Assembly: GCA_963848185.1 (NCBI GenBank)
Contig: CAWKCR010000022.1
Span: 102,019 to 166,018, forward strand
DNA: 64,000 nt
Direction: 5' to 3'
From: an uncultured Actinomycetota bacterium
GTDB taxonomy: Bacteria > Actinomycetota > Actinomycetes > Mycobacteriales > Mycobacteriaceae
Made by a program: the position numbers and the translations under genes. How positions within the stretch are numbered: the stretch's first letter is position 1; each line of letters opens with the position of its first letter. Under the pieces are notes generated by a model. It saw only the letters and a list, made by a program, of their open reading frames with translations, did no database searches and had not been told where the DNA came from. This document shows, piece after piece, positions 1 to 64,000 of this stretch.

Positions 1-62
1 GCCGAAGCGTTGTTGGGCAGCTTGGCGAGAGACACCCAGCACCATACGATCAAACCCCATGG

Positions 63-848
63 CTACACCCACCACGGCGGATAGCTGATGTCGAGTCGTT
101 CGCTCTGTCTGTAGCCAGACCACGTTGGCACGCCCGCCGGTTGCCCCCGATAGATTCCGCGGGCCGCCGCCACCACCCGATCATGCTGGGTAGGCCACTG
201 CATTTCGGAGGCGATCTCCTCCAGTACGTCCCGTCGACGCTCCAGCACCCGGTCGACGAACTTGACGGCCGGCAACGCGCCGCTCTTGTCCCCGTTGCAG
301 CCGTGCGCACCACCGGGTTTCAGTTCGATGGCGTCGCCATGGGCGCGCAGCGTCGACCGAGACACCTGGTCATGCAGGAACGAGTCGTCGTAGAGAAATG
401 GGTCGCTCGTCGACACACCGGGCAGTTTCTGCAGCCGATGCAACGGCTGCTGGGCGAGGCACAACGTGATCTCGTCGATGGCGCGCCGGTATGCCGCCGG
501 GGCGCGCAGCCTGGAGATCTCCACCGACACGCCCGTGCGTCCGACCCCGGCCTCCTCCCGTAGCGCGTTGGTGGCGATGAGGATTCGTGCACGCGGCTGT
601 GTGGACTGGCGCAGCTCGTGTCCGTCGAACGGGCGTACTTGCCGCCAGTAGATCTCCAACACACGATGGGCAAGGTCGGGTATCGGCACCTGCAGCACGT
701 CGTGCGGATGCTCGGGCAAATTCTCGAGGCAGTGCTCGATCAACGCCAGCAACGTGGCCAGCTTGTACGTGGCCGTGCGCAGGCCGGTCTCGAGGATCGC
801 GACAACACGCTGCCCTAGCAGAAGTGGATCGCCCATGTCACCGTCCAT
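63..848 (-). CDS. HNH endonuclease family protein, apparently missing most of its HNH core (probable in-frame deletion)
   Basis: N-terminus 'ILETGLRTATYKLATLLAL' is typical of actinobacterial HNH proteins. Only the 'CNxxK' end of the HNH motif (CNGDKS) is present; there is no CxYC or DH. Confidence 0.6.
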   Translation of the reverse strand: MDGDMGDPLLLGQRVVAILETGLRTATYKLATLLALIEHCLENLPEHPHDVLQVPIPDLAHRVLEIYWRQVRPFDGHELRQSTQPRARILIATNALREEAGVGRTGVSVEISRLRAPAAYRRAIDEITLCLAQQPLHRLQKLPGVSTSDPFLYDDSFLHDQVSRSTLRAHGDAIELKPGGAHGCNGDKSGALPAVKFVDRVLERRRDVLEEIASEMQWPTQHDRVVAAARGIYRGQPAGVPTWSGYRQSERLDISYPPWWV

Positions 849-1142
849 GGCGCAGCCCTGCTGTCAGCATCTTGCGGTAGAACTGCACCACCGCATTATC
901 GCGAGACGGAGGGACAGCGTGGGCAAACTTGTCCGGGACACGGCTGAACAATCCCGTCGACGTTGAGTCGCTCAGTTGTCGCTCAGAGCCGGGCACAAAG
1001 GCGCACTGAGCAGTCTCCTCGCGAGCCAATTTGTCATACCGCTCTTGAAGAACGGCGCTCCGGCCCGTCTTCATAGCCGGCGCCCATGTTCTCATAGCGA
1101 GCACCCAGCGGGCTCATAGCCACGACCGGCACCCTGGAGACC

Positions 1143-2054
1143 ATGAGTGACCGACATCAGCCCCACGAACACGACCTCGGCCTGGCCCACGATCTGAAGG
1201 TGCTCTCACGGCGCCGGATGTTTCACCTGGCCGGTGTCGCGGGCGCCTCGGCGCTGGTGGCGGCATGCGCTGGTGGCACGTCCACGCAGGCGAACGGCGC
1301 GACGTCCACCGCCACCTCGACGGCCGGCGCAGCCGAGGGGGCTGCCTGTACGACGGCGGCACCGGCCGAGACTGCGGGCCCGTATCCCGGTGACGGGTCG
1401 AACGGGCCCAACGTCCTCATCGAGTCCGGCGTCGTCCGCAGCGACATCCGGTCCAGCTTCGGTTCCTACTCCGGTGTGGCACAGGGCGTTCCGACCACGA
1501 TCGAACTGACGTTGCAGGACACCACCAAGAACTGCGCCGCGGGATCGGGTATGGCCGTGTACATCTGGCACTGCGACCGGGCCGGCGATTACTCGCTGTA
1601 CAGCCGCGACGCCGCCGACCAGAACTACCTGCGCGGTGTGCAGGTCGCCGACCAAGACGGTCGGTTGTCCTTCACGTCGATCTTTCCCGCCTGCTACGCC
1701 GGCCGGTGGCCGCACATCCACTTCGAGGTGTTCGATTCGCTCGAAGCGGCCGTCGCCGGCGAGAACGCTCGCTTGACATCGCAAATCGCACTACCAGAGC
1801 AGGCATGCACGGCGGTGTACGGGTATGACACCGGATACGCGACCAGTGTGCAGAACATGTCTCAGGTGACGCTGAGCTCCGACAACGTGTTCGGTGACGG
1901 TTGGGACGCCGAACTTGCAGGCGTCACGGGCGATCCGTCCAGCGGCATGACCATCGCGCTGACAATCGGCGTCGGCGAGAAATCGACCAGCACACCCCCG
2001 AACGGAGGCCGCGGCGGCCCGCCGCCGAACGGAGCCCCGCCCGGTCCGCGCTGA
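1143..2054 (+). CDS. Intradiol ring-cleavage dioxygenase-like Tat-exported lipoprotein
   Basis: SRRRMF twin-arginine motif, lipobox-like LVAAC, ETAGPYP, IWHCD..G.YS, LRGVQ, RWPHIHF; GGAG RBS. Confidence 0.9.
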   Translation: MSDRHQPHEHDLGLAHDLKVLSRRRMFHLAGVAGASALVAACAGGTSTQANGATSTATSTAGAAEGAACTTAAPAETAGPYPGDGSNGPNVLIESGVVRSDIRSSFGSYSGVAQGVPTTIELTLQDTTKNCAAGSGMAVYIWHCDRAGDYSLYSRDAADQNYLRGVQVADQDGRLSFTSIFPACYAGRWPHIHFEVFDSLEAAVAGENARLTSQIALPEQACTAVYGYDTGYATSVQNMSQVTLSSDNVFGDGWDAELAGVTGDPSSGMTIALTIGVGEKSTSTPPNGGRGGPPPNGAPPGPR

Positions 2055-2436
2055 GCGTTAAATCGGCGGCCCGCCTTGCACATTCAGCCGATGACGGTGA
2101 TGCCGCAGTCGTCAGCCAGCTGTTGGACTTCGTCGAATCCGGCGCCCGCGTAGAGGGGCAGCGGCGCATTGTCCGGGTCTGCTTCCAGATCGTCCCCGCG
2201 GTTGACACGATCACTCCACAACATCAACGCCAACGAGTCGTTGAATTGGCGCTTCTCGCCGCTCGATCGGATTCGACGCCGGCGGCCCGGCAGTCTGGCT
2301 CGCCGCCAACTTCGTCCCGGGGCGGCGGTGTAACCCTAGGTGGGGAAAGCTTTCAGCCAAATTTCCTCCACACTTACTGTGACTCAGGCCACTGGCACGC
2401 TACATTGTGTTCGCTGTCACAGCGAAGGGATGGTCG

Positions 2437-2661
2437 ATGGTTGGCGTAAATGACGACCCGATGGGTCTGCCTCAGCCCGCACCGCCGCTCGTCGCTCGTA
2501 GGTCCGTCGACCACCACAGCTGGGTGCTTGGCGCTCTGCTGTTCCTCATCGTCATCGCGGGGGTCGCGGGCGTCGTCGTGGCAACGATGTCCGGTCAGAC
2601 GACGGTCGCCATCATCGTCGCCCTGCTCACCGCTGCGATCGTCGCCGGCTCCACCTGCTGA
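2437..2661 (+). CDS. Small two-TM membrane protein
   Basis: 74 aa with two hydrophobic helices; purine-rich RBS upstream; GC3-rich codons. Confidence 0.65.
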   Translation: MVGVNDDPMGLPQPAPPLVARRSVDHHSWVLGALLFLIVIAGVAGVVVATMSGQTTVAIIVALLTAAIVAGSTC

Positions 2662-2673
2662 CAGTCAGCACGG

Positions 2674-4398
2674 CTATTCGCTGCGGTCGAGGCTTGCCCT
2701 GAGGCGCCTCCCCAACCCACTCGCGCGCACCGCACGGCGCTGCACCGCGGCGCGCACCGACGATTCGGTCCCGACCACACGGACCTTCTCCTTCGCGCGT
2801 GTCACGGCGGTGTAAAACAGCTCTCGCGTCAATAGCCGCGAATCCTCCGGCGGCAGTAGCACCGTGATTTCGTTGGCCTGGCTGCCCTGACTCTTGTGGA
2901 TCGTCATTGCATACATCGTCTCGACGTCGCCCAGACGACTAGTTGCGAGCTCCACCGGGCTCGACACCCCGCCGATGCACGCGCGCAGACCATCCGGGGA
3001 CGCCACCACCACACCCGTGTCGCCGTTGTACACGCCCAACCCGTAGTCGTTCGCCGTCACCAACATCGGCCGCCCGGCATACCACGGCGACCACATCGCC
3101 TGGCCCGTCTCCCCCGTCAGCCACCGCTCCACTTGGCCATTCCAATGCGCAACCCCATACGGTCCCTCCCTATGCGCGCATAACAGCCGGTGCTCTTGGA
3201 GCACCATTAGCGCGATACCGCCCGCGCCCAGTACCGCAGCCTCTCGTACTCGTAACGCATGCTTTAACAACACCTCTCGCAACGGCTCGCCCGGCTGCTC
3301 GGTCTCGATGAACTCGATGTGCTCGTCACCCGCACGGAGCAACTCCAGCGCCCGGTCCGCGTCCCCATTCCGGATCGCCTCCGCCAGCCGGCCGATCGAC
3401 TCGCCGAACCGGTGCGACGTCTTCAACGCCGCCACCCGCATATCCTCCCGCCCCGACATGCCCTCCACCAAGTCCGACAACACCGCGCCCGCCTGAACCG
3501 AGGCCAACTGATCCGGGTCGCCGACCAAAATCAACCGCGTCTCCGGCCGTACCGCCTCCAACAGCCGCGCCATCATCGTCAACGACACCATCGACGTCTC
3601 GTCCACCACGATCACGTCGTGCGGCAACCGGTTTCCCCGGTCATGACGAAACCGTGCCCTGGTGTCCGGCTTCGAGCCCAGCAGCCGGTGCAACGTCACC
3701 GCCCGCAGCTCGCCCAGCCGTGCCCGGTCCACCTCGTCCAGTCGTGCTACCTCTGCCGCCACCGCCTCCTGCAACCGCGCCGCCGCCTTGCCCGTCGGCG
3801 CCGCCAACGCAATCCGTGGACGGTCTTGGGCCTGTGCGATCAGCGCCAGCAGGCGCGCAACCGTCGTCGTCTTGCCTGTCCCCGGCCCGCCCGTCAGCAC
3901 CGTCACCGACTGCGACAGCGACAGCGCAATTTTCGCCGCCTCCCGCTGCTCGGCATACTCCGGCGGGAACAGCCGATCGAGCGCATCCTTCGGGATTGAC
4001 GAGGGCGATGGCGCAGACAATGCGAGCAGGTCGCGAGCCACCTGTTCTTCTTCCCGCCAGTACCGGTCCAGGTACAGCAGTCGGTCCTGGTAGAGGTGAA
4101 GGACCGGGGGAGAGTCGAGCAGCCGGCTCGCCTTAACTGCAGACAGCCATTCGACCGGCGCCGGCCACCGCAACTCCGGAACGTCGACCTCGTCGGCCAC
4201 CGTGCGTAGATCGACACACACCGACCCACCTCGCAGCGCCCGCACCACCAAGGCCACTGCTAATTGGACGGATTCGTTCGCTTCGCCCGCCAGCTTCGTG
4301 ATCCGTTGCGCCACGTGGATGTCAGCTGCATCAAGGATTTCCGCCTCGTTGAACGCCGCGAGCAGACCCGTCGCTCTGCGCACATCCACGACCGTCAC
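2674..4398 (-). CDS. recD: Exodeoxyribonuclease V alpha subunit RecD
   Basis: GGPGTGKT, APTGKAA, VDETSM, GDPDQL, TIHKSQGS, YTAVTRAK; GTG start overlaps the recB stop (GTGA). Confidence 0.96.
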   Translation of the reverse strand: MTVVDVRRATGLLAAFNEAEILDAADIHVAQRITKLAGEANESVQLAVALVVRALRGGSVCVDLRTVADEVDVPELRWPAPVEWLSAVKASRLLDSPPVLHLYQDRLLYLDRYWREEEQVARDLLALSAPSPSSIPKDALDRLFPPEYAEQREAAKIALSLSQSVTVLTGGPGTGKTTTVARLLALIAQAQDRPRIALAAPTGKAAARLQEAVAAEVARLDEVDRARLGELRAVTLHRLLGSKPDTRARFRHDRGNRLPHDVIVVDETSMVSLTMMARLLEAVRPETRLILVGDPDQLASVQAGAVLSDLVEGMSGREDMRVAALKTSHRFGESIGRLAEAIRNGDADRALELLRAGDEHIEFIETEQPGEPLREVLLKHALRVREAAVLGAGGIALMVLQEHRLLCAHREGPYGVAHWNGQVERWLTGETGQAMWSPWYAGRPMLVTANDYGLGVYNGDTGVVVASPDGLRACIGGVSSPVELATSRLGDVETMYAMTIHKSQGSQANEITVLLPPEDSRLLTRELFYTAVTRAKEKVRVVGTESSVRAAVQRRAVRASGLGRRLRASLDRSE

Positions 4399-7300
4399 GC
4401 CGCCGCCCTCCCTCGATCCAGCAGGCCCGACAATTCGGTCACCAGCCGCACCGGCGGTTGCCAGCTGAAAACCCCGCACGGATGGCCATCGATCACCGGC
4501 GTCTCCGCCCCGCACATTCCCCGGACAAAGAGGTACATCACCCCGCCCAGGTGCTGCTTCGGGTCGTAGCCGGGCACTCGCCACCTCAGGTACCGGTGCA
4601 GCACAACCGAATAGAGCAACGCCTGCAGCGGGTAGTCCGAGTGCAGCATCGCCTCCGCCAACCGCGGCGCCGCATAGTCGGCGGCGGTATCGCCCAGCTT
4701 GTTCGTCTTGTAATCCACCACCACAAAACGCTGATCCGGCAACCGCAGCACCACATCGATCGACCCCGACAGGTACCCGCACAACGACTGAGCGCCGATC
4801 ACATCCGCCTGCAACCGATCCGCATACGACGCCAACGGATCATCCGCCCGCAGACGCTTGCCTAGCAGCTTCCCAACCTCGGCCAGCGACGGTTCCGGCG
4901 GGATACCGCGCCTATCCCCACCCGCCAACGGGATCTCGAAGTCCAGCTCCCGCAACCGATCCGGCAGTCCGATCTCCCGCAGCGTCAACCCAGCAGCCAA
5001 CGGGCCCAGCGGCGTGTCGTGCATCGGGACCAACGCCGTGGCCAAGACCGACGGCTCGACGTCCACCGCCCACCACCCCAGCTGATCGCACACATGCGTC
5101 TCCAGCTCATCCGCCAGGTCCGGCGCGAAGGGGTCGGCGTTCTCCAGCACCGCGTGCACCAGCGACCCGAACGCCGCACCCGCCGGCAGGTCGGCCATCG
5201 GCGACACGACGTCCGCGCCGACAGCCGCCGGCGCCGACACCGGCACCGCATCGACCTCGTCGTCACGCGCCGTCACCTCGGGTTCACTGCTGACGGCAGC
5301 GGATTCCGCGCTGCGGATCAGCGCCGAATAGGACGTCCGCCGCCACGCGGTGTCGATCGCCCGGTGGAAGTGCCGAACGTGGAGATCGCTCGGCAGCTCA
5401 CGACTCTCCGGCGCGAATGCCGGTCCCACCAACGCCGGTTCGATCACCGGTCCACCCGCGGCCTCCCACTCGCGGAACCGCGCCAAGGCATCCTCATCCG
5501 ACACTGTGCTCGGCGTGCATCGATGCGGCACCTTCGGATCACCGAAGGGGCGCCGCAGCAGCCGCGACAATCCGCCCGTCGGTTCGTCCCACGCCGGCGC
5601 CCACCACGTGACCACCTGCGACTTGGCCCGGGTCAACGCCACATACGTCAGTCGGATGTCGTTTCGCGCCTCCTCGGCCTTGCTGAGCTCCTCGACCTCG
5701 TCACGGTCCGGGCTGTCGTTGCCGCCGATGTGCAGGCATCGCGTGCCGTCCTCGTCGTGGAACAGCGCGACATCGTCGACGCGGACGTGCCGGTTGAACG
5801 CGAACGGCAGGTACACGATCGGGAACTGCAACCCCTTGCTGCCCCACACCGTCATGATCTGCACCGCCGCAGCGTCGCTGTCCAGCCGGCGGTTGCGCTC
5901 GTCGGGCCCTTCGCGTTCCTCGCGCTGGCGGCGTAGCCAGTCCCGCAGCGCCGGCAGGTTGTATCGCTCGCGGTGGACCACCTCGTGCAACAACTGTCCG
6001 ACGTGCGCCAGGTCGGTCATGTCGCGTTCGCCGCCGCGCCGGCCCAGCACTCGCTCGTCCATCCCGGCCAGCTGCGCCGCCTCGAACACCGCGGCGATCC
6101 CACGCTCGCGCGCCTGGCCGGCCCATTCCCGGATGGTGGCGGTCACCTGGTCGGTCAGCGCGTCACCCCCGGCGGCGAGGTCGTCGGCGGTCTTGCCGAA
6201 GAACATCGTCGCCGCCGCAGCCCGCACGATCCCGCTGCGATGCGGCTGGTCGAACGCCTCGAGCAGGGCAGCCAGTCCGCGGCGGCGTCCGAGTCGAACA
6301 CATCGGTGTCGCCGGTGTAGATCACCGGAATGCCGATGGCGGCCAACGCGTCCCGACAGGGAACCGCATCGTTGCCCGTCTCGACGATCACCGCGATGTC
6401 GCCGGCCGTCACCGGCTCCCCGTCGAACATCGCCCCGCCGGCCAGCAGCGCCGCGATGTCGGCGGCCAGGTCGGCGGCGATGTAGGGCCGCAGCTGCTTG
6501 ATGGCGACGGTGCTGGTCCTGGTCGACGCCGAACGTGTCCCTGCTGACCACTCGCAGCCGGAACGGGTTGTTGTACGGCGCGCCGCTGAGCCGGTGGCCG
6601 GGGTGATGCGCGTCGACCTTGCGGACCACGATCGCCGGCGAGCCGAGCTCCGCGCCGCCCCACACCGCGTGCAGGCTGTCGACGAGCGCCTTGTCACTGC
6701 GCCAGTTGACGCCGAGGGTCTGCCGTCGATCACCGGCGGTGTCCGCGGCCTGCAGGTAGGTGACGATGTCGCCGCCGCGGAACGCGTAGATCGCCTGCTT
6801 CGGGTCGCCGATCAGGATCACCGTCGAATGTCCGCTGAATGCGCAGTCGACGACCTGCCACTGCACCGGGTCGGTGTCCTGGAACTCGTCGACCATCACG
6901 ATCGGCCAGCGCTGCCGCATCCGGTCCCGTGCCGGAGACCGTTCGCCCTCAAGCGCTTTGGCGAGACGGCTTAACAGGTCGTCGTAGCCGAGGATGCCCA
7001 TGCGTCGCTTGCGGTGCTCCAGCTCGTCGACCACCTTCGTCGCGAAGTCGAGCCGCGCGGCCGCCTCCGTGCCCTCGTCCGGGTTCTCGGGACGCAGCTC
7101 CGCGCACGGGTCACCCACGACCGCGCGCGCCAACGCCAGTGCGTCCTTGTACGTCATCGGCGGGTCGTCGCCCTGCTGGCCGAAGTCGGCGAGATAGATG
7201 TCGTCGACTATCTCCACGACAAGGTCGTCGAGGCTCTCCACCAACCTCACCCCGGAGTCCGTATCACCCGCCACACCAAGCGATTTGAGTACGAGGCCGC

Positions 7301-7673
7301 AGAACTCGTGCGTGGTCGCGATCGTCGCGGCGTCGAAACCGGACAGCGCGTCCCGCAGCCGCGCCAGCCGCTGCGACCGCTCGTCGTCGGTGCCCTGCGC
7401 CAGATGCTCCACGAGGTCGGACATCTCGGCGGGCCCTTCCTCCAGCGCGGCGACGGCCTCGACGATCTGGCCGCGCACCCGCTCCCGCAGTTCCCGGCTG
7501 GCCGCGCGGCTGAACGTGATCAGCAGCATCTGGTCCAGCGTGGCGTGGCCCTCGGCGAGGTAGCGCGTGACGAGGCCCGCCAGCGCGAACGTCTTACCTG
7601 TGCCGGCACTGGCCTCCAACACCGTGGTGGTTCCAGGGGTCGGCAGGTCACCCAGGAGATCGAAGCGCTGCAT
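4395..7673 (-). CDS. recB: Exodeoxyribonuclease V beta subunit RecB (contains two compensating frameshifts at ~6520 and ~6270)
   Basis: EASAGTGKT, DEFQDTD, GDPKQAIYAFRG, YVALTRAK, C-terminal nuclease G.ID...DYKT; ATG overlaps the recC stop. Confidence 0.95.
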   Translation of the reverse strand: MQRFDLLGDLPTPGTTTVLEASAGTGKTFALAGLVTRYLAEGHATLDQMLLITFSRAASRELRERVRGQIVEAVAALEEGPAEMSDLVEHLAQGTDDERSQRLARLRDALSGFDAATIATTHEFCGLVLKSLGVAGDTDSGVRLVESLDDLVVEIVDDIYLADFGQQGDDPPMTYKDALALARAVVGDPCAELRPENPDEGTEAAARLDFATKVVDELEHRKRRMGILGYDDLLSRLAKALEGERSPARDRMRQRWPIVMVDEFQDTDPVQWQVVDCAFSGHSTVILIGDPKQAIYAFRGGDIVTYLQAADTAGDRRQTLGVNWRSDKALVDSLHAVWGGAELGSPAIVVRKVDAHHPGHRLSGAPYNNPFRLRVVSRDTFGVDQDQHRRHQAAAALHRRRPGRRHRGAAGRRGDVRRGAGDGRRHRGDRRDGQRCGSLSGRVGRHRHSGDLHRRHRCVRLGRRRGLAALLEAFDQPHRSGIVRAAAATMFFGKTADDLAAGGDALTDQVTATIREWAGQARERGIAAVFEAAQLAGMDERVLGRRGGERDMTDLAHVGQLLHEVVHRERYNLPALRDWLRRQREEREGPDERNRRLDSDAAAVQIMTVWGSKGLQFPIVYLPFAFNRHVRVDDVALFHDEDGTRCLHIGGNDSPDRDEVEELSKAEEARNDIRLTYVALTRAKSQVVTWWAPAWDEPTGGLSRLLRRPFGDPKVPHRCTPSTVSDEDALARFREWEAAGGPVIEPALVGPAFAPESRELPSDLHVRHFHRAIDTAWRRTSYSALIRSAESAAVSSEPEVTARDDEVDAVPVSAPAAVGADVVSPMADLPAGAAFGSLVHAVLENADPFAPDLADELETHVCDQLGWWAVDVEPSVLATALVPMHDTPLGPLAAGLTLREIGLPDRLRELDFEIPLAGGDRRGIPPEPSLAEVGKLLGKRLRADDPLASYADRLQADVIGAQSLCGYLSGSIDVVLRLPDQRFVVVDYKTNKLGDTAADYAAPRLAEAMLHSDYPLQALLYSVVLHRYLRWRVPGYDPKQHLGGVMYLFVRGMCGAETPVIDGHPCGVFSWQPPVRLVTELSGLLDRGRAAA

Positions 7674-10600
7674 CAGCCGAGCCTGAATTCCGCGCCCAGA
7701 ACGGGAAGCCACAGCCGCGCCGCCAATGCCCCCAGCCGGGTGTCCTCGCCGTCGACCGCCTCGTCCGGGCGCGGCCTATCCTTCAGCAGGGCACCGAGTT
7801 TCGAGCCGACGCCCCAGATCTTCTCGTGCGCCCTATCGGCGTTCTCCGGACCCACGCCGTCCTCCCACTGGTTGCGGGCGAACGCGATCGGGTTCCGGTT
7901 GCGGTGCCGCTTTTCGGCCCACCCGAACGAGGCCTTCAGCGGCAGCGGCAAGGGCTCGCGGCGGCCCGCGTCGAAGATCGCGACCAGATCGCGCAAGGTC
8001 GCCATCGGATCCGGCGGCTGCGCGAAGCCCCGGGCCTTGATCTCGCCCTTCTCGCCGCGGCCGATGCATGCGGCGGCGTACTCGTGGCCCGCGGCGCCGA
8101 GCGCGACCAGCGAGACCCATGACTGCAGCACGTGTTTCGGTGCCAGCCGCGAATAGGTCACCGACACCAGGCCGCGGCGATACACCGGGGTGACGGTCCC
8201 CGTCAGGCGCCTGCCGTCGCCGAGGTCGACCTCGAGGTCGTGGGCCGTCGAGGTCTTGCTCTGAAATCGCAGCGCGGCCATCGCCAGCTCGGCGGCTTGC
8301 TCGCTGAGCGCGTCGGCCTTGCGCTCGCCGAGCCGTCCCGGCGGCAGTGTGCCGCGGAGTCGTTGCGCGGTGGTGGCGACTTCGAGGTCGACGCCGCGCA
8401 TGAGGTCGTTGACGAGGCGGTCGCCGATCGACCACTGCTGCAGCGGGTCGATCTCGACGGGCATGGCGTCCTCGACGCCGTCGACCTCCCACGGCAGGGT
8501 GAAGTCCAGTTCGCGGAAGTAGCCCTCTACCGGGTGTTTGAAGAATCTCAGCAGGTCGGCCAATTCGACGTCGCCAGTCGGCAGTTCGCGTAACCGGCCG
8601 GCATGGAACGGCACGCGCTCTGACCGCTCACCGGCCGCCGCCTTGGCGGCGCGCAGCACGATCGGGTCGAACGTGAACGGCTTGTCGACGATCAGCTTCC
8701 CGCGCTCGACGTTCTTGACGTCGAACGGCTGCAACGGATGCTTGACGACGATCTGGTTGCGGATGAGATCCGGCGTCGTCTTTTCCAGTGCGTCGAGTAA
8801 CTCGAGCAGCGGGACTGCGGGCGGCCGGTGGGCGCCGGTGTGCTCGTCGGTGCCGGTGTAGGTGACGACGAGCGTCTCGGTGGCCGCGAGGATCGCGTCG
8901 AGCAGCAGCTGGCGGTCCTCGGAGCGGATGTCGCGCTCACCGGTCATCGGCCGGCGGGCCAGCGCGTCGTCGCCGTCGACCAGGTCCAGCCGAGGGAAGA
9001 CGCCGTCGTCGAGGCCGACCAGGCACACCACCCGGTGCGGGACCGAGCGCATCGGCACCATCGTGCAGACCGTCAGGGTGCCGGTGCGGAAGTTCGCCCT
9101 CGTGGGGCGTCCCGCGAGATGCCCAACCAACAGAGCGCGCACGTCCGTCAGCCGCAGCGCGGTATCCGCTCGAGTTCCCGCCTGCGTCAGCACTTTTGAG
9201 AACTCACGCTGCAGCTGCGCTGTCTGCCACAGATCCGTCGCGCCGACCCGCGTCAGCGTCTCGACACCGTCTCGCAGGGCGTCCAGCCACTCGGTCAGGG
9301 GCCGGGTGCCCGTGAGCCGGTCCGCCACGGAGGTGAGTCGCTCGACGTACTCGGCGAGCCGGCCCGCCACGTCGATGCGGTCGCTGCCGACGTCGTCGAG
9401 CGGCAGCGCGGTGTCGATCCAGGCGTGGGAGTCGTCGGACATCGCGACCCCGGTGAGGATCCGGTCGAGCCCGAACCGCCAGGTGTTCTGCGCGAAGTGA
9501 TCGAGTCGGTACGGCGTCCGATGCTCGGCGTCGAAGCCCCAGCGGATAGCCGACTGACGCACCCACTGCGCGATGGTGTCGAGGTCGTCGTCGGTGAATG
9601 CGAACCGGGCCCGCACCGGCGCGGCCTGCGCGAGGTTGAGCACCTCGCTGGCGGTGGCGCGGGTGTCGGCGGTGTCGAGCAGCTGCGCCGCCACACCGAG
9701 CAGCGGGTTGGTCTGCACCAGCGACCGGTCGGCGAGCCGCACGCGAAGCCGGTGCGCCGGGTGGCGGTAGTCGACCACCTCGCCGAGCCCGAACGCGGCG
9801 ACGATGAGCGGTGCGTAGGTCTCGATGTCCGGGCACATCACCAAGATGTCGCGGGGCTCCAGCGTGGGGTCGTCTTGGAGCAGGCCGAGCAGCACCTCGC
9901 GCAGCACTTCGATCTGGCGGGCGGCCCCGTGGCAGCTGTGCACCTGCACCGACCGGTCGTACGGGGTTCGCAATCGTGAGCCGGGCCGGGCCTCGTTGGC
10001 GGCGATGTCGGACTGCAGCCACCCCAGCAGCGTGTTGGGACGCGTTGCGGCGCCAATGAATTCGTCCGTGTCGCCTTCGGGCAGCGTGCGCTGCAGTTCG
10101 CGGACGTCGCGGCCGAGGGTGTCCAGCAGCGGGTGGCCGGCCTGATAGCGGGTGTTGTCCTCACGGCGCGGCACCCGCTGGTGGACGTCGGTGAGCTTCT
10201 GCCATAGATCGTCGCTGGGATGCGGCAGCCACAGGTGCAGGTCGTGATGGGTCGCGAGCGCGCCGAGCAGTTCGATGTCGGTGGCCGGCAGCCGGGTGTG
10301 GCCGAACAGGGACAGCCGCTCGGGCAGGTCGCTCTTTGTCGCTCGGAGGCGGGTAAGAGTGGTCTGGTGCCGGACGTGCGGCGGGTCGGCGTCGACGCGG
10401 TCGACCAGTGCGCGCCACAGGTACGGCTGCCAATGCAGGTCCTGATCGAGGTCACCCGGGTTCCCGTCGAGCCAGTCGACGAGCATCTGCGGCCGCTGCT
10501 TGGCGTAGGAGGCGAACAGGCCGGCGAGACGGCGTGCGACGGCGTAGCGGCGGCCCCGCCGCAGTTCGGCCTCGTCGGGGTCGGCGTCGAAATGGCCTAA

Positions 10601-10948
10601 ATGCGTTGCGAGCGTGAGGCACCACGGTTCGTCGAGGCTGGCGTCGATGGCCTCGAGAAGCGGCCAGGTCATGGCCTCCGGCGACCAGGGGTCGTCGTCA
10701 ACCGTCCCAGTGATCTCGGCGATCAGCGAGGCGGGGGAGCGGAACGACACCCCTGCGCAGACCCCGTCGGCGCCGTCACCGCGGCCGAGCACATGGGAGA
10801 GCCTTTGGCTCAGCCACCGCTCCATGCCGCGCGCCGACACGAGCACCAGTTCCTCGGCGAAGGGATCCGGCAGGGGATCGGACAGCAGAGCACCAAGACC
10901 GTCGGCAAGCAGGTCGGTGCGATCGGCACGGTGGAGGTGAAGGGCCAT
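7673..10948 (-). CDS. recC: Exodeoxyribonuclease V gamma subunit RecC
   Basis: MALHLHRA start, GMERWL, HSCHGAARQIEVL, TMVPMRSVPH, HPLQPFD; in operon with recB and recD. Confidence 0.95.
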   Translation of the reverse strand: MALHLHRADRTDLLADGLGALLSDPLPDPFAEELVLVSARGMERWLSQRLSHVLGRGDGADGVCAGVSFRSPASLIAEITGTVDDDPWSPEAMTWPLLEAIDASLDEPWCLTLATHLGHFDADPDEAELRRGRRYAVARRLAGLFASYAKQRPQMLVDWLDGNPGDLDQDLHWQPYLWRALVDRVDADPPHVRHQTTLTRLRATKSDLPERLSLFGHTRLPATDIELLGALATHHDLHLWLPHPSDDLWQKLTDVHQRVPRREDNTRYQAGHPLLDTLGRDVRELQRTLPEGDTDEFIGAATRPNTLLGWLQSDIAANEARPGSRLRTPYDRSVQVHSCHGAARQIEVLREVLLGLLQDDPTLEPRDILVMCPDIETYAPLIVAAFGLGEVVDYRHPAHRLRVRLADRSLVQTNPLLGVAAQLLDTADTRATASEVLNLAQAAPVRARFAFTDDDLDTIAQWVRQSAIRWGFDAEHRTPYRLDHFAQNTWRFGLDRILTGVAMSDDSHAWIDTALPLDDVGSDRIDVAGRLAEYVERLTSVADRLTGTRPLTEWLDALRDGVETLTRVGATDLWQTAQLQREFSKVLTQAGTRADTALRLTDVRALLVGHLAGRPTRANFRTGTLTVCTMVPMRSVPHRVVCLVGLDDGVFPRLDLVDGDDALARRPMTGERDIRSEDRQLLLDAILAATETLVVTYTGTDEHTGAHRPPAVPLLELLDALEKTTPDLIRNQIVVKHPLQPFDVKNVERGKLIVDKPFTFDPIVLRAAKAAAGERSERVPFHAGRLRELPTGDVELADLLRFFKHPVEGYFRELDFTLPWEVDGVEDAMPVEIDPLQQWSIGDRLVNDLMRGVDLEVATTAQRLRGTLPPGRLGERKADALSEQAAELAMAALRFQSKTSTAHDLEVDLGDGRRLTGTVTPVYRRGLVSVTYSRLAPKHVLQSWVSLVALGAAGHEYAAACIGRGEKGEIKARGFAQPPDPMATLRDLVAIFDAGRREPLPLPLKASFGWAEKRHRNRNPIAFARNQWEDGVGPENADRAHEKIWGVGSKLGALLKDRPRPDEAVDGEDTRLGALAARLWLPVLGAEFRLG

Positions 10949-11080
10949 CGAGCGCAACGATAGAAGGTCGCTCGGACGCCTTCGACGACTTCGTGCCATG
11001 TCGGACCCCGTAGGGACACTGCACATCGGGACATCAGCGGTGGGAGATGCGGGGTCGATGCGTAGCGGCGGAGTGCTCTT

Positions 11081-11479
11081 GTGAGCGATCAGGGACATGC
11101 TGGCAGCGTTGATCGCAGCGCGGTTCCAGGCGGGTTGAAACAACATGAACTCGACGCCGCCCACAGGCTCGCTGCGCGGGGACATCGCGTGGTGTTTGTC
11201 CCCGTTACCGGCAAGGGCAAGGTCGCTTACGTCACGATCGACAACGAGCTGTGGGAACTGAAGTCGATTTCCGGATCCAGCCACGATTCGGTCGCCCGCA
11301 ACCTTCGTCGAGCCGCGAAGCAGGCGCCGCGGGTGGTGCTGGACATGACGGAGTCTCCAATCACCGATGAGGCGGCAAAACACCTGGTCAGACACTATTC
11401 AACGCGGTATAGACTTCAATCAGTACGCGTTATCCGAGGATTTGAGGAAACGGACTGGAGATTCGACGATGGCCAATAG
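11081..11479 (+). CDS. CdiA C-terminal-like PD-(D/E)XK nuclease domain protein
   Basis: HE..A..LA..G..V, IDNELWELKS, RNLRRAAKQAPRVVLD pattern of standalone CdiA-CT tRNase-like proteins. Confidence 0.65.
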   Translation: MSDQGHAGSVDRSAVPGGLKQHELDAAHRLAARGHRVVFVPVTGKGKVAYVTIDNELWELKSISGSSHDSVARNLRRAAKQAPRVVLDMTESPITDEAAKHLVRHYSTRYRLQSVRVIRGFEETDWRFDDGQ

Positions 11480-11792
11480 CGACTACATCGAGGTGAAGGG
11501 GCCGAAGTCGCTGGCCGAGCTGGTCGCTGTCATCGACCCCTCCGCGCCTCGATCCGACGACGATGTCGTAACCGTCGAGTTGAGTGGCGACGAATACGCC
11601 GCTGTGCAGTACGACGAAGTCGATGCGGGGACTTGGCCTTACATGATCACCATCGAATCGCGATCCGACGACGAGGCACCGGTTCGGGCCCAAGCGATGC
11701 GGATCCTTGAAAGAGTGGCGGCGGCCGGCTGGATCTACAGGATGACCTCCGACGCGGACGACTCGCTCCTGATCGAAACACAAAACGTCTGA
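11469..11792 (+). CDS. Small acidic protein, candidate immunity partner
   Basis: 107 aa, D/E-rich; start overlaps the end of the upstream nuclease gene. Confidence 0.55.
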   Translation: MANSDYIEVKGPKSLAELVAVIDPSAPRSDDDVVTVELSGDEYAAVQYDEVDAGTWPYMITIESRSDDEAPVRAQAMRILERVAAAGWIYRMTSDADDSLLIETQNV

Positions 11793-12368
11793 CCGTCAGA
11801 TTCACTAGCCACGAAGTCGCCGCTGCCGGTGGAAATGCTGCGGCGCATTCGCCAGGATCTGCTGACAGGTCATTGGCACAGCGCGGACACAGAGCAACTA
11901 ATCGCCGACGCGGTTGACCGGCAGGAGCGCCAGCACGTCGCGTAGTTCGTCGTCATGATTAATTCGAGGCGAATCAGGCGGTCCCCTGCGAGCCGTCGCT
12001 GGCCGAGCCACGCGAGATTGTTCACGCAGGTCTAGTACGCGTTTTACGCCCGGTTGTGGACTACGGGTGTCGTTCGTGCCACGGTGGAGCTAGATCCATC
12101 TTTCTTGGAGGAGGTGCCGCACAGTGGAGCAGACCCAGCAAGGGCGCATGGCCCATCAGGAGTGCCCAGACTGCCATGCGCTGGCCGCAGATTTGGAGGC
12201 GCACAAGCAATGGCACTCCAGGCTCGTCCATGACATCGCCATCGCCGTCGACAAGGACATGAAGCGACGAGTAGGAGCCCAGTAACCACCAGATTGCCCA
12301 CCAGTTGTCGCTCATAAGCGGGCATGGACTCCAACGCAGCCTGCAGTTCGGCGACGCGGCGATCCGAA

Positions 12369-12551
12369 CTAAGACAGGTCGCGGAATGCCAGCGCGAAAC
12401 CGCCTACGGCGGTAACCGCGGCGATGGCATAGCCGATGATCGACCACCACCCGATGTGCATGTACGCGGTGACGGCGACGATCGCCATGGCGAGAAACAC
12501 CATCACCATTCCGTACAGCGGCGGCTTGGCGGCGTATCGGTTGCGGGTCAT
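12369..12551 (-). CDS. Small two-TM membrane protein
   Basis: 60 aa hydrophobic ORF with GAGGTG RBS, downstream of aspA. Confidence 0.6.
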   Translation of the reverse strand: MTRNRYAAKPPLYGMVMVFLAMAIVAVTAYMHIGWWSIIGYAIAAVTAVGGFALAFRDLS

Positions 12552-12590
12552 CGATTCACCTCTCTGCAAAGGTTCAGTGGCTTTAGTTGA

Positions 12591-14015
12591 CTATGACGGT
12601 TCGACGGGCATCTGGCCGGGTTCCAGTGAGAGGTTCGCGAGACGTTCCGGGGCCAGAATATCCTGAAGCTGCGCCTCGGAGAGGTATCCACGCTCGAGGG
12701 CGATGTCCGCGACACTGCGGTTGGTGAGCAGGGCGTCCCGGGCAATCTCGGAGGCAGCGGCGTAGCCGACGTAGGGATTAAGCGCCGTGGCCAGCCCGAT
12801 CGAATTGTGCACGTGCGCAGCCATGACGTCCACGTTCGCGGTGATCCCCCGCACGCATCGGGTCGTCAGCGTGCGACAGGCCGCGGTCAACTGTGAGACG
12901 CTGTCGAACAACGAGTGCGCCATGACCGGCTCGAATGCGTTGAGTTGCAGCTGGCCCGCCTCGGCCGCCATCGTGATCGTCACGTCGTTGCCAATGACGG
13001 CATAGCACACCTGCGTGACGACCTCGGGTATGACCGGGTTCACCTTTCCCGGCATGATGCTCGAACCTGCCTGCACCGCAGGAAGATTGATCTCGTTCAG
13101 CCCCGCGCGCGGACCCGATGACAGCAGCCGCAGATCGTTGCAGATCTTGGACAGCTTGACCGAGATCCGCTTGAGCACGCTGGAAACCTGCACGAAAGCG
13201 CCGGGGTCCTGGGTCGCTTCGATGAGGTTCTCCGCGGTGGTGAGCGGGCGGCCTGTGATCGTGCGCAGGTTCTCGCACACCGCTTCGACATACCCGGGAG
13301 GGGCGTTGAGTCGGGTGCCAATCGCGGTGCCGCCCATGTTGATCTCGTGCAGTAGAGCGCTGGCTTCGGCCAGCCGCTGGCGGTCTTCACCAATGGTGAC
13401 GGCATAGCTGCGCATCTCTTGGCCGAGCGTCATCGGAACGGCATCCTGCAGTTGCGTGCGCCCCATCTTCACCATCCGGGCGAACTCGGTTGCCTTGTCA
13501 TCAAAGGCCCCGATCAACTCCGCCATGGCGGCGTCGAGCGCATCAAAGGATTCGATGGCGGCAATGCAAAGTGCCGTCGGGTAGACGTCGTTGGTGGACT
13601 GGCCCATGTTGACGTGATCCGCCGGATGCAGGTACTGGTACTCGCCGGGCCGGTGACCCATGAGCTCCAGAGCGCGGTTACAGATCACCTCGTTGGCGTT
13701 CATGTTGGTCGACGTCCCCGCCCCGCCCTGGATGACATCGACGACGAACTGGTCGGCGAGCGCGCCGGCGCGGATCTCCTCGCAGGCCGCCTCGATCGCG
13801 TCCGCTCGCTCGGCGCTGAGGAGGCCGAGTTCCTTGTTGGTTCGTGCCGCGGCTTGTTTCACCGTGGCCAGTGCGGCGATCAGATGCACGTGTTTTCCGA
13901 TCTTGATTCCTGTGATCGGAAAATTCTCGACCGCGCGGGCCGTGTGCACTCCCCAATATGCGTCCGCAGGAATCTCTTTGTCGCCTAACAGATCATGCTC
14001 GACGCGCGTGTTCAC
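12591..14015 (-). CDS. aspA: Aspartate ammonia-lyase
   Basis: QGGAGTSTNMNANEV, GRTQLQDA, GSSIMPGKVNPVIPE. Confidence 0.95.
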   Translation of the reverse strand: MNTRVEHDLLGDKEIPADAYWGVHTARAVENFPITGIKIGKHVHLIAALATVKQAAARTNKELGLLSAERADAIEAACEEIRAGALADQFVVDVIQGGAGTSTNMNANEVICNRALELMGHRPGEYQYLHPADHVNMGQSTNDVYPTALCIAAIESFDALDAAMAELIGAFDDKATEFARMVKMGRTQLQDAVPMTLGQEMRSYAVTIGEDRQRLAEASALLHEINMGGTAIGTRLNAPPGYVEAVCENLRTITGRPLTTAENLIEATQDPGAFVQVSSVLKRISVKLSKICNDLRLLSSGPRAGLNEINLPAVQAGSSIMPGKVNPVIPEVVTQVCYAVIGNDVTITMAAEAGQLQLNAFEPVMAHSLFDSVSQLTAACRTLTTRCVRGITANVDVMAAHVHNSIGLATALNPYVGYAAASEIARDALLTNRSVADIALERGYLSEAQLQDILAPERLANLSLEPGQMPVEPS

Positions 14016-14060
14016 GTGATTAATGTCAGCTCCCGGTGTTGTGTGGGCCAGTCCTCCGGC

Positions 14061-15590
14061 TCAACCGGTCGGCTGGCGACCACCGGCGGCTCCGCCGTGC
14101 AGCGCGTCTCGCTCGCGGGCGATTTCCATTACCCGGTTGCGAACCAGGAACCAGCCTCCGAACAATGCCGGGATGATGATCACCAGCGTGCCGATCGTAT
14201 AGGTGCCGATCGGGTAGTCGAATAGCATCAGCACCAGCACGCTCAGCAGGAACAGCAGCGTGGCGTAGCCGCTCCACGGCGATAACGGCATCCGGAAGCT
14301 TGGTCGCTCCATGAGCCCGGCGTTCGCCATCCGGTGCAGCTTGATCTGGCAGAGTACGATCGTGCCCCAGGCGGCGATGATGCCCAGCGCGGCCATGTTC
14401 AGCACGATCTCGAAGGCCTCGCCAGGGTTTGTCGCGTTGAGCCCCACACCGAACAGGGTCAGCGCGCCGGTCAGCAGGATGCCGGCGTAAGGTACGCCGG
14501 ACCTCGACATCCGGGTGGTGAACCCCGGGGCGCTGCCGGCCTCCCCCATCGACCGCAGGATGCGGCCCGTCGAGTACAGTCCGGCATTCAGGCTGGAGAA
14601 CGCGGCGGTGAGCACGACCATGTTCATCAGGTCGCCGGTCCACGCGCCAAGACCCATCTTGCTGAAGAAGGTGACGAACGGGCTCTCCCCGGCCTTGTAT
14701 GCGGTGAAGGGCAGCAGCAGCGACAGCAGCACAACCGAACCGACATAGAAGATCGCGATGCGCGCGATGACCGAATTGATCGCCCGCGGGATGATCTTCT
14801 CGGGTTCCTCCGTCTCACCGGCCGCCGTGCCGACCAATTCCACTGCGGCATAGGCGAACACCACACCCGACACGACGATCAGGAGCGGTAGCACGCCATT
14901 CGGGATCAGCCCGCCGTTGTTGGCCCAGACGCTCAAACCCGTGCTCTGGCCCTCGATCTGGTAGCGCCCGGCCAGGAAGATGGTTCCGACGACCAGGAAC
15001 GTCATCAACGCAACAACCTTGATCAACGCGGCCCAGAACTCAAATTCGCCGAACCACTTCACCGAGATCATGTTGATCGACAGCACCAGCGTTAGCGCGA
15101 TCAATGCGAGCAACCACTGCGGGACTACTTCCATCGCCTGCCAGTAGTGGAAGTAGGTGGCAATCGCGGTGACGTCGACGATCGCCGTCATGGCCCAGTT
15201 CAGCCAGTACAGCCAGCCAACGGCGTAAGCCGTCTTCTCACCAAAGAATTCACGCGAATACGACACGAACGAACCCGACGACGGCCGGTGCAGCACCAAT
15301 TCGCCGAGCGCTCGCATGACAAAGAACACAAAGAAGCCGCAGACGGCGTACACCAGGAACAGCCCTGGCCCGCCCGCCGCCAACCGCCCGCCGGCGCCGA
15401 GGAACAGTCCGGTCCCGATGGCGCCGCCGATCGCGATCATCTGCAGCTGCCGGGGCTTGAGATCCTTGTGATAACCCTCGTCTTCGTGCCGGAGATCTTC
15501 TTCGGCCTCGTACGTCTCTAGGTAGTGCTCACCATGAGGTAGATGCGGGGCATGAATATGGGGGAGATGAGGGTGGGGCGCCTGTGTCAT
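14061..15590 (-). CDS. ansP: L-asparagine permease (APC family)
   Basis: [30 protein letters not shown], multiple TM segments; asparagine gene context. Confidence 0.9.
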
Positions 15591-15631
15591 CGAATTCCCT
15601 TCCTCGCCGCGGCCAGCGGACTGGCTGCCAG

Positions 15632-15644
15632 GCTGTCAGACAGC
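15632..15644. promoter_or_regulatory. Putative FadR/GntR operator upstream of ansP
   Basis: Palindrome GCTGTC-A-GACAGC; a near copy CAGTCAGACAG lies at 17482-17492. Confidence 0.55.
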
Positions 15645-15732
15645 TGGATTCGACGAGTGTGGCACTCGTCACGTTTCCGCGTCAAGAGTAGATCGCGTCA
15701 CCGCCAGCGCGGCGCGACTTCGCGCAATGCGG

Positions 15733-16446
15733 TCAGACGCCGGCTGGATGCCTAGCGGCCAGCTTGTTGAGGGCCTCTTCGACCTTGTCGAGGTGCTGAC
15801 GCATCCTGTCGCTCGCGTCGGCGAAGTCACCCGAGGCGATCGCGTCGAGGATCTTTCGGTGTTCCTCGTTGGACGCCGCCCGGCGCTCGGAGATGCTGGC
15901 GTTGAGCATGCGCGATTGCTGGGAGAGGGCGTCGCGGATGGCCGCGACGACGCTGGCGAACACTTCGTTTCCAGAGGCCTGGGCTATGCCGAGGTGGAAC
16001 TGGGTGTCCATCTTGACCCACCGCGCCGGATCGGTCTCGGCGTCCATCTCGTCGACGAGGCGGTTGAGGTCGGCCAATTGGGCATCGGTGCGTCGCCGCG
16101 CGGCCCAGCCGGCGGCGGGCACTTCAATGTAGGGCCGGGCTTCGACGAGGTCGCGGGCGGAGAACCTGCCGTAATGCGGCACCGATGCGTGTGACGAGAC
16201 GACGATCGTGCCCGAGCCGGTCTTGGTCGACGTCAGTCCCAAGGTCTGACAGGACCGCAGCGCTTCGCGAATCACGGACCGGCTCACTCCGTAGCGCTCT
16301 GCCAGGGCGGCTTCGGGTGGCAGCTTGACGCCGACCGGCAACTCCCCGCTCTCGATCGCCGAGCACAGATCCTCGAATACCGATTCCGCGGCATTGTGCC
16401 GCGGAATGGCGCCGCGGCGATCTGTCCAGCTATCTGGCAGGTTCAT
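15733..16446 (-). CDS. FadR/GntR family regulator of asparagine utilisation
   Basis: wHTH LPPEAALAERYGVSRSVIREAL, FCD domain (FH..IA.ASGN, EH..I..AI). Confidence 0.9.
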   Translation of the reverse strand: MNLPDSWTDRRGAIPRHNAAESVFEDLCSAIESGELPVGVKLPPEAALAERYGVSRSVIREALRSCQTLGLTSTKTGSGTIVVSSHASVPHYGRFSARDLVEARPYIEVPAAGWAARRRTDAQLADLNRLVDEMDAETDPARWVKMDTQFHLGIAQASGNEVFASVVAAIRDALSQQSRMLNASISERRAASNEEHRKILDAIASGDFADASDRMRQHLDKVEEALNKLAARHPAGV

Positions 16447-16478
16447 ACGAGTACAGTGCTCGCGCCGATCGACGGCTG

Positions 16479-17426
16479 TCAACCGTGTGGAGCGTCCGCG
16501 CCGAGCCCGATGACATCGCCGAAGGCGCGCGCCATCCGCCCATGATCGACGCCGACGGCCAGCAGGGCCGCCAACATGATCCGCGCCTGCGCCACGCGCA
16601 GCCACGGCGAGACAATGGCCCCGGCGCCTAGCAGATCGCGACCACCGCCCTCGCCGCCGTAGATCGGTTCGACGACACCATTGGGGACGCGGCTCGTGAC
16701 GACCACCGCGATCCCGTTCGCCGTGCAATCCGCAACTGCGGCAAGAATGTTCGGGTTCGCGTTGCCAGATCCCATCGCGTCGAGCACCACCCCGCGCGCA
16801 CCGGCTGCCACGCAGGCGTCGATCTGGGAGCGGACGCATCCCGGATAGAGCGCCACAACGTCAACCCGGATCTGCCCCACTTCCGCGTGCCACGGCAACA
16901 CTGCGCGCCGGTTGTCACTGACGGGGAGGTATCGCTCGAATGCGTCCAGCTCGGTGGTGTGGGCCTTGCGGGTTCCCCTCGCGCAGAGCACCCGCTCGCC
17001 GAACGCGATCAGGACACCGCGACCGCGGGAGTCGTTGCGGCGTGCGACCTCCACGGCCGCCTTGATGTTGCCGGGACCGTCGGGGTCCGGATGGTCGGCC
17101 GGACGCTGTGCGCCGGTGAGCACCACCGGACGAGGATCGGTGTGGAACAGGTCGAGAAGCATCGCGGTCTCCTCGAGGGTGTCGGTGCCGTGTAGTAGCA
17201 CCACCCCCTCGACCCGAGGATCCTCGAGTGCCTCGGTCACCGCGTCGCGAATGGCGACCATCCGTTGCAGCGTCATTGTCGAGGAATCGACCGCCATCAC
17301 GTCCCGCACGACAACGGCCGGGTCCAAATGGGGCAGGACAAGGGCGTTATTCGTCGGCGCGATCCGGTCACCATCCCTGCGGGCGCTGGCGATGGTGCCA
17401 CCGGTGGTCAGTACAACGACCGACAA
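16479..17426 (-). CDS. ansA: L-asparaginase
   Basis: TGGTIA, HGTDTLEET, TGAQRP; TTG start after GAGGAGG RBS. Confidence 0.92.
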   Translation of the reverse strand: MSVVVLTTGGTIASARRDGDRIAPTNNALVLPHLDPAVVVRDVMAVDSSTMTLQRMVAIRDAVTEALEDPRVEGVVLLHGTDTLEETAMLLDLFHTDPRPVVLTGAQRPADHPDPDGPGNIKAAVEVARRNDSRGRGVLIAFGERVLCARGTRKAHTTELDAFERYLPVSDNRRAVLPWHAEVGQIRVDVVALYPGCVRSQIDACVAAGARGVVLDAMGSGNANPNILAAVADCTANGIAVVVTSRVPNGVVEPIYGGEGGGRDLLGAGAIVSPWLRVAQARIMLAALLAVGVDHGRMARAFGDVIGLGADAPHG

Positions 17427-17481
17427 CGCGCCTCCTCGGGTCGGTTCGTCTTCCGCGCTGTGTATATCACAATCGGTCAAG

Positions 17482-17492
17482 CAGTCAGACAG
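17482..17492. promoter_or_regulatory. Second putative FadR operator upstream of asparaginase
   Basis: CAGTCAGACAG, one mismatch to CTGTCAGACAG at 15633. Confidence 0.45.
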
Positions 17493-17550
17493 ATTTGGGC
17501 GCGGCTGCTATGGGCGAACGGTTTGGACGTCCTCCTATACCCGAACGCGC

Positions 17551-18210
17551 TCAGTTCCCCGCGAACCACGCGGTCCTCACCGTGTATCGGCGCGGCGGCT
17601 CGAACGAAGCACCCCGTGGACCCAGCAGGCCGACCCGCACGATCCACAGTGGCTGCGAGCGGTCAATCGCCGACGCCGGATCCTGGCCCGGCTCGATGAG
17701 GACCCCCCTCGATATGGGCCTCGGGTCGCATCCGTACGCGGGAACCAAGCCGTCCCTCCGCCCGCCCCAGTCGATCCCGTTGGGCAGCACGCAGCTGGTG
17801 CCGTCGTCCAAGACCAACGCGAACGGCATCGGTGTCGCTGGCGGATCCACCGCCGGTAGCGCGCCCGGCGCGGGGAACCGGCGAAGTGCATTGCTCCACG
17901 GATCCACTAGACACAACACGGAAGCGGGGGCCGGCCAACACACCTCTGCTAGAGCCTGACTCGGCTCGCAGGCGTAGATGTCCTTGCCCACCGCGGCCGG
18001 TGACGGGCCCGGGCAGGCAGAGAGGTTGGGCGACGGCTGCCGATTGATCACGTTGTAGCCGTTGACCGGTTCACCGTTCGCGACGGCCACGACGGTGATG
18101 ACGTCCGTCGCCCCCGGATAGGCATGGACGTTTCCGGCCGCCTGCAACGCGGCGCTCGCGACGAGCATCAGCGCAGCCGCCACTCGCATCCAAACGAAAG
18201 CCCACCACAT
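17551..18210 (-). CDS. Cys-containing secreted protein of unknown function
   Basis: Signal peptide ending VHA; paired cysteines; ends VRTAWFAGN as in conserved mycobacterial exported proteins. Confidence 0.7.
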   Translation of the reverse strand: MWWAFVWMRVAAALMLVASAALQAAGNVHAYPGATDVITVVAVANGEPVNGYNVINRQPSPNLSACPGPSPAAVGKDIYACEPSQALAEVCWPAPASVLCLVDPWSNALRRFPAPGALPAVDPPATPMPFALVLDDGTSCVLPNGIDWGGRRDGLVPAYGCDPRPISRGVLIEPGQDPASAIDRSQPLWIVRVGLLGPRGASFEPPRRYTVRTAWFAGN

Positions 18211-18311
18211 CACGAGAGCCTCCTTCGTGACTGAGTTCCACCCTTCCGGATCGGCCAAACCGACGTGGGGAAATTGACCGATCGGCCGGCGCCTTCAATA
18301 GGCTCGGCCGA

Positions 18312-19475
18312 ATGAAGGCAGTCACGTGTACCAACGCGAAACTCGAGGTGGTTGACCAGCCGATCCCGGCCCCGGCGAAGGGTCAGTTGCTGATCGACGT
18401 CCTGCGGTGTGGCATCTGCGGTTCGGACCTCCATGCGCGCAACCACTGCGATGAACTCGCCGACGTGATGGCTGAGACCGGTTACCCCGACTTCATGCGC
18501 TCGCACCAGTCGGTCGTGTTCGGACACGAGTTCTGCGGCGAGGTCCTCGACCACGGTCCGGGTACCCGCAAGACGCCGCGCGCCGGCACGCCCGTCGTCG
18601 CCATGCCCCTGGTCCGCCGCGGCAAGGACGTGCACGTCATCGGGCTCTCCACCGCCGCGCCCGGCGCCTACGCCGAACAGCTCCTGATCGAGCAGTCCCT
18701 GGCGTTGCCCGTCCCCAACGGATTGCCGGCCGAGAAAGCCGCGCTGACTGAGCCGATGGCCGTCGGCTGGCACGCCGTCTGTCGCTCAGAGGTGGGCAAA
18801 GGCGACGTCGCGATCGTCATCGGCTGCGGGCCGATCGGTCTGGCCGTGATCTGCATGCTCAAGGCCCACGGTGTGCGCACCGTCATCGCCAGCGACTTCT
18901 CGGCCGGCCGCCGCGCACTCGCCACGCGTTGTGGCGCCGACGTCGTCGTCGATCCCGCCCAGGACTCACCCTATAAAGCGGCGTCGGGCCACGGACACCT
19001 CGAAACCGCGCCTGACGCTTTGGGTCTCGCCGTCAGCACCATCGAAAAGCTGCACAAGCTTCGGCTGCCCTGGTGGCACGTGTGGCGCGCCGCCGAGGCC
19101 GTCGGTGCGGCGACGCCCAAGCATCCCGTCATCTTCGAATGCGTCGGAGTGCCAGGCGTGATCGAAGACATCATCACGGGCGCGCCGCTGTTCTCGCGCG
19201 TCGTCGTGGTCGGTGTCTGCATGGGCGCGGACCGGATCCGGCCTTCGATGGCGATCAACAAACAGATCGACCTGCGGTTCGTGCTCGGCTACACGCCGCT
19301 CGAGTTCCGCGACACGCTGCACATGCTCGCCGACGGCAAGGTCAACGTCGCGCCCCTCGTGACCGGGACGGTCGGGCTGCCCGGCGTCGAGGCCGCGTTC
19401 GACGCGCTTGGCGACCCCGAGGCGCACGCGAAGATTCTGATCGACCCGAAGAGCGACGCGGCAAGCCCGAGGTGA
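18312..19475 (+). CDS. Zinc-binding (MDR) alcohol dehydrogenase
   Basis: CGICGSD, GHEFCG, GCGPIG. Confidence 0.93.
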   Translation: MKAVTCTNAKLEVVDQPIPAPAKGQLLIDVLRCGICGSDLHARNHCDELADVMAETGYPDFMRSHQSVVFGHEFCGEVLDHGPGTRKTPRAGTPVVAMPLVRRGKDVHVIGLSTAAPGAYAEQLLIEQSLALPVPNGLPAEKAALTEPMAVGWHAVCRSEVGKGDVAIVIGCGPIGLAVICMLKAHGVRTVIASDFSAGRRALATRCGADVVVDPAQDSPYKAASGHGHLETAPDALGLAVSTIEKLHKLRLPWWHVWRAAEAVGAATPKHPVIFECVGVPGVIEDIITGAPLFSRVVVVGVCMGADRIRPSMAINKQIDLRFVLGYTPLEFRDTLHMLADGKVNVAPLVTGTVGLPGVEAAFDALGDPEAHAKILIDPKSDAASPR

Positions 19476-19478
19476 CCG

Positions 19479-20210
19479 TCAGCCTTGCTCGACGACGTTG
19501 GAGCCGCCGGAATTGATCTGTGGTGCGCCGGAGTGGTAAATGACCCGATTGTCGAAGCCGGAGGCACTGATGGTGTCGGCGGCGTCGAGGGTGACCTGAT
19601 TTTCGACGCCGGACACCGTGACGCTCGTGCAGTGGCCGGTGATCGTCACTGTGTTCGTGATGCCGCTGACGCTCACAACGCCGTCGTTGCAGGCAATCGT
19701 CTTGTTCTCGCCAACCCCAGCGACGCTGAGCGGGACACCTGGCAGCGCGGTGGTTACCGATCCGCCGCCCGGAACGGTCGGCTCGGCACGTGGGACCTCC
19801 GTGATCGATCCGCCGCCGCCGGCCACCGTTGACGGGATACTCGGGACGCTCGGCACGCTCGGGAAACGCGTGGGGAATCCTTCGAGCGACGAGGATCTCA
19901 GGGTGAAGAACGCGACCGCCGCCCCACCGACGATCAACATGACGAGGACAATCCCCGCGACGACAAACAACAAGGAGCCAGAACCAGTCGACACTCGCCG
20001 CATCGTGGGGTAGGTGGATCCGTATGTCGGCGGCGCGACGTAGGGGTCACCGTACGTCGACGGCGGTACATACGTCGGAGGCGGTGGCAACGGTGTAGTG
20101 GAGTCAGCGCTGCTGTATTGCGTCGTCCCCAGTTCCGACGCACGGGCAACATCGGCGAGCGGTTGCTCGAGTGCCCTGATCCGGGCCTCGGGGTCGTCCT
20201 GTGGGTCCAT
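19479..20210 (-). CDS. DUF3060 domain membrane protein
   Basis: MDPQDDPEARIRALE start, one TM, C-terminal VSG..N.V repeats. Confidence 0.85.
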   Translation of the reverse strand: MDPQDDPEARIRALEQPLADVARASELGTTQYSSADSTTPLPPPPTYVPPSTYGDPYVAPPTYGSTYPTMRRVSTGSGSLLFVVAGIVLVMLIVGGAAVAFFTLRSSSLEGFPTRFPSVPSVPSIPSTVAGGGGSITEVPRAEPTVPGGGSVTTALPGVPLSVAGVGENKTIACNDGVVSVSGITNTVTITGHCTSVTVSGVENQVTLDAADTISASGFDNRVIYHSGAPQINSGGSNVVEQG

Positions 20211-20261
20211 TCGCAGATGCTCCCACACCAGATCGCGCTCGTCTCGAAGTCGCGCGCCTCT

Positions 20262-20396
20262 AGCGACCACCGCAACGGATTCACGGCCTGGTACGAGGCG
20301 GCAGGCGAGGTCGTCGGTGTGCTGAGCCTCAACGCCGACGACGACTACCGGCTCGCCGACGAACTGGTTCGCTCGCACACGCCGATCACAGTGTGA
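20262..20396 (+). pseudogene. C-terminal remnant of an FAD-dependent (ferredoxin reductase-like) oxidoreductase
   Basis: GFTAWYEAAGEVVGVLSLNADDDY resembles the C-terminus of this family; no N-terminal part or start present. Confidence 0.5.
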
Positions 20397-20413
20397 GTCC
20401 TACCGGCGCCGGG

Positions 20414-23038
20414 TCACTTCGAGCCAGCGATTTCGATCACCCTGTTCACCCCGGCATCCCAGCGATCGTACAACTGGTCTGACTCGGCCATTTCCGTCAT
20501 CGCCAGCAGCACCGCGACCTCGTCGCCGGCGGCCAGGCCGTCCGCCACTCGCCCAAACCCCACGATGAACCAGTCGATCAGCGCGATCCCATCGGCGTGC
20601 ACCGCCTCTATCGTCGGAGACTGAAACCGGACCGTCTCCAATTCCGTCTTCAGAGCAGTTAGCGGCTCGATCGCGTCGGAGCGGACGCGCTGGCTCGCGG
20701 TCGACGGATCCTCATTCATGAACTGCAAGATCGCCTGCAATTCGGTGTAAGCCAGGATCACGCCCTCGCGAGTTTGTTTCCCTGGGCCATTTAGGTATTG
20801 GGTTGCCATCATGCTTTCGGGAGCCTGCGGCCGCAGATCTCCGACCACGACATCGCTTTCCCTGAATGGAGAGGCGTTCGCGGTCGCGGCGACGGCGATG
20901 GAACACATTGTGATCGCTGACAACGCCGCGGCAGCGGCCGTCCAGGCCACGCCGCAGTCAAGAATCCGAGGGATCAGGGCGAGTGGGGCGACCAAGGCGA
21001 CCAGCGTGAAAGACAGGCCGACCAAGTCCGACGTCAACGGCGCAAGAACCGAGACGTTGTTGGGCACATTGGCTTCGACGGCGTTGATGGTGACGAAGCC
21101 GACCATGAACGTGCCGATTGCGACGGGCCCGGCGAGCGCTGCGAGCGCGAGCCCCCGACGAGGGACGCATATGATCAACGCAAGTGCCGCCGCCGCGCCC
21201 GCGGTAGCGCCCGACCACATCGTCACGTCGACGAGGCTGAATACACGGGTTTCATCGAGCTCGTTCGGCGCCGAGTTTCGATACACCCCGTAAGGGATGA
21301 TCGCGCACATCCCGCACACCAACCCGACGATTAGCGGCCGGGCGATCGTCACGCCGGCGGTCGGCCAGGACACCCCGAAGGACCTGTCGAAGAGCCATGC
21401 CGGCGCCACCGTGCTGCCTCGCGCGAAAACAACTGCAGCAGTAATGAACACAGCAGCAGCGGCCGCCGCCAAGAGCACATAGGGCGTGTCTGCCTGACCC
21501 ATGAGAAAGTGTCGGGTAAACCCCCAATTTCCGACATCGAGAGTCAATTGGAGGCTGTCGGAGAGATGCAGAGCCGCGCAGTACACCAGGCTTGCGATCA
21601 CGACGCCCGGCATCCACGCCCAGCGCGGCGACCGTAAGCGCCAGACCGCGTCGGCCGACACCTCCGCCAGGCTGTACACGAGCGCGGTGGCGGCGAGACC
21701 GGCGACGACGTGAATCATCAGCCACAGCGGCTGGCCAAGCCCGCCGCTCAGCCCTGTCGTGGTGTTCGCCAGTGAGGCCAGCTGCCCGAGCGCCAGGCCG
21801 GCGGCCACGCCCGTCGCCGCTATCCACGGACTAGGTCGTATCCCCATCGCGCGGTCGACGACCACCGCCCGCCACAGTCCGAGGCCGACCGTGCAACCGA
21901 GCAGTAGTCCACAGATCCCCGGAGCCACAAGCGATTGATGCGCTGCGAATGCACGACCGGTGGACAGCGCCGTCGCGATGCTTTCGATGAGGGGCATCGC
22001 CGAGGCGGCGAGAAACGCAGGCACGAGCCCGTCGAGAAATTTCACCGCCGCCGCGCGATCGGGACGGGTCAATACGTCGGCGCGGGCCGCCGGCGTCGGG
22101 TGATAGGCCGTCAGCCGTCGCCACCACGATTGTGAAGGGGCGCGCACCGAGCTGACCAGAGCGATCATCGTGTCCGGCTCATCCATCACGGTCGCCGCGC
22201 GAAGGTCCGCGTCGTGCTCACGCGAGCGGAGAAGCGCGATGGCGATGACCCACACCGTGACCATGAGAATCACTGCGCGCCAGGCATAATCGCGAACCAG
22301 GCTGAAGTCGTTGCTTACGATGCCGGCTATGACCGGTAGCGTCAGAAGCGGAACCACAGCGTACATGGCGCCGCGGGTCAGCCATGAGAATCCGACATCG
22401 CGATTGCGCAGGTGGGCCAGCTCATGCAACGCGAGCGGATCAAACAGGTTGCGGCGGTTCCACTTGACAGCGACGGCGGGTGGTAGTGCGATCTTGTGAC
22501 GACGGGGCCAGCCATAACTGAACGCGTCACGCTGCTTGGCGCCGCCCAGCATCACCGTCGGCGGATATCGAAGTCCGGCACAGTCTGCGAGCTCATGGAC
22601 GCGGCCAGCCGCTGCCGGCAGCTTAGCGGCGACCGGTTGTAACCGCCTGCGCCATTCGATGATTGGCGGCGCGAGAAACAGCACGGCCGCCCCTAAGAGC
22701 ATCACCAGGGCGGCGCCGCCGAGCGCGTACGCGGCCCGCAGATGCTGGGCGCCGGCGTAGCACTCGGATGCAGCGTCGTTGATGGCGATCTCTTCACTGG
22801 CCGTGGTGATTGAGGATGTGTAATCCGCCTGTGCGTAACAGTTTTCGATGGTCATCACGTACTGCTCGCGGTGCAGGAAGCTGTGCAGCCAGTCGCCGAT
22901 GAAGAGCCCAGCCGCCAGCATCGCCGCCAGGATGACGACGAACCGGATTGTCGTGGGGGACGGGAACGCATGCAGCGCGACTCGTGGGGCCCCCGGAGTG
23001 GGGGATCGGGGCGGCGACGCGCTACCGGCGACGGTCAC
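20414..23038 (-). CDS. M48-family Zn metalloprotease with a large multi-TM C-terminal region
   Basis: HELAH motif, REHDAD third-ligand motif, HP....R, many TM helices. Confidence 0.85.
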   Translation of the reverse strand: MTVAGSASPPRSPTPGAPRVALHAFPSPTTIRFVVILAAMLAAGLFIGDWLHSFLHREQYVMTIENCYAQADYTSSITTASEEIAINDAASECYAGAQHLRAAYALGGAALVMLLGAAVLFLAPPIIEWRRRLQPVAAKLPAAAGRVHELADCAGLRYPPTVMLGGAKQRDAFSYGWPRRHKIALPPAVAVKWNRRNLFDPLALHELAHLRNRDVGFSWLTRGAMYAVVPLLTLPVIAGIVSNDFSLVRDYAWRAVILMVTVWVIAIALLRSREHDADLRAATVMDEPDTMIALVSSVRAPSQSWWRRLTAYHPTPAARADVLTRPDRAAAVKFLDGLVPAFLAASAMPLIESIATALSTGRAFAAHQSLVAPGICGLLLGCTVGLGLWRAVVVDRAMGIRPSPWIAATGVAAGLALGQLASLANTTTGLSGGLGQPLWLMIHVVAGLAATALVYSLAEVSADAVWRLRSPRWAWMPGVVIASLVYCAALHLSDSLQLTLDVGNWGFTRHFLMGQADTPYVLLAAAAAAVFITAAVVFARGSTVAPAWLFDRSFGVSWPTAGVTIARPLIVGLVCGMCAIIPYGVYRNSAPNELDETRVFSLVDVTMWSGATAGAAAALALIICVPRRGLALAALAGPVAIGTFMVGFVTINAVEANVPNNVSVLAPLTSDLVGLSFTLVALVAPLALIPRILDCGVAWTAAAAALSAITMCSIAVAATANASPFRESDVVVGDLRPQAPESMMATQYLNGPGKQTREGVILAYTELQAILQFMNEDPSTASQRVRSDAIEPLTALKTELETVRFQSPTIEAVHADGIALIDWFIVGFGRVADGLAAGDEVAVLLAMTEMAESDQLYDRWDAGVNRVIEIAGSK

Positions 23039-23044
23039 GGTGCG

Positions 23045-23545
23045 TCACCCTGCCGTGACCAATGCGCCCGCCGTCGAGTCGGCGATGAGTCCGGCCCGTG
23101 CCGGCTCCAACCCGATGGCCAGCGCCTGCTGGTATGCGACGGCACGAACCTGCTTGGCCTGGTCGGCGGTTAGTGCGACTTTCGGGGCTGCGGGCTTCTC
23201 ATTTTTCTTGTCTCCGTGCCGAAACAGTCCGCGTAGGTACGACAGCACCGATGGCGACGCCTCCTTGATTGCCGCCTCGATAGCGTTGTTGGCGAGCCAC
23301 TGCAGGACTGTCCCGGCGACCGAGATCACCACGGGAGTGATCATCGCGAGTTCCAGACCGAACCCGAGCGCCTCCTCGCGACGCTTGGGATTCAACAACG
23401 CCTGCGGATCCGCGTAATACTCCTCGGCCGTCTCGGGGTAGAGGGCGAGTTCCTCGGGGGCTACCTCGTTGAGGACCAAATGGGCGAGTTCGTCAGTCAA
23501 CGCCCGCATGGATTGATCGTCGACAGGGGTCGGCTGAGATGTCAT
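23045..23545 (-). CDS. Small partner protein of the M48 protease
   Basis: VAPEEL...LGFG motif protein 6 bp upstream of the protease; GGGAG RBS. Confidence 0.75.
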   Translation of the reverse strand: MTSQPTPVDDQSMRALTDELAHLVLNEVAPEELALYPETAEEYYADPQALLNPKRREEALGFGLELAMITPVVISVAGTVLQWLANNAIEAAIKEASPSVLSYLRGLFRHGDKKNEKPAAPKVALTADQAKQVRAVAYQQALAIGLEPARAGLIADSTAGALVTAG

Positions 23546-23603
23546 CGCTGGCTCCCTTCGCTCATGTACCGAGCCAGTCAACGCCCGTACGGCCCCTTTG
23601 ACA

Positions 23604-23621
23604 TGCGTATCGCGCTACTCG
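23604..23621. promoter_or_regulatory. Island palindrome copy 1
   Basis: TGCGTA-TCGCGC-TACTCG, 58 bp upstream of the partner/M48 operon. Confidence 0.65.
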
Positions 23622-23772
23622 TTAACGTTCGCAACCTGCTGCAGGGAGCCCTGAGCGCTACTTGACCGAGCGCCCTCGCAAATATGCCTCAACTAGTGGA
23701 TGGTGGACGTATGACCTCGCCACCTCCAGCACCGGGCAGCGCCGCAGATGCCCGACTTCTACTCGGTTAAAT

Positions 23773-24480
23773 GTGGCGATCCAGGAGCAACTCCTCGCCG
23801 CCGTCGATGGCCGGCGTGGGGTAGAGGCCGCTGACCGCCTGTGCGAGGCCTGCGTGCTGCTCTTCGACGTTGACGCCGCGGCCATTTCGCTGGTCTTCGA
23901 CGGCGCCAACACCGGCACGCTGGGATCCAGCGGTGCACCCGCACGGACATATGACGAACTGCAGTTCATCCTCGGCGAGGGGCCATGCCTGGAATCCGTC
24001 ACGAGGCGGACTCCGGTTCTCGTGGTCGACCTGGCCGACCCCAATGAGGCTCGGTGGCCCGCCTACGGCCCCGCCATGCTGTACCACCAGATCCGAGGCG
24101 TTTACGCGATGCCCGTGGTCGTGGCCGGTGAATACGTCGGCGCGCTGGATCTGTTCCGCGCGCAACCGGGCCAACTCGGGGGCGAACAACTGTCCGGCGC
24201 AATCACCGCCGCAGAACTGGCGGGCATCCCGCTGCTGGACCTGCTCGACGCCGACCTGCAGGCCGGCGCCGGCGATCCGGACAGCAACGCCTGGACCGAA
24301 CTCAACGCGCTCAGCCGCGTGGAGGTCAGCCAGGCCACCGGCATGCTGGTCGCGCAACTGGGCGTCGACCCCGCCGAGGCCCTGGTGCGATTGCGCGCCC
24401 ACGCCTACTCCACCGGCCGCAGCGCTACCGACGTCGCCCGCGACATCCTCGACCGGCGATTGAAGCTGGAGGCCGACTAA
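23773..24480 (+). CDS. GAF and ANTAR domain protein
   Basis: DELQFILGEGPC (GAF), VSQATGMLVAQL...ALVRLRAHAY (ANTAR). Confidence 0.9.
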   Translation: MAIQEQLLAAVDGRRGVEAADRLCEACVLLFDVDAAAISLVFDGANTGTLGSSGAPARTYDELQFILGEGPCLESVTRRTPVLVVDLADPNEARWPAYGPAMLYHQIRGVYAMPVVVAGEYVGALDLFRAQPGQLGGEQLSGAITAAELAGIPLLDLLDADLQAGAGDPDSNAWTELNALSRVEVSQATGMLVAQLGVDPAEALVRLRAHAYSTGRSATDVARDILDRRLKLEAD

Positions 24481-24516
24481 TGCGCGCCAGACGACAGCAC
24501 CAGGACGGAGTGTGAG

Positions 24517-25275
24517 ATGACCGATGCCCCTCGTGAAACCCGTGTGCTTGACGCGGTCGTGACGCTCGTCGACAGCCTGCTCTACGACTTCGACGTGGTC
24601 GACCTGCTGACCGAGCTCACCGAGCGCTGCGCCCAACTTCTGGATATCGAGTCCGCCGGGTTCCTGCTCGCCGATCCGCTCGACCAGCTCCGGTTATTGG
24701 CCGCGACGTCCGAGCAGGCCCGCGAACTAGAACTCTTCCAGTTACAGGCCGACGAAGGGCCCTGCGTCGAGTGCTATGCCACCGGCCAACCCGTCTCCGT
24801 CGCCGATCTGGCGGCCGTCACCGAGCGCTGGCCGCGGTTCGTCCCCGCCGCGCTGGAGGCCGGCTTCGCTTCCGTGCACGCGGTTCCGATGCGCGCCGCC
24901 GGCATCGTCTTGGGCGCGCTCGGCTTGTTCGGCACCCGCCCGGGCGAACTCAGCCAGGCCGACCTACTCGTCGGCCAGACTCTCGCCCACATCGCGTGCG
25001 TGGCGATCCTCCAGGAACACGCGCCCACGCCCTCGACGGTGATGCCGCAACTGCGCGCCGCGCTGGCCAGCCGCGTCGTCGTCGAGCAGGCCAAGGGCTT
25101 TCTGCGCGAAACCCTCGACGTCTCCGTAGAGGAGGCTTTCACGCTGCTGCGGACCTACGCGCGCGTCGGCGGCGACCATCTGACCGAGGTCGCTCGGCGG
25201 CTCATGACCGATCGGTATGCCCGCCCGGTATTGCTGGCGGACATCGCCGACCTCGCGGCGGCCCGCCCGAAATAA
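24517..25275 (+). CDS. GAF and ANTAR domain protein
   Basis: LELFQLQADEGPC, SRVVVEQAKG...EEAFTLLR. Confidence 0.92.
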   Translation: MTDAPRETRVLDAVVTLVDSLLYDFDVVDLLTELTERCAQLLDIESAGFLLADPLDQLRLLAATSEQARELELFQLQADEGPCVECYATGQPVSVADLAAVTERWPRFVPAALEAGFASVHAVPMRAAGIVLGALGLFGTRPGELSQADLLVGQTLAHIACVAILQEHAPTPSTVMPQLRAALASRVVVEQAKGFLRETLDVSVEEAFTLLRTYARVGGDHLTEVARRLMTDRYARPVLLADIADLAAARPK

Positions 25276-25279
25276 CGGC

Positions 25280-26089
25280 TCACGGCTGACGATTACGCGC
25301 ACGTGCGCGCCGCGCGGCCTCCTCCACCAGCCGCTCGGCAACGACGTACAGCTTGGTGTTCTCGGTCTGACTGAGTCGGGTGAGCCGTTCGAAGGCCTGC
25401 TCCGCAGTGGCACCCGACCGGCTGCGGATGATGCCGATCGCCTGATCGATCACCGCCCGGCTGTCCAGCGCACGCTGCAGTTGTCTGGTCCGCTCTTGGG
25501 CCCCGGCCAGCAGCTGCGCGTTGTACACCGAGACGGCCGCGGGCCCGGCGAACTGTGAACCCAGCTGCACGGCGTGCTCGCCGAACGCGTCGCGGCCGCG
25601 GGCATAGGCGTTGATCGCGCCGATCAGCTGATCGCCCACCATCAGCGGCAGCGACAGTGCGGAATGCACGGCCATCCGGGCCACCCGCCCGCCGAAATGC
25701 GGCCACCGACTGTCACTGCCCAGCGATCCACTCACGGTCGGCCGCCGCGACTGCATACACGTGAAGCACGGTCCCTCGTCGAACTCCTCGTACTGGACCG
25801 TGTCGATCTCGTGGACGAAAACCGCCGTGGCCGCCCACGTCTGGACGCTCGGTATGCCTTCGCGTGGGTCGATCAGCGCGACGCCCGCACCGTCTACGCC
25901 CGGAATGGCTTGGGCGGCGAACTCCGCCACATCGCCGAGCAGATCGATCAACCCGCGGGCGCCGGCCACGATCCCCGCCACTCCCTTCAGCCCGGCATAC
26001 AGATCGATCTCGTCCGCCTCCAGTTGTGCAGACGACAGGTCGGGCTGTGGTGGCGCTTCGCGACCCAGCTGGGCGTCGTAGTCAGCCAT
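25280..26089 (-). CDS. GAF and ANTAR domain protein
   Basis: QYEEFDEGPC, SRAVIDQAIGI...AFERL...SQ..N.KL. Confidence 0.92.
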   Translation of the reverse strand: MADYDAQLGREAPPQPDLSSAQLEADEIDLYAGLKGVAGIVAGARGLIDLLGDVAEFAAQAIPGVDGAGVALIDPREGIPSVQTWAATAVFVHEIDTVQYEEFDEGPCFTCMQSRRPTVSGSLGSDSRWPHFGGRVARMAVHSALSLPLMVGDQLIGAINAYARGRDAFGEHAVQLGSQFAGPAAVSVYNAQLLAGAQERTRQLQRALDSRAVIDQAIGIIRSRSGATAEQAFERLTRLSQTENTKLYVVAERLVEEAARRARARNRQP

Positions 26090-26140
26090 GGTGAACGAAA
26101 ATCTACTCGCCGCAAGGGCGCAGATTGTCGTTCCCGACGG

Positions 26141-27775
26141 TCAATTCACGAGCGCCAGCGCGTGGGCGCGCCGCAGCTTTCCCGACGGGGTCTTCGGGAT
26201 CATCCCGGGCGCGAGGACGACCACGTTGCGGGGCCGGACATCGACCTCGGCGAACACCTCGTGCGCCACCTGATGCTGGATGCGGCGCACCTCGGCGGGA
26301 TTCTCGTACTCCTTGCACTCCACCGCGACCGCGAAGGTCTCCCGCGAGTGCCCGGCGTCGAGCCGCACCGCCACGGCACAGCCTGGCCGGACGCCCTGCA
26401 CCCGGGAGGCCGCGCGTTCGATGTCGGTCGGATAGATGTTGCGGCCGGCCATGATGATGACGTCCTTGAGCCGGCCGCACACCACCACGTTGCCCGTCTC
26501 CGTGAGGTAGCCCAGGTCGCCGGTGTCATACCAGCCCCGCTCGTCCTGTGCGGGGATGAATCCAGCCGCCGTGGTGTAGCCCCTGGTCACCGGTTCACCG
26601 CGCACCTCGATGACGCCGACGCCGCGTGGCGGCAGCAGGCTGCCGTCCTCGTCGACGACGCGCACCTCCAGGCCGTTCAGCGGCTGGCCGAGCGACACCA
26701 GTCGCCGGGTGTGTCCCTTGGTCGCCGGGACGGCGCGGTGCAGGACGGCCAGCAGGTCGGCGTCCACCTCGTCGACGACCATGCCGCCGTCGCACTCGGA
26801 GAACGACACCGCCACCGTCGTCTCGGCCATGCCGTAGGCAGGGATGATCGCCTCGGGCCGCAGCCCGAACGGCGCCCCGGCGTCGCACAGATCCTCGACG
26901 TCGAGGGGGTCGACCTGCTCGGCGCCGGACAACGCCCACCGCAGCGACGACAGGTCGTACTCGCCGGGGGTGGCCTGCCTGCGTAACCGCTTGGCGAACA
27001 GGTTGTAGGCGAAGTTCGGCGCGGCCGTCATGGTGCCCTTGTATTTGTCAATCAGCTTGGCCCACAGCAACGTATCGCGCAGGAAGTCCATCGGTGTGAT
27101 CTTGACCAGCTCGGCGCCGTAATACATCGGCACGGTCAGATAGCCCGTCATGCCCATGTCGTGGAAGCACGGCAGCCAGCTCACGATCACGTCGGTGTCG
27201 ATGTCGAAGTTGCAGCCGATGATCATCGCCTCGGCGTTGGCCACGAAGTTGTGGTGGGTGATCTGGACGGCCTTGGGCGAGCCGGTGGAGCCGGACGTCA
27301 GCTGCATGAGCGCCACGTCGTCCTCGTCGGTGTCGACGGGGTCGATCGGTCGGCCGTCAAGTAAGTGTTCGATGGTCAGCACCCGCATACCCAGCTCGGA
27401 GAGCAGCGGTGCCGCGGGCATGAACGGATCCGAGACGACGACTGCTGTGGCGGCGATCATGTTGATGACCGCGGTGGTCTCCTCGGCCCAGCGCTGCAGA
27501 TCGGTGCGCGGGGTGGGCTGATGCAGCATGGTCACGCTGGCGCCGCGCATCCAGATGCCCTGCGCGGTCGGGGCGATCTCGACGGGGGCGCCGGCCAGCA
27601 CAGCGACGGCGTCGCCATGTCCGACGCCGGATGCGGCCAGTCCACCCGCGACCTGGCGGGCCCGCTGATGCACTTCCGCCCAGGTATGGCGGACGGGGGC
27701 GTCGGGCTCCCCGGTGGTCATGCCCTTGAGGCTCCACCGGGCGTTGATGAACATCGTCTCGGTAAATCGGCTCAC
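26141..27775 (-). CDS. Fatty acyl-AMP ligase
   Basis: [44 protein letters not shown]. Confidence 0.92.
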
Positions 27776-28341
27776 AACAATCCCTTTGGCTTTGGCGCGA
27801 CCACGCCGCGTGTGTTAGTCGAATTCGGTGTTGTGTCGGGAACCTGGCGCGAGATTTCGGGCGCGCCGACACCGTGGGAGCCGCTGGGGTTCGACCGTCG
27901 CCCGCCCCTTCTGGCCGACGGTGACTGCGGAAGTGCGTGACCCCTTTTTATTCGCCCTAGATAGTCCGTCGTTCCGATCGAATCGAGGTGCCGAGCATGC
28001 CAGACCCACTGACTGTACAGACTCGACGTCCATCGAGCGCCGCACCGCGCCGATGTCGGCGACGGTCGCCTCTGAACCTGCAGGCACGGAACCCCTCGGT
28101 CCGAGCGCGCAACCGTGATCTGTCGGCTTACGTCTGTGTTAAATCCCACTCGGCGGGGAGTTCAGATCGCCGCCGTGACGTTTCCGGAAGGCTGGAGAGT
28201 CAACCGGATATGACGGTACCGTGCAGGCGCGCGCTATCCAAGAATTGGCGCGAATCTCGCTTAGGTGTCGTCCCCGCGAAACGCGCGTCAATAATGCAGA
28301 GGGAGTGAAAAACATTCGACTGCAACGAATTCCACGCCTAG

Positions 28342-28953
28342 TCACGGCCGGCGGTACGGCGGCTTTCCGCGAAACCCGTTGAGCAGTGACCTGACACCCA
28401 GCTTCCACCGCCGCTCGATCGCCGGTGCCGAGGTTCCCAGCCAGCGTCCCGCCTCCTGCACCGCCAAACCCTGTGCCAGAGCGAGCAATACGTGCGCAAT
28501 GTCGGTTGGATCCCCGGACACGAGCCCCGCGTCGATGCACCGCTGAATCCGGCCGACGAACACCTCCCGCACCGACGCCCCCGCCGCCACCTCCTCGGGC
28601 CCCGGCTCGAAATCCGCGAACGGCCTCGAGAACATCACCTGCGCCAGCCTCGGATATGCCCGGCAGAACAACCGGAACACCGGCACCAGCCGCTCCAGAT
28701 CCGCTAACGGATCGTCGGTCTCCGGAACCTTAGCCAGCTCCCCACCCAGCAGCCGGAAGCCCTCGAAGAACATCGCCCGCACCAGGCCGGCCTTGTCGTC
28801 GAACAGCTCGTACACCGCCGGCACCGACGTGCCCGCCCGCTCGGCCACCCGTCGCGTGGTGAACCGCGCGATGCCCTCCTCGGACAGCGTCGCGATCGCG
28901 ACCTCGAGCAAATGGTCCCTCAGTTCGGGCGTGCGCTGTTTCGCCCTAGGCAT
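28342..28953 (-). CDS. TetR family regulator
   Basis: N-terminal HTH TTRRVAERAGTSVPAVYELF. Confidence 0.92.
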   Translation of the reverse strand: MPRAKQRTPELRDHLLEVAIATLSEEGIARFTTRRVAERAGTSVPAVYELFDDKAGLVRAMFFEGFRLLGGELAKVPETDDPLADLERLVPVFRLFCRAYPRLAQVMFSRPFADFEPGPEEVAAGASVREVFVGRIQRCIDAGLVSGDPTDIAHVLLALAQGLAVQEAGRWLGTSAPAIERRWKLGVRSLLNGFRGKPPYRRP

Positions 28954-28962
28954 CTCAGCGAC

Positions 28963-29664
28963 CTAGCGAAGCGTGAATTCCGTTGCCAGCCCGTCGATTC
29001 CGGCCCGGATCGCCTTCAACGCAGAATCCCGCGCCTTCAACTTGGTCGCCAGGTGCGCGCCCGCATGCAGCGTCGACGCCGCCTCGGTCGCCACCTCCTG
29101 TGCCCGCGCCAGCACCTTGTCGGCCTCCACGATCTCGTCGAGCCAGCCGCCCGCGATCGCCTCATCGCCGACGAACGTCGCCGCCATCGAGGTACCGCGC
29201 TGGAACGCCGCCGGCGTCAGCCGCAGCCGCATGATCTCGATCGCCGAGATCGGGATCGTCATCCCGATCGCCACCTCGATGGCCTGGCACCGAGAGTTCG
29301 GTGCCCCGACCCGGTGGTCGCCGCTCAGCAGCAGGAAGGACCCCATCGCGATCGCCGGACCCGTCGCCGCCATGATCACCGGCTTCGGAAACGTCAAACA
29401 CCGGACCGACAGCTCGAACCCGCCGGCCAGCATGCCCAGCGCTGCGGCCGCGTCGCCCGACTGGAAGACCGCGAGGTCGAACCCGCCGCTGAAGACCCGC
29501 TGGTTCCCCGCCAGGACGACCGCCTTGGCCTCGTCCTTCTCGGCGCGGTCGAGCGCCTCGTTGATCGCGGTCTGCATCGCCGGGCCCAGCACGTTGACCT
29601 TGCCGTCGTCGAGCGTGATCGTCGCGACGGACTCATTGAGCTCGTAGTTCACCGAAGTGCTCAT
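28963..29664 (-). CDS. echA3: Enoyl-CoA hydratase EchA3
   Basis: DDGKVN, FSGGFDL, PKPVIMA.TG.AIAMG; resembles Rv0632c and sits in the same synteny. Confidence 0.88.
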   Translation of the reverse strand: MSTSVNYELNESVATITLDDGKVNVLGPAMQTAINEALDRAEKDEAKAVVLAGNQRVFSGGFDLAVFQSGDAAAALGMLAGGFELSVRCLTFPKPVIMAATGPAIAMGSFLLLSGDHRVGAPNSRCQAIEVAIGMTIPISAIEIMRLRLTPAAFQRGTSMAATFVGDEAIAGGWLDEIVEADKVLARAQEVATEAASTLHAGAHLATKLKARDSALKAIRAGIDGLATEFTLR

Positions 29665-29673
29665 GCGTACCGA

Positions 29674-29693
29674 TGTTACGTAACACCGTTACG
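29674..29693. promoter_or_regulatory. Putative TetR operator overlapping the echA3 promoter
   Basis: Perfect palindrome TGTTACGTAACA overlapping CGTAAC-ACC-GTTACG, about 10 bp upstream of the ATG. Confidence 0.7.
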
Positions 29694-29710
29694 AAAGCCA
29701 AGGACCTGTA

Positions 29711-30526
29711 TCAGACCAGGTCGCGGCGGTGCCGTCCGTTGATCACGGTCGTGTGGGCCTCGTCGAACTCCACGTTGTTGGTCGGTGCGTTGTACTGGGC
29801 GCGATAGCGCTCCCGCACTTCGTCGGCGGCCGACCGGACCCGATTGATCTCTGCGCGCAGGACCTCCTCGCGGTTCTCGCTCGCCGCGTAGTGGAAGTAG
29901 GTCAGCAGGCTGCGCAGCAGTTCCAGTTTTTGCTTCTCTTGCCGGGCCAGGTCGTGGGTGGTCAGCAGCTCCAGGCGCTCCACCGGGTGCAGCGTCGCCC
30001 AGTCCAGAACCGCCGTGGACCGGAACTGGTTCCTGCTCTGCTTTGCTCCCCGGCCATTCTTGGGCTGGTCGTAATAGCTCACCGCGCCGTCGAAGCGTGA
30101 TGCGATGGCCTCACCCAACTCTCGGCGATCGAGTGCGGAATCCCACACGATCCGCCATTCCTGCGACGGCGCCAAGTACGGGATCTCCGCGGGCAGGTTC
30201 AGCGGCGCGATGTCGACGTAGCGGTCCTCGTACGCGCTTTCGTACTTGCCGACCGTGGGCGGGTTGGCAAACTCGAACCGGATCCCATACGCCGGCGTGC
30301 GCCCAAAGTTCTTGACCACGAGCTCGACGAGGTGCCAGTCGTTCGCGCTGGGCTCCATGAACATCGCGACGTTGGGTCGCATCAGCTCGTCGGTCTGCAG
30401 CTTGGCGCGCTGATACTGACGCCAGGCGTACAGCAAAGCCGCGATCCCCACGATGACTGCCAGCCAGGCCGCCAGCGCGGTCCACGCGCCGGGGGAGACG
30501 TTGGCCAGGTCTTCGAACCAGTCCAC
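29711..30526 (-). CDS. Conserved mycobacterial membrane-anchored protein (Rv0633c-like)
   Basis: N-terminal TM, RPNVAMFMEP, EKQKLELLRSLLTYFHYA; synteny with echA3. Confidence 0.85.
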   Translation of the reverse strand: MDWFEDLANVSPGAWTALAAWLAVIVGIAALLYAWRQYQRAKLQTDELMRPNVAMFMEPSANDWHLVELVVKNFGRTPAYGIRFEFANPPTVGKYESAYEDRYVDIAPLNLPAEIPYLAPSQEWRIVWDSALDRRELGEAIASRFDGAVSYYDQPKNGRGAKQSRNQFRSTAVLDWATLHPVERLELLTTHDLARQEKQKLELLRSLLTYFHYAASENREEVLRAEINRVRSAADEVRERYRAQYNAPTNNVEFDEAHTTVINGRHRRDLV

Positions 30527-30687
30527 GCCCCGCAGTAAATCACGGTCCGATCACGACAGCATTCGCCAGCCCACGCCGACCCGCATTTGCTGGGGCAGCG
30601 CTGCCTGGGTGGGAAAGTAGAGACTGGAGTGCCTCACGAGACTGACGACGAATCGCCTGTTGCCGACGTGGGCCATTTAACCGCCAG

Positions 30688-31206
30688 CTACGGTCCCGCG
30701 AACGGCACCCGCAACACCTGCCCGACCTGGATCAGGTCCGGGTCGTTGATCGTGTCCCGGTTGGCGATGAACAGCCGCGGCCACAGGTTCGCGTCACCGT
30801 ATGCGGACTCGGCGATGCCCGACAGCGTGTCGCCGGCAACCACCTTGTGCGCCTGGAATCCCGCGTACGACGCACCCAGCAGCACCCGCCCGAACGTCAC
30901 CGGCACGGTGACGCGGAAGTCGTTCTGCGGCAGCCCGCTCGGGTTGTCGGCCTCGACGGTCAGCACACCCTCGGGCGTCGCCGGCGCACCCACCTGAACC
31001 GAGAACTCGAACAGGGTGAACAGGAATCCGCTGCCCGGCACGAACATCGGCGAGACCTTCGCCAGCACGGTGCCGTTCTTGTCCTTGAGCACCGCCGTGC
31101 CGAGCACCCCCTCGTTGGCCCGGCCGAGACCGGACAGGACGAAACCGTCCCCGACGATGTCGAAGGGTTGAGGGCTCCGCACCGTGATGCGCGCGAAATT
31201 GGCCAT
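30688..31206 (-). CDS. Ig-like (Gmad2-like) domain plus C-terminal LysM protein
   Basis: VVAGDTLSGIAE..YG...LWPRLFIAN...PDLIQVGQVLRVP; AGGAG RBS; no signal peptide. Confidence 0.85.
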   Translation of the reverse strand: MANFARITVRSPQPFDIVGDGFVLSGLGRANEGVLGTAVLKDKNGTVLAKVSPMFVPGSGFLFTLFEFSVQVGAPATPEGVLTVEADNPSGLPQNDFRVTVPVTFGRVLLGASYAGFQAHKVVAGDTLSGIAESAYGDANLWPRLFIANRDTINDPDLIQVGQVLRVPFAGP

Positions 31207-31273
31207 GGCCCGCTCCTTTCCCGAAGCGATTGAAATTGCGCGTCAATCGTCAGGCGAGAAAACCTGCCCGTCA

Positions 31274-31312
31274 CGAGTGGTCACTACTCGAATTCGAGTA
31301 CCGAAATACTCG
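31274..31312. promoter_or_regulatory. Island palindrome, double copy in a divergent promoter
   Basis: CGAGTG-GTCAC-TACTCG AATT CGAGTA-CCGAAA-TACTCG between the LysM and lipoprotein genes. Confidence 0.7.
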
Positions 31313-31370
31313 ATACTGCGGGTCGCGGCCGGAATACTCTCCACTGCACAGGCAGAAAAGGGGGCCGTCG

Positions 31371-31913
31371 ATGTCAGCCATCAATTTCGTCCGGCTCATT
31401 GCGTGCGCGTGTGTTCTGGTGGCCGCCGCGTGCAGCAGTGCCGCGGAATCGCCGCCCGGCCGGCCCGCGTCCACTGTCGTCGGCCAACCGAATCGCACCG
31501 TGGCACCGAATGTGCCCGGCGCGCCGCAGAAGACCGACGCGGGAAATGTGCCGACCGCACCGATAACGATTCCTCCGATATTCGACAAACAGGGCCGCCC
31601 GATCGACGAGGTTCGCAGCGAAGTGGCCAGTGAAATCGAGGCAGCTTGCGGAGGTGACTTGTGCGTCAACCTCACCGTCGCCGCGGGGAGCAACGACAGC
31701 TTCACCCAGTGCGAGTACGAGACGTCCGACCCCGCGTCGCATCCAGACGAGGCCTTCGTCCTCGAGCGCGGGTCGACCCTCACACTCCTGACCGGGTCAC
31801 AGCCCTGCGAGACAACCACGACAGAGACGACCGAGCCAGAAACCACCGAGGAGACAACCACCGAGGAGACAACCACCGAACAGCCGACCACGAATGTCGA
31901 ACCCACCGGCTGA
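31371..31913 (+). CDS. Lipoprotein with Thr/Glu-rich tail
   Basis: Lipobox-like VAAAC, four further Cys, TTEET repeats. Confidence 0.7.
   Translation: MSAINFVRLIACACVLVAAACSSAAESPPGRPASTVVGQPNRTVAPNVPGAPQKTDAGNVPTAPITIPPIFDKQGRPIDEVRSEVASEIEAACGGDLCVNLTVAAGSNDSFTQCEYETSDPASHPDEAFVLERGSTLTLLTGSQPCETTTTETTEPETTEETTTEETTTEQPTTNVEPTG
31841..31879 (+). repeat. 15-bp coding tandem repeat (TTEET)
   Basis: AACCACCGAGGAGAC repeated about 2.6 times. Confidence 0.8.
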
Positions 31914-32841
31914 GCCGACGCAGGCCGCGTCGCCCGCGTTGCCCGCGTCGCCGTTCGCAGGGTTCTCCCGCCTGGTCCGAATACTGGGGCAGTTCGTCGC
32001 GCCGACCACCCTGTTGACGGCGCTGCTGTTCTATTTCGGCTGGGCCCATGTCTATTGGTTCTTCGACTACTTCGGCGTCGACTCGTCGGTGCTTGCCCCG
32101 AGCACGCGCGAATACGTCATGCGCAGTGTCGACGCTTTGTTCATCCCGTTGATCACGGTCGCGGTCGTCGGCCTGGCATTGATGTGGGGACACCTCGCCC
32201 TGCCCGAGCGCCTCCGCGGCGGCCCGCGGTCGCGATGGCAGCTGATCGCGTTGACGGCCATCGGGATTCTGTTGCTGCTCAACGGGCTCAGCCGACTCGT
32301 GGTCATCACCCCGGTCAACCGCGGGCTGTGCGTCGCACCCATCTGCATCATCGTCGGCATCGTCCTGCTGTGGTATCTGACACTGTTGCGGCGCAGCCGA
32401 TTACACGCTGAGAACCCCACCACTCGATCGGACGCCGCCGTGCTGTGCGAGTGGGCGGTGATGTTCATCCTCGTCGCGATGAGCCTTTTCTGGCTCGCGA
32501 CGGACTATTCGGTCGCGGTCGGTCAGACCCGTGCCAGGCAACTGGCCGCCGAAATCCCATATCGCCCAGAGGTCGTGTTGTTCTCGGAGAAGGACCTCCA
32601 CCTTGACGGGCCCGACATCCGCGAAACCAAGTGCACGACGGGTCCGGACTCCGACTCGGCATACCGCTTCCGCTACGACGGCCTCGTGCTCCTCGGCGAG
32701 GTCGGCGGCCAGTACGTACTGCTGCCGAGGAATTGGCAGCGCGGCGTCGGCACGGCCATCGTGCTTCCCAAGTCGGGCGTCGGGGCAACTCGCTTCGAGT
32801 TCGCGACCACGAACGACTATGTGCCGCCACCCAACTGCTGA
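31894..32841 (+). CDS. Multi-TM membrane protein of unknown function
   Basis: About five TM segments plus a soluble C-terminal domain; overlaps the lipoprotein gene. Confidence 0.75.
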   Translation: MSNPPAEPTQAASPALPASPFAGFSRLVRILGQFVAPTTLLTALLFYFGWAHVYWFFDYFGVDSSVLAPSTREYVMRSVDALFIPLITVAVVGLALMWGHLALPERLRGGPRSRWQLIALTAIGILLLLNGLSRLVVITPVNRGLCVAPICIIVGIVLLWYLTLLRRSRLHAENPTTRSDAAVLCEWAVMFILVAMSLFWLATDYSVAVGQTRARQLAAEIPYRPEVVLFSEKDLHLDGPDIRETKCTTGPDSDSAYRFRYDGLVLLGEVGGQYVLLPRNWQRGVGTAIVLPKSGVGATRFEFATTNDYVPPPNC

Positions 32842-32844
32842 CTG

Positions 32845-33303
32845 CTACGGCTTCGGCCGGATCGGCGTGTTCTGACCCGCGGCCAGCCACCATTTCCCGT
32901 CCCGCCGGACGAGCACATATAGCGCCATCTCCGAAAAGGCCGACGCATCGTCGACCGGGATTGGTTCGCCGTCCGCGTTCAACGCGGCGCGGCGCACCTG
33001 GGCGACCGCTACATCGGGAGCGGGCGCCATCACGTGCACGGTTTCGTATCGCGACGACGGCCCTGTCGCCGCCACGCCTCGGTCGAACATCTGGCGATGG
33101 ATGGAATGCAACGCGTCGTAGCCGACCACGGTGGCGCCATACGGGCTGCCCCATGCCACGTCGTCGCCGAAGTCGGCGTTATAGGTTTCGGCATCCGCGG
33201 AGTCGATCCCGGCCTGCAGCCCGGCGACGAATTCGTCGACGGCATCGTGGGCGGCCCGCAGGCGATCGGGGTCGGCGGACAAAGTTGGTCGTTGTGTTTC
33301 CAT
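32845..33303 (-). CDS. SgcJ/EcaC family (NTF2-like) protein
   Basis: DAETYNADF..D..WGSP.G..V.G, VLVRRDGKWWLAAGQNT. Confidence 0.85.
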   Translation of the reverse strand: METQRPTLSADPDRLRAAHDAVDEFVAGLQAGIDSADAETYNADFGDDVAWGSPYGATVVGYDALHSIHRQMFDRGVAATGPSSRYETVHVMAPAPDVAVAQVRRAALNADGEPIPVDDASAFSEMALYVLVRRDGKWWLAAGQNTPIRPKP

Positions 33304-33309
33304 GAACCG

Positions 33310-33340
33310 ACGCTAAAACCTCAACAACGGTTCACGTCAA
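33310..33340 (-). promoter_or_regulatory. MerR/SoxR-type promoter with 19-bp spacer, probably leaderless
   Basis: -35 TTGACG, 19 bp containing ...TTGAGG, -10 TAGCGT, 6 bp, then ATG. Confidence 0.7.
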
Positions 33341-33544
33341 CTGTGGCTTGCCGAACGCAATGTCAACAAATGTGACGCGGTTTCCAGGGACATGTCTCTT
33401 GGTCGCGTCAACATTTGATGACGCGCGCGGAAGGGGTACCTGGTGTGTGGGTGGGGCGTTCGGTGTTGGGTCAGTGCTTACTTGCCGTAGCCGTCAATAA
33501 TGACGGCCGCGGAAGGGTGGGTGCCCTGGAAACCCACGCAAACA

Positions 33545-33562
33545 CGAGTAGTCCGTTACTCG
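33545..33562. promoter_or_regulatory. Island palindrome copy
   Basis: CGAGTA-GTCCGT-TACTCG upstream of the patatin operon. Confidence 0.72.
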
Positions 33563-33665
33563 TTCCACAGTCCCATCCGGCAAATAGCGTTGCCACTGCA
33601 AAGTCGCCGTGCATTATGCGCGCGCGTCGTACGCTTTTCCGACGAAGGTCGAACAGGGGAGGGCA

Positions 33666-34823
33666 ATGACCACCGCAACACCTGACGATGTGCTCAGTCC
33701 GGTCCGCGAAATACCCGGAGACTCCGACAGCAAGGTCGAAAAGGGCATCGCTCTATGCCTTTCGGGCGGCGGCTATCGGGCGATGGTGTTCCACGTCGGC
33801 GTGCTCTGGCGGCTCAACGAAGTGAAAATACTGTCGCGGCTCGATCGCATTTCGACGGTGTCGGGTGGGTCGATCACCTCGGGAATTCTGGCCACCCGTT
33901 GGTCGGACCTGAATTTCGTCGACGGCGTCGCGCAAGATTTCGACCGCTTCGTCGACAGCGTCCGGAGGATGGCCCGCACCCCCGTCGACCTCGGCGCCGT
34001 GGTCCTCGGGTCCCTGCTACCCGGCGAGATCTCCGATCGCGTCGTGAAGGCCTACCGCAAGCACCTCTTCGGCGACGCCACCCTTCAGGACCTCCCCGAC
34101 GAGCCGCGCTTCATCTTCAACGCCACCAACCTGGAATCCGGTGTGCTGTTTCGGTTTAGCAAGCGCTACCTCGCCGACTACCGCGTCGGGCGCATCCTGG
34201 CGCCCGACATCGACCTGGCCACCGCCGTCGCGGCGTCCTCCGCCTTCCCGCCGGTGCTGTCGCCATGCACGCTCAATCTGAAAGACAAGGACTGGACGAC
34301 GGAGAACGGCAACGATCTGACCGGCCCGGCCTATCGCAACGAGATCAAACTCAGCGACGGCGGCGTCTACGACAACCTTGGCCTCGAGACTGCGTGGAAG
34401 CGATGCAACACCATCCTGGTCAGCGACGCCGGCGGCAACGTCGACGCCGACCCTGATCCCGGATCCGACTGGCTCCGCGGAACCGCGCGGGTACTCAAGC
34501 TCATCGACGGCCAGGTGCGCAGTCTGCGCAAACGGCAGGTCGTCGATTCGTTGAAGGCGAAGACCAGGGACGGCATGTATGTCGGCATCCGCAGCAATCT
34601 CGCCAAATTCCCGGTGTCCGTATTGAAGGCCGACCACACGAAGACACTCCAACTTGCTGACCTGCCAACCAGACTCGACGCGATGGACAACAATACACAG
34701 GAGCGACTGATCAACTGGGGCTACATCGTCTGCGACGCCGGCCTGCGCTCCCACGTCATGCGCGAGGAACTTGGTGGCGTGCCGGCCACCAAACTTCCCT
34801 ACCCCGGTCAGGCGCTGGAATGA
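33666..34823 (+). CDS. Patatin-like phospholipase
   Basis: LSGGGYRA oxyanion loop, VSGGS nucleophile, ASSAFP, DGGVYDN. Confidence 0.92.
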   Translation: MTTATPDDVLSPVREIPGDSDSKVEKGIALCLSGGGYRAMVFHVGVLWRLNEVKILSRLDRISTVSGGSITSGILATRWSDLNFVDGVAQDFDRFVDSVRRMARTPVDLGAVVLGSLLPGEISDRVVKAYRKHLFGDATLQDLPDEPRFIFNATNLESGVLFRFSKRYLADYRVGRILAPDIDLATAVAASSAFPPVLSPCTLNLKDKDWTTENGNDLTGPAYRNEIKLSDGGVYDNLGLETAWKRCNTILVSDAGGNVDADPDPGSDWLRGTARVLKLIDGQVRSLRKRQVVDSLKAKTRDGMYVGIRSNLAKFPVSVLKADHTKTLQLADLPTRLDAMDNNTQERLINWGYIVCDAGLRSHVMREELGGVPATKLPYPGQALE

Positions 34824-36652
34824 CCCGCTCCTCACCGATATCGGGCCCGTCGGTCGACACCCCGCGGCGGCGACGACTGCGCACCTTCGCATTCGACCCC
34901 ATGTCCACAAGGCTGTCGGGCCGTTATCTCACCGTCAGCATCCCCTACGAACCCGACCTGGCGCCCGGACCCGACGGTGAGCTGCTTCAGGTCGTCGACT
35001 ACGACCCGGTGCGCGGGCGGTGGTACTCGCTCGTCGACCTCAACGACACCTATGTCCTCGCGCAGGACGGGCTCCAGCCGCTCGAGGGTGACCCCCGGTC
35101 GCACCAGCAGATCGTCTACGCCGTCGCCGCGGGCGTGATCGAGCGTTTCGAGCGGTATCTCGGCCGCCGGTTCCGCTGGCGGGGCGAGGACAAGCTGCAC
35201 CTCGTTCCGCACGCCTTCGAAGGCCGTAATGCCTTCTTCGACCCGACCCGCAAGGCGGTGCTGTTCGGCTACTACCGCGCCGATGCCGACGACCCCGGCG
35301 CCAACCTGCCCGGCCAGGTGATCTTCACCTGCCTGTCATCCGACATCATCGCCCACGAAGTCACCCACGCGATCGTCCACCGGCTCCGCCCGCATTTCGC
35401 CGAGGCCACCCACGCCGACGTTTTCGCGTGGCACGAAGCCTTCGCCGATCTCATCGCGCTCTTCCAGCATTTCGCTTACCCGGAAGTCGTTCTCGACGCT
35501 GTCGCATCGACGTCGGGCAGCATCCAGAAAGGCGACGCGCTGTTCGACCTCGCATCGGAGTTCGGACAGTCGACCGGGCGCGGCGAGGCGTTGCGCTCGG
35601 CCATCGACCCGGATGTGCCAACCGAGCTCCTGCGCACTCCGGACAGATTCCGCGCGGCCACCGAACCCCACGAGCGCGGCGCATGCTTCGTCGGCGCCGT
35701 GTTCGATGCGTACCTGGACCGCTACCAAGCGGCGATCGCCGATCTGCTGCGGATCGCCTCCAGCGGAACCGGCGGCCTGAGCGACCCGCTGCATCCCGAC
35801 CTGGTCAAGCGCGTCACCCGGGAAGCCATCGTCACCGCCGACCGCTACCTGGCAATGGTGGTGCGGGCCTTCGACTATCTACCCCCCGTGGACGTCACGT
35901 TCGGCGACGTCATCCGGGCCATCGTGACATCCGACCACGCCCTGTATCCGGCCGACGCCCTCGGGCTGCGCGGCAACCTCATCGAGGCCCTGCGGCGCCG
36001 CGGCATCTACCCCGACCGCGTCATCTCCCTGACCGACGCCGCGTTGATATGGCCGGGCCCCGGCGACACGCTGTCGCTGACCGACGGCAATCCGCCTGTG
36101 CCCCTTGACGAACTCGTGTTGGACGCCTCCACCCGACTCGACCCCACTGTCGAACCCGCACGGGCCTTGCGGCCGACGCTGTTTCGGGCCCTGACGCTTT
36201 GGGCCCGTTCACATGCCATCTCCATCGGCTTCGAGCCCTCCCTGCCGATCGCTCTCGACAGCGTCGATGTCGCGTATCGACAGGCCGACGATCTGCAGCC
36301 CCGGCCGGAGATCGTCGTCCAGTACACCCAGCGACGCAGGGACCTGGAGGCCGAGTACCAACCCGATCTGCCGCAGCGAGCCCGCACACCGTTGCGCGCC
36401 GGCACGACCCTGATCGCGCGGGTGGACGGGACGATCCAGCACATCATCTCCAAGCCGCTGGCTCTGGTCGCTCCCGTGCGGGGCACCGACGCGAGATATG
36501 TCCACGCGTTCGGGAAGGACCGACTGGACGGAATGCTGAAGTGGTTCGGCGACGTCTCAGACGCCGATCCGTTGAGCATGTGGATCGACGAGCCCGCGGT
36601 TGCGCGGCTCACCTTCGCCAGCCTGCACTACGAGACCCAGGTCGGTGTGTGA
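34820..36652 (+). CDS. Gluzincin (M4/M36-like) metallopeptidase, cytoplasmic
   Basis: PHAF...NAFF, HEVTH, HEAFAD, EPH.RG; ATGA overlap with patatin; no signal peptide. Confidence 0.85.
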   Translation: MTRSSPISGPSVDTPRRRRLRTFAFDPMSTRLSGRYLTVSIPYEPDLAPGPDGELLQVVDYDPVRGRWYSLVDLNDTYVLAQDGLQPLEGDPRSHQQIVYAVAAGVIERFERYLGRRFRWRGEDKLHLVPHAFEGRNAFFDPTRKAVLFGYYRADADDPGANLPGQVIFTCLSSDIIAHEVTHAIVHRLRPHFAEATHADVFAWHEAFADLIALFQHFAYPEVVLDAVASTSGSIQKGDALFDLASEFGQSTGRGEALRSAIDPDVPTELLRTPDRFRAATEPHERGACFVGAVFDAYLDRYQAAIADLLRIASSGTGGLSDPLHPDLVKRVTREAIVTADRYLAMVVRAFDYLPPVDVTFGDVIRAIVTSDHALYPADALGLRGNLIEALRRRGIYPDRVISLTDAALIWPGPGDTLSLTDGNPPVPLDELVLDASTRLDPTVEPARALRPTLFRALTLWARSHAISIGFEPSLPIALDSVDVAYRQADDLQPRPEIVVQYTQRRRDLEAEYQPDLPQRARTPLRAGTTLIARVDGTIQHIISKPLALVAPVRGTDARYVHAFGKDRLDGMLKWFGDVSDADPLSMWIDEPAVARLTFASLHYETQVGV

Positions 36653-37944
36653 TGCCAACGCGCGCAACGACTATCGAAGTGCGGATGTACAACGTCGGCT
36701 TCGGTGACGCGTTCCGGGTCATCGCCCGGCGGGGCGCGGAAACGTGGCGGATGCTGGTGGACTGCGGCGTGCATTCGCAGGGGGATTCCCGTCCGATCAG
36801 CGAATCGGTCGCCAACATCATCGCCGACCTCGAGGACGACTGCGGCGGCCCGCCGCGGCTCGACGTCGTCGTCGCCACCCATCACCATGCCGACCACATC
36901 AGCGGCTTCGCCGACGACGCGTGGAAACGCGTCAGAGTCGGCGAAGTCTGGGTGCCCTTCGTCGAAGATCCCACCGACCCGGCGGCGAAGGTGCTACGCC
37001 GTGCGCAGAAGGCGGCCGCCCAGAAGCTCGCCGCGTTGATCGAGGCGCGGCAGCGACGCCTCGCCGCCGACGACACGGCAGCCGCCGAGCTTCTCGGCGC
37101 CGCAATGGCATTCGCCGTCAACTCCAGCCGCAACGAAGTAGCGACCGACCGGCTGCTGGGCCGCAAGAACACAACGTTCGCCAACAAGCCGGACGTGCGG
37201 TACCTGCCCGACGAAAAGCGAGCGGAAAACACCATCGACATCGACAAGTGCGGCGTCGTCGCACACATCCTCGGCCCGCCGCGCGATCCGCAGATGATCA
37301 AGAAGATGCACCCGCCGAAGAGCGCCGGCTGGCTCACGCTCAATCTCGACGACGATTCCGACTCCGCCTCGATCGGCAAGGATTTTGCACTTTTCAACCG
37401 CGGCTTCGTGATCGGCGACAGCGACATGGTGCCGACGGCCTTGGCGGGCGCGAAGACGACTCTCAAACTCGACGCCCTGACCAACGACGTGGGCCTACTG
37501 GCGGCCGCGTCGATCCTCGAGCGGTCGGTCAACAACACCAGTTTGTTCTTCGTTCTCGACGTCGGTGGCACGCGGCTGCTGTTCCCCGGCGACGCTCAAC
37601 ACGGTGCATGGGAGCACGTCCGCAGCGACCCGGAATCGCTGGCCCTGATCAAAAGCGTTGACTTCTACAAGGTGGGCCACCACGGGTCACACAACGCCAC
37701 GCCCAAGGCGTTCGTCGAAGAGGAATGGGACGTGCCCGGCGAGGCGATGGTGCCGTGGGGCCTCGTCGAGCGGTGGGAGAAAACCATTCCCAAGAAAGAG
37801 TTGATCGACGCGCTGAAGGCCCACAACCACCGGGTGATACGGCCCGACAAGGTCATGCAGGGCCGCACCCGACCGCGGGGGCGACGCCCCGAACTGGTCC
37901 GCACCAAATGGTGGTCGCAACTGACCTTCACGACCAAGAACTGA
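36652..37944 (+). CDS. MBL-fold (ComEC/Rec2-like) hydrolase, probable nuclease
   Basis: NVGFGDA, LVDCG, THHHADHISG, NNTS, FPGDAQ, KVGHHGSHNAT; TGATG coupling. Confidence 0.88.
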   Translation: MPTRATTIEVRMYNVGFGDAFRVIARRGAETWRMLVDCGVHSQGDSRPISESVANIIADLEDDCGGPPRLDVVVATHHHADHISGFADDAWKRVRVGEVWVPFVEDPTDPAAKVLRRAQKAAAQKLAALIEARQRRLAADDTAAAELLGAAMAFAVNSSRNEVATDRLLGRKNTTFANKPDVRYLPDEKRAENTIDIDKCGVVAHILGPPRDPQMIKKMHPPKSAGWLTLNLDDDSDSASIGKDFALFNRGFVIGDSDMVPTALAGAKTTLKLDALTNDVGLLAAASILERSVNNTSLFFVLDVGGTRLLFPGDAQHGAWEHVRSDPESLALIKSVDFYKVGHHGSHNATPKAFVEEEWDVPGEAMVPWGLVERWEKTIPKKELIDALKAHNHRVIRPDKVMQGRTRPRGRRPELVRTKWWSQLTFTTKN

Positions 37945-37983
37945 CGGCACTACTCCATCGACACGAGATGGCTGCGTCGAAAT

Positions 37984-38001
37984 CGAGTAGAGCATCACTC
38001 G
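37984..38001. promoter_or_regulatory. Island palindrome copy
   Basis: CGAGTA-GAGCAT-CACTCG upstream of the S8 protease; a half-site GCACTACTCC lies at ~37947. Confidence 0.68.
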
Positions 38002-38070
38002 TGAGCTGAACCCCCGGTCGTCGAATGATCAATTCCTGATCGAGCATTCGATGAAAGGAACGGCAAGATC

Positions 38071-39336
38071 ATGACCACACCCACGCCCAACGGGGCGCTC
38101 TACACCGGTCGCCAGGTCGTCGTCCTGGCGCCACGGCCGGGCCGGACGAACCCGGCCCGCACCCTGGCCACCATCGCCGGCTTCTCGAACGTCGCCCGCA
38201 GCAGGGACTTCGAGTCCCAGGCGGTGTCGATGAGCGAGGCCGACGACGCCGACGCCACCGTGTTCGACGAGCTCGGCATCGCCGTCGTCTCGTCCGATCC
38301 CGACCAGCGCACGGCGCTGATGGCTGCCGCCGAAGAGGGCGACCTGGTGCTGTCGGTGGAGCCCGAACTGATCCACCACGCTCTGACGGTCGACTACGCC
38401 CGCGGCTACCACGACGGAGTATCCGACCTGTACGAGCGGCTGCATGAAACCAATGGGTCGGCAGCCGCCGCCGCGCCCGTCGCGCCGATCGACACCGACC
38501 AGTTCACCTGGGGCCTGCAGGCCACCCGCGTGTCCACAACATCGCGGACCGGTCGAGGGGTCCGGCTCGCGGTGCTGGACACCGGTTTCGACGTCAACCA
38601 CCCGGACTTCGCGGGCCGGAGCGTCACCACGCAGTCGTTCATCCTGGGCGAGACCGTTCAGGACGCGCACGGCCACGGCACCCACTGCATCGGCACGTCC
38701 TGCGGACCGGCCAGCCCGGGTGTCACCCGGCGCTACGGTGCGGCGTCGGAGGCCGAGATCTTCGCCGGAAAGGTGTTGAGCGATAGCGGCTCAGGCTCCG
38801 ACCGGGGCATCCTGGCCGGAATCAACTGGGCGCTGGCCAACGACTGCGCGATCGTGTCGATGTCACTCGGCGCCGATCTGCCGACCGTGTCAGTGGCCTA
38901 CGAGACCGTCGGTAAGCGCTCGTTGGACCGCGGCATGTTGATCGTCGCGGCCGCAGGCAACAATGCACGCCGCCCGGGCAATGTCGGCTTCGTCGGTGTC
39001 CCTGCCAACAGCCCGTCGATCATGGCGGTCGCCGCGGTCGATCCGGCCAGCCAGCCGGCGCGGTTCTCGGCGCGGTCCGGCAACGTCGACGGCGGGAAGA
39101 TCGATGTTGCGGGGCCCGGCGTGAATGTGTTCTCGTCATGGCCGATGACCCAGCGCTACCACACGATCAGCGGCACCAGCATGGCGACGCCGCATGTGTC
39201 GGGTATCGCGGCGCTGTGGTGCGAGGCCACCGGGTTGACGGGCCGCGAGCTGTGGACCGTGCTGACGCAGTACGCGTTGCCGCTCGACGTGCCCTCGGTC
39301 GACGTCGGCGCGGGATTGGTTCAGGCGCCGCAATGA
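38071..39336 (+). CDS. S8 subtilisin-like serine protease
   Basis: VLDTG, HGHGTH, AAAGN, GTSMATPHV; no signal peptide. Confidence 0.95.
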   Translation: MTTPTPNGALYTGRQVVVLAPRPGRTNPARTLATIAGFSNVARSRDFESQAVSMSEADDADATVFDELGIAVVSSDPDQRTALMAAAEEGDLVLSVEPELIHHALTVDYARGYHDGVSDLYERLHETNGSAAAAAPVAPIDTDQFTWGLQATRVSTTSRTGRGVRLAVLDTGFDVNHPDFAGRSVTTQSFILGETVQDAHGHGTHCIGTSCGPASPGVTRRYGAASEAEIFAGKVLSDSGSGSDRGILAGINWALANDCAIVSMSLGADLPTVSVAYETVGKRSLDRGMLIVAAAGNNARRPGNVGFVGVPANSPSIMAVAAVDPASQPARFSARSGNVDGGKIDVAGPGVNVFSSWPMTQRYHTISGTSMATPHVSGIAALWCEATGLTGRELWTVLTQYALPLDVPSVDVGAGLVQAPQ

Positions 39337-39563
39337 GCGAGCAGAGCGTAACCGTGACGACCGATGGCCGCGACATCGACGCCACGGTGGAGTCGCTGCG
39401 GGCGGCGGGACTGACTGTGACGGAGGTGCACCGCGAAATCGGTGTGGTCTCGGGCACTGTCGCTCCCGCCGACCGGGAGTCCCTGGACGGCGTGCCCGGC
39501 GTGGCCGCCGTCGAATCCGACCGCTCGATCGAGATCGCCCCGCCGGATTCCGACGTCCAGTAA
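39333..39563 (+). CDS. Small protein resembling a subtilase propeptide / I9 inhibitor fold
   Basis: 76 aa, ATGA overlap with the protease, L..VPGVAAVE.DR pattern. Confidence 0.65.
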   Translation: MSEQSVTVTTDGRDIDATVESLRAAGLTVTEVHREIGVVSGTVAPADRESLDGVPGVAAVESDRSIEIAPPDSDVQ

Positions 39564-39602
39564 CCAGCGCGAGCAGACGCAAAGTGGGAATCAGGGCATC
39601 CG

Positions 39603-39658
39603 CGAGACTACGGTTTATGACGGATTTCGCGCCAAATCCGTCATAAACCGTAGTCTCG
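39603..39658. repeat. Perfect 25-bp inverted repeat (REP-like element or bidirectional terminator)
   Basis: CGAGACTACGGTTTATGACGGATTT-N6-AAATCCGTCATAAACCGTAGTCTCG between convergent genes. Confidence 0.85.
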
Positions 39659-39679
39659 GCGCAATTTTCGTACTTCGAA

Positions 39680-40213
39680 CTATACGAATGGCGCTGATCC
39701 GTCCTGTGGGAACGTAACAGTGACGGCGTCAGAATCCGAGATGCTCTGGAGGAGATCGTAGAGGTTCTCCACGCCGACATACGTTCCGTTGGGTGCACCG
39801 CCGATGATTTCCACGACGGCCATATGCAGATGCGGTGGGATGCCGCCGAACTCGTATACCGTGCCGAGCACGTCGCCGCGCGTGACCTGGGAACCTATCG
39901 CCAGTTCCGGCGGCACGTCGGAGATGTGCGTGTAGAACGCGCCCATCATGTCATTGGGTGCCCGCATGAACAGTTGAGCGCCATATTCTCCGGGCATCCT
40001 TGCGCCATCGACGCTTGGGTCGTGCGGATTCAGTCGGGTGATGTGTGCGTCGAACGCCGCCCGCACCACGGTGCCGTGTACGGCACCGAGGTCCATGCCG
40101 CACTTGATGTACCACTTGTCGCCGACATGGCCACCCTGGTTTGGGCCCCCGAGGGCGCCGGTGAATTCGCCGACTCCGAACGGACCGGAAACATCGATCG
40201 AGAACGCGCTCAT
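39680..40213 (-). CDS. M23-family peptidase-like protein
   Basis: GMDLGA..GT.V.A, FYTH, V..G.VLG, PPHLH; no signal peptide. Confidence 0.75.
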   Translation of the reverse strand: MSAFSIDVSGPFGVGEFTGALGGPNQGGHVGDKWYIKCGMDLGAVHGTVVRAAFDAHITRLNPHDPSVDGARMPGEYGAQLFMRAPNDMMGAFYTHISDVPPELAIGSQVTRGDVLGTVYEFGGIPPHLHMAVVEIIGGAPNGTYVGVENLYDLLQSISDSDAVTVTFPQDGSAPFV

Positions 40214-40257
40214 TTCAATCTCCTTACATGACAGGTGAATTCCACGGATCCCGATAC

Positions 40258-41583
40258 TCAGGCCAGCGCCGCCCGCACCGCGGCAGGCAGGTCGGGGTGG
40301 TCGCGGGTCAATTCCTGGCCCTTGACCACGCCCTCGATGTCTTTGATCTTGCTCTGCATCTTGAACATCTGTGAGTCGTCGAGATCACCGACCCGGAAGC
40401 TCTCCGGAACGCCCGCGGCCGCAGCAACCTCCGCGCCGTACTCGTCGGGTTTGTTGCCGTCTTCCAGCGGTGCCCAGCGGTGAAAGGCCTCGGTGACGCC
40501 CAGGTCGCGGTACTTGCCGGCGGGCCACTGCCGCGCCCCGCGCGTCTTGGCCGGGTAACCGCCATTTCGCAACGCCCGCTTGATCGCCTCGAAGCCCGCC
40601 TCGGCGGTCGGGAAGATCAGGAAGTTGTGCCAGTTGAACTTGTTCCGATACTGGCCCCAATCCGGACCACCCGGCACGCCGGTGATATTGCCAGGGTTGT
40701 TGTCCAGCCAGGCGAACGTGCCCGGGTGTCTCTTCATATGTGGCTGCCCACCGAAGATCACCCCGCCGGCGTGAACGACGTAGTTGAAGATCTCGCCACC
40801 ATGGCCGCCATAGTCGATGGGGTTGTGCGGGTCGACACCCCGAAACCAAGCCGTCCGCGGGATATCCAGCGCCGTAGAGATTCGTCCGTCGTGGTACCAG
40901 ACGTGGTCGCCGGGCCCCAACCCGCCCGCAGGTGGTGGCGGCGCGCCGGCACCCAGTTTGATCCAGGACGCATCGACTCCTTCGGCGAGGCCCGCGGCGG
41001 AGAAACCGGGCCAATTGTCGGCGATCGGTATGGGATAGTCCGCGGCGACTCCCGTCCCCACGACGTAACGGACATATTGGCCGCCCTTGAACAAGTACGC
41101 GTTGCCGTCGCCCCAGTTGATAGCCGCGTCGATGCTGTCACCAAACCCGGCCTCGGCCATGCCCGGCCAGTTTCCCGCGATCGGCGCCGGATGGCCGGGA
41201 TCTACTGTGTCGCTTTCGATGTCGTATTGAATGTATGCGTCACCCTTGAAGAAGTACGCCTTGCCGTTGCCCCAATTGATCGCGGCGTCGAGTCCATCGG
41301 CGAATCCAGTCTCGCCAAGCCCGCCCCAATTTCCGGCGATCGTTCTGGCCGCGCTGTCGACTGCGTTGCTCTGCTGGTCGATCCGCAGGTACTCGGAGCC
41401 ACGGAACAAGTACAGCTTGCCCTTTCCCAGGTCGATCCCCGTGTCGAAACCGCCCGCGAAGGCGGTGGCGTCGATACCCGCCCAGCCCGCCGTGAGCGCC
41501 TTGGGGTAACCCGCGTCGACGGTGTTGGCAACCGTGTCGTAACGCGAATACGTGCCGCCCCTAATGAAGTAGGCCTTGGCCAT
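40258..41583 (-). CDS. Hemopexin-repeat protein fused to an NNPGNI-type lysozyme-like domain
   Basis: Four repeats of DAAINWG.G.AYFFKG..Y..Y.....YP..I..NWPG, Pro/Gly linker, then NNPGNI...F.T.EAG...RWAP..N...Y. Confidence 0.8.
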   Translation of the reverse strand: MAKAYFIRGGTYSRYDTVANTVDAGYPKALTAGWAGIDATAFAGGFDTGIDLGKGKLYLFRGSEYLRIDQQSNAVDSAARTIAGNWGGLGETGFADGLDAAINWGNGKAYFFKGDAYIQYDIESDTVDPGHPAPIAGNWPGMAEAGFGDSIDAAINWGDGNAYLFKGGQYVRYVVGTGVAADYPIPIADNWPGFSAAGLAEGVDASWIKLGAGAPPPPAGGLGPGDHVWYHDGRISTALDIPRTAWFRGVDPHNPIDYGGHGGEIFNYVVHAGGVIFGGQPHMKRHPGTFAWLDNNPGNITGVPGGPDWGQYRNKFNWHNFLIFPTAEAGFEAIKRALRNGGYPAKTRGARQWPAGKYRDLGVTEAFHRWAPLEDGNKPDEYGAEVAAAAGVPESFRVGDLDDSQMFKMQSKIKDIEGVVKGQELTRDHPDLPAAVRAALA

Positions 41584-41615
41584 AACGCACCTCCTGTGTC
41601 AAATGTTTGTGCTGC

Positions 41616-44600
41616 TTATTCCGCCCATGGCCCACTTGGCCGGACGGTGTCGAACGCCAGCCCGCTTGAGCTCTCCCCGGTTCCAGGGGCTTTCTGCCTG
41701 CGGGTCCAGCTGTGCCAGGATCCGTCGAACCACCGCGCCAACACCGGCCGGCGCAGCATCACCACGCCCTCGCGCGGGACCTCTTCCTCGTGTAGCCACA
41801 GGTCGTCGGGAATGAGGCGTCCTTCAGGTCGTGCGCTGATCCCGGGGGCGTTCAAATCGGCCAGGTGGAAATGGATCACCTCGGGTTGGACCATCCGGGG
41901 AACCAGTGGGAACCAGTAATTGGGGACGACGGTTTGGACGCCGTAGGCGGGTAGCTCACCGGCGGGAACCGGTGGGGGAGCGTCCCGAAGCCAGCGGTCC
42001 CGTCGGTCGACGCGTTCTCCTCGACCGTCGGTAAAGCTGTGCTGGACGGCCCATACCAGGTTGGCCAGCTCGTCGCGGGCCATGCCCACCCGTTCCATTA
42101 CCTCACCGGTATGCGGTTGCGCGGCCGGCATCATCAGCAGTCCCGACGCGGCGGCGTGACCGGGATCCGAACTGTCGAGGGTGAACATCGACCACGTCGG
42201 ATCGTCGCGGCCGGCCCGCTCGATGAAGTGGTGGCGGTCGAAGACGTCGCGCACCAGCATCCTGTCGAGCACTGTGAGCGACCCAGCCGGAACCTCCAGC
42301 GGGGCGAGAAACCAGTCGTTGCCGTAGACGGTGGCGAAGGAAATCAGCAGCAGCCTGCCGGTATCCAGCGTGGAGGCATCTGTGGCACCCAGATCAACCT
42401 CGCTGTCCTCCATTTCCCAGAAGCGGTCCGCCGGTATGCCGCCGTAGCGAACCGGCGAGGGCAGCGCTTCGTCGGCGAAGGTGTATGGCGACCCCGCCCG
42501 GGCTGCCTCGCTGTCGGGGTCGACGTCGGCGCAGTACCAGTCCAGTCCGTCGGCGAGGTACTGCGAGATGCGCAATACCGCCCCGCGAGTGGACAATTCG
42601 GCCTCATGTTCGATCCGGTGCGGGTCGAAACAGTCCGGACTGTGATCGGCCAGCACACCCGACCACCATTGCCGCCAGCGTCCGGGGACGCCCCCAAGGC
42701 CCGCGCCGAAGGTGGTGTCGTCGATGGCCGCGGCCACCGCCTCCGCGTCGGGAACGCGGCCGCCCAGGGGGCCGAGCAGACCCACGACGGTGTTGTCGAT
42801 GACACCATCGGGCATCAGATGACCGGCGAGCCCGCCTGCGGCGGCGTCCAGTAGCCCGGCCTCATCCAGCATGTGCACGAGATGGGCGCCGCCCTCGGCG
42901 CGCAGCCGTTCGTCGATGCGCACCGGCTCGGCCTCCACCACCGCGTCCAGCGGGATCGCGCTGGGGGTATAGGTGAGCCAATCGGTGGTGCCGGCCGGCC
43001 GCCACGCATCGATGGGTGCGCTGCTACCAGTGAAGCGGACCCAGGCCGGGGAGCCGGCGTCCTGGGCGCCGAACTCACCGAACTGCCACTGACGCGTGAG
43101 CAGCCACAGCGGATCGTGGACGCGGGCAGCCAGACCGGCATCGACACGTTCGAGGGTGCGGTGGTCGGGTTCCAAGCGGATCGGGCCGGCTGGATCGAAT
43201 TGGTGGCCGGTTGGGGTCTGCATCCGGGTCAACACCACCCCGGCCGCGCTGTCGCTGGCGATCCGGATGGCCGGCAGCAGGGCGCGCATGGGCGGAAGGT
43301 CGTTGGTGTCGACGGCCCGCAGCTTGGCCCACTCCAGCGTCTCGCGGAGCACCTGAACCAGACCGTCCGATGTCCATCCGCGGTCGAGATCCGGTGGCAC
43401 GGCAAGGATTATCGAGTGCGGAGCCTTGGCGTCGGGCCGGTCGTAGTGGAACGCGATCCCGCTGAGCTCGGACTCCGGTGGCGACGTGACCGCGGGCGAG
43501 CCTGCCGCGGCCTGCCGCAGCCGATCGGATCCGGGCAACAACTCGACCCACTCGTCCACCAGAAGTCCGGTGACCGCACCGGGTGTCGGAGCAAACGGCT
43601 GATGCCACACCAGGTGCGTCGTCGCGCTTGGGCGGGTCTCGGCGCCGAACACGCCGCCCACCCAGGCGTCTGCCGCGTCGGCGGGATCCTGTGCAGCGAA
43701 CAAGATCTCGCTGCGCTGAGTCCGTGCTCCGGCCAATAGCATCGCCTCGTGCATCGTCCGCGCGACGCCGCGGACCCGGGTGTAGCGCAGCAGCCAGGCA
43801 TCGAGCTCTGATGGGGTGGCATCGGCGCGGGCCTCCGGTGCCGCACCAGTGACACGGGGAACCAGCGGCACATCGGCCCCCAGTACGTCGGTCAGCGCGG
43901 TCCGTGCCCGCAGCAGCCAGTCCGCGGGCGTTTCCGCCGGCGCATCCTCGGGTGCCTTGGCGGCGACGGCGGCCAGCGTCGCCGCGCGGGCATGTGCGAC
44001 GACGGCGGGGTCGGCGGCGAACGTGGCGAGCCGCCTCCGTACCTCGGTGACGTCGAGCGATCGGACGTCGGCACCGGGTAGATGCATCGGCAGCATCGGT
44101 TGCGCCTCGGCGAGCAGCGCCCGGATACGCACGGCCACACCGTGTAGGCCCACCCAGTCGTTGCCGCTGAAGGTGATCGCGGTGTCGGCGGGCAGGCCGG
44201 ACACGGCCAGAAAGCGGCTGCGCAGACCGGTCGGCTCGCTCGCGGTGATATCGAGAGTTGTCGCCAGCGCGCTCATTCCGGGCGTGTCGAGGCTCTGCTC
44301 GATGGGCTGGTCGCTATCGGCAGTGCCCGCGATCGTCCACCCGGAGGCGGGGCCGAGCAGGTGCGCCACCCATGCCTCGATTTCCGGCGCGAGCCTGGAG
44401 ATCGCATCGCTGGGCCATCCGGTCGGCTGCGTAGGCGCGTCGGGCAGCACCACGGCAAGCCGGTTGGTCAGCGCGCGGGCCCGGTGTGGGGTGATCAACG
44501 TGTGGAAGGTGTCGGGCACGTCCTCGCCGCGGCCGAGCGTGTCGGCGGCCAAGCCGGCCCGCACGGGGTTGCCTCCGACGAGCTGGTGCACGCTTTCCGC

Positions 44601-47400
44601 CAGCAGCAGGTCGCCGACCGCGTCCAGCGCGTCGGCCAGGTCGGCCAGGATGGGTGCGCACCCTGGCGGGTTCGTTGGCGACGGAGAGGGCTGCGGGGTC
44701 GCGGGCCAGCGCTACGCCGTCGACGACGTTGCGGGCGGCGATGGCCTCGGTGCTGCGGGCCCACAGGTCGGTGGCGGCGTCGTTGGTGGGAGGCTCGGCC
44801 ACAACGGGTGTCGGGTATTCCTTGCGGAAGTTGGGGATCTCGGTGTCCAGGTTCGCGTCGTGCAGTGCGCGTTCGAAGCGGTAGCCCAGCAGAGCGCCGA
44901 GACTCTGGCCCTGACGCACACCGCCGATCAGCCAGCGGGCGACGCGGCTTCGGCGCGAATTCAGGTTGACCGAATAGGCGTTCTCACCCGGATGCGTTTG
45001 CGCCCCGGATCTCAGCACCGCGGCAGCGGTGGCGTGCTGCAGCGACGGCGCATGGATGTAGCCCTGGCCGGATCTGATGGCCGGTAGGTCGTCAGGGCCG
45101 ATATCGACCAGGTCGTGTTCCTGCGGTGGGCGCAGGTCCTCCACCCAGCCGTAGCCGCCAATCCTGATTCCGTCGACACCGGAGGCGCGCAACTCGCCGA
45201 GTCGGCGCGATGCCAGCGACGTCGCCCACGCGTCAATGCGGTGGCAGTAGACGTCCATCACCTCGAGAACCAGTTCGGCGATCCGGGTGACCGGTACCGC
45301 CGCAACCGCGCGCAGCAGGTGTTCGAGGCGCGCGAGTGTGGCCGATGAGCGGGCCGCGTCGGCGATCTCGTCCTGCGGGTCCGAAGCGTTGTCCAGCACG
45401 TCGGCGACGATCTGGTCGACGGTGTCGTTGAGGGTCAACGCGGTGCCCAGTGAGTCGCCGTCCAGCTCCATGAAGGCCCAGTTACGCACGGACACTACGG
45501 CTTCGAGCAGCCCGCTGCCCTCCGGCATGTCGAAGAATGTGGTCCGGCGGGGGCCTACCTCGCTGTCGTCGCTGCGCAGTACAGGCCACGCCTGGTCGTA
45601 CTCAGCGGCGGACAATTCACCGGCGAGGAAGGCTTGTATGGCGTGGAGATAGTCGGCGGTCGCGGCCGCGGCGCTGGCAAAGCCTTCGTGACCCTGGGTC
45701 ATGCGGATCACGAAGTCCGGCAGGCCTTTCGGCGGTTGGGTATCGGTGCCCATGTCGGTCCAGGCATCCGTCGGAGTGGTCCAGCGCAGCGCGCCGTCGG
45801 GTGGCACACCGGCCAGGCTCAGAAACGACGGTGCCTCGTTGGGTGCGGTTCTCGACAGGGTGACTTCTGGGCCGTTGAGGCGTCTCATGGCCAGGCCAGT
45901 GGCCGCGGCCTGGCGGCTGAGCATGTCGACCATCACCTGATCGACCGATGTGCCTTCGGCGTTCGGGTCCGGGTTCAGTTGCCCGATCCGCGGAATGTTG
46001 CCCAGTACCTCACGCCACTTTTCGCGCAGGCGCAGCAGCCAGGGCAGCAGATGCGTGTCGGGCGCGTCGGCGCGGTCGGCGCGCCAATCGGTCAACGACG
46101 ACGCCGGCAGGATGGCGTAGGGCTGGCGTCCGACCCGCAGCATCGGTAGGGAGCCGCGGCCCCGTACGTGGTCGATGAGGTGGTCGCGGATGTCTCGCCA
46201 AGGCTGTTGCGAATCGACGGCGCTGAAGCTGCCGTTGGCGAGGTTGTGGTGGGCGACCGCCGCTTCGGAGAACTCTCGCCCGAACGCCGCCCACGTGAAC
46301 ACGGTGAGCCCGGTGAGCGCGTCGAACTCGGGATCTGTTGCGCCCGGACAGTTTCGCAGCAGCGCCGCGTCGGCCAGGCCGAGGGCGTGGGTAAGAGTGT
46401 CGGCTGTGGGGGCGGTGTCGGGGCCCGGATCGGGGGACGGCGGCGGGTAGGTCGGACGGGAGGACCAGCCGGACCTGCTGGTGGGAGTGTTGTTGGTCGG
46501 CGTGCCGGGTTTGAGCATGGCCAGGCCGGCGCCGAACATGTGGCCGCGCAGCAGGTCGGCCAGGTGATCGGCGCCTGCCGCTGCCGGCGCGTCACCGACA
46601 CCGACGACCAGCAGCTCGTCGAGATGATCCAATCCCTCTGGGAGGGGCGTGATCTCGACCGCCATGCCGTGTTTGACCGCCTCGAACCAGTGCACCGTCC
46701 AGCTCTCCTGCTCGTCAAGCAGGTCCAACGGCAGGGGATTCGGGATCGGTCGGCCAAGCTTGTCGATCACCACCTCGCCGCCGACGAGGCCGACGAAACG
46801 CCAACGGCGGGGCATCGTGACGGTGCCGCGGGGCCGGGCGTCAGCCTCGCGGATGACCGGCGGTGGTGCGCCCGGCCGGGTTGCATGGGCGATCCAAGCG
46901 GCCCTGTTGGGCCGAACGGTTGTCAGCAGCTGCTGCCACTCCTCGGGTCCGGGTGCCCGCCAGTACTGTGCACCGGACTGCGCCTCCACGGGCGTCAGCG
47001 CGGGGTCCAGCTTCGCCAGGTGCATATCGTCGGGATACACCCGCACCCGCAGCGAATGTTCGTCCCACCAAACGGTTTCCAACCGGACCGGCAGCAGCGC
47101 GATCGGGTCGGTGTTGTGGTCGGCGAACAGCTTGTCCTCGGCGTCGAGTGCGTCGGCGAGGGCTTGCTCGACGCTGCTCAGCGAGCTGCGGGTGTTATCG
47201 GCGGCCTGCTGGAGGGCGGCGTGCTGGGTGGCCGCGGCGGCGACCTGTTCGGCGGTGGAAGTCCCGGCGGCGGCGCGGTCTCGCAGGCGGCGCAGGATGG
47301 TGGCCTGGGTGTCGGCGGCCGCTTGCTCGCGTTCATGCCGAATGCGCAGTCCATCGACCAGGACCCGGGCCGAGAACGACGCTGAGAGCGGCTCAGCCAT
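41616..47400 (-). CDS. Giant (~1927 aa) uncharacterised protein, split by one frameshift at ~44660
   Basis: ORFs 44314-47400 and 41616-44591 join if one base is removed. Motifs LLPVRLET..VRVYPDD, GTPTNNT, GYIHAPS..HATAAAVLRSG, AESVHQ, ARVHDPLWLLTRQWQFGEF. Confidence 0.75.
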
Positions 47401-47439
47401 CGCCGTGCCTCCTCGGATGTGCCGCGCCGCGGTGCATTG

Positions 47440-49992
47440 TCATGGCCCCAGCAGGGTGGCGGCCCGGAACGCCAGTTGGAAAGGCTGCTGAAACGCGATA
47501 CGCGCCATATCGGCCGGATCCCTGCCCCACACCGGCGGATCCGGCGTGTCGGCCGGGGGACTCACCGTTGGTGCGGTGTCGGCGCGTACGCATCGGTTGG
47601 CGTGCACGGGTACGGCGTTCCAGGTCAGATTCGCCCAGGACTTCATCGGCCCCTGAACGCCGAGGTCGAAGCCGAATTGGGTGCCGCGCATGGGTTCTCG
47701 CAGCACGAAGAACCAGTCCTGATCGCGGGCGGTGTCTTCGTCGATGCCGGAGAACAAGAACAGCACCGTGGATTCGTCCAGCGGCAGTTGTATCGCGGGG
47801 ATGGGGGTGAATGTTTCTGGCAACCTGCCGTTTTCGCCCTGAACCGCCAGCAGCGCGGTGCCCGGGAACCGCCTCAGCACTTCGCCGCGCATCAGCAGCA
47901 CGATGCTCCCCTCGGTGCCCTCGCGGATCTGGCTGCCCAGCGCGGTGTCGACGGGCCAGCGGGCGATCTCGTCGATGTCGGCGCCGGGTGTCGGCCAGAA
48001 CCGTGCAAACGGTGTGCCGCGCTGATCGGTGGGGAACTCGCGCCACAACAGCTCGCGGTTGAACTCCTGGTTGAGGCCCACCAGCAGCGCCGCGACGAAA
48101 CCGGGATTGGTTTCCAGGATCGTCACCGAATCCGGTGGCAGGCCTTCGATGCCGGGAATCGCCCAGTCCGGCCAGCGCGCCAGGATCTCCTCGGCGACGG
48201 CCACGTGGAACTGGGGATGGGCCATGATGGGGCGCAGCGGCCGGGGCTCCTCGGGGGTGCGGTCGGCAATGTCTGGTGCGGCGATGAGACCGGCTATGCG
48301 CCGCAGCTGCAACGGGATCGGCGCGGTTCGTGCGCGCAGCTCGTCGGGCAGCTCCAGTGCCGGCTCGCCGGGTGCCAGGCCCATTCCGTCTTGGCGGCGG
48401 GGTAGTCCGGCCCCAATTTTCGATGCGTCGTTGGCGGCGCCGTCTGTCACCCGGTCGACGCGGCGGCGCACCGCTCCACCGGTGCGGGCCAGCCGCGAAA
48501 AGGCGGTCGTCGCCATGCCGTCGGGAACCTGCGAGTCGGCCAGGACGTCGGACAGCGTCGCCGATTCGTTTGGGGGAACCAGTCCTGGGCCATCGGTCCT
48601 GCCAAATCCCGGTGGCAGCACGACGCGGCCGGCCAGCGGAGCCATCGTGGTCACCAGATCCGCCGGGGCCAGCGGTTGAATGTGCTTGCGGTGACTCACC
48701 TCTGCGGTGACCGCCGCCAGCTCGGCGGCGGCCAGTATCCGGTTGGCCTCTCGGATCGCCCCGACCTGCTCCCAGGCGCGGGCCATCAGGAACTCTTGCT
48801 CGAGCTGGACGTACCGGGCGCCCAGCGCGGCCGCCACCCGCCTGCGCACCTCGAGGTTGAGTGTGGTGATCCAACCCAGGTCGTCGTCTGCTGCGACGGT
48901 CTGCTCACCGGAATGATGGCTGCCGTACAGCGGGGGACCGACCGCGGTGGCGTCGCGGTCAGTGTTCGGGCCGTCGGGAGTGGTGTCTTGGCGGCGGGCG
49001 GCCGGGGCGTTCAGCTGGTCGCGGAGGTCGCGGCGAAAGGTGCGCTGAAGCGTTTCGTCTGACCATTTTTCGGTGTCGGGCGGGCCAGGTACGCGCAGTG
49101 CGCCGTCGAGGGCCACCGTTGCCGGACCCGCGGCCTGTCCGGCCGGCCACGGGTGGCTCACGTCGACGATCCGCGAACCCAGGCCCAGCGCATCGGCTTT
49201 GGTGAACTTCAGCCGCCGAGCCAAGTCCTCGAAGCTGCCGGCTTCGCCGGTGCGAAATGTCCACCAGTGGTAGACGGGCAGATCGACCGTCGCGCGGCCA
49301 TCGGCGGGTGGCCACGCCTTGTCGGCGGGCGCGGCCACGGCCGCATTGCCCAGGCCCGCACTCACGCCTGCCGCGGTCGCGGGCACGACCGCGGCGATCC
49401 ACGTCTTGTGCGGCTCGAGGCGGCGCGGACACACCAGCCGCGCCACGACCGCCGCGGAGCGGGTGCGCACACCGTCGGTGGCGATCTTCTCCGCGGTCCC
49501 GACATCTTGCACCGTGTCGTCGAGGCGGGCCTCGACATGGGCCCAGGCCCAGCTTTCGTCGAGCGGCGGCAGGGCGGCATGCGGAGCGGTGAGGATCGGC
49601 AGCGGGTTGGCGTCTCGTGGCGGGGTGGCCTCGTCGGTGGACAACACCACCAGCACGATCCACGGAAAGGGTTGGGCCGCAGCGCCTCCCGGCCGCTCCC
49701 GGAGCGACACCAGCCAGGGTAGGTCAGCGTAGGCCAATTCGACGCTGGCCAGGATGTTTTCGGCGACCGAAGTGGTGCCTGGTGGCGGCTCCTCGCGCAT
49801 GATGAGTCCGCGCTCGATGCCGGCGACATGGCCCGGGCCTGCCAGCCGCAGATCGGGGCCCGGCGCGGTGATATCTGAAGCGCCACCACCCATTTGGCGG
49901 TTGAACGTCACCTGGGTCTTGAGTGCCGGCCCGGCCGACACCCCCGCGGCCACCCCATGGCGGGCTGAGGAGAAGAACCACCGCGTGCTCAC
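47440..49992 (-). CDS. Large (~850 aa) uncharacterised protein
   Basis: GTGA overlap with the upstream gene; motifs ADLPW, WAWAHV, RLVCPRRL, LPVYHWWTFRTG..GSFEDLARRL, RELLWREFPTDQRGT. Confidence 0.8.
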   Translation of the reverse strand: MSTRWFFSSARHGVAAGVSAGPALKTQVTFNRQMGGGASDITAPGPDLRLAGPGHVAGIERGLIMREEPPPGTTSVAENILASVELAYADLPWLVSLRERPGGAAAQPFPWIVLVVLSTDEATPPRDANPLPILTAPHAALPPLDESWAWAHVEARLDDTVQDVGTAEKIATDGVRTRSAAVVARLVCPRRLEPHKTWIAAVVPATAAGVSAGLGNAAVAAPADKAWPPADGRATVDLPVYHWWTFRTGEAGSFEDLARRLKFTKADALGLGSRIVDVSHPWPAGQAAGPATVALDGALRVPGPPDTEKWSDETLQRTFRRDLRDQLNAPAARRQDTTPDGPNTDRDATAVGPPLYGSHHSGEQTVAADDDLGWITTLNLEVRRRVAAALGARYVQLEQEFLMARAWEQVGAIREANRILAAAELAAVTAEVSHRKHIQPLAPADLVTTMAPLAGRVVLPPGFGRTDGPGLVPPNESATLSDVLADSQVPDGMATTAFSRLARTGGAVRRRVDRVTDGAANDASKIGAGLPRRQDGMGLAPGEPALELPDELRARTAPIPLQLRRIAGLIAAPDIADRTPEEPRPLRPIMAHPQFHVAVAEEILARWPDWAIPGIEGLPPDSVTILETNPGFVAALLVGLNQEFNRELLWREFPTDQRGTPFARFWPTPGADIDEIARWPVDTALGSQIREGTEGSIVLLMRGEVLRRFPGTALLAVQGENGRLPETFTPIPAIQLPLDESTVLFLFSGIDEDTARDQDWFFVLREPMRGTQFGFDLGVQGPMKSWANLTWNAVPVHANRCVRADTAPTVSPPADTPDPPVWGRDPADMARIAFQQPFQLAFRAATLLGP

Positions 49993-52949
49993 GCCGGTAC
50001 CTCCCAGGCCTCCAGGAAGCGGGTCGGCTGCGTGGGGTCGCGAAGCTGGTCGCGCATCACCTGCCACAGGTCGACCGCGGTCTCGACGGTCGCCTCGGCG
50101 ATCGGCTGCGCGGCACGCTCTTCAAAAACGTTGCGGTCCACCGCGATCAGGGTGGTGTCCATCGGACGTAGCGTCGGGCCCGCGACGGCCCTCAGCGACG
50201 GTGGCCGCAATCCCACCGTCACCGCCGCCGGCCGCCAGCGTTGCAGGCGCTCGGCGACCGAGTAGCTCAGCGACGTCTCCTGCGCATACAGGCCGGGCCA
50301 CTTCGATACCGCGCGGGGATCTGCCAGCGGAGGCTCGTATGCGGTTTCGTAACCGTCGTCCACCCGATGCCCGGCGCCGAGTCGAAAGCCACCGGTCACC
50401 ACCTGTTTGCCGCTGTTGTGGGTGGAAGTCGGCGGAGCGGTGAGCTGTTCGTCCTCGGTCAGATCGAACAGTTCGCCGCGGACAAAACGCTCCACGAGGT
50501 CGCCGAGACGGTCCGCAGGTTGCACCACCCCGACCTGGACGCTGGTGATGGCCCAACGCTGCTCGGCGACCCGGCGGCGCGAGTACTTGGTGAAAACAAC
50601 GTCCAGCGGAACCACCGCTTGGCTGACCCGGAAGGTGGAATCCGGGTGCACGAGGGTGCCGGCTGTCATTTCTTCGGCGGCCGTGCGGGTGAACGTCAAA
50701 CCGGTCCGCTCGGCGCTGGGGCGTTCGATGATCCAGGCGTCGGGTTTGTTGATCGCAGCCTTCACGGGGCCGGACAGGTCGTCGCCGACGATGCGGGCGG
50801 CCACCGCCGGTGGAGCGCCCCAGCCGATGTCGAAATCCAGGTCGACGTCCCAGAACAGCACCGAGATGCTGCCGGTGCCGAACGCATGCCATGGCGCCGG
50901 CCCTTCCAGGGTGAAGTCCAGTCCCACGCTGGCCAGCCGCTGGCCGAGAGCGCGCACGGCCACCCCGGCGAAGATGCGCACCGAGAACGAGAAGGTCGGG
51001 TCGAAGCGGAAGAGCGCGTCCAGTCCCAGCCAACCCTCCACCCCACACTTGGCGATCATCGCTTCCAGGTGCAGGCGACCGCCGAACTGCACGGCGTTGG
51101 ACGTGACCGCGAAGTACGCCTCGATGCTCATCGCGAAGGGGAAGCCGGGCCGCAGATCCATCTGCAGACGCTGCAGCGCGGGTACGCCTGCCGGGCGGAC
51201 GTACCGTGGGTGGAACCCACCGGCCGACAAGACGAACTCGGGGCGGTCACCGCCCCGGACCAGCAGGTAGATCTCGCCGCGCACTGCCAACCCGACGATC
51301 CAGGATCCAGCCAGGGAGACCAGCAGTTCGAACGACGGCACGCCGGGATCGAATCGGCCAAGGATGCTGGCTTGCAACCGAACCAGCGGCACCACGGGGT
51401 CGGGCACCCCGACAAGCAGCCGACCCAGAATCACCGCCTGCACCGGTGCGGGCAGCTCCAGAATCAGCGCACCGGACAGTGACACCATCCGTCCGCCCCA
51501 CGTGATCCGCACCATCGGGGCGATGACGAACCTGCTGCCGGCCAGCGGGAATGCCGCCGACAGCGCGCCGATCACCTCGTCGGCGCGCTCGACGATCCGC
51601 TCGGGGAACAGCACCCGATCAGCATGACCGTCACTGACCAGGCGGGAGATCTCGGTGACGTCGACGCGGCGGTTGACGCCGACGAGGCCGCCGACCGCGT
51701 CGAGGGCGAATCCGAAGCAGAGTTGGATCCCCGGCGGTGGGAATTGCGCGGCGAGGACCACGACGAAACTGGTGGGATTCTTTGCGTCGGGCGGTCGGAA
51801 CACCGCAACGGCCTGCATGCCGATGACGCCGAGATCGACCGCGATGACGCCGCCGTAGCTGGTGTCATCGATCTTGCGGACGAACCCGCCGCCGGACACC
51901 GGGGGAAGCGTGAGGTTCACCCCGATGCCGTCAGGGGTGAGTGCACGGAGACCGGCCGGGTCCAGGCGGGGCCGCTGCCCAGCGGGAAACTTCAGGGGCA
52001 GACTACTTCCCGCGTCACTGAGCATTGCCCGCAGCGGTAACCCGGGCAGGCTCGCGGTGAGTGAGGTGACCACGCCCAGGTGCAGCGAGCCGTCGGACTG
52101 CGACAGAGTAAACGCAGTGCCGCGGCTTTGCAGGCCGGGGGCGTTGAGCCGCAAGGGAATTGGCAAACGCAGCGAGCTACCTCCGGCGAATCGCACGCCG
52201 TTGTTGCGGTCTGCCTCGACGGTGACCGTGATCGCTGCCGAGTCGTTCGACGCGGCCGGTTGGTTGGGCGACGTGCCGACCAGTCGTGCCAACTCCGCCG
52301 GCAGGATCGCTACCTCGACTCCGCGCAGCTGGACGGTGACCGTGGGCGGGGCCGGCGGGTTTGCGGCGACGGTGATCGCGAAACCCTTCAGCCGCATGCC
52401 CGGGCCCGTGGTCATGCCGGCCTGAAACGGTGCGGTGCGCTCGACGCGGACGCTGGCCGACCCGCCGGGCGGTGGCGGTCCGCCGGCGGCGACGTCCCAC
52501 CCGTCGGGAGCGTCCACGGTCACCGCCGCCGACCACTCCGCCGCCGGGTTAGGCGGGTTGGGTGTCTGGAATGTCAGCGCCGCCCCGCCCGACACGACGA
52601 CGTCGAACAGCGGGTTGTTCGCGGCATCGGGTGTGACGGCGACCGCGGCGAGGCGCGTCGGGTCGGCAGGGTCCTTGATCACCAACGCAATTCCGGGCCC
52701 GGCGTTGGGAGCGCGGCGCCAGCCGTGGAGGCGCACCGGCGAGTCGGCGTCGAGCTCGCCGGTGATGTCGCGGACCAGATCTGTCAGCGGGTTGCCCGCG
52801 GGAGGCACGACCACCGAAAGCAGCCGTCCACCCATCAACGCGTCGCCGGGTTGCAGGGCCGGCAGCTGGGCGAGCAGATCACGGACCGCCCGGTCGACGT
52901 AGGCCTTCAGCTCGGCGGTGACCAGCCGCCACAAATCGTTCGGGTTCAC
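49989..52949 (-). CDS. DUF6603-like beta-rich protein (~986 aa)
   Basis: GIQL.FGFAL..VGGLVGVNR, FVLSAGGFHP, YFAVTSNAVQFGG, LEGPAPW; GTGA overlap with the WD40 gene. Confidence 0.75.
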   Translation of the reverse strand: MNPNDLWRLVTAELKAYVDRAVRDLLAQLPALQPGDALMGGRLLSVVVPPAGNPLTDLVRDITGELDADSPVRLHGWRRAPNAGPGIALVIKDPADPTRLAAVAVTPDAANNPLFDVVVSGGAALTFQTPNPPNPAAEWSAAVTVDAPDGWDVAAGGPPPPGGSASVRVERTAPFQAGMTTGPGMRLKGFAITVAANPPAPPTVTVQLRGVEVAILPAELARLVGTSPNQPAASNDSAAITVTVEADRNNGVRFAGGSSLRLPIPLRLNAPGLQSRGTAFTLSQSDGSLHLGVVTSLTASLPGLPLRAMLSDAGSSLPLKFPAGQRPRLDPAGLRALTPDGIGVNLTLPPVSGGGFVRKIDDTSYGGVIAVDLGVIGMQAVAVFRPPDAKNPTSFVVVLAAQFPPPGIQLCFGFALDAVGGLVGVNRRVDVTEISRLVSDGHADRVLFPERIVERADEVIGALSAAFPLAGSRFVIAPMVRITWGGRMVSLSGALILELPAPVQAVILGRLLVGVPDPVVPLVRLQASILGRFDPGVPSFELLVSLAGSWIVGLAVRGEIYLLVRGGDRPEFVLSAGGFHPRYVRPAGVPALQRLQMDLRPGFPFAMSIEAYFAVTSNAVQFGGRLHLEAMIAKCGVEGWLGLDALFRFDPTFSFSVRIFAGVAVRALGQRLASVGLDFTLEGPAPWHAFGTGSISVLFWDVDLDFDIGWGAPPAVAARIVGDDLSGPVKAAINKPDAWIIERPSAERTGLTFTRTAAEEMTAGTLVHPDSTFRVSQAVVPLDVVFTKYSRRRVAEQRWAITSVQVGVVQPADRLGDLVERFVRGELFDLTEDEQLTAPPTSTHNSGKQVVTGGFRLGAGHRVDDGYETAYEPPLADPRAVSKWPGLYAQETSLSYSVAERLQRWRPAAVTVGLRPPSLRAVAGPTLRPMDTTLIAVDRNVFEERAAQPIAEATVETAVDLWQVMRDQLRDPTQPTRFLEAWEVPA

Positions 52950-53998
52950 CCGACACCACCGGTGACGTCGAGTACCACCGCCTTGTTGAAATGCCCTAGG
53001 CCCAGCCAGAGGCTGTTGGGACTGAACCGGAGCGCAAGGACCTCGTCGGTGTTCTGCGGGGGGAAGCGTCTGACCCCCGTCGCCACGTTGATGGCCTGCA
53101 CGACGTTGTCGATTGCGGTGCTCGCCGCCCACTTTCCGTTCGGACTGAACGCGACGTGGGTGACTGCGCCGGTGTGCTCGAGGCGGAAGGTGTTCTCCAC
53201 GCCGGACTCTGCCTCCAGAATCCGCGCGGAGTCGTCGGCGCCACCGACCACGGTCCAGCGGCCAGTCGGGTCGAAGGCGACGTGAGTGGATCCGAGCGAG
53301 TCCTCGCGTTCGAGGTCTTCCGGTACCTGCCATAGCTGAGTACCGTCGTCGGACTTGAACATTCGCGTAGTTCCGTCGGCACTGCCGAACAGAACCATGG
53401 ATGCGTCCGGGCTGAACGCTACGGCGTGCACCGCGTCGTCGGGGGTCTTGCGGCTGCGCTCGGCGCCGGTGGTGAGGTCGAACACGCGCGCGGAGCCGGC
53501 TTGGTGATGGTTGCCGCCGTGGCGTTCGTCGATGGCGACCGCGAGCAGCTTGCCGTCCTTGCTGAGGTCGACGTCGACGATGGTCTGGTCGACGACGATC
53601 GGTGGCAGAACCGGGTCACCGGTCGCCGCGTCGAGCACCGCGATGCGAGTGTCGGTGGTTGCGATGAGCTGTTGTCCGTCGGGAGTGAAGGTGACGGAAT
53701 TGACCGAGCTCGCCGCCTCGATGGCACCTTCCCAGCCGAGCGCCCCGTTGCTGGCCGAGTGGGTCGCGACGCGGTCGAGATCGGCCAGCGCGAGCGTTGC
53801 ACCGTCGGGACTGAACGCGATGCTCGAGACGAATCCGTTGACCGGGATGTCCAGCTTCGGCCCCGTCTGCACCGCGCGGACAAGGACGTTGGTGCCGGCC
53901 CCTCCGCTGGCGAACCGCGTCGAGTCTGCGCTGAACGCAATCGCATTGACGGAGCCGTCGTGATCGACAGTGAGGATGGCACTACCCGCTTGACTCAT
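52946..53998 (-). CDS. WD40 repeat beta-propeller protein
   Basis: About eight V..VAFSPDG repeats; GGGGGAG RBS. Confidence 0.9.
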   Translation of the reverse strand: MSQAGSAILTVDHDGSVNAIAFSADSTRFASGGAGTNVLVRAVQTGPKLDIPVNGFVSSIAFSPDGATLALADLDRVATHSASNGALGWEGAIEAASSVNSVTFTPDGQQLIATTDTRIAVLDAATGDPVLPPIVVDQTIVDVDLSKDGKLLAVAIDERHGGNHHQAGSARVFDLTTGAERSRKTPDDAVHAVAFSPDASMVLFGSADGTTRMFKSDDGTQLWQVPEDLEREDSLGSTHVAFDPTGRWTVVGGADDSARILEAESGVENTFRLEHTGAVTHVAFSPNGKWAASTAIDNVVQAINVATGVRRFPPQNTDEVLALRFSPNSLWLGLGHFNKAVVLDVTGGVG

Positions 53999-54160
53999 AG
54001 CTCCCCCAACCAGATGCATCGAGCCGGCGAAAACTGGTCGATTGTGTCATCGTGCACAGGCTGTGCGTCAGCTTTCGCCTGATGTTGTTTCGGATTTCAA
54101 CGGCGAGCTTTCTCGGCGCGGTCACGGTGCGAACGGTATCGACGCCATCGCTCGCCGTCG

Positions 54161-54178
54161 CGAGTAGTGCACTACTCG
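54161..54178. promoter_or_regulatory. Island palindrome, perfect copy
   Basis: CGAGTAGTGCACTACTCG, a perfect 18-bp palindrome upstream of the WD40/DUF6603 operon. Confidence 0.78.
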
Positions 54179-54200
54179 AAATCCGCTGCCCCGCCGCGGC

Positions 54201-55421
54201 CTAATGAAAGTCGTTGGCCAGCGGGAACAGCCCGTCTCCTGGCGGACGGGCCAGGTCGGGATTGAGGGCGGTGAGTTCGGCCGAGTCCGCGGCGTCGCGA
54301 AACAGCTGCGCGCTGATCTGCTGTGCTTCGGTGTTGCCGCTGAAGGTCATGTTCGCGCACTGGCGTAGCCACAGGGCGATCTGGCGGTAGGTCGCCGCGT
54401 GTCCCTGGGCCAGGATTCCGGGGATGTAACCGTTGTCGTCGAACAGTTCGGGGTCGGTTTCGGCGAAGTAGAAATGTGCGGCTTCGGAGAGTGCGACCGG
54501 CTGCAGGAACTGCGCGGCGAACGGATCGCCCGCATTCTCGCGCTCGATGATCCAGTTGACGTGGCGCGCGTTCATCTCATGGGCGAACTGAAAGAAGACG
54601 CGCGCCGTCGGTCTACCGGTCGCCTGGGACAGGTTTGCCGCCAGATTGGGATCGAGGAAGCTTTCGGTGTCGAAGGTCGGGGTGTTCTCCAGACCCAGCC
54701 CTTTGTTGCGCATATGGGTCAGCTCATGGCACAGCACGGCGCGCAGATCGACCTTCGCCTTCCGGCCGGTCGGATGGTGGGTGAGCGACATCCGGCCGCG
54801 TATCGTCAGGTCGTTGAAGGCGATCGCGACGTGTTCCTGTCCATCGGTGCCGTCGAAGTCGACCGTGATGCCCGCGGCGTCGGGGCGCATGTCGCGGTCG
54901 ATGTGGTCGATGATGGCGGCGGGTATTCGGTTGTCCTGAACACCACGAATCCTGCTGTGCGCGACGATGGCAAGGCAATGACCCGAATTCAGCGCCGATC
55001 GCATGAAGCCCCCGAGGTCGTGACGTTGGGTGTTCAGTGGCGCATCGATAAGCGGTGCAAGTTCGAATCCGACGAAGGGCTCCACCACATGTGCGGCGAC
55101 GAACGAGGCAACTTCGCCGAACGCTGGATCCAGGCTTGGCGGGTCGACGAACAACTCCGCGTCCAGCTGGCCCGACGTCCCTTTGCCGACCACCGGATCG
55201 GTCGGCTCCAACCCGCGGCTCTGCTTGAACGCACTCACCGCTGCGCCGGTTGCGTCACCGAAGATCCCGTCGAGCCCACCGCTCGGGAAACCGAGTGTGT
55301 CCAATGCCTCCTGGACGCGCATGACCGAGAGGTTCTCCTCGGGTGCGTGCATCCGGTGGGCGCCGGCGAAGCATTGCTCCAGGACGGGGTCGAGGGAAAA
55401 GCGAGGGGAATTCAGTCCCAT
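54201..55421 (-). CDS. Peptidoglycan-binding domain protein with C-terminal HExxH metallopeptidase-like domain
   Basis: VQEAL..LGF....DGIFG..T..AV.AF....GL..D.VVG..T; HELTH followed by HEMNAR. Confidence 0.8.
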   Translation of the reverse strand: MGLNSPRFSLDPVLEQCFAGAHRMHAPEENLSVMRVQEALDTLGFPSGGLDGIFGDATGAAVSAFKQSRGLEPTDPVVGKGTSGQLDAELFVDPPSLDPAFGEVASFVAAHVVEPFVGFELAPLIDAPLNTQRHDLGGFMRSALNSGHCLAIVAHSRIRGVQDNRIPAAIIDHIDRDMRPDAAGITVDFDGTDGQEHVAIAFNDLTIRGRMSLTHHPTGRKAKVDLRAVLCHELTHMRNKGLGLENTPTFDTESFLDPNLAANLSQATGRPTARVFFQFAHEMNARHVNWIIERENAGDPFAAQFLQPVALSEAAHFYFAETDPELFDDNGYIPGILAQGHAATYRQIALWLRQCANMTFSGNTEAQQISAQLFRDAADSAELTALNPDLARPPGDGLFPLANDFH

Positions 55422-55456
55422 TGTCCGGACCCTTTCTGACGGTCTCATAGCCGGTC

Positions 55457-55523
55457 TCCGCCGAATCTGAGCTTGTGTGCGAAATTTCGGCGATTTGTCG
55501 AGCACAAGCTCAGTTTCGGCGGA
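55457..55523. repeat. 21-bp imperfect inverted repeat (REP-like element or terminator)
   Basis: TCCGCCGAATCTGAGCTTGTG ... CACAAGCTCAGTTTCGGCGGA, immediately after the regulator stop codon. Confidence 0.75.
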
Positions 55524-55527
55524 AAAG

Positions 55528-58179
55528 CTAGCTGTGGGCGCCGCTGCGGATAAGCGCGGCCAGTTCCTCGCGGTCGGAGATGTCGAGCTTGATGCACGCC
55601 CGGTAGAGGTGGCCCTCCACGGTGCGCACCGACACCGTCAGCCGGTCGGCGATGTCGCGATTGCTCAGCCCCGCCGCAACCAGATTGGCGATCTCGCGTT
55701 CACGGACCGTCAGCGGCAACGGGTGTGCGGCCAGATCCAGTGCGGGGGTTCGGATTCCGCCGCACTCGGCCGCCAGCCGGTTCGCCGCCGCGGCCGCCTC
55801 CACGCTGCGGCGGCGGTCGTCGGCACCCTCGAACGCGACCGCCGCCTGAGCGAAAGCATCGGCCGCCGACAACAGCGCACCGATCTCCTCGAATCGCTGC
55901 GCCGCGGTCGAAATTCCCGCCCCGTCGCGGTCGCGCACCGCCTCGGCATGTGCCGCGATCGCCGCCGCCAGACGTCCACCCGTCGCGGCCGCCACCTCGA
56001 CGAGCCGGTCCAGGGAAGTCTGATCGCCGAACCGCACCGCGTCGTGCAGCGCCAGCATCTCGATCGCCTGCTGCCCCGAGTCCGCCGCCTGCCGCGCCGC
56101 CTCCAGCGCGAGATCGATTGCGGCGCTGATATTTCCCTCCGCAGCGGCCAGCCACGACTCGGTGATCGTGAGCTGCGGGCCGAACACCGCGACGTGCCGG
56201 CCGAAGCGCGTCTTCACTTCGGCCACCATCTTGGCGCCGGGCTCCACGCGGCCCAGCACACAGTAGGACTGCGCCAGCAACAGACGCGCCGGGAAGCTCC
56301 ACGACGCCGCCGACTCCGCGGTCAAGGCGGCAACCGTTTGTTCCATCCGCGGCACCGTATCGGCGAACAGCCCCCGGGCCACCCCGACGGTTCCGACCAG
56401 CACGTTGGCCATACCCCACGCCAGGTACTGGCCCGAGGACGTGATCCGGATGATGTCGGCGGATCGCTGTGCGGCGGTGTCGAAGTCGCCGGCCAGCGCC
56501 AGCGCGCGGACCTCACCGAAGGCGGCGAGATGGCGCAGCAGTCCGTCGACCCTCCTCTCCACCTGATGGCCCCGCTCCGCGACCGCGGCGACCTCGTCAG
56601 CGCGACCCATCAACGCCAGCGCCAGCGCGCCGCCGAACGCGGCCCATTGGACGGCGGTCGGGTGGGCGTCGGGATCGGCAAGCACCCGCTCGGACAGTGC
56701 GACGGATTCGGAGAGCTGATTCTCAAACGCGCGGGACGCGGACGCGACGCCGTCGACGAGCAGCCGCAGCCCGTTGTGAGTGATCTTCTCCCGCAATAGT
56801 TCCAGCACCTCGTCGGCGCTCTCGGCATCGCCCATCGACCAGTGCAGGTTGGCGATTCGCGCCAGACCCCAACGCACCAGGTCGATTTCGTTCATCTGGT
56901 CCGGGTCGAACGAGTTCAGCGTCTCCTCGGCCTCTGCGGCCTTACCCTGCCACAGCAGCGACCGGGCCAACAGCTCGCTGGCGGTCAGGCCGCCGCCGCG
57001 GTTCACGGCGGCACGGGCCAGCCGCTCACCCAACGTGACGTTCGTCAGCGCGATCGCGTCCCGCGCCGCAGTCTCTAACAGCTCGAGGTCGGGCGATTGG
57101 TCGCTGTCGAGCGTCAACTCCGCCAACCGCATACGGTCCGTCGGCCCACGCAACGGGTGACCCTGCAGCGCGCGCACCACCTCGCCGCGCAACCGACGCG
57201 CCGCCGCCATGCCCAGCCGCCGGCGGATCACCTCCCCGAACAACGGATGGTTGAACCGCACGTCGATGTTGGAATGGTCCTCGACGACGCGGATCAGGCC
57301 GCGGTTCTCCGCATCCTCCACCGCGTCGACACCGACGATGTCGGTCAGCGTGTCGAGATTCAAAGGCTCACAGAACGTCAGCAGCCGCAGCGTGTGCAGC
57401 ACGTTGTCGGGCAGCTGATCGACCCGGGAATCCAGCAGCGACGCCAGTTCGGAGGTGACCGCGGTCCGGCCGCGCAGCTGCCACACACCGCGGACCTGAC
57501 GCAGTGTGCCCGCCTCCAACGCGCCCTCGACCAGGTGCCGGACGAACAACGCGTTTCCGCCGGACGCCTCCCACATCAGGTCGGCCGACAGTCCCTCGAC
57601 GCGGCCGCCGAGCGCCTGCTCGATGAGACTGACGCACTGATCCCTCGTGAAAGGCATCAGGTGCAGCCGCTGCAGATAGCCATCCTTCCACAGCGAGGTG
57701 ATCGCGTCGGGCACCGTCTCTCCGGCCCGCACCGTGGCGACGATGCGGACCGAGCCGTCCAGCGCCAACTGGTGAAGCAGGGTTGCCGACAGTTGATCCA
57801 GCAAATGCGCGTCGTCGACACCGATCACTGAATGGCCTTCGGCGAGAATGGTTTCGCGCGCCGCCGACAGGAACGCCACCGGATCCCGGGACGTCGCGGC
57901 CCCCACCAAGTGCGCGAAGACTCCGAGCGGGATGCTGCGCGCCGACTCGGTACCGGCCACCCACTGCACCCGCGACGGCAGCGACTGCGTCACCAGGCGG
58001 GCAAGCGTTGTCTTGCCCACGCCGGCATCGCCGATCAGCACGATCCCGCACACACCCGTTTGCTCCACCAGCGCGTTGTAAATCGCCGTGTATTCGGTAT
58101 CGCGCCGGACCACAGGCCAGTTTTGGGCCACGACCTCGAACTTTACTACCTCCGGGGGGAGGAGAGCGGGACTTGTCAC
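55528..58179 (-). CDS. Large AAA-ATPase LuxR-family (MalT/LAL-like) transcriptional regulator
   Basis: GDAGVGKT, VDDAH, GGNALF, helical repeats, C-terminal LTVREREIA.L.A.GLSNRDIA..L.VS.RTVEGHL. Confidence 0.93.
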   Translation of the reverse strand: MTSPALLPPEVVKFEVVAQNWPVVRRDTEYTAIYNALVEQTGVCGIVLIGDAGVGKTTLARLVTQSLPSRVQWVAGTESARSIPLGVFAHLVGAATSRDPVAFLSAARETILAEGHSVIGVDDAHLLDQLSATLLHQLALDGSVRIVATVRAGETVPDAITSLWKDGYLQRLHLMPFTRDQCVSLIEQALGGRVEGLSADLMWEASGGNALFVRHLVEGALEAGTLRQVRGVWQLRGRTAVTSELASLLDSRVDQLPDNVLHTLRLLTFCEPLNLDTLTDIVGVDAVEDAENRGLIRVVEDHSNIDVRFNHPLFGEVIRRRLGMAAARRLRGEVVRALQGHPLRGPTDRMRLAELTLDSDQSPDLELLETAARDAIALTNVTLGERLARAAVNRGGGLTASELLARSLLWQGKAAEAEETLNSFDPDQMNEIDLVRWGLARIANLHWSMGDAESADEVLELLREKITHNGLRLLVDGVASASRAFENQLSESVALSERVLADPDAHPTAVQWAAFGGALALALMGRADEVAAVAERGHQVERRVDGLLRHLAAFGEVRALALAGDFDTAAQRSADIIRITSSGQYLAWGMANVLVGTVGVARGLFADTVPRMEQTVAALTAESAASWSFPARLLLAQSYCVLGRVEPGAKMVAEVKTRFGRHVAVFGPQLTITESWLAAAEGNISAAIDLALEAARQAADSGQQAIEMLALHDAVRFGDQTSLDRLVEVAAATGGRLAAAIAAHAEAVRDRDGAGISTAAQRFEEIGALLSAADAFAQAAVAFEGADDRRRSVEAAAAANRLAAECGGIRTPALDLAAHPLPLTVREREIANLVAAGLSNRDIADRLTVSVRTVEGHLYRACIKLDISDREELAALIRSGAHS

Positions 58180-60230
58180 AGGAGTATGTGGTCGAGTTGC
58201 ACGAGTTCGCGTGGCAGTCCGGTCGTTTCGAGGCGGTCCAGCGGGTCGGCGGCAACGTAGGGCGCCAGGTCCAGTCCCGTGAGATCCGCGATCCGGCGCA
58301 CCGGCACCTGGAACGTCCGATATGCGCCGTAGGAGAACGACTCGGGCAGCGCGCCCGGCAACCGCTCGGTGCGGAACTCGTCCAGCAATGACTCCTGACT
58401 GAGAAGATACGCTGTGACAGAAGGCTTTCCGTCAGTACGCACCATCGCCACGACCTTCCAGTACTGCAGCGGCAACGCCACGCCGCGATACTCCGGATCG
58501 CCGTCGTCGAGCACCGGCCCGGTGAGCACGCTGACCCGCAGGTCCGACGTCACCGCGTTCTGCAGCACGTAGTCCTCCAGGCCCAGCCACAACGTCCGGC
58601 CGGCGTTGAATTCGTGATGCTGCGGTGTGCAGTTGGTGAAGTGGAAGGTGTCGTCGACGGCGGCGGCCGATTTCGGGCCCCAAGCCGGGTCCAATCGGCG
58701 CACCAAATGCCCACGGTCGAGGTCGTTGTCGCGGTACACCTCTTCGCCGGTCTGCTCACTGGCCGGAATCCGCGGATCGACAATCCACGCGTCGCGGTCC
58801 CGGCGCGGGTGATCGGCCTTGCCGCCGTCGATGTTGACCGCAGTGAACAGAGCCAGCTTTCGCTTGCGCTGCATCACCACGCTGAAGTTGTGATACGGCA
58901 GCGGCTCCGTTGCCAGATCGGCATCGGCCGTCAAAACCGGCAGCGGAAGTGGGATGCCCAGGAACGCTGGGTCATAGCCGGGTCGCGTGCTGTAGTCCGG
59001 ATCGATGGATTCGGTGCTCGGCGCCGTCGGCTGCTCGACGCGCAGCGCGGCGACGGCGCCCGGCGGCAGCGTCACCTCGAGCGTGAGCGGAATCTTGATC
59101 GAGATCGGCGAGTTGCCGTCCGGTCGCGGCGTCGCGGTGGTTGGTTTCCGCTCGGGTGATGGCGGGTGCAGGATCTCGTCGGCCAACGCCCGCTGCGAGG
59201 CCGGCAGCTGGCTGTTCTTGACCATGCCGAGGATCGCCGTCACCCGCACGCCCTCGTTGAGCACGTTTCCGAAGTCGGGATGTTCGGGTGCGCGAACACT
59301 GGCGTGGTGCAGCGCGAGCACTTCCCACTGGTCGTTGAACACCGGCGAGCCCGATGAGCCCGGCTCGGTGTCGGCGGAGTAGTGCACGAAGTGCTCCCCG
59401 CCGTCGACGATCCGGTTCTCCCGCAAGGCCACCTGCTTCTTCTCACCGCGGGGATGCTGCACGATCGTCACGAACTCGCCGAGCAGTGCCTTGCCCTCGG
59501 ATTCGATCAGCCGGTTGAATCCGAACGGCGCGAGCTCGTCGGCCACGGCCTGCACCGCCACGATTGCGAAATCCAAACCCTCGTCGGCGAGGAAGAACCG
59601 GTCGGGATCGAAGCCGAATGTGGTGACGTCGAGCAGTTTGCCGTCAATGCCGTCCTGGTAGTCGAACTCGACCTGACTCGTGGCTGCCGCATCCGCGTTG
59701 TCCAGCACGTGATGATTCGTCAACATCAGGTGCGGCGAGATCATCGACCCCGTGCCGTAACCGACGAGCCGTCCGCGGCTGTCCTTGATCAGAATCCGGC
59801 CGACCGCCCGTGCGGCGGCCACACCGGCGTCGAGATATCGCGTCCCGACGAAATCCGCTGTGTTGATGATGGCTTCGAGCAGCTGCTCGGGCGGCGTCGA
59901 ATTGGGCACAGGGGCGCGCTCGACTGCCTTCTGGGCCAGCTCATCGGGCGCGTCGGTCGGAGTGGTCTCCGGCAGCTCGACGCCCGCGTAGTAGCGGGTG
60001 ATGCGGTCGAGGCGCCGGGCGACGAGTTCCGGTGGGTTGGCCTCGGCCAGGCTGCTCGATGACGCGAGCGCCTGCTCGTGCGCAAGCCGCGGTTCGGCGC
60101 GTTCGGCGACCCGGCGGCGAAGGGCCTCGATCTGCTGCTCTTCCAGAACCCGGCGGCGCAGCATCGCATCGCGGCGCGGATCGATCTTGTCCGGGTCGGC
60201 GTCCTGGAACGCCGGGGTGATGATGGTCAT
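58176..60230 (-). CDS. Trypsin-like serine protease fused to a DNA/RNA non-specific (EndoG/NucA) endonuclease
   Basis: GTG...TNHHV, LDFAIV, DTEPGSSGSPV; C-terminal DRGHLVRR, TNCTPQ...N...W..LE. Confidence 0.92.
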   Translation of the reverse strand: MTIITPAFQDADPDKIDPRRDAMLRRRVLEEQQIEALRRRVAERAEPRLAHEQALASSSSLAEANPPELVARRLDRITRYYAGVELPETTPTDAPDELAQKAVERAPVPNSTPPEQLLEAIINTADFVGTRYLDAGVAAARAVGRILIKDSRGRLVGYGTGSMISPHLMLTNHHVLDNADAAATSQVEFDYQDGIDGKLLDVTTFGFDPDRFFLADEGLDFAIVAVQAVADELAPFGFNRLIESEGKALLGEFVTIVQHPRGEKKQVALRENRIVDGGEHFVHYSADTEPGSSGSPVFNDQWEVLALHHASVRAPEHPDFGNVLNEGVRVTAILGMVKNSQLPASQRALADEILHPPSPERKPTTATPRPDGNSPISIKIPLTLEVTLPPGAVAALRVEQPTAPSTESIDPDYSTRPGYDPAFLGIPLPLPVLTADADLATEPLPYHNFSVVMQRKRKLALFTAVNIDGGKADHPRRDRDAWIVDPRIPASEQTGEEVYRDNDLDRGHLVRRLDPAWGPKSAAAVDDTFHFTNCTPQHHEFNAGRTLWLGLEDYVLQNAVTSDLRVSVLTGPVLDDGDPEYRGVALPLQYWKVVAMVRTDGKPSVTAYLLSQESLLDEFRTERLPGALPESFSYGAYRTFQVPVRRIADLTGLDLAPYVAADPLDRLETTGLPRELVQLDHILL

Positions 60231-60264
60231 GCGGCGAGTCTGCTGATCAGCGGCCACGCAGTCT

Positions 60265-60282
60265 CGGGTAGTGCAGTACGCA
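60265..60282. promoter_or_regulatory. Island palindrome copy (degenerate)
   Basis: CGGGTA-GTGCAG-TACGCA upstream of the trypsin-nuclease/regulator operon; half-site GCGCTACTCG at ~60316. Confidence 0.6.
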
Positions 60283-60326
60283 AATTCTTTCCACGCACCA
60301 CGCCATTGGTCGATGGCGCTACTCGC

Positions 60327-61346
60327 TCAGGAGGCGGCGAGCACCTCTTGTTCAACCCGTGCGGTCGCCGGCTCGACATGCACCAGCCGCTCGCCGCGGG
60401 CCAGCCAATCCATGTCGGCCCAGACGACGTGGGCGGGCAGCCGCCGCCAGTACTCCGGATGCGCGCGCAGGTAGATGTCGACGCTGGCGTGCACGAGCGC
60501 ATCGGCCGGCAGCCTGCGGATCGAAATCGTGGGTGCGCTTCCGGCCAGCGCGTCGAACTCGCTCGGTGCGGGCGCACAGCTCGCGCCCCGCACCGCGACA
60601 CCCGCCTTGACGGCGCCGTCGAGCATCCAGTCGAGCGCAATATCGGCCAGCGGCCAGCATGCCCCCGGACCGCCGGCGACGTCGCACCGCGCGCCGCGGA
60701 ACCAGACCTCTTCGACGCGTTCCGAGGCCGACGCGACGAGGTGCTCGCCGAACGGACCGTAGCCACCGTCGACGGCGACCGCATGCCGGCCGGCGACGAC
60801 ATTGGACAACGATTCGGCCATGGAAGGCCGCGGAAGCCCCGGCACCTTCACCATGTCCCACAGCCCCAAAAACTGTACGGGAACGCCGATTTCGCGCCGT
60901 CCGGCCAGCCGCGCCGCCAGTAGCGTCACCCGCCGCCAGTCCTGCGGGGTGCGCCGAGTGCGGGGCAGGACATAGGCGGCGAGCACGTAGTCCATCAGGT
61001 CGGGCAGCACTCCAACGGTGCCGAGCAGTCGCGCCAGGGCCTGTGCACAATATGCGCCGCGGCCGACGCCGAACATGAAGATCCGATCGCCTGGCTCCCA
61101 CCAGTCGACCAGGAACTCGTAGGCCTCGGCGATGGCCGCCCGCGCGTCGTCGATGGCGGCCTCTCTCCACCGAAGCCTGCCGAGTGGCCCGCCTCGGGAC
61201 GAGGCGGGAATCCGCGCGCCCGAGTGGTACCAGGTGATCTGCTCGTCGCTCTCCTCGAGCAGCCGGAGCAGCGCCTCGGCGTTCGTGGCGTCCCGCAGCC
61301 CGGGATGGGCACGTGCGCGGTCGTAGCACAGCACGATGTTCTTCAC
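60327..61346 (-). CDS. DUF2235 (Tle1-like alpha/beta hydrolase) with degenerate catalytic triad
   Basis: KNIVLC.D, AYEFL...PGDRIFMFG..RGAY.A..LA, FLGLWD.V, RHAVA.D, EVWF.G...DV.GG. Confidence 0.85.
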   Translation of the reverse strand: MKNIVLCYDRARAHPGLRDATNAEALLRLLEESDEQITWYHSGARIPASSRGGPLGRLRWREAAIDDARAAIAEAYEFLVDWWEPGDRIFMFGVGRGAYCAQALARLLGTVGVLPDLMDYVLAAYVLPRTRRTPQDWRRVTLLAARLAGRREIGVPVQFLGLWDMVKVPGLPRPSMAESLSNVVAGRHAVAVDGGYGPFGEHLVASASERVEEVWFRGARCDVAGGPGACWPLADIALDWMLDGAVKAGVAVRGASCAPAPSEFDALAGSAPTISIRRLPADALVHASVDIYLRAHPEYWRRLPAHVVWADMDWLARGERLVHVEPATARVEQEVLAAS

Positions 61347-61413
61347 GTCGACCCCCGACCGAAATTATTTGCGGTGCTGGTAGACAGTTTGCCCGGCAAA
61401 AGCCGCCGTGTCC

Positions 61414-61431
61414 TGCGTATCGCACTACTCG
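61414..61431. promoter_or_regulatory. Island palindrome copy
   Basis: TGCGTA-TCGCAC-TACTCG upstream of DUF2235; 17/18 identical to the 23604 copy. Confidence 0.68.
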
Positions 61432-61633
61432 AATCGGAACTTCCTACGGATTCTTGAGTTCGCAACGTGTGTTGGCACGGATTCAGTGGGTGTAATGCCA
61501 CATGCACGGGCGAATTCCTCCGCCGTAAGGCCGTCGGCGGAGTTCATATCGCAACGGCCGAAGGGAACTGTCGTTGACGCCGACTTGCCATTCGGACACG
61601 TCGGCATAGAGCGTGTCAGCCACACCTGAAGTT

Positions 61634-62578
61634 CTACAGTGGCATTACGACACCTGCGCTCATCGGATCAGTGTGCAGCTCAATCGATTCCGCCACGGTG
61701 CCGGGCGGCACGTCGTATGCGACACCGACGGTGGCCTGACCGCCGGGAGGAATCTCCACGAAGCCGCCACCGACGTAGAACGACGCTTCATCGTCGATGG
61801 AGTATGTGGTGCCGCCGGCATTGAGTTTCTGGTACGTGCCGAGGAACGTCGCCGGGGCATCGCTGGTGTTGACGACGGAGAGTCGCACGACGATGAACTC
61901 GCCCTGCGCCGTCTTCTCGACAGGGGCATCCGTGGACGTGACCGTGGTACGCGTCTCGACACCGATCAGCGAAAACGACAACGGTCCGTCGACGGTTTCG
62001 CCGCCGGGGGTCGCTGTCGGGGACTCGGTCTCCGTTTCCGTCGGCTCGTCCGCCTCGGCACTTGTTGTCGTCGGGGATTCGGACGTCGTCGTGGTCGTGT
62101 CCGTCGCGCCGATCTGCACGGCGTTGTCCTCGTGGATGAACAGCGCGTAGATGAAGACGAGCACCATCACCGCCAGCAGCGCGGCGCAGGCGGCGCCGAA
62201 CCAGACGATTAGCTTCCTGCGGTCGTCGTCCGGCGTTGATGGCTCGTTGGCAGGCACGGGCGGCGGGGTGAAGCTCGGAGGCTGGGGCGGTGGGGCGGTC
62301 GGCAGGGCCATCCGCGTCGTAGGTTGGTCCACCGGCGCCGTCGGACCGGGCTCGGGCTCGGGCGCCGGCTCGGGCTCGGGTGCCCGGTGTGAGCCGACCC
62401 GTTCCTCAGCCGGCTGCGCGGTCGATACGACGTCCGTCGGTCGTTCGCTGAATTCTGGTTCGGGCGCCGCGTGGGCGCCGTGCTCAGCGGGAGCCCACGC
62501 CGACCCGTCCCAGTACCGCTGGCCGCCCGAGCCGTCGGGATCGGGGTACCAGCCGGCGGGCGTGGGCGGTGTGGTCAT
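61634..62578 (-). CDS. DUF2510 + TM + DUF4352 membrane protein
   Basis: PAGWYPDP.G...QRYWDG..W, Pro-rich linker, TM, AQGEFIVV.L.V.N...YDVP. Confidence 0.85.
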   Translation of the reverse strand: MTTPPTPAGWYPDPDGSGGQRYWDGSAWAPAEHGAHAAPEPEFSERPTDVVSTAQPAEERVGSHRAPEPEPAPEPEPGPTAPVDQPTTRMALPTAPPPQPPSFTPPPVPANEPSTPDDDRRKLIVWFGAACAALLAVMVLVFIYALFIHEDNAVQIGATDTTTTTSESPTTTSAEADEPTETETESPTATPGGETVDGPLSFSLIGVETRTTVTSTDAPVEKTAQGEFIVVRLSVVNTSDAPATFLGTYQKLNAGGTTYSIDDEASFYVGGGFVEIPPGGQATVGVAYDVPPGTVAESIELHTDPMSAGVVMPL

Positions 62579-62649
62579 CGCGGGAGAATAACGCAGGTCC
62601 AGCACGGACGTCCGACTTTTGCCCAGGCAAACAGTCGTGGGCGGGCGCC

Positions 62650-63360
62650 TCAGCCGCCCATCAACATGCGCCACTGATCGAGATTGCTTGCCCGGTACAC
62701 GTAATTCGTGCGGCGCACCTCCGCGAGCGAGGCGCTCGGCTCGGCCGAATACCAGTGCCCAGGAAACACCGTGGGATCGCCGGGCAACTGCGCGAGCGCC
62801 TGCAGGCTGCGGTACATCTCGTCGACGTCGCCGCCGGGAAAATCGGTGCGGCCACAGCCCTCCAGGAACAGTGTGTCGCCGGCAACGAGGCACCCGTCCA
62901 ACAGGAAGCACTGGCTGCCGGGCGTGTGGCCTGGGGTATGCAGCAGCTCGATGTCGATGTCGCCGACGGTGACCTTGTCGCCATGCTCGTGCGCGGTCAG
63001 CTCGCTGCGCGCGATCCCCGTCACGCGTGAAACCCAGTCCGCCTCATGGGTATTGACGTGGACCGGCACACTGACCCGCTCCAGCAGCTCGGCGAGGCCC
63101 TTCAGCTCGAAGCCCATCATCGACCCGCCGACATGGTCGGGGTGGTGGTGCGTGACCAGCACGCCCGACAGGTGCATGCTGTCGGCCTCGAGCGCGTCGA
63201 CCAGATCCTGAGCGGCGTAAGCCGGATCGACCACGACGCAGTCGCCGGTCTCGCGGTCACCGATCAGGTAGGCGAAGTTGCGCATCTGCTGCGCGAACAT
63301 GTCGGTGGTGGCGAAGTCGCGACCCGAGAGCAGCTGCCGAAAGTACAGGCGATCGGTCAT
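62650..63360 (-). CDS. Glyoxalase II-like MBL hydrolase (Rv0634c-like)
   Basis: THHHPDH, TPGHTPGS, GDTLF..GCGR, PGH. Confidence 0.9.
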   Translation of the reverse strand: MTDRLYFRQLLSGRDFATTDMFAQQMRNFAYLIGDRETGDCVVVDPAYAAQDLVDALEADSMHLSGVLVTHHHPDHVGGSMMGFELKGLAELLERVSVPVHVNTHEADWVSRVTGIARSELTAHEHGDKVTVGDIDIELLHTPGHTPGSQCFLLDGCLVAGDTLFLEGCGRTDFPGGDVDEMYRSLQALAQLPGDPTVFPGHWYSAEPSASLAEVRRTNYVYRASNLDQWRMLMGG

Positions 63361-63402
63361 GAGCTCAGAGTAGGTTCCGGCTCCGTAAGAGTGCGGGCCA
63401 GG

Positions 63403-64000
63403 CTAGTCTTCCGCCTTCAGCCGCACCATGCGAGTGGTGCTGCTCTCGTCAAGCTCGACCAGGTCGCTGCGCGAGCGCAGGAAGTCACTGAACGAGCGGA
63501 ATCCCAGCGACTTCTCGGAAAACGACGGGTCCATGCGCTTCATCTGGGCCTTCACCGCCGAGTTGTGCAGCCAGTCGGCGTCGTCCTTCTCATGACCGAT
63601 GCGAAGGGCGCGCTCCAGCAGGCCCGTCGCCGCGGCCTGGGGATCGCTGGGTTCCTCGTCGCCCTCCTTCGCCTTCGTGCGCCGGGCCGCCTTCTTCGCA
63701 GGCGACGGCGGGAACACCGGGACGCCGGGCAGCGCGTCATAGGTAACGAACTCGTCGCAGGCGGCGGTGAGCGACCGGCTGATCGAGCCGGCGATGCCGA
63801 TGCCGACAACGTAGCGTCCGAGGCGCTTGCAGCGCTGAGCGAGCGCGATGTAGTCGGAGTCGCCGGCGACGATGATCACGTGGGTCAGGTCGGGCAACCT
63901 GAACATGTCCTCGACGGCGTCGACCGCCAAGCGGATATCGGCCCCGTTCTTGCCGTACGCGGCTGCGGGAAAGAGCTGCACGAGGTCGACCGCACGGCCC
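63403..64000 (-). CDS. NYN domain (LabA/DUF88) protein with OST-HTH/LOTUS domain, 5' part outside the window
   Basis: KNGADIRLAVD, GDSDY, ACDEF; C-terminal DPSFSE..LGF.SFSDFL. Confidence 0.88.
   Translation of the reverse strand, partial: GRAVDLVQLFPAAAYGKNGADIRLAVDAVEDMFRLPDLTHVIIVAGDSDYIALAQRCKRLGRYVVGIGIAGSISRSLTAACDEFVTYDALPGVPVFPPSPAKKAARRTKAKEGDEEPSDPQAAATGLLERALRIGHEKDDADWLHNSAVKAQMKRMDPSFSEKSLGFRSFSDFLRSRSDLVELDESSTTRMVRLKAED

Follow-up and report, generated by a model that had tools for sequence, protein, structure and literature searches.

A palindromic box placed 22-23 nt before a gene-facing ANNNT hexamer is very probably the operator of the mycobacterial STAND (MalT/LAL) LuxR activators, and the 883-aa member of this family would be the main binder of eight promoters in the window, the 64,000-nucleotide stretch of DNA that was analysed. 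The case for the box is carried by its clustering and by its phasing with the -10 element; its count over the whole genome would not settle the matter by itself.

The eight box sequences listed in an earlier, sequence-only reading are found at the coordinates given there. All are intergenic, with a start codon 34-162 bp away; as genes were called by a crude codon-based caller, their starts and the "in gene" assignments are approximate. The boxes precede accessory units, as had been claimed, but these number eight and not seven, because the 17-mer at 31274 and the box at 31295 belong to two different genes, which diverge from one another. At CGAGTAGY-SS-RCTACKCR, the consensus is longer than first noted. 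The exact form CGAGTA-N6-TACTCG occurs in 4 copies across the genome (5.55 Mb), of which 3 fall inside the window, and the same half-sites at other spacers (0 to 15 nt) give 0-2 copies genome-wide. When the PWM was built leaving each site out in turn, 4-14 genome sites scored at least as high as the held-out one, which corresponds to 0.05-0.16 expected per 64 kb. A degenerate pattern gave 8 matches versus 1.93 expected and 0 of 100 shuffles reached that number, a test that is partly circular since the pattern was fitted to the sites themselves. Copies ahead of housekeeping genes had not been noticed before, and zero sites scoring >12 were found in window positions 1-23,000. This part of the window is made up of recBCD and metabolic genes. 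The regulon proposed for the window is seen there but is not limited to it, with 11 further phased strong sites elsewhere in the same genome (5.49 Mb).

The position of the box relative to the promoter is highly regular. An ANNNT -10 hexamer facing the gene lies exactly 22 nt downstream of the box in 7 of the 8 window sites. The same phasing is found at 62/67 sites of other genomes. In sets gathered after the rule had been noticed it holds at 9/12 sites and at 26/27 metagenome sites, with 0/28 for the in-gene matches of the metagenome set. Pooled over other genomes, the phasing (22-23 nt) is seen at 110 of 118 intergenic sites, versus a mean of 11.2 and a maximum of 21 for control offsets; the genomes, like the orthologous promoters, are related and do not count as independent samples. 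A footprint comparison of orthologous promoters finds box and -10 conserved while the flanking sequence diverges. A palindrome that keeps a constant spacing ahead of the -10 is what characterises an activator site of the lux-box/AlkS type, abutting the -35. ATG or GTG stands exactly 6 nt past the -10 in 23 of 115 sites, the next commonest distance accounting for 7, an indirect pointer to the transcription start; one window site (60265) has its ATG there and is predicted to be leaderless, which would place the box at -52 to -35. No promoters were found by a sigma-70 consensus scan.

The units headed by the boxes are heterogeneous. On the minus strand, box 23604-23621 precedes a 154-aa gene (23045-23509) and an 874-aa M48 membrane peptidase (20414-23038) in which about 12 segments are hydrophobic. 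It is the weakest case, without ANNNT, its imperfect -10 TTGACT (23576-23581) lying 22 nt from the box; the M48 gene had zero matches among 40 relatives. The 17-bp variant at 31274-31290, also on the minus strand, heads a Gmad2-LysM protein of 172 aa (30688-31206), with the -10 GACGAT 22 nt off at 31246-31251; the homologue in genome G104 has a full 18-bp site. On the plus strand, box 31295-31312 (-10 TACTCT, 31335-31340) heads a lipoprotein-like gene (31371-31913) and a 315-aa membrane protein (31894-32841), neither of which matched a Pfam family. Box 33545-33562 (-10 TAGCGT, 33585-33590) is followed by a patatin (33609-34823), a 610-aa HExxH metallopeptidase-like protein (34820-36652) and an MBL-fold hydrolase (36685-37944). 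Box 37984-38001 (-10 AATGAT, 38024-38029) is followed by an S8 subtilase (38071-39336), whose D/H/S motifs are intact, and a 76-aa companion (39333-39563), a pair kept in G086, G072, L225 and L226.

The remaining units lie on the minus strand. Box 60265-60282 (-10 CAGACT, 60237-60242) heads a fusion of trypsin-like protease and non-specific endonuclease (58176-60230), whose motifs are intact and whose ATG coincides with the predicted +1, and then the regulator (55528-58179). A peptidoglycan-binding-domain protein (54201-55421) lies downstream of the regulator. Box 61414-61431 (-10 CAAACT, 61386-61391) heads a DUF2235 gene (60327-61346). A perfect palindrome at 54161-54178 (-10 TACCGT, 54133-54138) heads a cassette of WD40 (52946-53998), DUF6603 (49989-52949), an 850-aa protein (47440-49992), a protein of about 2000 aa (41616-47400, frameshift near 44660), hemopexin (40258-41583) and an M23-like protein (39680-40213). 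Homologues of the frameshifted gene are single genes of 1975-2130 aa; true pseudogenisation was dropped as the default reading because recB is also frameshifted and completeness is 63%. Same-type cassettes in G607 and G549 are also headed by the box, and all 3 mycobacterial WD40-type cassettes seen carry it. Among further DUF6603 cassettes only 3 of 20 have a box facing them. The WD40 type is shared with Streptomyces and Sphaerisporangium (51-61% identity), whose four loci L025-L028 differ in that the stretches examined contain neither the box nor a regulator. The profile of the 850-aa protein had no match in the PDB, and its single-sequence model has a pLDDT of 33; Atlas matches of a 1975-aa homologue of the large protein are unnamed clusters only. 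In the literature searched, DUF6603 is not named.

The regulator combines an NTPase (Walker A GDAGVGKT, Walker B IGVDD), a putative helical repeat middle region and a C-terminal LuxR HTH (PF00196, residues 822-875 of 883) containing the stretch SVRTVEGHLYR. Walker A is found in 82/82 homologues and the Walker B pattern in 74/82. The middle region is all-helical in a low-confidence single-sequence model (mean pLDDT 48), for which a fold search gave TPR-STAND 6mfv as a weak hit 2 (E 4.4e-4, TM 0.19). Of 120 genomes sampled from the genus, 95 encode a member of the family.

Across these 120 mycobacterial genomes the box tracks the AAA-LuxR (STAND/LAL) family, the co-occurrence that had been suggested as a check. 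With a search pattern picked after three of the genomes had been seen, 169 sites were counted versus 55 for the control in the 41 genomes that encode a close homologue, 72 versus 81 in 54 with distant homologues only, and 5 versus 36 in 25 without the family. For 20/31 close and 14/50 distant homologues, a strong phased site is found no more than 6 kb away, against a background of about 3% as reckoned from 11 such sites in 5.49 Mb; 11/31 close homologues are without one in that range. The box before the regulator's own unit, already pointed out from the sequence, recurs in the orthologous loci examined, where it is kept before that unit and before exchanged cargo. By the strict pattern, 6 of 191 genomes outside the family match, with one site each. 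On these comparisons the box is family-wide and not private to the local gene.

The assignment of the box to the regulator at 55528-58179 is supported at family level, through co-occurrence, adjacency and the boxed own unit, but not as a claim to a sole local binder: the genome encodes five paralogues with a near-identical recognition helix, one pattern of which is common to 80/82 homologues. The box could be right and the window promoters be driven mainly by another paralogue, or by all five jointly, which we consider rather unlikely. Boxes do stand beside distant paralogues, and in this genome they adjoin two other family members. However, site number follows the close clade (4.1 per genome versus 1.3 with distant homologues only), 5/5 members of the window's subclade have local boxes, and the regulator's own unit is boxed as described.

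The DUF2235 gene bears on the same question. By promoter comparison it is the most conserved target of the box, which is kept there in 12 of the 15 genomes that have a close regulator, in 2 of the 10 whose regulators are all distant and in 0 of the 3 that have none. In 8 of those 12 genomes the closest regulator is encoded elsewhere than the DUF2235 locus. G012 and G021 retain the box though their full-length regulator homologues are at most 37% identical, a point in favour of joint or paralogous control. The product, which had been taken for a lipase, is instead a conserved Tle1-like pseudo-phospholipase: the GxSxG nucleophile serine is missing in 11/11 aligned orthologues and in the 29 closest genome matches, and is present in 4/4 paralogues.

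It is improbable that the STAND-LuxR genes are mere targets and that the box is bound by some other genus-wide factor, for example of the short NarL/GerE type. Inverted repeats are the kind of site that NarL-type HTH domains bind, and in G013 and G071 boxes are followed by short GerE-only genes; yet the genomes without the STAND family fall below control, boxes are often located just after or divergent from family genes, facing the neighbour, and outside the mycobacteria, in L211, L212, L217 and L218 from other actinobacterial families, a related box occurs by distant homologues.

It is more improbable still that the box is a repressor operator or an element of an alternative sigma factor promoter. 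Its last base does overlap the -35 position, and in most sites a TG comes directly after the box (G in 90 of 115). On the other side, the box is a symmetric 18-mer upstream of the core promoter and not over -10/+1, and the -10 is a SigA-type ANNNT, mostly of a weak class: no more than 30 of 115 sites start it with T, the majority being VANNNT, and in M. smegmatis VANNNT promoters are described as weaker and about 24% of transcripts as leaderless (PMC6448022). A REP/MITE-like repeat or chance is effectively refuted, since flanks are only 31-34% identical, no extended inverted repeat is seen and fixed -10 phasing is unexpected of a repeat, even if the genome-wide count (21 sites >16 bits; mean 8.9 for column-permuted palindromic PWMs, 2/20 of which exceed 21) is not far above some permuted matrices.

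Under the preferred reading, with the STAND-LuxR activators acting at the box, a ligand would bind the helical sensor region, and ADP/ATP exchange would lead the regulator to oligomerise. Paired HTH domains would then occupy the box, centred at -43.5/-44.5, and recruit SigA polymerase to the mostly weak promoters. With a box in front of the unit that encodes the regulator itself, induction would amplify itself, and positive feedback is likely. Acquired cargo that gains a box would enter the regulon, also in trans. The dead DUF2235 protein may, speculatively, modulate the regulator. The predicted output consists mostly of proteases without signal peptides, patatin, nuclease, MBL-fold and wall-binding proteins and the DUF6603 cassette.

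As to the purpose of this output, our best guess, which we would hesitate to call probable, is an antagonism or scavenging programme whose products may leave the cell through lysis or a delivery machine. Possible but doubtful is that an NLR-like sensor switches on death effectors, as a response to phage or a form of regulated self-destruction. The island enzymes lack signal peptides by a hydrophobicity heuristic, MBL and trypsin domains match LmuA/Avs1a models (G095 MBL 7e-58; weakly for the MBL-fold hydrolase of the window), and caspase and TIR-like/WD40 genes are among the targets. But LysM and peptidoglycan-binding proteins are targets too, as are P450/MMPL clusters, a heme peroxidase and an eCIS-linked gene, and no complete defence system was recognised: for Lamassu, Avs1 and 6A-MBL, the 33 proteins scanned gave partial effector-domain matches only, with no full component set.

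The architecture as such, an AlkS/MalT-type activator, is already known. AlkS of Pseudomonas putida GPo1, as described in PMC8784404, is a large LuxR/MalT activator with a 20-bp inverted-repeat operator adjacent to the -35, present also before its own promoter and giving positive feedback. It resembles the present system in these respects and differs in phylum, box and cargo, serving one catabolic pathway versus about 19 units in a single genome and exchangeable cargo here. MalT, the E. coli STAND prototype, shares the layout of NTPase, helical sensor (predicted for the present protein) and LuxR HTH; the NCBIfam MalT model matches the regulator weakly and in the HTH only, and MalT boxes are reported as direct repeats (PMC6099782), unlike the single palindrome at a fixed position described here. 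The best NCBIfam match is the Streptomyces LAL AbsR2/SCO6993, at 253 bits versus the 850-bit cut-off of the equivalog NF050132, so that the protein is not a member; SCO6993 is described as binding palindromes, also in its own promoter, a point of likeness, but it is a repressor and no consensus site was derivable for it (PMC9628970). IniR (Rv0339c) is a mycobacterial STAND-LuxR activator of the same domain plan, reported to regulate only iniBAC, and the main text of PMC5760070 names no operator ("binding site" and "palindrom" are absent); the regulator is not IniR (NF038181, 27.9 bits versus a 750-bit cut-off), and nothing in the genome passes that model. In the literature searched there was no report of the box, its geometry or the regulon, though supplementary ChIP or motif tables or closed journals could contain them.

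With a defined box and a fixed promoter geometry, the regulon would become readable from any mycobacterial genome. The geometry predicts start sites and may offer a tight inducible promoter, and cargo that is patchy in distribution and probably silent, the DUF6603 cassette among it, would be tied to one switch. A bolder and less probable reading is that of a "transcriptional NLR": a STAND sensor of a damage, prey or infection signal, locked by feedback and tuned by a co-transcribed dead phospholipase, could through one universal box command a plug-in arsenal of immune-like effectors, an injection-system locus and the DUF6603 giant-protein machine. If this were true, the box and the activated regulator would be the first handle with which to induce and purify that machine.

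The eight palindromes picked out in the sequence-only reading are all present in the window, beginning at 23604, 31274, 31295, 33545, 37984, 54161, 60265 and 61414. That reading had placed this 18-bp box, CGAGTA-N6-TACTCG, before seven accessory units; the box-before-gene pattern holds, and the number becomes eight because the 17-bp copy at 31274 faces the Gmad2-LysM gene and 31295 the lipoprotein gene. The source genome is mycobacterial (5.55 Mb, marker completeness 63%; the window lies on contig C22) and contains four exact copies, three inside the window, while other spacer lengths give 0-2. When a PWM was built from six sites, just 4-14 genome positions matched or exceeded the score of the seventh. 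Across the genome 21 sites score above 16 bits, compared with a mean of 8.9 for permuted PWMs (n = 20, two exceeding 21), so that the count taken alone is weak evidence. A repeat element is ruled out, since the flanks of the eight boxes are only 31-34% identical to one another. Unrelated to the box, a 12-bp inverted repeat (GTCAACAAATGT / ACATTTGATGAC, 33362-33422) lies upstream of a SnoaL-like gene.

The box is fixed relative to a promoter element. Read toward the gene, an ANNNT hexamer lies exactly 22 nt past seven of the eight window boxes, 31274 included; the exception is 23604, with TTGACT. Behind the 60265 box the ATG of the trypsin-nuclease gene comes 6 nt after the hexamer, CAGACT, an arrangement kept in genome G086 and found directly before the regulator in G095. 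This phasing was first noticed in the window and afterwards tested elsewhere with a PWM from the window's seven sites only: it is present at 62/67 intergenic sites of other genomes, at 9/12 sites in loci added later, and at 26/27 sites in metagenome loci (in-gene sites there, 0/28). Over the pooled 326 loci, six of 124 sites fall inside genes; of the 118 intergenic ones, 110 show the 22- or 23-nt phasing (control mean, 11.2). These counts are not independent, because orthologous promoters are included. Of 115 oriented promoters, 23 have the start codon exactly 6 nt past the hexamer (next best distance, 7); T is the first base in only 30/115 hexamers. According to PMC6448022, the SigA -10 element of M. 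smegmatis is ANNNT, promoters of the VANNNT type are the weaker ones, and leaderless transcripts make up 24% of the total. The phasing and the start codons together place the box at a predicted -52 to -35 or so, as for an activator.

The candidate binder is the 883-aa AAA-LuxR (STAND) protein encoded at 55528-58179 on the minus strand. It is neither IniR (27.9 bits, cut-off 750) nor AbsR2 (253 bits, cut-off 850). Across 120 genomes of the genus, with the pattern picked after three had been seen, motif and regulator co-occur: 169 sites fall in the 41 genomes that have a close homologue (control pattern, 55), 72 in the 54 with distant homologues only (control 81), and 5 in the 25 without any (control 36). 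Of the close homologues 20/31, and of the distant ones 14/50, have a strong phased site no more than 6 kb away; the other 11 close homologues have none within that distance. In G095, G086, G044 and metagenome loci the regulator unit stands behind a box, directly or via the trypsin-nuclease or DUF2235 gene. Positive feedback is therefore predicted, as in AlkS (PMC8784404).

Ownership of the operator by the local protein survives as a probable family link, and its privacy to the local gene does not. The source genome encodes five paralogues, one recognition-helix pattern fits 80/82 homologues, and boxes adjoining two of the paralogues face the divergent gene, which argues for a box used family-wide. 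Outside the family, the strict pattern occurs in 6/191 genomes, one match apiece. A related box adjoins 4/11 distant actinobacterial homologues, phased in two. Related boxes by distant homologues in other actinobacterial families (L209, L211, L212, L217, L218) read RGAGTA-N6-TACTCT, with a 5-nt spacer in L209.

The most conserved target is the DUF2235 gene (60327-61346), with orthologues throughout the genus. Its nucleophile serine is missing in 11/11 aligned orthologues and kept in four paralogues, whereas the catalytic motifs of the other island enzymes are intact. About a quarter of the sampled genomes carry this conserved pseudo-enzyme lineage, in many cases next to an intact second paralogue. 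Box and -10 are kept before it in 12/15 genomes with a close regulator, 2/10 with distant ones only and 0/3 with none (source genome and G072 paralogue omitted); G012 and G021 are exceptions, in which the site is kept although all full-length homologues are distant ones. In eight of the 12 the closest regulator sits elsewhere in the genome, and action of the box in trans is therefore predicted. A decayed remnant at the expected distance, with its -10, is seen in G040 (L259; distant regulators only). Aes inhibits MalT, and an inactive but conserved hydrolase sharing a transcript with a STAND protein would resemble that pair.

Among the top 20 genomic sites 13 lie outside the window, 11 of them phased; the genes behind them include a TIR-like/WD40 gene, two P450s, a LysM fragment, a hydrolase and a hydrogenase-like gene. 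The TIR-like/WD40 gene (L007:1191-3950, contig C10) has a strong box and adjoins a transposon. The WD40-DUF6603 cassette, whose gene order is confirmed in the window, has matches in Streptomyces and Sphaerisporangium, at loci from which the box is absent. In 20 further mycobacterial DUF6603 cassettes the box heads three (both WD40-type ones included; all three have close regulators on other contigs), is elsewhere or unphased in four and is absent in 13; the G099 cassette has a weak box, and those of G059 and G064 none in the intervals tested. Relative to intact homologues, recB (4395-7673, near 6511) and a ~2000-aa gene (41616-47400, near 44660) are frameshifted; as recB is split too, the latter is probably an assembly error, and both, with the 63% completeness, suggest that the assembly contains indel errors.

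Relatives differ in the genes that follow the box at this one chromosomal position (hemopexin, metallopeptidase, MBL, caspase, large LysM proteins). In G095 and G086 a giant pair with no assigned function (~1280 aa with three LysM domains, and ~1500 aa; L111:10629-18983, L113:3245-11596) takes the cassette's place, behind a box in G095. Targets elsewhere comprise S8, C1, A4, M4, astacin, S58 and M20 peptidases, patatin, heme peroxidase, P450s and MMPL clusters; many have no Pfam family. A boxed BTAD gene in G059 adjoins a contractile injection-system cluster, itself next to a 49% regulator homologue (L033:7327-19998, L045) and in the same ECH/TetR neighbourhood as the window's island. In seven loci (L130, L132, L134, L136, L138, L141, L142) a heme-peroxidase and a gene we read as catalase-like stand behind a box directly upstream of the regulator, possibly an oxylipin-type pathway. 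Three adjacent GAF-ANTAR genes (23773-26089) recur in G044. Of 21 island ORFs judged by a hydrophobicity heuristic, just two, the lipoprotein and M48, start with a strongly hydrophobic N-terminus.

The box is phased, conserved and co-occurs with the regulator; that the STAND-LuxR family binds and activates through it is highly probable. The regulator would be activated in a ligand- and ATP-dependent manner, its paired HTH domains would bind the box next to the -35, and it would amplify itself. AlkS and MalT already show this architecture; no report of the box or its regulon came up in the literature listings and passages searched. As to purpose, the leading, still tentative reading is an antagonism or scavenging programme, whose products may be released by lysis; a self-destruction or anti-phage response is somewhat less likely, and any other purpose a little less likely again.

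What the first reader, a model, noticed from the sequence alone, without database searches (positions are those of the whole stretch)
39680..53998. 14-kb operon of WD40 + DUF6603-like + two giant unknown proteins + cell-wall-active genes: candidate undescribed macromolecular system
Six co-directional genes. The first three are translationally coupled by GTGA overlaps at 52946 and 49989, and the remaining gaps are 32-44 bp. Order: WD40 propeller, a ~986 aa beta-rich DUF6603-like protein, an ~850 aa protein, a ~1927 aa protein, a hemopexin-lysozyme-like fusion, and an M23-like peptidase. The three large proteins have Trp/Pro-rich motif blocks but no catalytic motif, ATPase or signal peptide that I recognise, which suggests structural roles. 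I recall similar gene sets scattered across distant bacterial phyla with no assigned function. Inference: a stoichiometric complex such as a toxin-delivery particle, secretion apparatus or lipid conduit, with the downstream muralytic proteins as cargo or release factors. The operon carries the only perfect regulon palindrome.
Basis: partly seen in the sequence, partly recalled or inferred. Interest (0 to 1): 0.88.

Follow-up and report, generated by a model that had tools for sequence, protein, structure and literature searches.

The report
Giant DUF6603 complex with lipid-facing sheet
This soil mycobacterium carries a gene set of four large uncharacterised proteins that recurs in the same order across many bacteria and archaea; two of the proteins are predicted to lock together and one is predicted to form a long curved sheet that is greasy on one side only, so the set likely builds an undescribed membrane- or lipid-gripping machine for neighbouring envelope-cutting enzymes, although one gene is frameshifted in this assembly.

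Summary
The operon, overlaps and palindrome are real, but the '1927-aa protein' is not one ORF here: the frame breaks near 44658, while close relatives in three runs are open there. It is a fusion of two genes (C, D) that are separate in most lineages. The core is A (DUF6603)-B-C-D: A precedes B in 122/122 loci with room, C follows in 120/121, across several bacterial phyla and archaea. WD40, hemopexin-lysozyme and M23 are lineage-specific passengers; elsewhere a leaderless PhoD-family phosphodiesterase fills the front slot (22/78). A is predicted as a roughly 40-strand curved single beta-sheet with one near-uncharged aliphatic face, matching the apoB-100 belt and porin walls only in architecture (Z 14, rmsd 11). 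A's C-terminal domain is predicted to bind B (0.71 versus control 0.00). D has a confident model with no clear structural match. No paper naming DUF6603 was found. Best reading: a soluble complex that grips lipid or membrane and positions envelope hydrolases (0.4); a pore or toxin-delivery particle is the main rival.

The parts
54161..54178 (.). Perfect 18-bp palindrome 163 nt upstream of the WD40 start; likely regulator site
   Evidence: same motif upstream of the cassette in L031, L036, L079, L119 and nowhere else in 2.53 Mb of fetched loci
52946..53998 (-). WD40 beta-propeller, 350 aa; clade-specific front gene, coupled to A
   Evidence: Pfam WD40 E 7e-30; adjacent to A in 19 of 78 loci
49989..52949 (-). 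Core gene A, DUF6603, 986 aa: N-terminal helices, predicted beta-meander (about 72-710) with one aliphatic face, C-terminal domain (720-869) predicted to bind B
47440..49992 (-). Core gene B, 850 aa, no family; N-terminal strands predicted to pair with A's C-terminal domain
43182..47400 (-). Core gene C part (about 1400 aa) of the fused C-D gene; reading frame broken near 44658 in this assembly; boundary to D approximate
41616..43181 (-). Core gene D part (about 520 aa), a separate gene in most lineages; confident model without a clear structural match; shares a ~100-aa helical domain with C
40258..41583 (-). Leaderless hemopexin-repeat plus lysozyme-like protein, 441 aa; passenger gene
   Evidence: Pfam Hemopexin E 2.6e-33; PHROG 873 endolysin E 3e-8
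39680..40213 (-). Leaderless M23-like peptidase, 177 aa; passenger gene; HxH and Asp conserved, first His not at the usual spacing
   Evidence: Pfam M23 30.4 bits, cut-off 28.7; alignment of 9
54201..55505 (-). Peptidoglycan-binding-domain protein upstream of the palindrome; homologues lie near the cassette in four other loci; start uncertain
55528..58179 (-). AAA-LuxR (STAND-type) regulator, candidate reader of the palindrome (inferred, untested)
   Evidence: another motif copy lies 77 nt before a second Walker-A ORF of similar N-terminus on contig C21

Best explanation
Genes A (DUF6603), B, C and D are a co-inherited four-gene core whose products likely assemble into a soluble complex in which A's predicted long curved beta-sheet would grip lipid or a membrane with its greasy face, B is predicted to dock on A's C-terminal domain, and the complex likely positions co-expressed leaderless envelope hydrolases. 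Shown: the gene set, its order and spread, the exchangeable front and rear genes, the absence of membrane-spanning segments. Predicted: A's fold and two-faced composition, the A-B interface, D's fold. Inferred: that C and D join the complex (coupling, fusion), that the greasy face meets lipid rather than protein, that the passengers (PhoD-family phosphodiesterase in many lineages; WD40, hemopexin-lysozyme-like and M23-like proteins here) work with it, and that the outcome is attack on or remodelling of a cell envelope, in the producing cell or after lysis, under the neighbouring AAA-LuxR regulator. In this assembly C-D is frameshifted, so this copy may be inactive.
For: Co-inheritance: over 139 loci (not dereplicated) A lies upstream of B in 122 of 122 with room, C downstream in 120 of 121, D in 75 of 79, order A-B-C-D in 69 of 70 complete loci; 22 of the 25 genus genomes with B also have DUF6603, of 400 searched; long-form DUF6603 genes are followed by a B-like gene in 6 of 6 loci examined. 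Interface: B(1-850) with A(720-869) scored 0.71, best of 3 controls 0.00; the mark was reached by 116 of 157 solved complexes and 2 of 215 mismatched pairs (counts hold only roughly with my alignments); runs agree in at least 94% of contacts, partner pLDDT at least 77; profile searches with A and B found no solved relative. A model: pLDDT 86.5, continuous beta-meander; best structural rows apoB-100 belt Z 14.6, rmsd 10.8, 305 aligned, tied with maltoporin Z 14.2, rmsd 10.7; over the strands in 341-710 one face is L23 V16 A13 G12 F11 I11 percent with about 1 percent charged and W+Y 3 percent, the other about 29 percent D/E/K/R. The apoB belt is a lipid-contacting amphipathic sheet (PMC11839476, passages). 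Passengers: PhoD-like gene adjacent to A in 22 of 78 loci, metal-binding-type motifs in 11 of 11 checked; a PhoD-family member is a phospholipase D (PMC4223295, passages); lysozyme-like domain in 7 of 400 genus genomes, 6 of them cassette carriers; Ig, TIG, LTD and FG-GAP insertions in B, C, D and PG-binding, LGFP, hemopexin neighbours.
Against: All structural matches of A have rmsd 7-23 A and 3-11 percent identity and porins score as well as apoB, so the likeness is architectural only. The greasy face could be buried against C or D, which were not tested for binding. 36 of 78 loci have neither PhoD nor WD40 next to A, and many have no coupled front gene. PhoD-family enzymes also act on teichoic acid or as general phosphatases. 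The M23-like protein lacks the first His at the usual spacing and no solved relative of the lysozyme-like domain was found. Association counts are across kin and overstate independence. This copy is frameshifted, and G321, G319 and G106 copies also show frame breaks.
Confidence: 0.4

Rival explanations
1. Toxin-delivery or pore-forming particle: A's sheet closes, alone or with partners, into a membrane-spanning barrel in a target cell; B, C and D with their inserted binding domains aim it; the leaderless hydrolases are cargo.
For: Porins, TonB-dependent receptors and VDAC fill the top 50 structural rows (Z up to 14.3); Foldseek's best rows are ushers (E 3e-4 to 6e-4, TM at most 0.29); strands of 8-16 residues alternate greasy and polar; binding-type insertions and cell-wall enzymes; patchy spread and presence on 13 plasmid records.
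Against: rmsd 9-14 A to nearly every barrel, which fits an open sheet better than a closed barrel (inference); only 3 percent W+Y on the greasy face, whereas membrane barrels usually carry aromatic girdles (recalled); no signal peptide; many hosts lack an outer membrane; no Tc, Rhs or phage-tail family in the core; no consistent toxin or immunity gene among 83 neighbours and extended core proteins scanned.
Confidence: 0.25
2. Protein cocoon or compartment: A's sheet coils into a chamber closed by B (as Rhs shells do) that holds or chaperones an exchangeable enzyme inside the cell.
For: Weak Foldseek rows to Rhs cores and YenB/RHS2 (E 3e-3 to 3e-2, probability at most 0.11); exchangeable coupled front gene; A's length varies from about 900 to 3400 aa; B predicted to cap the end of A.
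Against: No Rhs row among the top 50 VIA rows; a strictly uncharged face over some 20 strands is more than a protein cargo would need (inference); PhoD passengers of 750-960 aa are large for a chamber of this size (inference).
Confidence: 0.15
3. Bridge-like lipid-transfer protein (VPS13/TamB-type) for routine lipid flow between membranes, with B-D as adaptors.
For: Continuous meander with one aliphatic face; variable length.
Against: No Chorein_N or AsmA Pfam match in 56 N-terminal parts; no membrane anchor; present in only about 6 percent of the genus sample and none of 14 control genomes; found in single-membrane archaea.
Confidence: 0.1
4. Secretion apparatus for the leaderless enzymes, or a scaffold unrelated to lipids.
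For: All passengers checked lack a hydrophobic signal, so they need a non-Sec exit or lysis.
Against: No membrane-spanning segment in family-averaged profiles of A-D and no ATPase family in the core.
Confidence: 0.1

Closest known systems
Pfam DUF6603 (PF20248)
   Same: Gene A is a member (305.8 bits, cut-off 27).
   Different: The family has no function; 0 papers hold DUF6603 or PF20248 in the library searched; B, C and D have no family.
Apolipoprotein B-100 beta-belt
   Same: Long single-layer amphipathic antiparallel sheet with inter-strand inserts; best VIA row, Z 14.6, rmsd 10.8, 305 aligned (PMC11839476 passages).
   Different: 6-11 percent identity, no vitellogenin-type N-terminal family, no signal peptide, about 40 strands against 120; analogy of architecture, not shown homology.
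Outer-membrane and mitochondrial beta-barrels (maltoporin, Occ porins, VDAC, ushers)
   Same: Strand length, alternation and curvature (Z 11-14).
   Different: rmsd 9-14 A, few W/Y, no signal peptide, many hosts without an outer membrane.
Repeating beta-groove lipid bridges (VPS13, ATG2, TamB/AsmA family; properties recalled)
   Same: Meander with one aliphatic face and variable length.
   Different: No Chorein_N or AsmA Pfam match, no membrane anchor, not among the top 50 structural rows, three obligatory partner genes.
Tc toxin and Rhs cocoon systems (properties recalled)
   Same: Few giant coupled genes, split or fused between lineages, inserted binding domains, exchangeable enzymes.
   Different: No Tc or Rhs family match, no sequence match in the PDB for A, B, C or D profiles, only weak Foldseek rows.

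Membership tests
DUF6603 (PF20248) | Score above the curated cut-off | tested here: met
   305.8 bits over residues 293-833, cut-off 27
Repeating beta-groove lipid bridges | Continuous antiparallel meander with one hydrophobic face | tested here: met
   (predicted model)
Repeating beta-groove lipid bridges | Chorein_N or AsmA-type N-terminal domain | tested here: not met
   no such Pfam family in 56 N-terminal parts at E up to 0.1; HMMER sensitivity only
Repeating beta-groove lipid bridges | Structural match to solved VPS13, ATG2 or TamB grooves | tested here: inconclusive
   not listed in the top 50 rows, which barrels fill
Repeating beta-groove lipid bridges | Lipid transfer activity | not testable with these tools
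   needs biochemistry
Outer-membrane beta-barrels | Cleavable signal peptide | tested here: not met
   A's N-terminus reaches 0.98 against 2.87 for a control (crude check)
Outer-membrane beta-barrels | First and last strands close the barrel | tested here: inconclusive
   rmsd 9-14 A to nearly all barrels; coevolution too noisy; coordinates not available
Large lipid transfer proteins (apoB, vitellogenin) | Vitellogenin-type N-terminal domain | tested here: not met
   no such Pfam match in A
Large lipid transfer proteins (apoB, vitellogenin) | Amphipathic beta-belt with the hydrophobic face concave | tested here: inconclusive
   Z 14.6 at rmsd 10.8, tied with porins; orientation of the face not determined
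Tc toxin / Rhs | TcA, SpvB or RHS/YD repeat families in the giant genes | tested here: not met
   no Pfam or NCBIfam match; no PDB sequence match
Tc toxin / Rhs | Structural match of subunits | tested here: inconclusive
   weak Foldseek rows for A; none for D; B and C not searched by fold
Contractile injection systems and phage-derived particles | Sheath, tube, baseplate or capsid genes | tested here: not met
   no PHROG match for A-D; none among neighbours scanned; no relative in viral contigs
Dedicated secretion systems | Membrane-spanning subunits and an ATPase | tested here: not met

The most novel reading that the evidence does not exclude
A-B-C-D is a prokaryotic lipoprotein-like or membrane-stripping machine of a kind not described: a belt-like amphipathic sheet (A) clamped by B and two subunits of new fold, with exchangeable binding tips and a slot for phospholipid- or wall-cutting enzymes, spread between bacteria and archaea as a lysis or antagonism module.
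Probability: 0.3. Interest if true: 0.92.

Novelty: categorically new. Interest (0 to 1): 0.76.

Why it matters
If A's sheet holds lipid, it would be a soluble prokaryotic analogue of the apoB belt or of lipid bridges in cells with a single membrane. If it forms a pore, it would be a new class of delivery particle. The predicted A-B interface and the conserved palindrome give a direct handle for pull-down, induction and cryo-EM.

Tried and rejected
Programmed frameshift: rejected, since relatives are open at that place and whole fused ORFs occur in G396 and 16 other loci. Whether the break is an assembly error: undecided; dnaE, carB and mfd are intact in G000, rpoB was not found (3 of 4 genes tested; genome 63 percent complete). 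Expression: no RNA holder listed. Phage origin: no relative of A or B in viral contigs, no BFVD match for D. B as a paralogue of C or D: no profile match. The ~1250-aa fourth protein of long-form cassettes as a C or D homologue: only motif echoes, probability under 2 percent. Two independent C-D fusions: suggested by the tree (62 loci with near-complete A, B, D) but one clade is not rejected (p-AU 0.31; 23 rows). Fold of D: no Foldseek row at E up to 0.001, best VIA Z 5.2 over 75 residues of an Ig-like sandwich; its C-terminal third is barely tested. VPS13, ATG2 and TamB were absent from the top 50 rows for A, which does not exclude them. Chorein_N likeness of A's first helix was recalled and not supported. 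Coevolution within A was inconclusive. Atlas: a B homologue returned only unnamed clusters, an A homologue nothing beyond PF20248, no models held. Promoter and terminator scans gave no more than chance. A planned check of interface conservation and of catalytic motifs by pattern was lost with the script machine, so 'no catalytic motif' rests on family scans only. Paper searches with no usable result.

Full report
Observation. The window lies on contig C22 of a 5.55-Mb assembly, 63 percent complete; gene content and hits suggest a soil Mycobacterium, which is my inference, as no call names it. Six minus-strand genes run from 53998 to 39680 with GTGA overlaps at 52946-52949 and 49989-49992. Pfam gives WD40, DUF6603, hemopexin and M23; the 850-aa gene and both halves of the giant gene have no Pfam, NCBIfam or PHROG family. 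The giant gene is not one ORF: the frame breaks near 44658. Contigs from 3 of 4 runs laid, about 95 percent alike, are in one frame there; the fourth does not cover the place. Three of four long housekeeping genes tested are intact and the fourth is missing from the assembly, so an assembly error and a strain-specific break cannot be told apart. The palindrome at 54161-54178 is real and recurs upstream of the cassette in four other loci and nowhere else in 2.53 Mb of fetched loci; two of the four (L031, L119) are probably one lineage.

Core and passengers. Over these 139 loci, which include near-duplicates, A is upstream of B in 122 of 122 with room, C downstream in 120 of 121, D present in 75 of 79 (the four misses have very long C genes that run past the flank), and the order is A-B-C-D in 69 of 70. 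The window's giant gene is C fused to D: they are separate in 7 of 10 genus relatives examined by hand, fused in G396 and unclear in two copies with frame breaks, and fused in 16 of the 78 loci with an intact A start. C and D share a ~100-residue helical domain (probability 70, E 4e-5). In 400 genus genomes B was found in 25 and DUF6603 in 26, with 22 in common; the DUF6603-only genomes carry a long form that is again followed by a B-like gene in 6 of 6 loci (E-values within a small ORF set; L190 and L194 are 98 percent identical). Pairwise distances of A, B and D correlate (Spearman 0.75-0.81), which kinship alone can produce. B-like genes are on 13 plasmid records, 11 non-mobilizable, and none was found in viral contigs. 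The lysozyme-like domain occurs in 7 of 400 genus genomes, six with the cassette, and within about 10 kb of it in four besides this one.

Structure. A folds with pLDDT 86.5, pTM 0.71 (127 sequences): helices to residue 63, about 40 strands from 72 to 710 with a conserved helical insert at 428-468, a domain at about 724-851 and a poorly predicted tail. Foldseek returns ushers at E 3e-4 to 6e-4 with TM at most 0.29; VIA returns porins at Z up to 14.3 with rmsd about 10-11 and, on Foldseek's candidates, the apoB-100 belt at Z 14.6, rmsd 10.8, tied with maltoporin. I read this as an open, strongly curved single sheet, not a member of either family. Across the family one face of the strands in 341-710 is aliphatic and almost free of charge and the other about 29 percent charged (faces were assigned per strand by hydropathy, which exaggerates the contrast for strands with bulges). 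D folds with pLDDT 86.5, pTM 0.83 and has no clear match in the PDB or BFVD. B and C were not searched by fold; their profiles find no solved relative. Family-averaged hydropathy shows no membrane-spanning segment in A-D. The complex model of B with A(720-869) scored 0.71 against a best control of 0.00, with about 250 contacts, B's strands at 24-35 and 54-60 pairing with A at 795-808 and 748-757; the mark was reached by 116 of 157 solved and 2 of 215 mismatched pairs, runs agree in at least 94 percent of contacts, partner pLDDT at least 77; the tool used 52 of 118 B rows and 122 of 127 A rows. This supports binding and does not show it.

Mechanism. The best-supported account is a soluble A-B-C-D complex whose A subunit offers a large lipid-compatible surface and which works with leaderless envelope hydrolases (0.4). 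That A and B bind I put near 0.85, that the greasy face meets lipid near 0.55-0.6, and the biological outcome (self-lysis, envelope remodelling or attack on neighbours) is the weakest step. The apoB belt is described as an amphipathic sheet bound to the lipid core (PMC11839476, passages read), and the PhoD family includes a phospholipase D and a teichoic-acid phosphodiesterase that are normally Tat-exported (PMC4223295, passages read). Rivals: a pore or toxin-delivery particle (0.25), a protein cocoon (0.15), a routine lipid bridge (0.1), a secretion or other scaffold (0.1). The open question that separates them is the side to which the greasy face points.

Comparison and novelty. Gene A is a DUF6603 member; membership in lipid bridges, barrels, apoB-type proteins, Tc/Rhs, contractile systems and secretion systems failed or stayed inconclusive as tabulated; properties of these families not tied to a call are recalled. 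Searches for DUF6603 and PF20248 found 0 papers, and six descriptive searches gave listings only, none on this system; the library lacks most subscription papers and supplementary tables were not searched, so a mention there is possible. The scan's own notes report the same cassette in at least six other genomes; these are not independent support. I class the system as categorically new on present evidence, with function unproven and this particular copy possibly broken.

Noticed in passing
window 30688-39563 and 58176-61346: An island of hydrolases around the cassette: LysM/Gmad2 protein, patatin, a 610-aa protein without a Pfam family, MBL hydrolase, subtilase, trypsin-endonuclease fusion, Tle1-like phospholipase. 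Four checked lack a hydrophobic signal; palindrome variants precede patatin (33545) and subtilase (37984).
   Followed up: partly
G000 C3:148828, C10:11865, C18:80158, C21:69317, C24:32645 and others: Eleven genome-wide copies of GAGTAG-N4-CTACTC with at most 1 mismatch, one just before a second Walker-A regulator-like ORF: a candidate regulon of mycobacterial AAA-LuxR proteins.
   Followed up: partly
L190-L195 (G211, G257, G130, G297, G362, G157): A second cassette type: DUF6603 proteins of 1600-3400 aa, then a B N-terminal-like gene, a short gene resembling B's C-terminus (2 of 6), and a conserved ~1250-aa protein with no family. G157 and G362 carry both types.
   Followed up: partly
L069:12919-19926: C and D are inverted relative to A and B in Streptomyces rubellomurinus, the only order exception among 70 complete loci.
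   Followed up: no
L083, L092, L093, L094, L096, L098, L102, L106, L109, L113 upstream of A: A subfamily of 750-960-aa PhoD-like proteins that begin directly with the conserved domain, without an evident export signal, although PhoD enzymes are normally Tat-exported.
   Followed up: partly
L081, L085, L134, L135: Haloarchaeal and metagenomic C genes extended to 2400-3300 aa or more, running past the fetched flank.
   Followed up: no
window 39596-39669: Long imperfect inverted repeat directly after the M23 stop, between convergent genes; similar stretches occur on other contigs of run X1.
   Followed up: no
window 23662-26089: Three adjacent GAF-ANTAR genes; recBCD lies at 2674-11395.
   Followed up: no
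window 50626, run X1: The closest relative's contig has a one-base insertion inside gene A that run X2 lacks; a compensating change may be among rows not shown.
   Followed up: no
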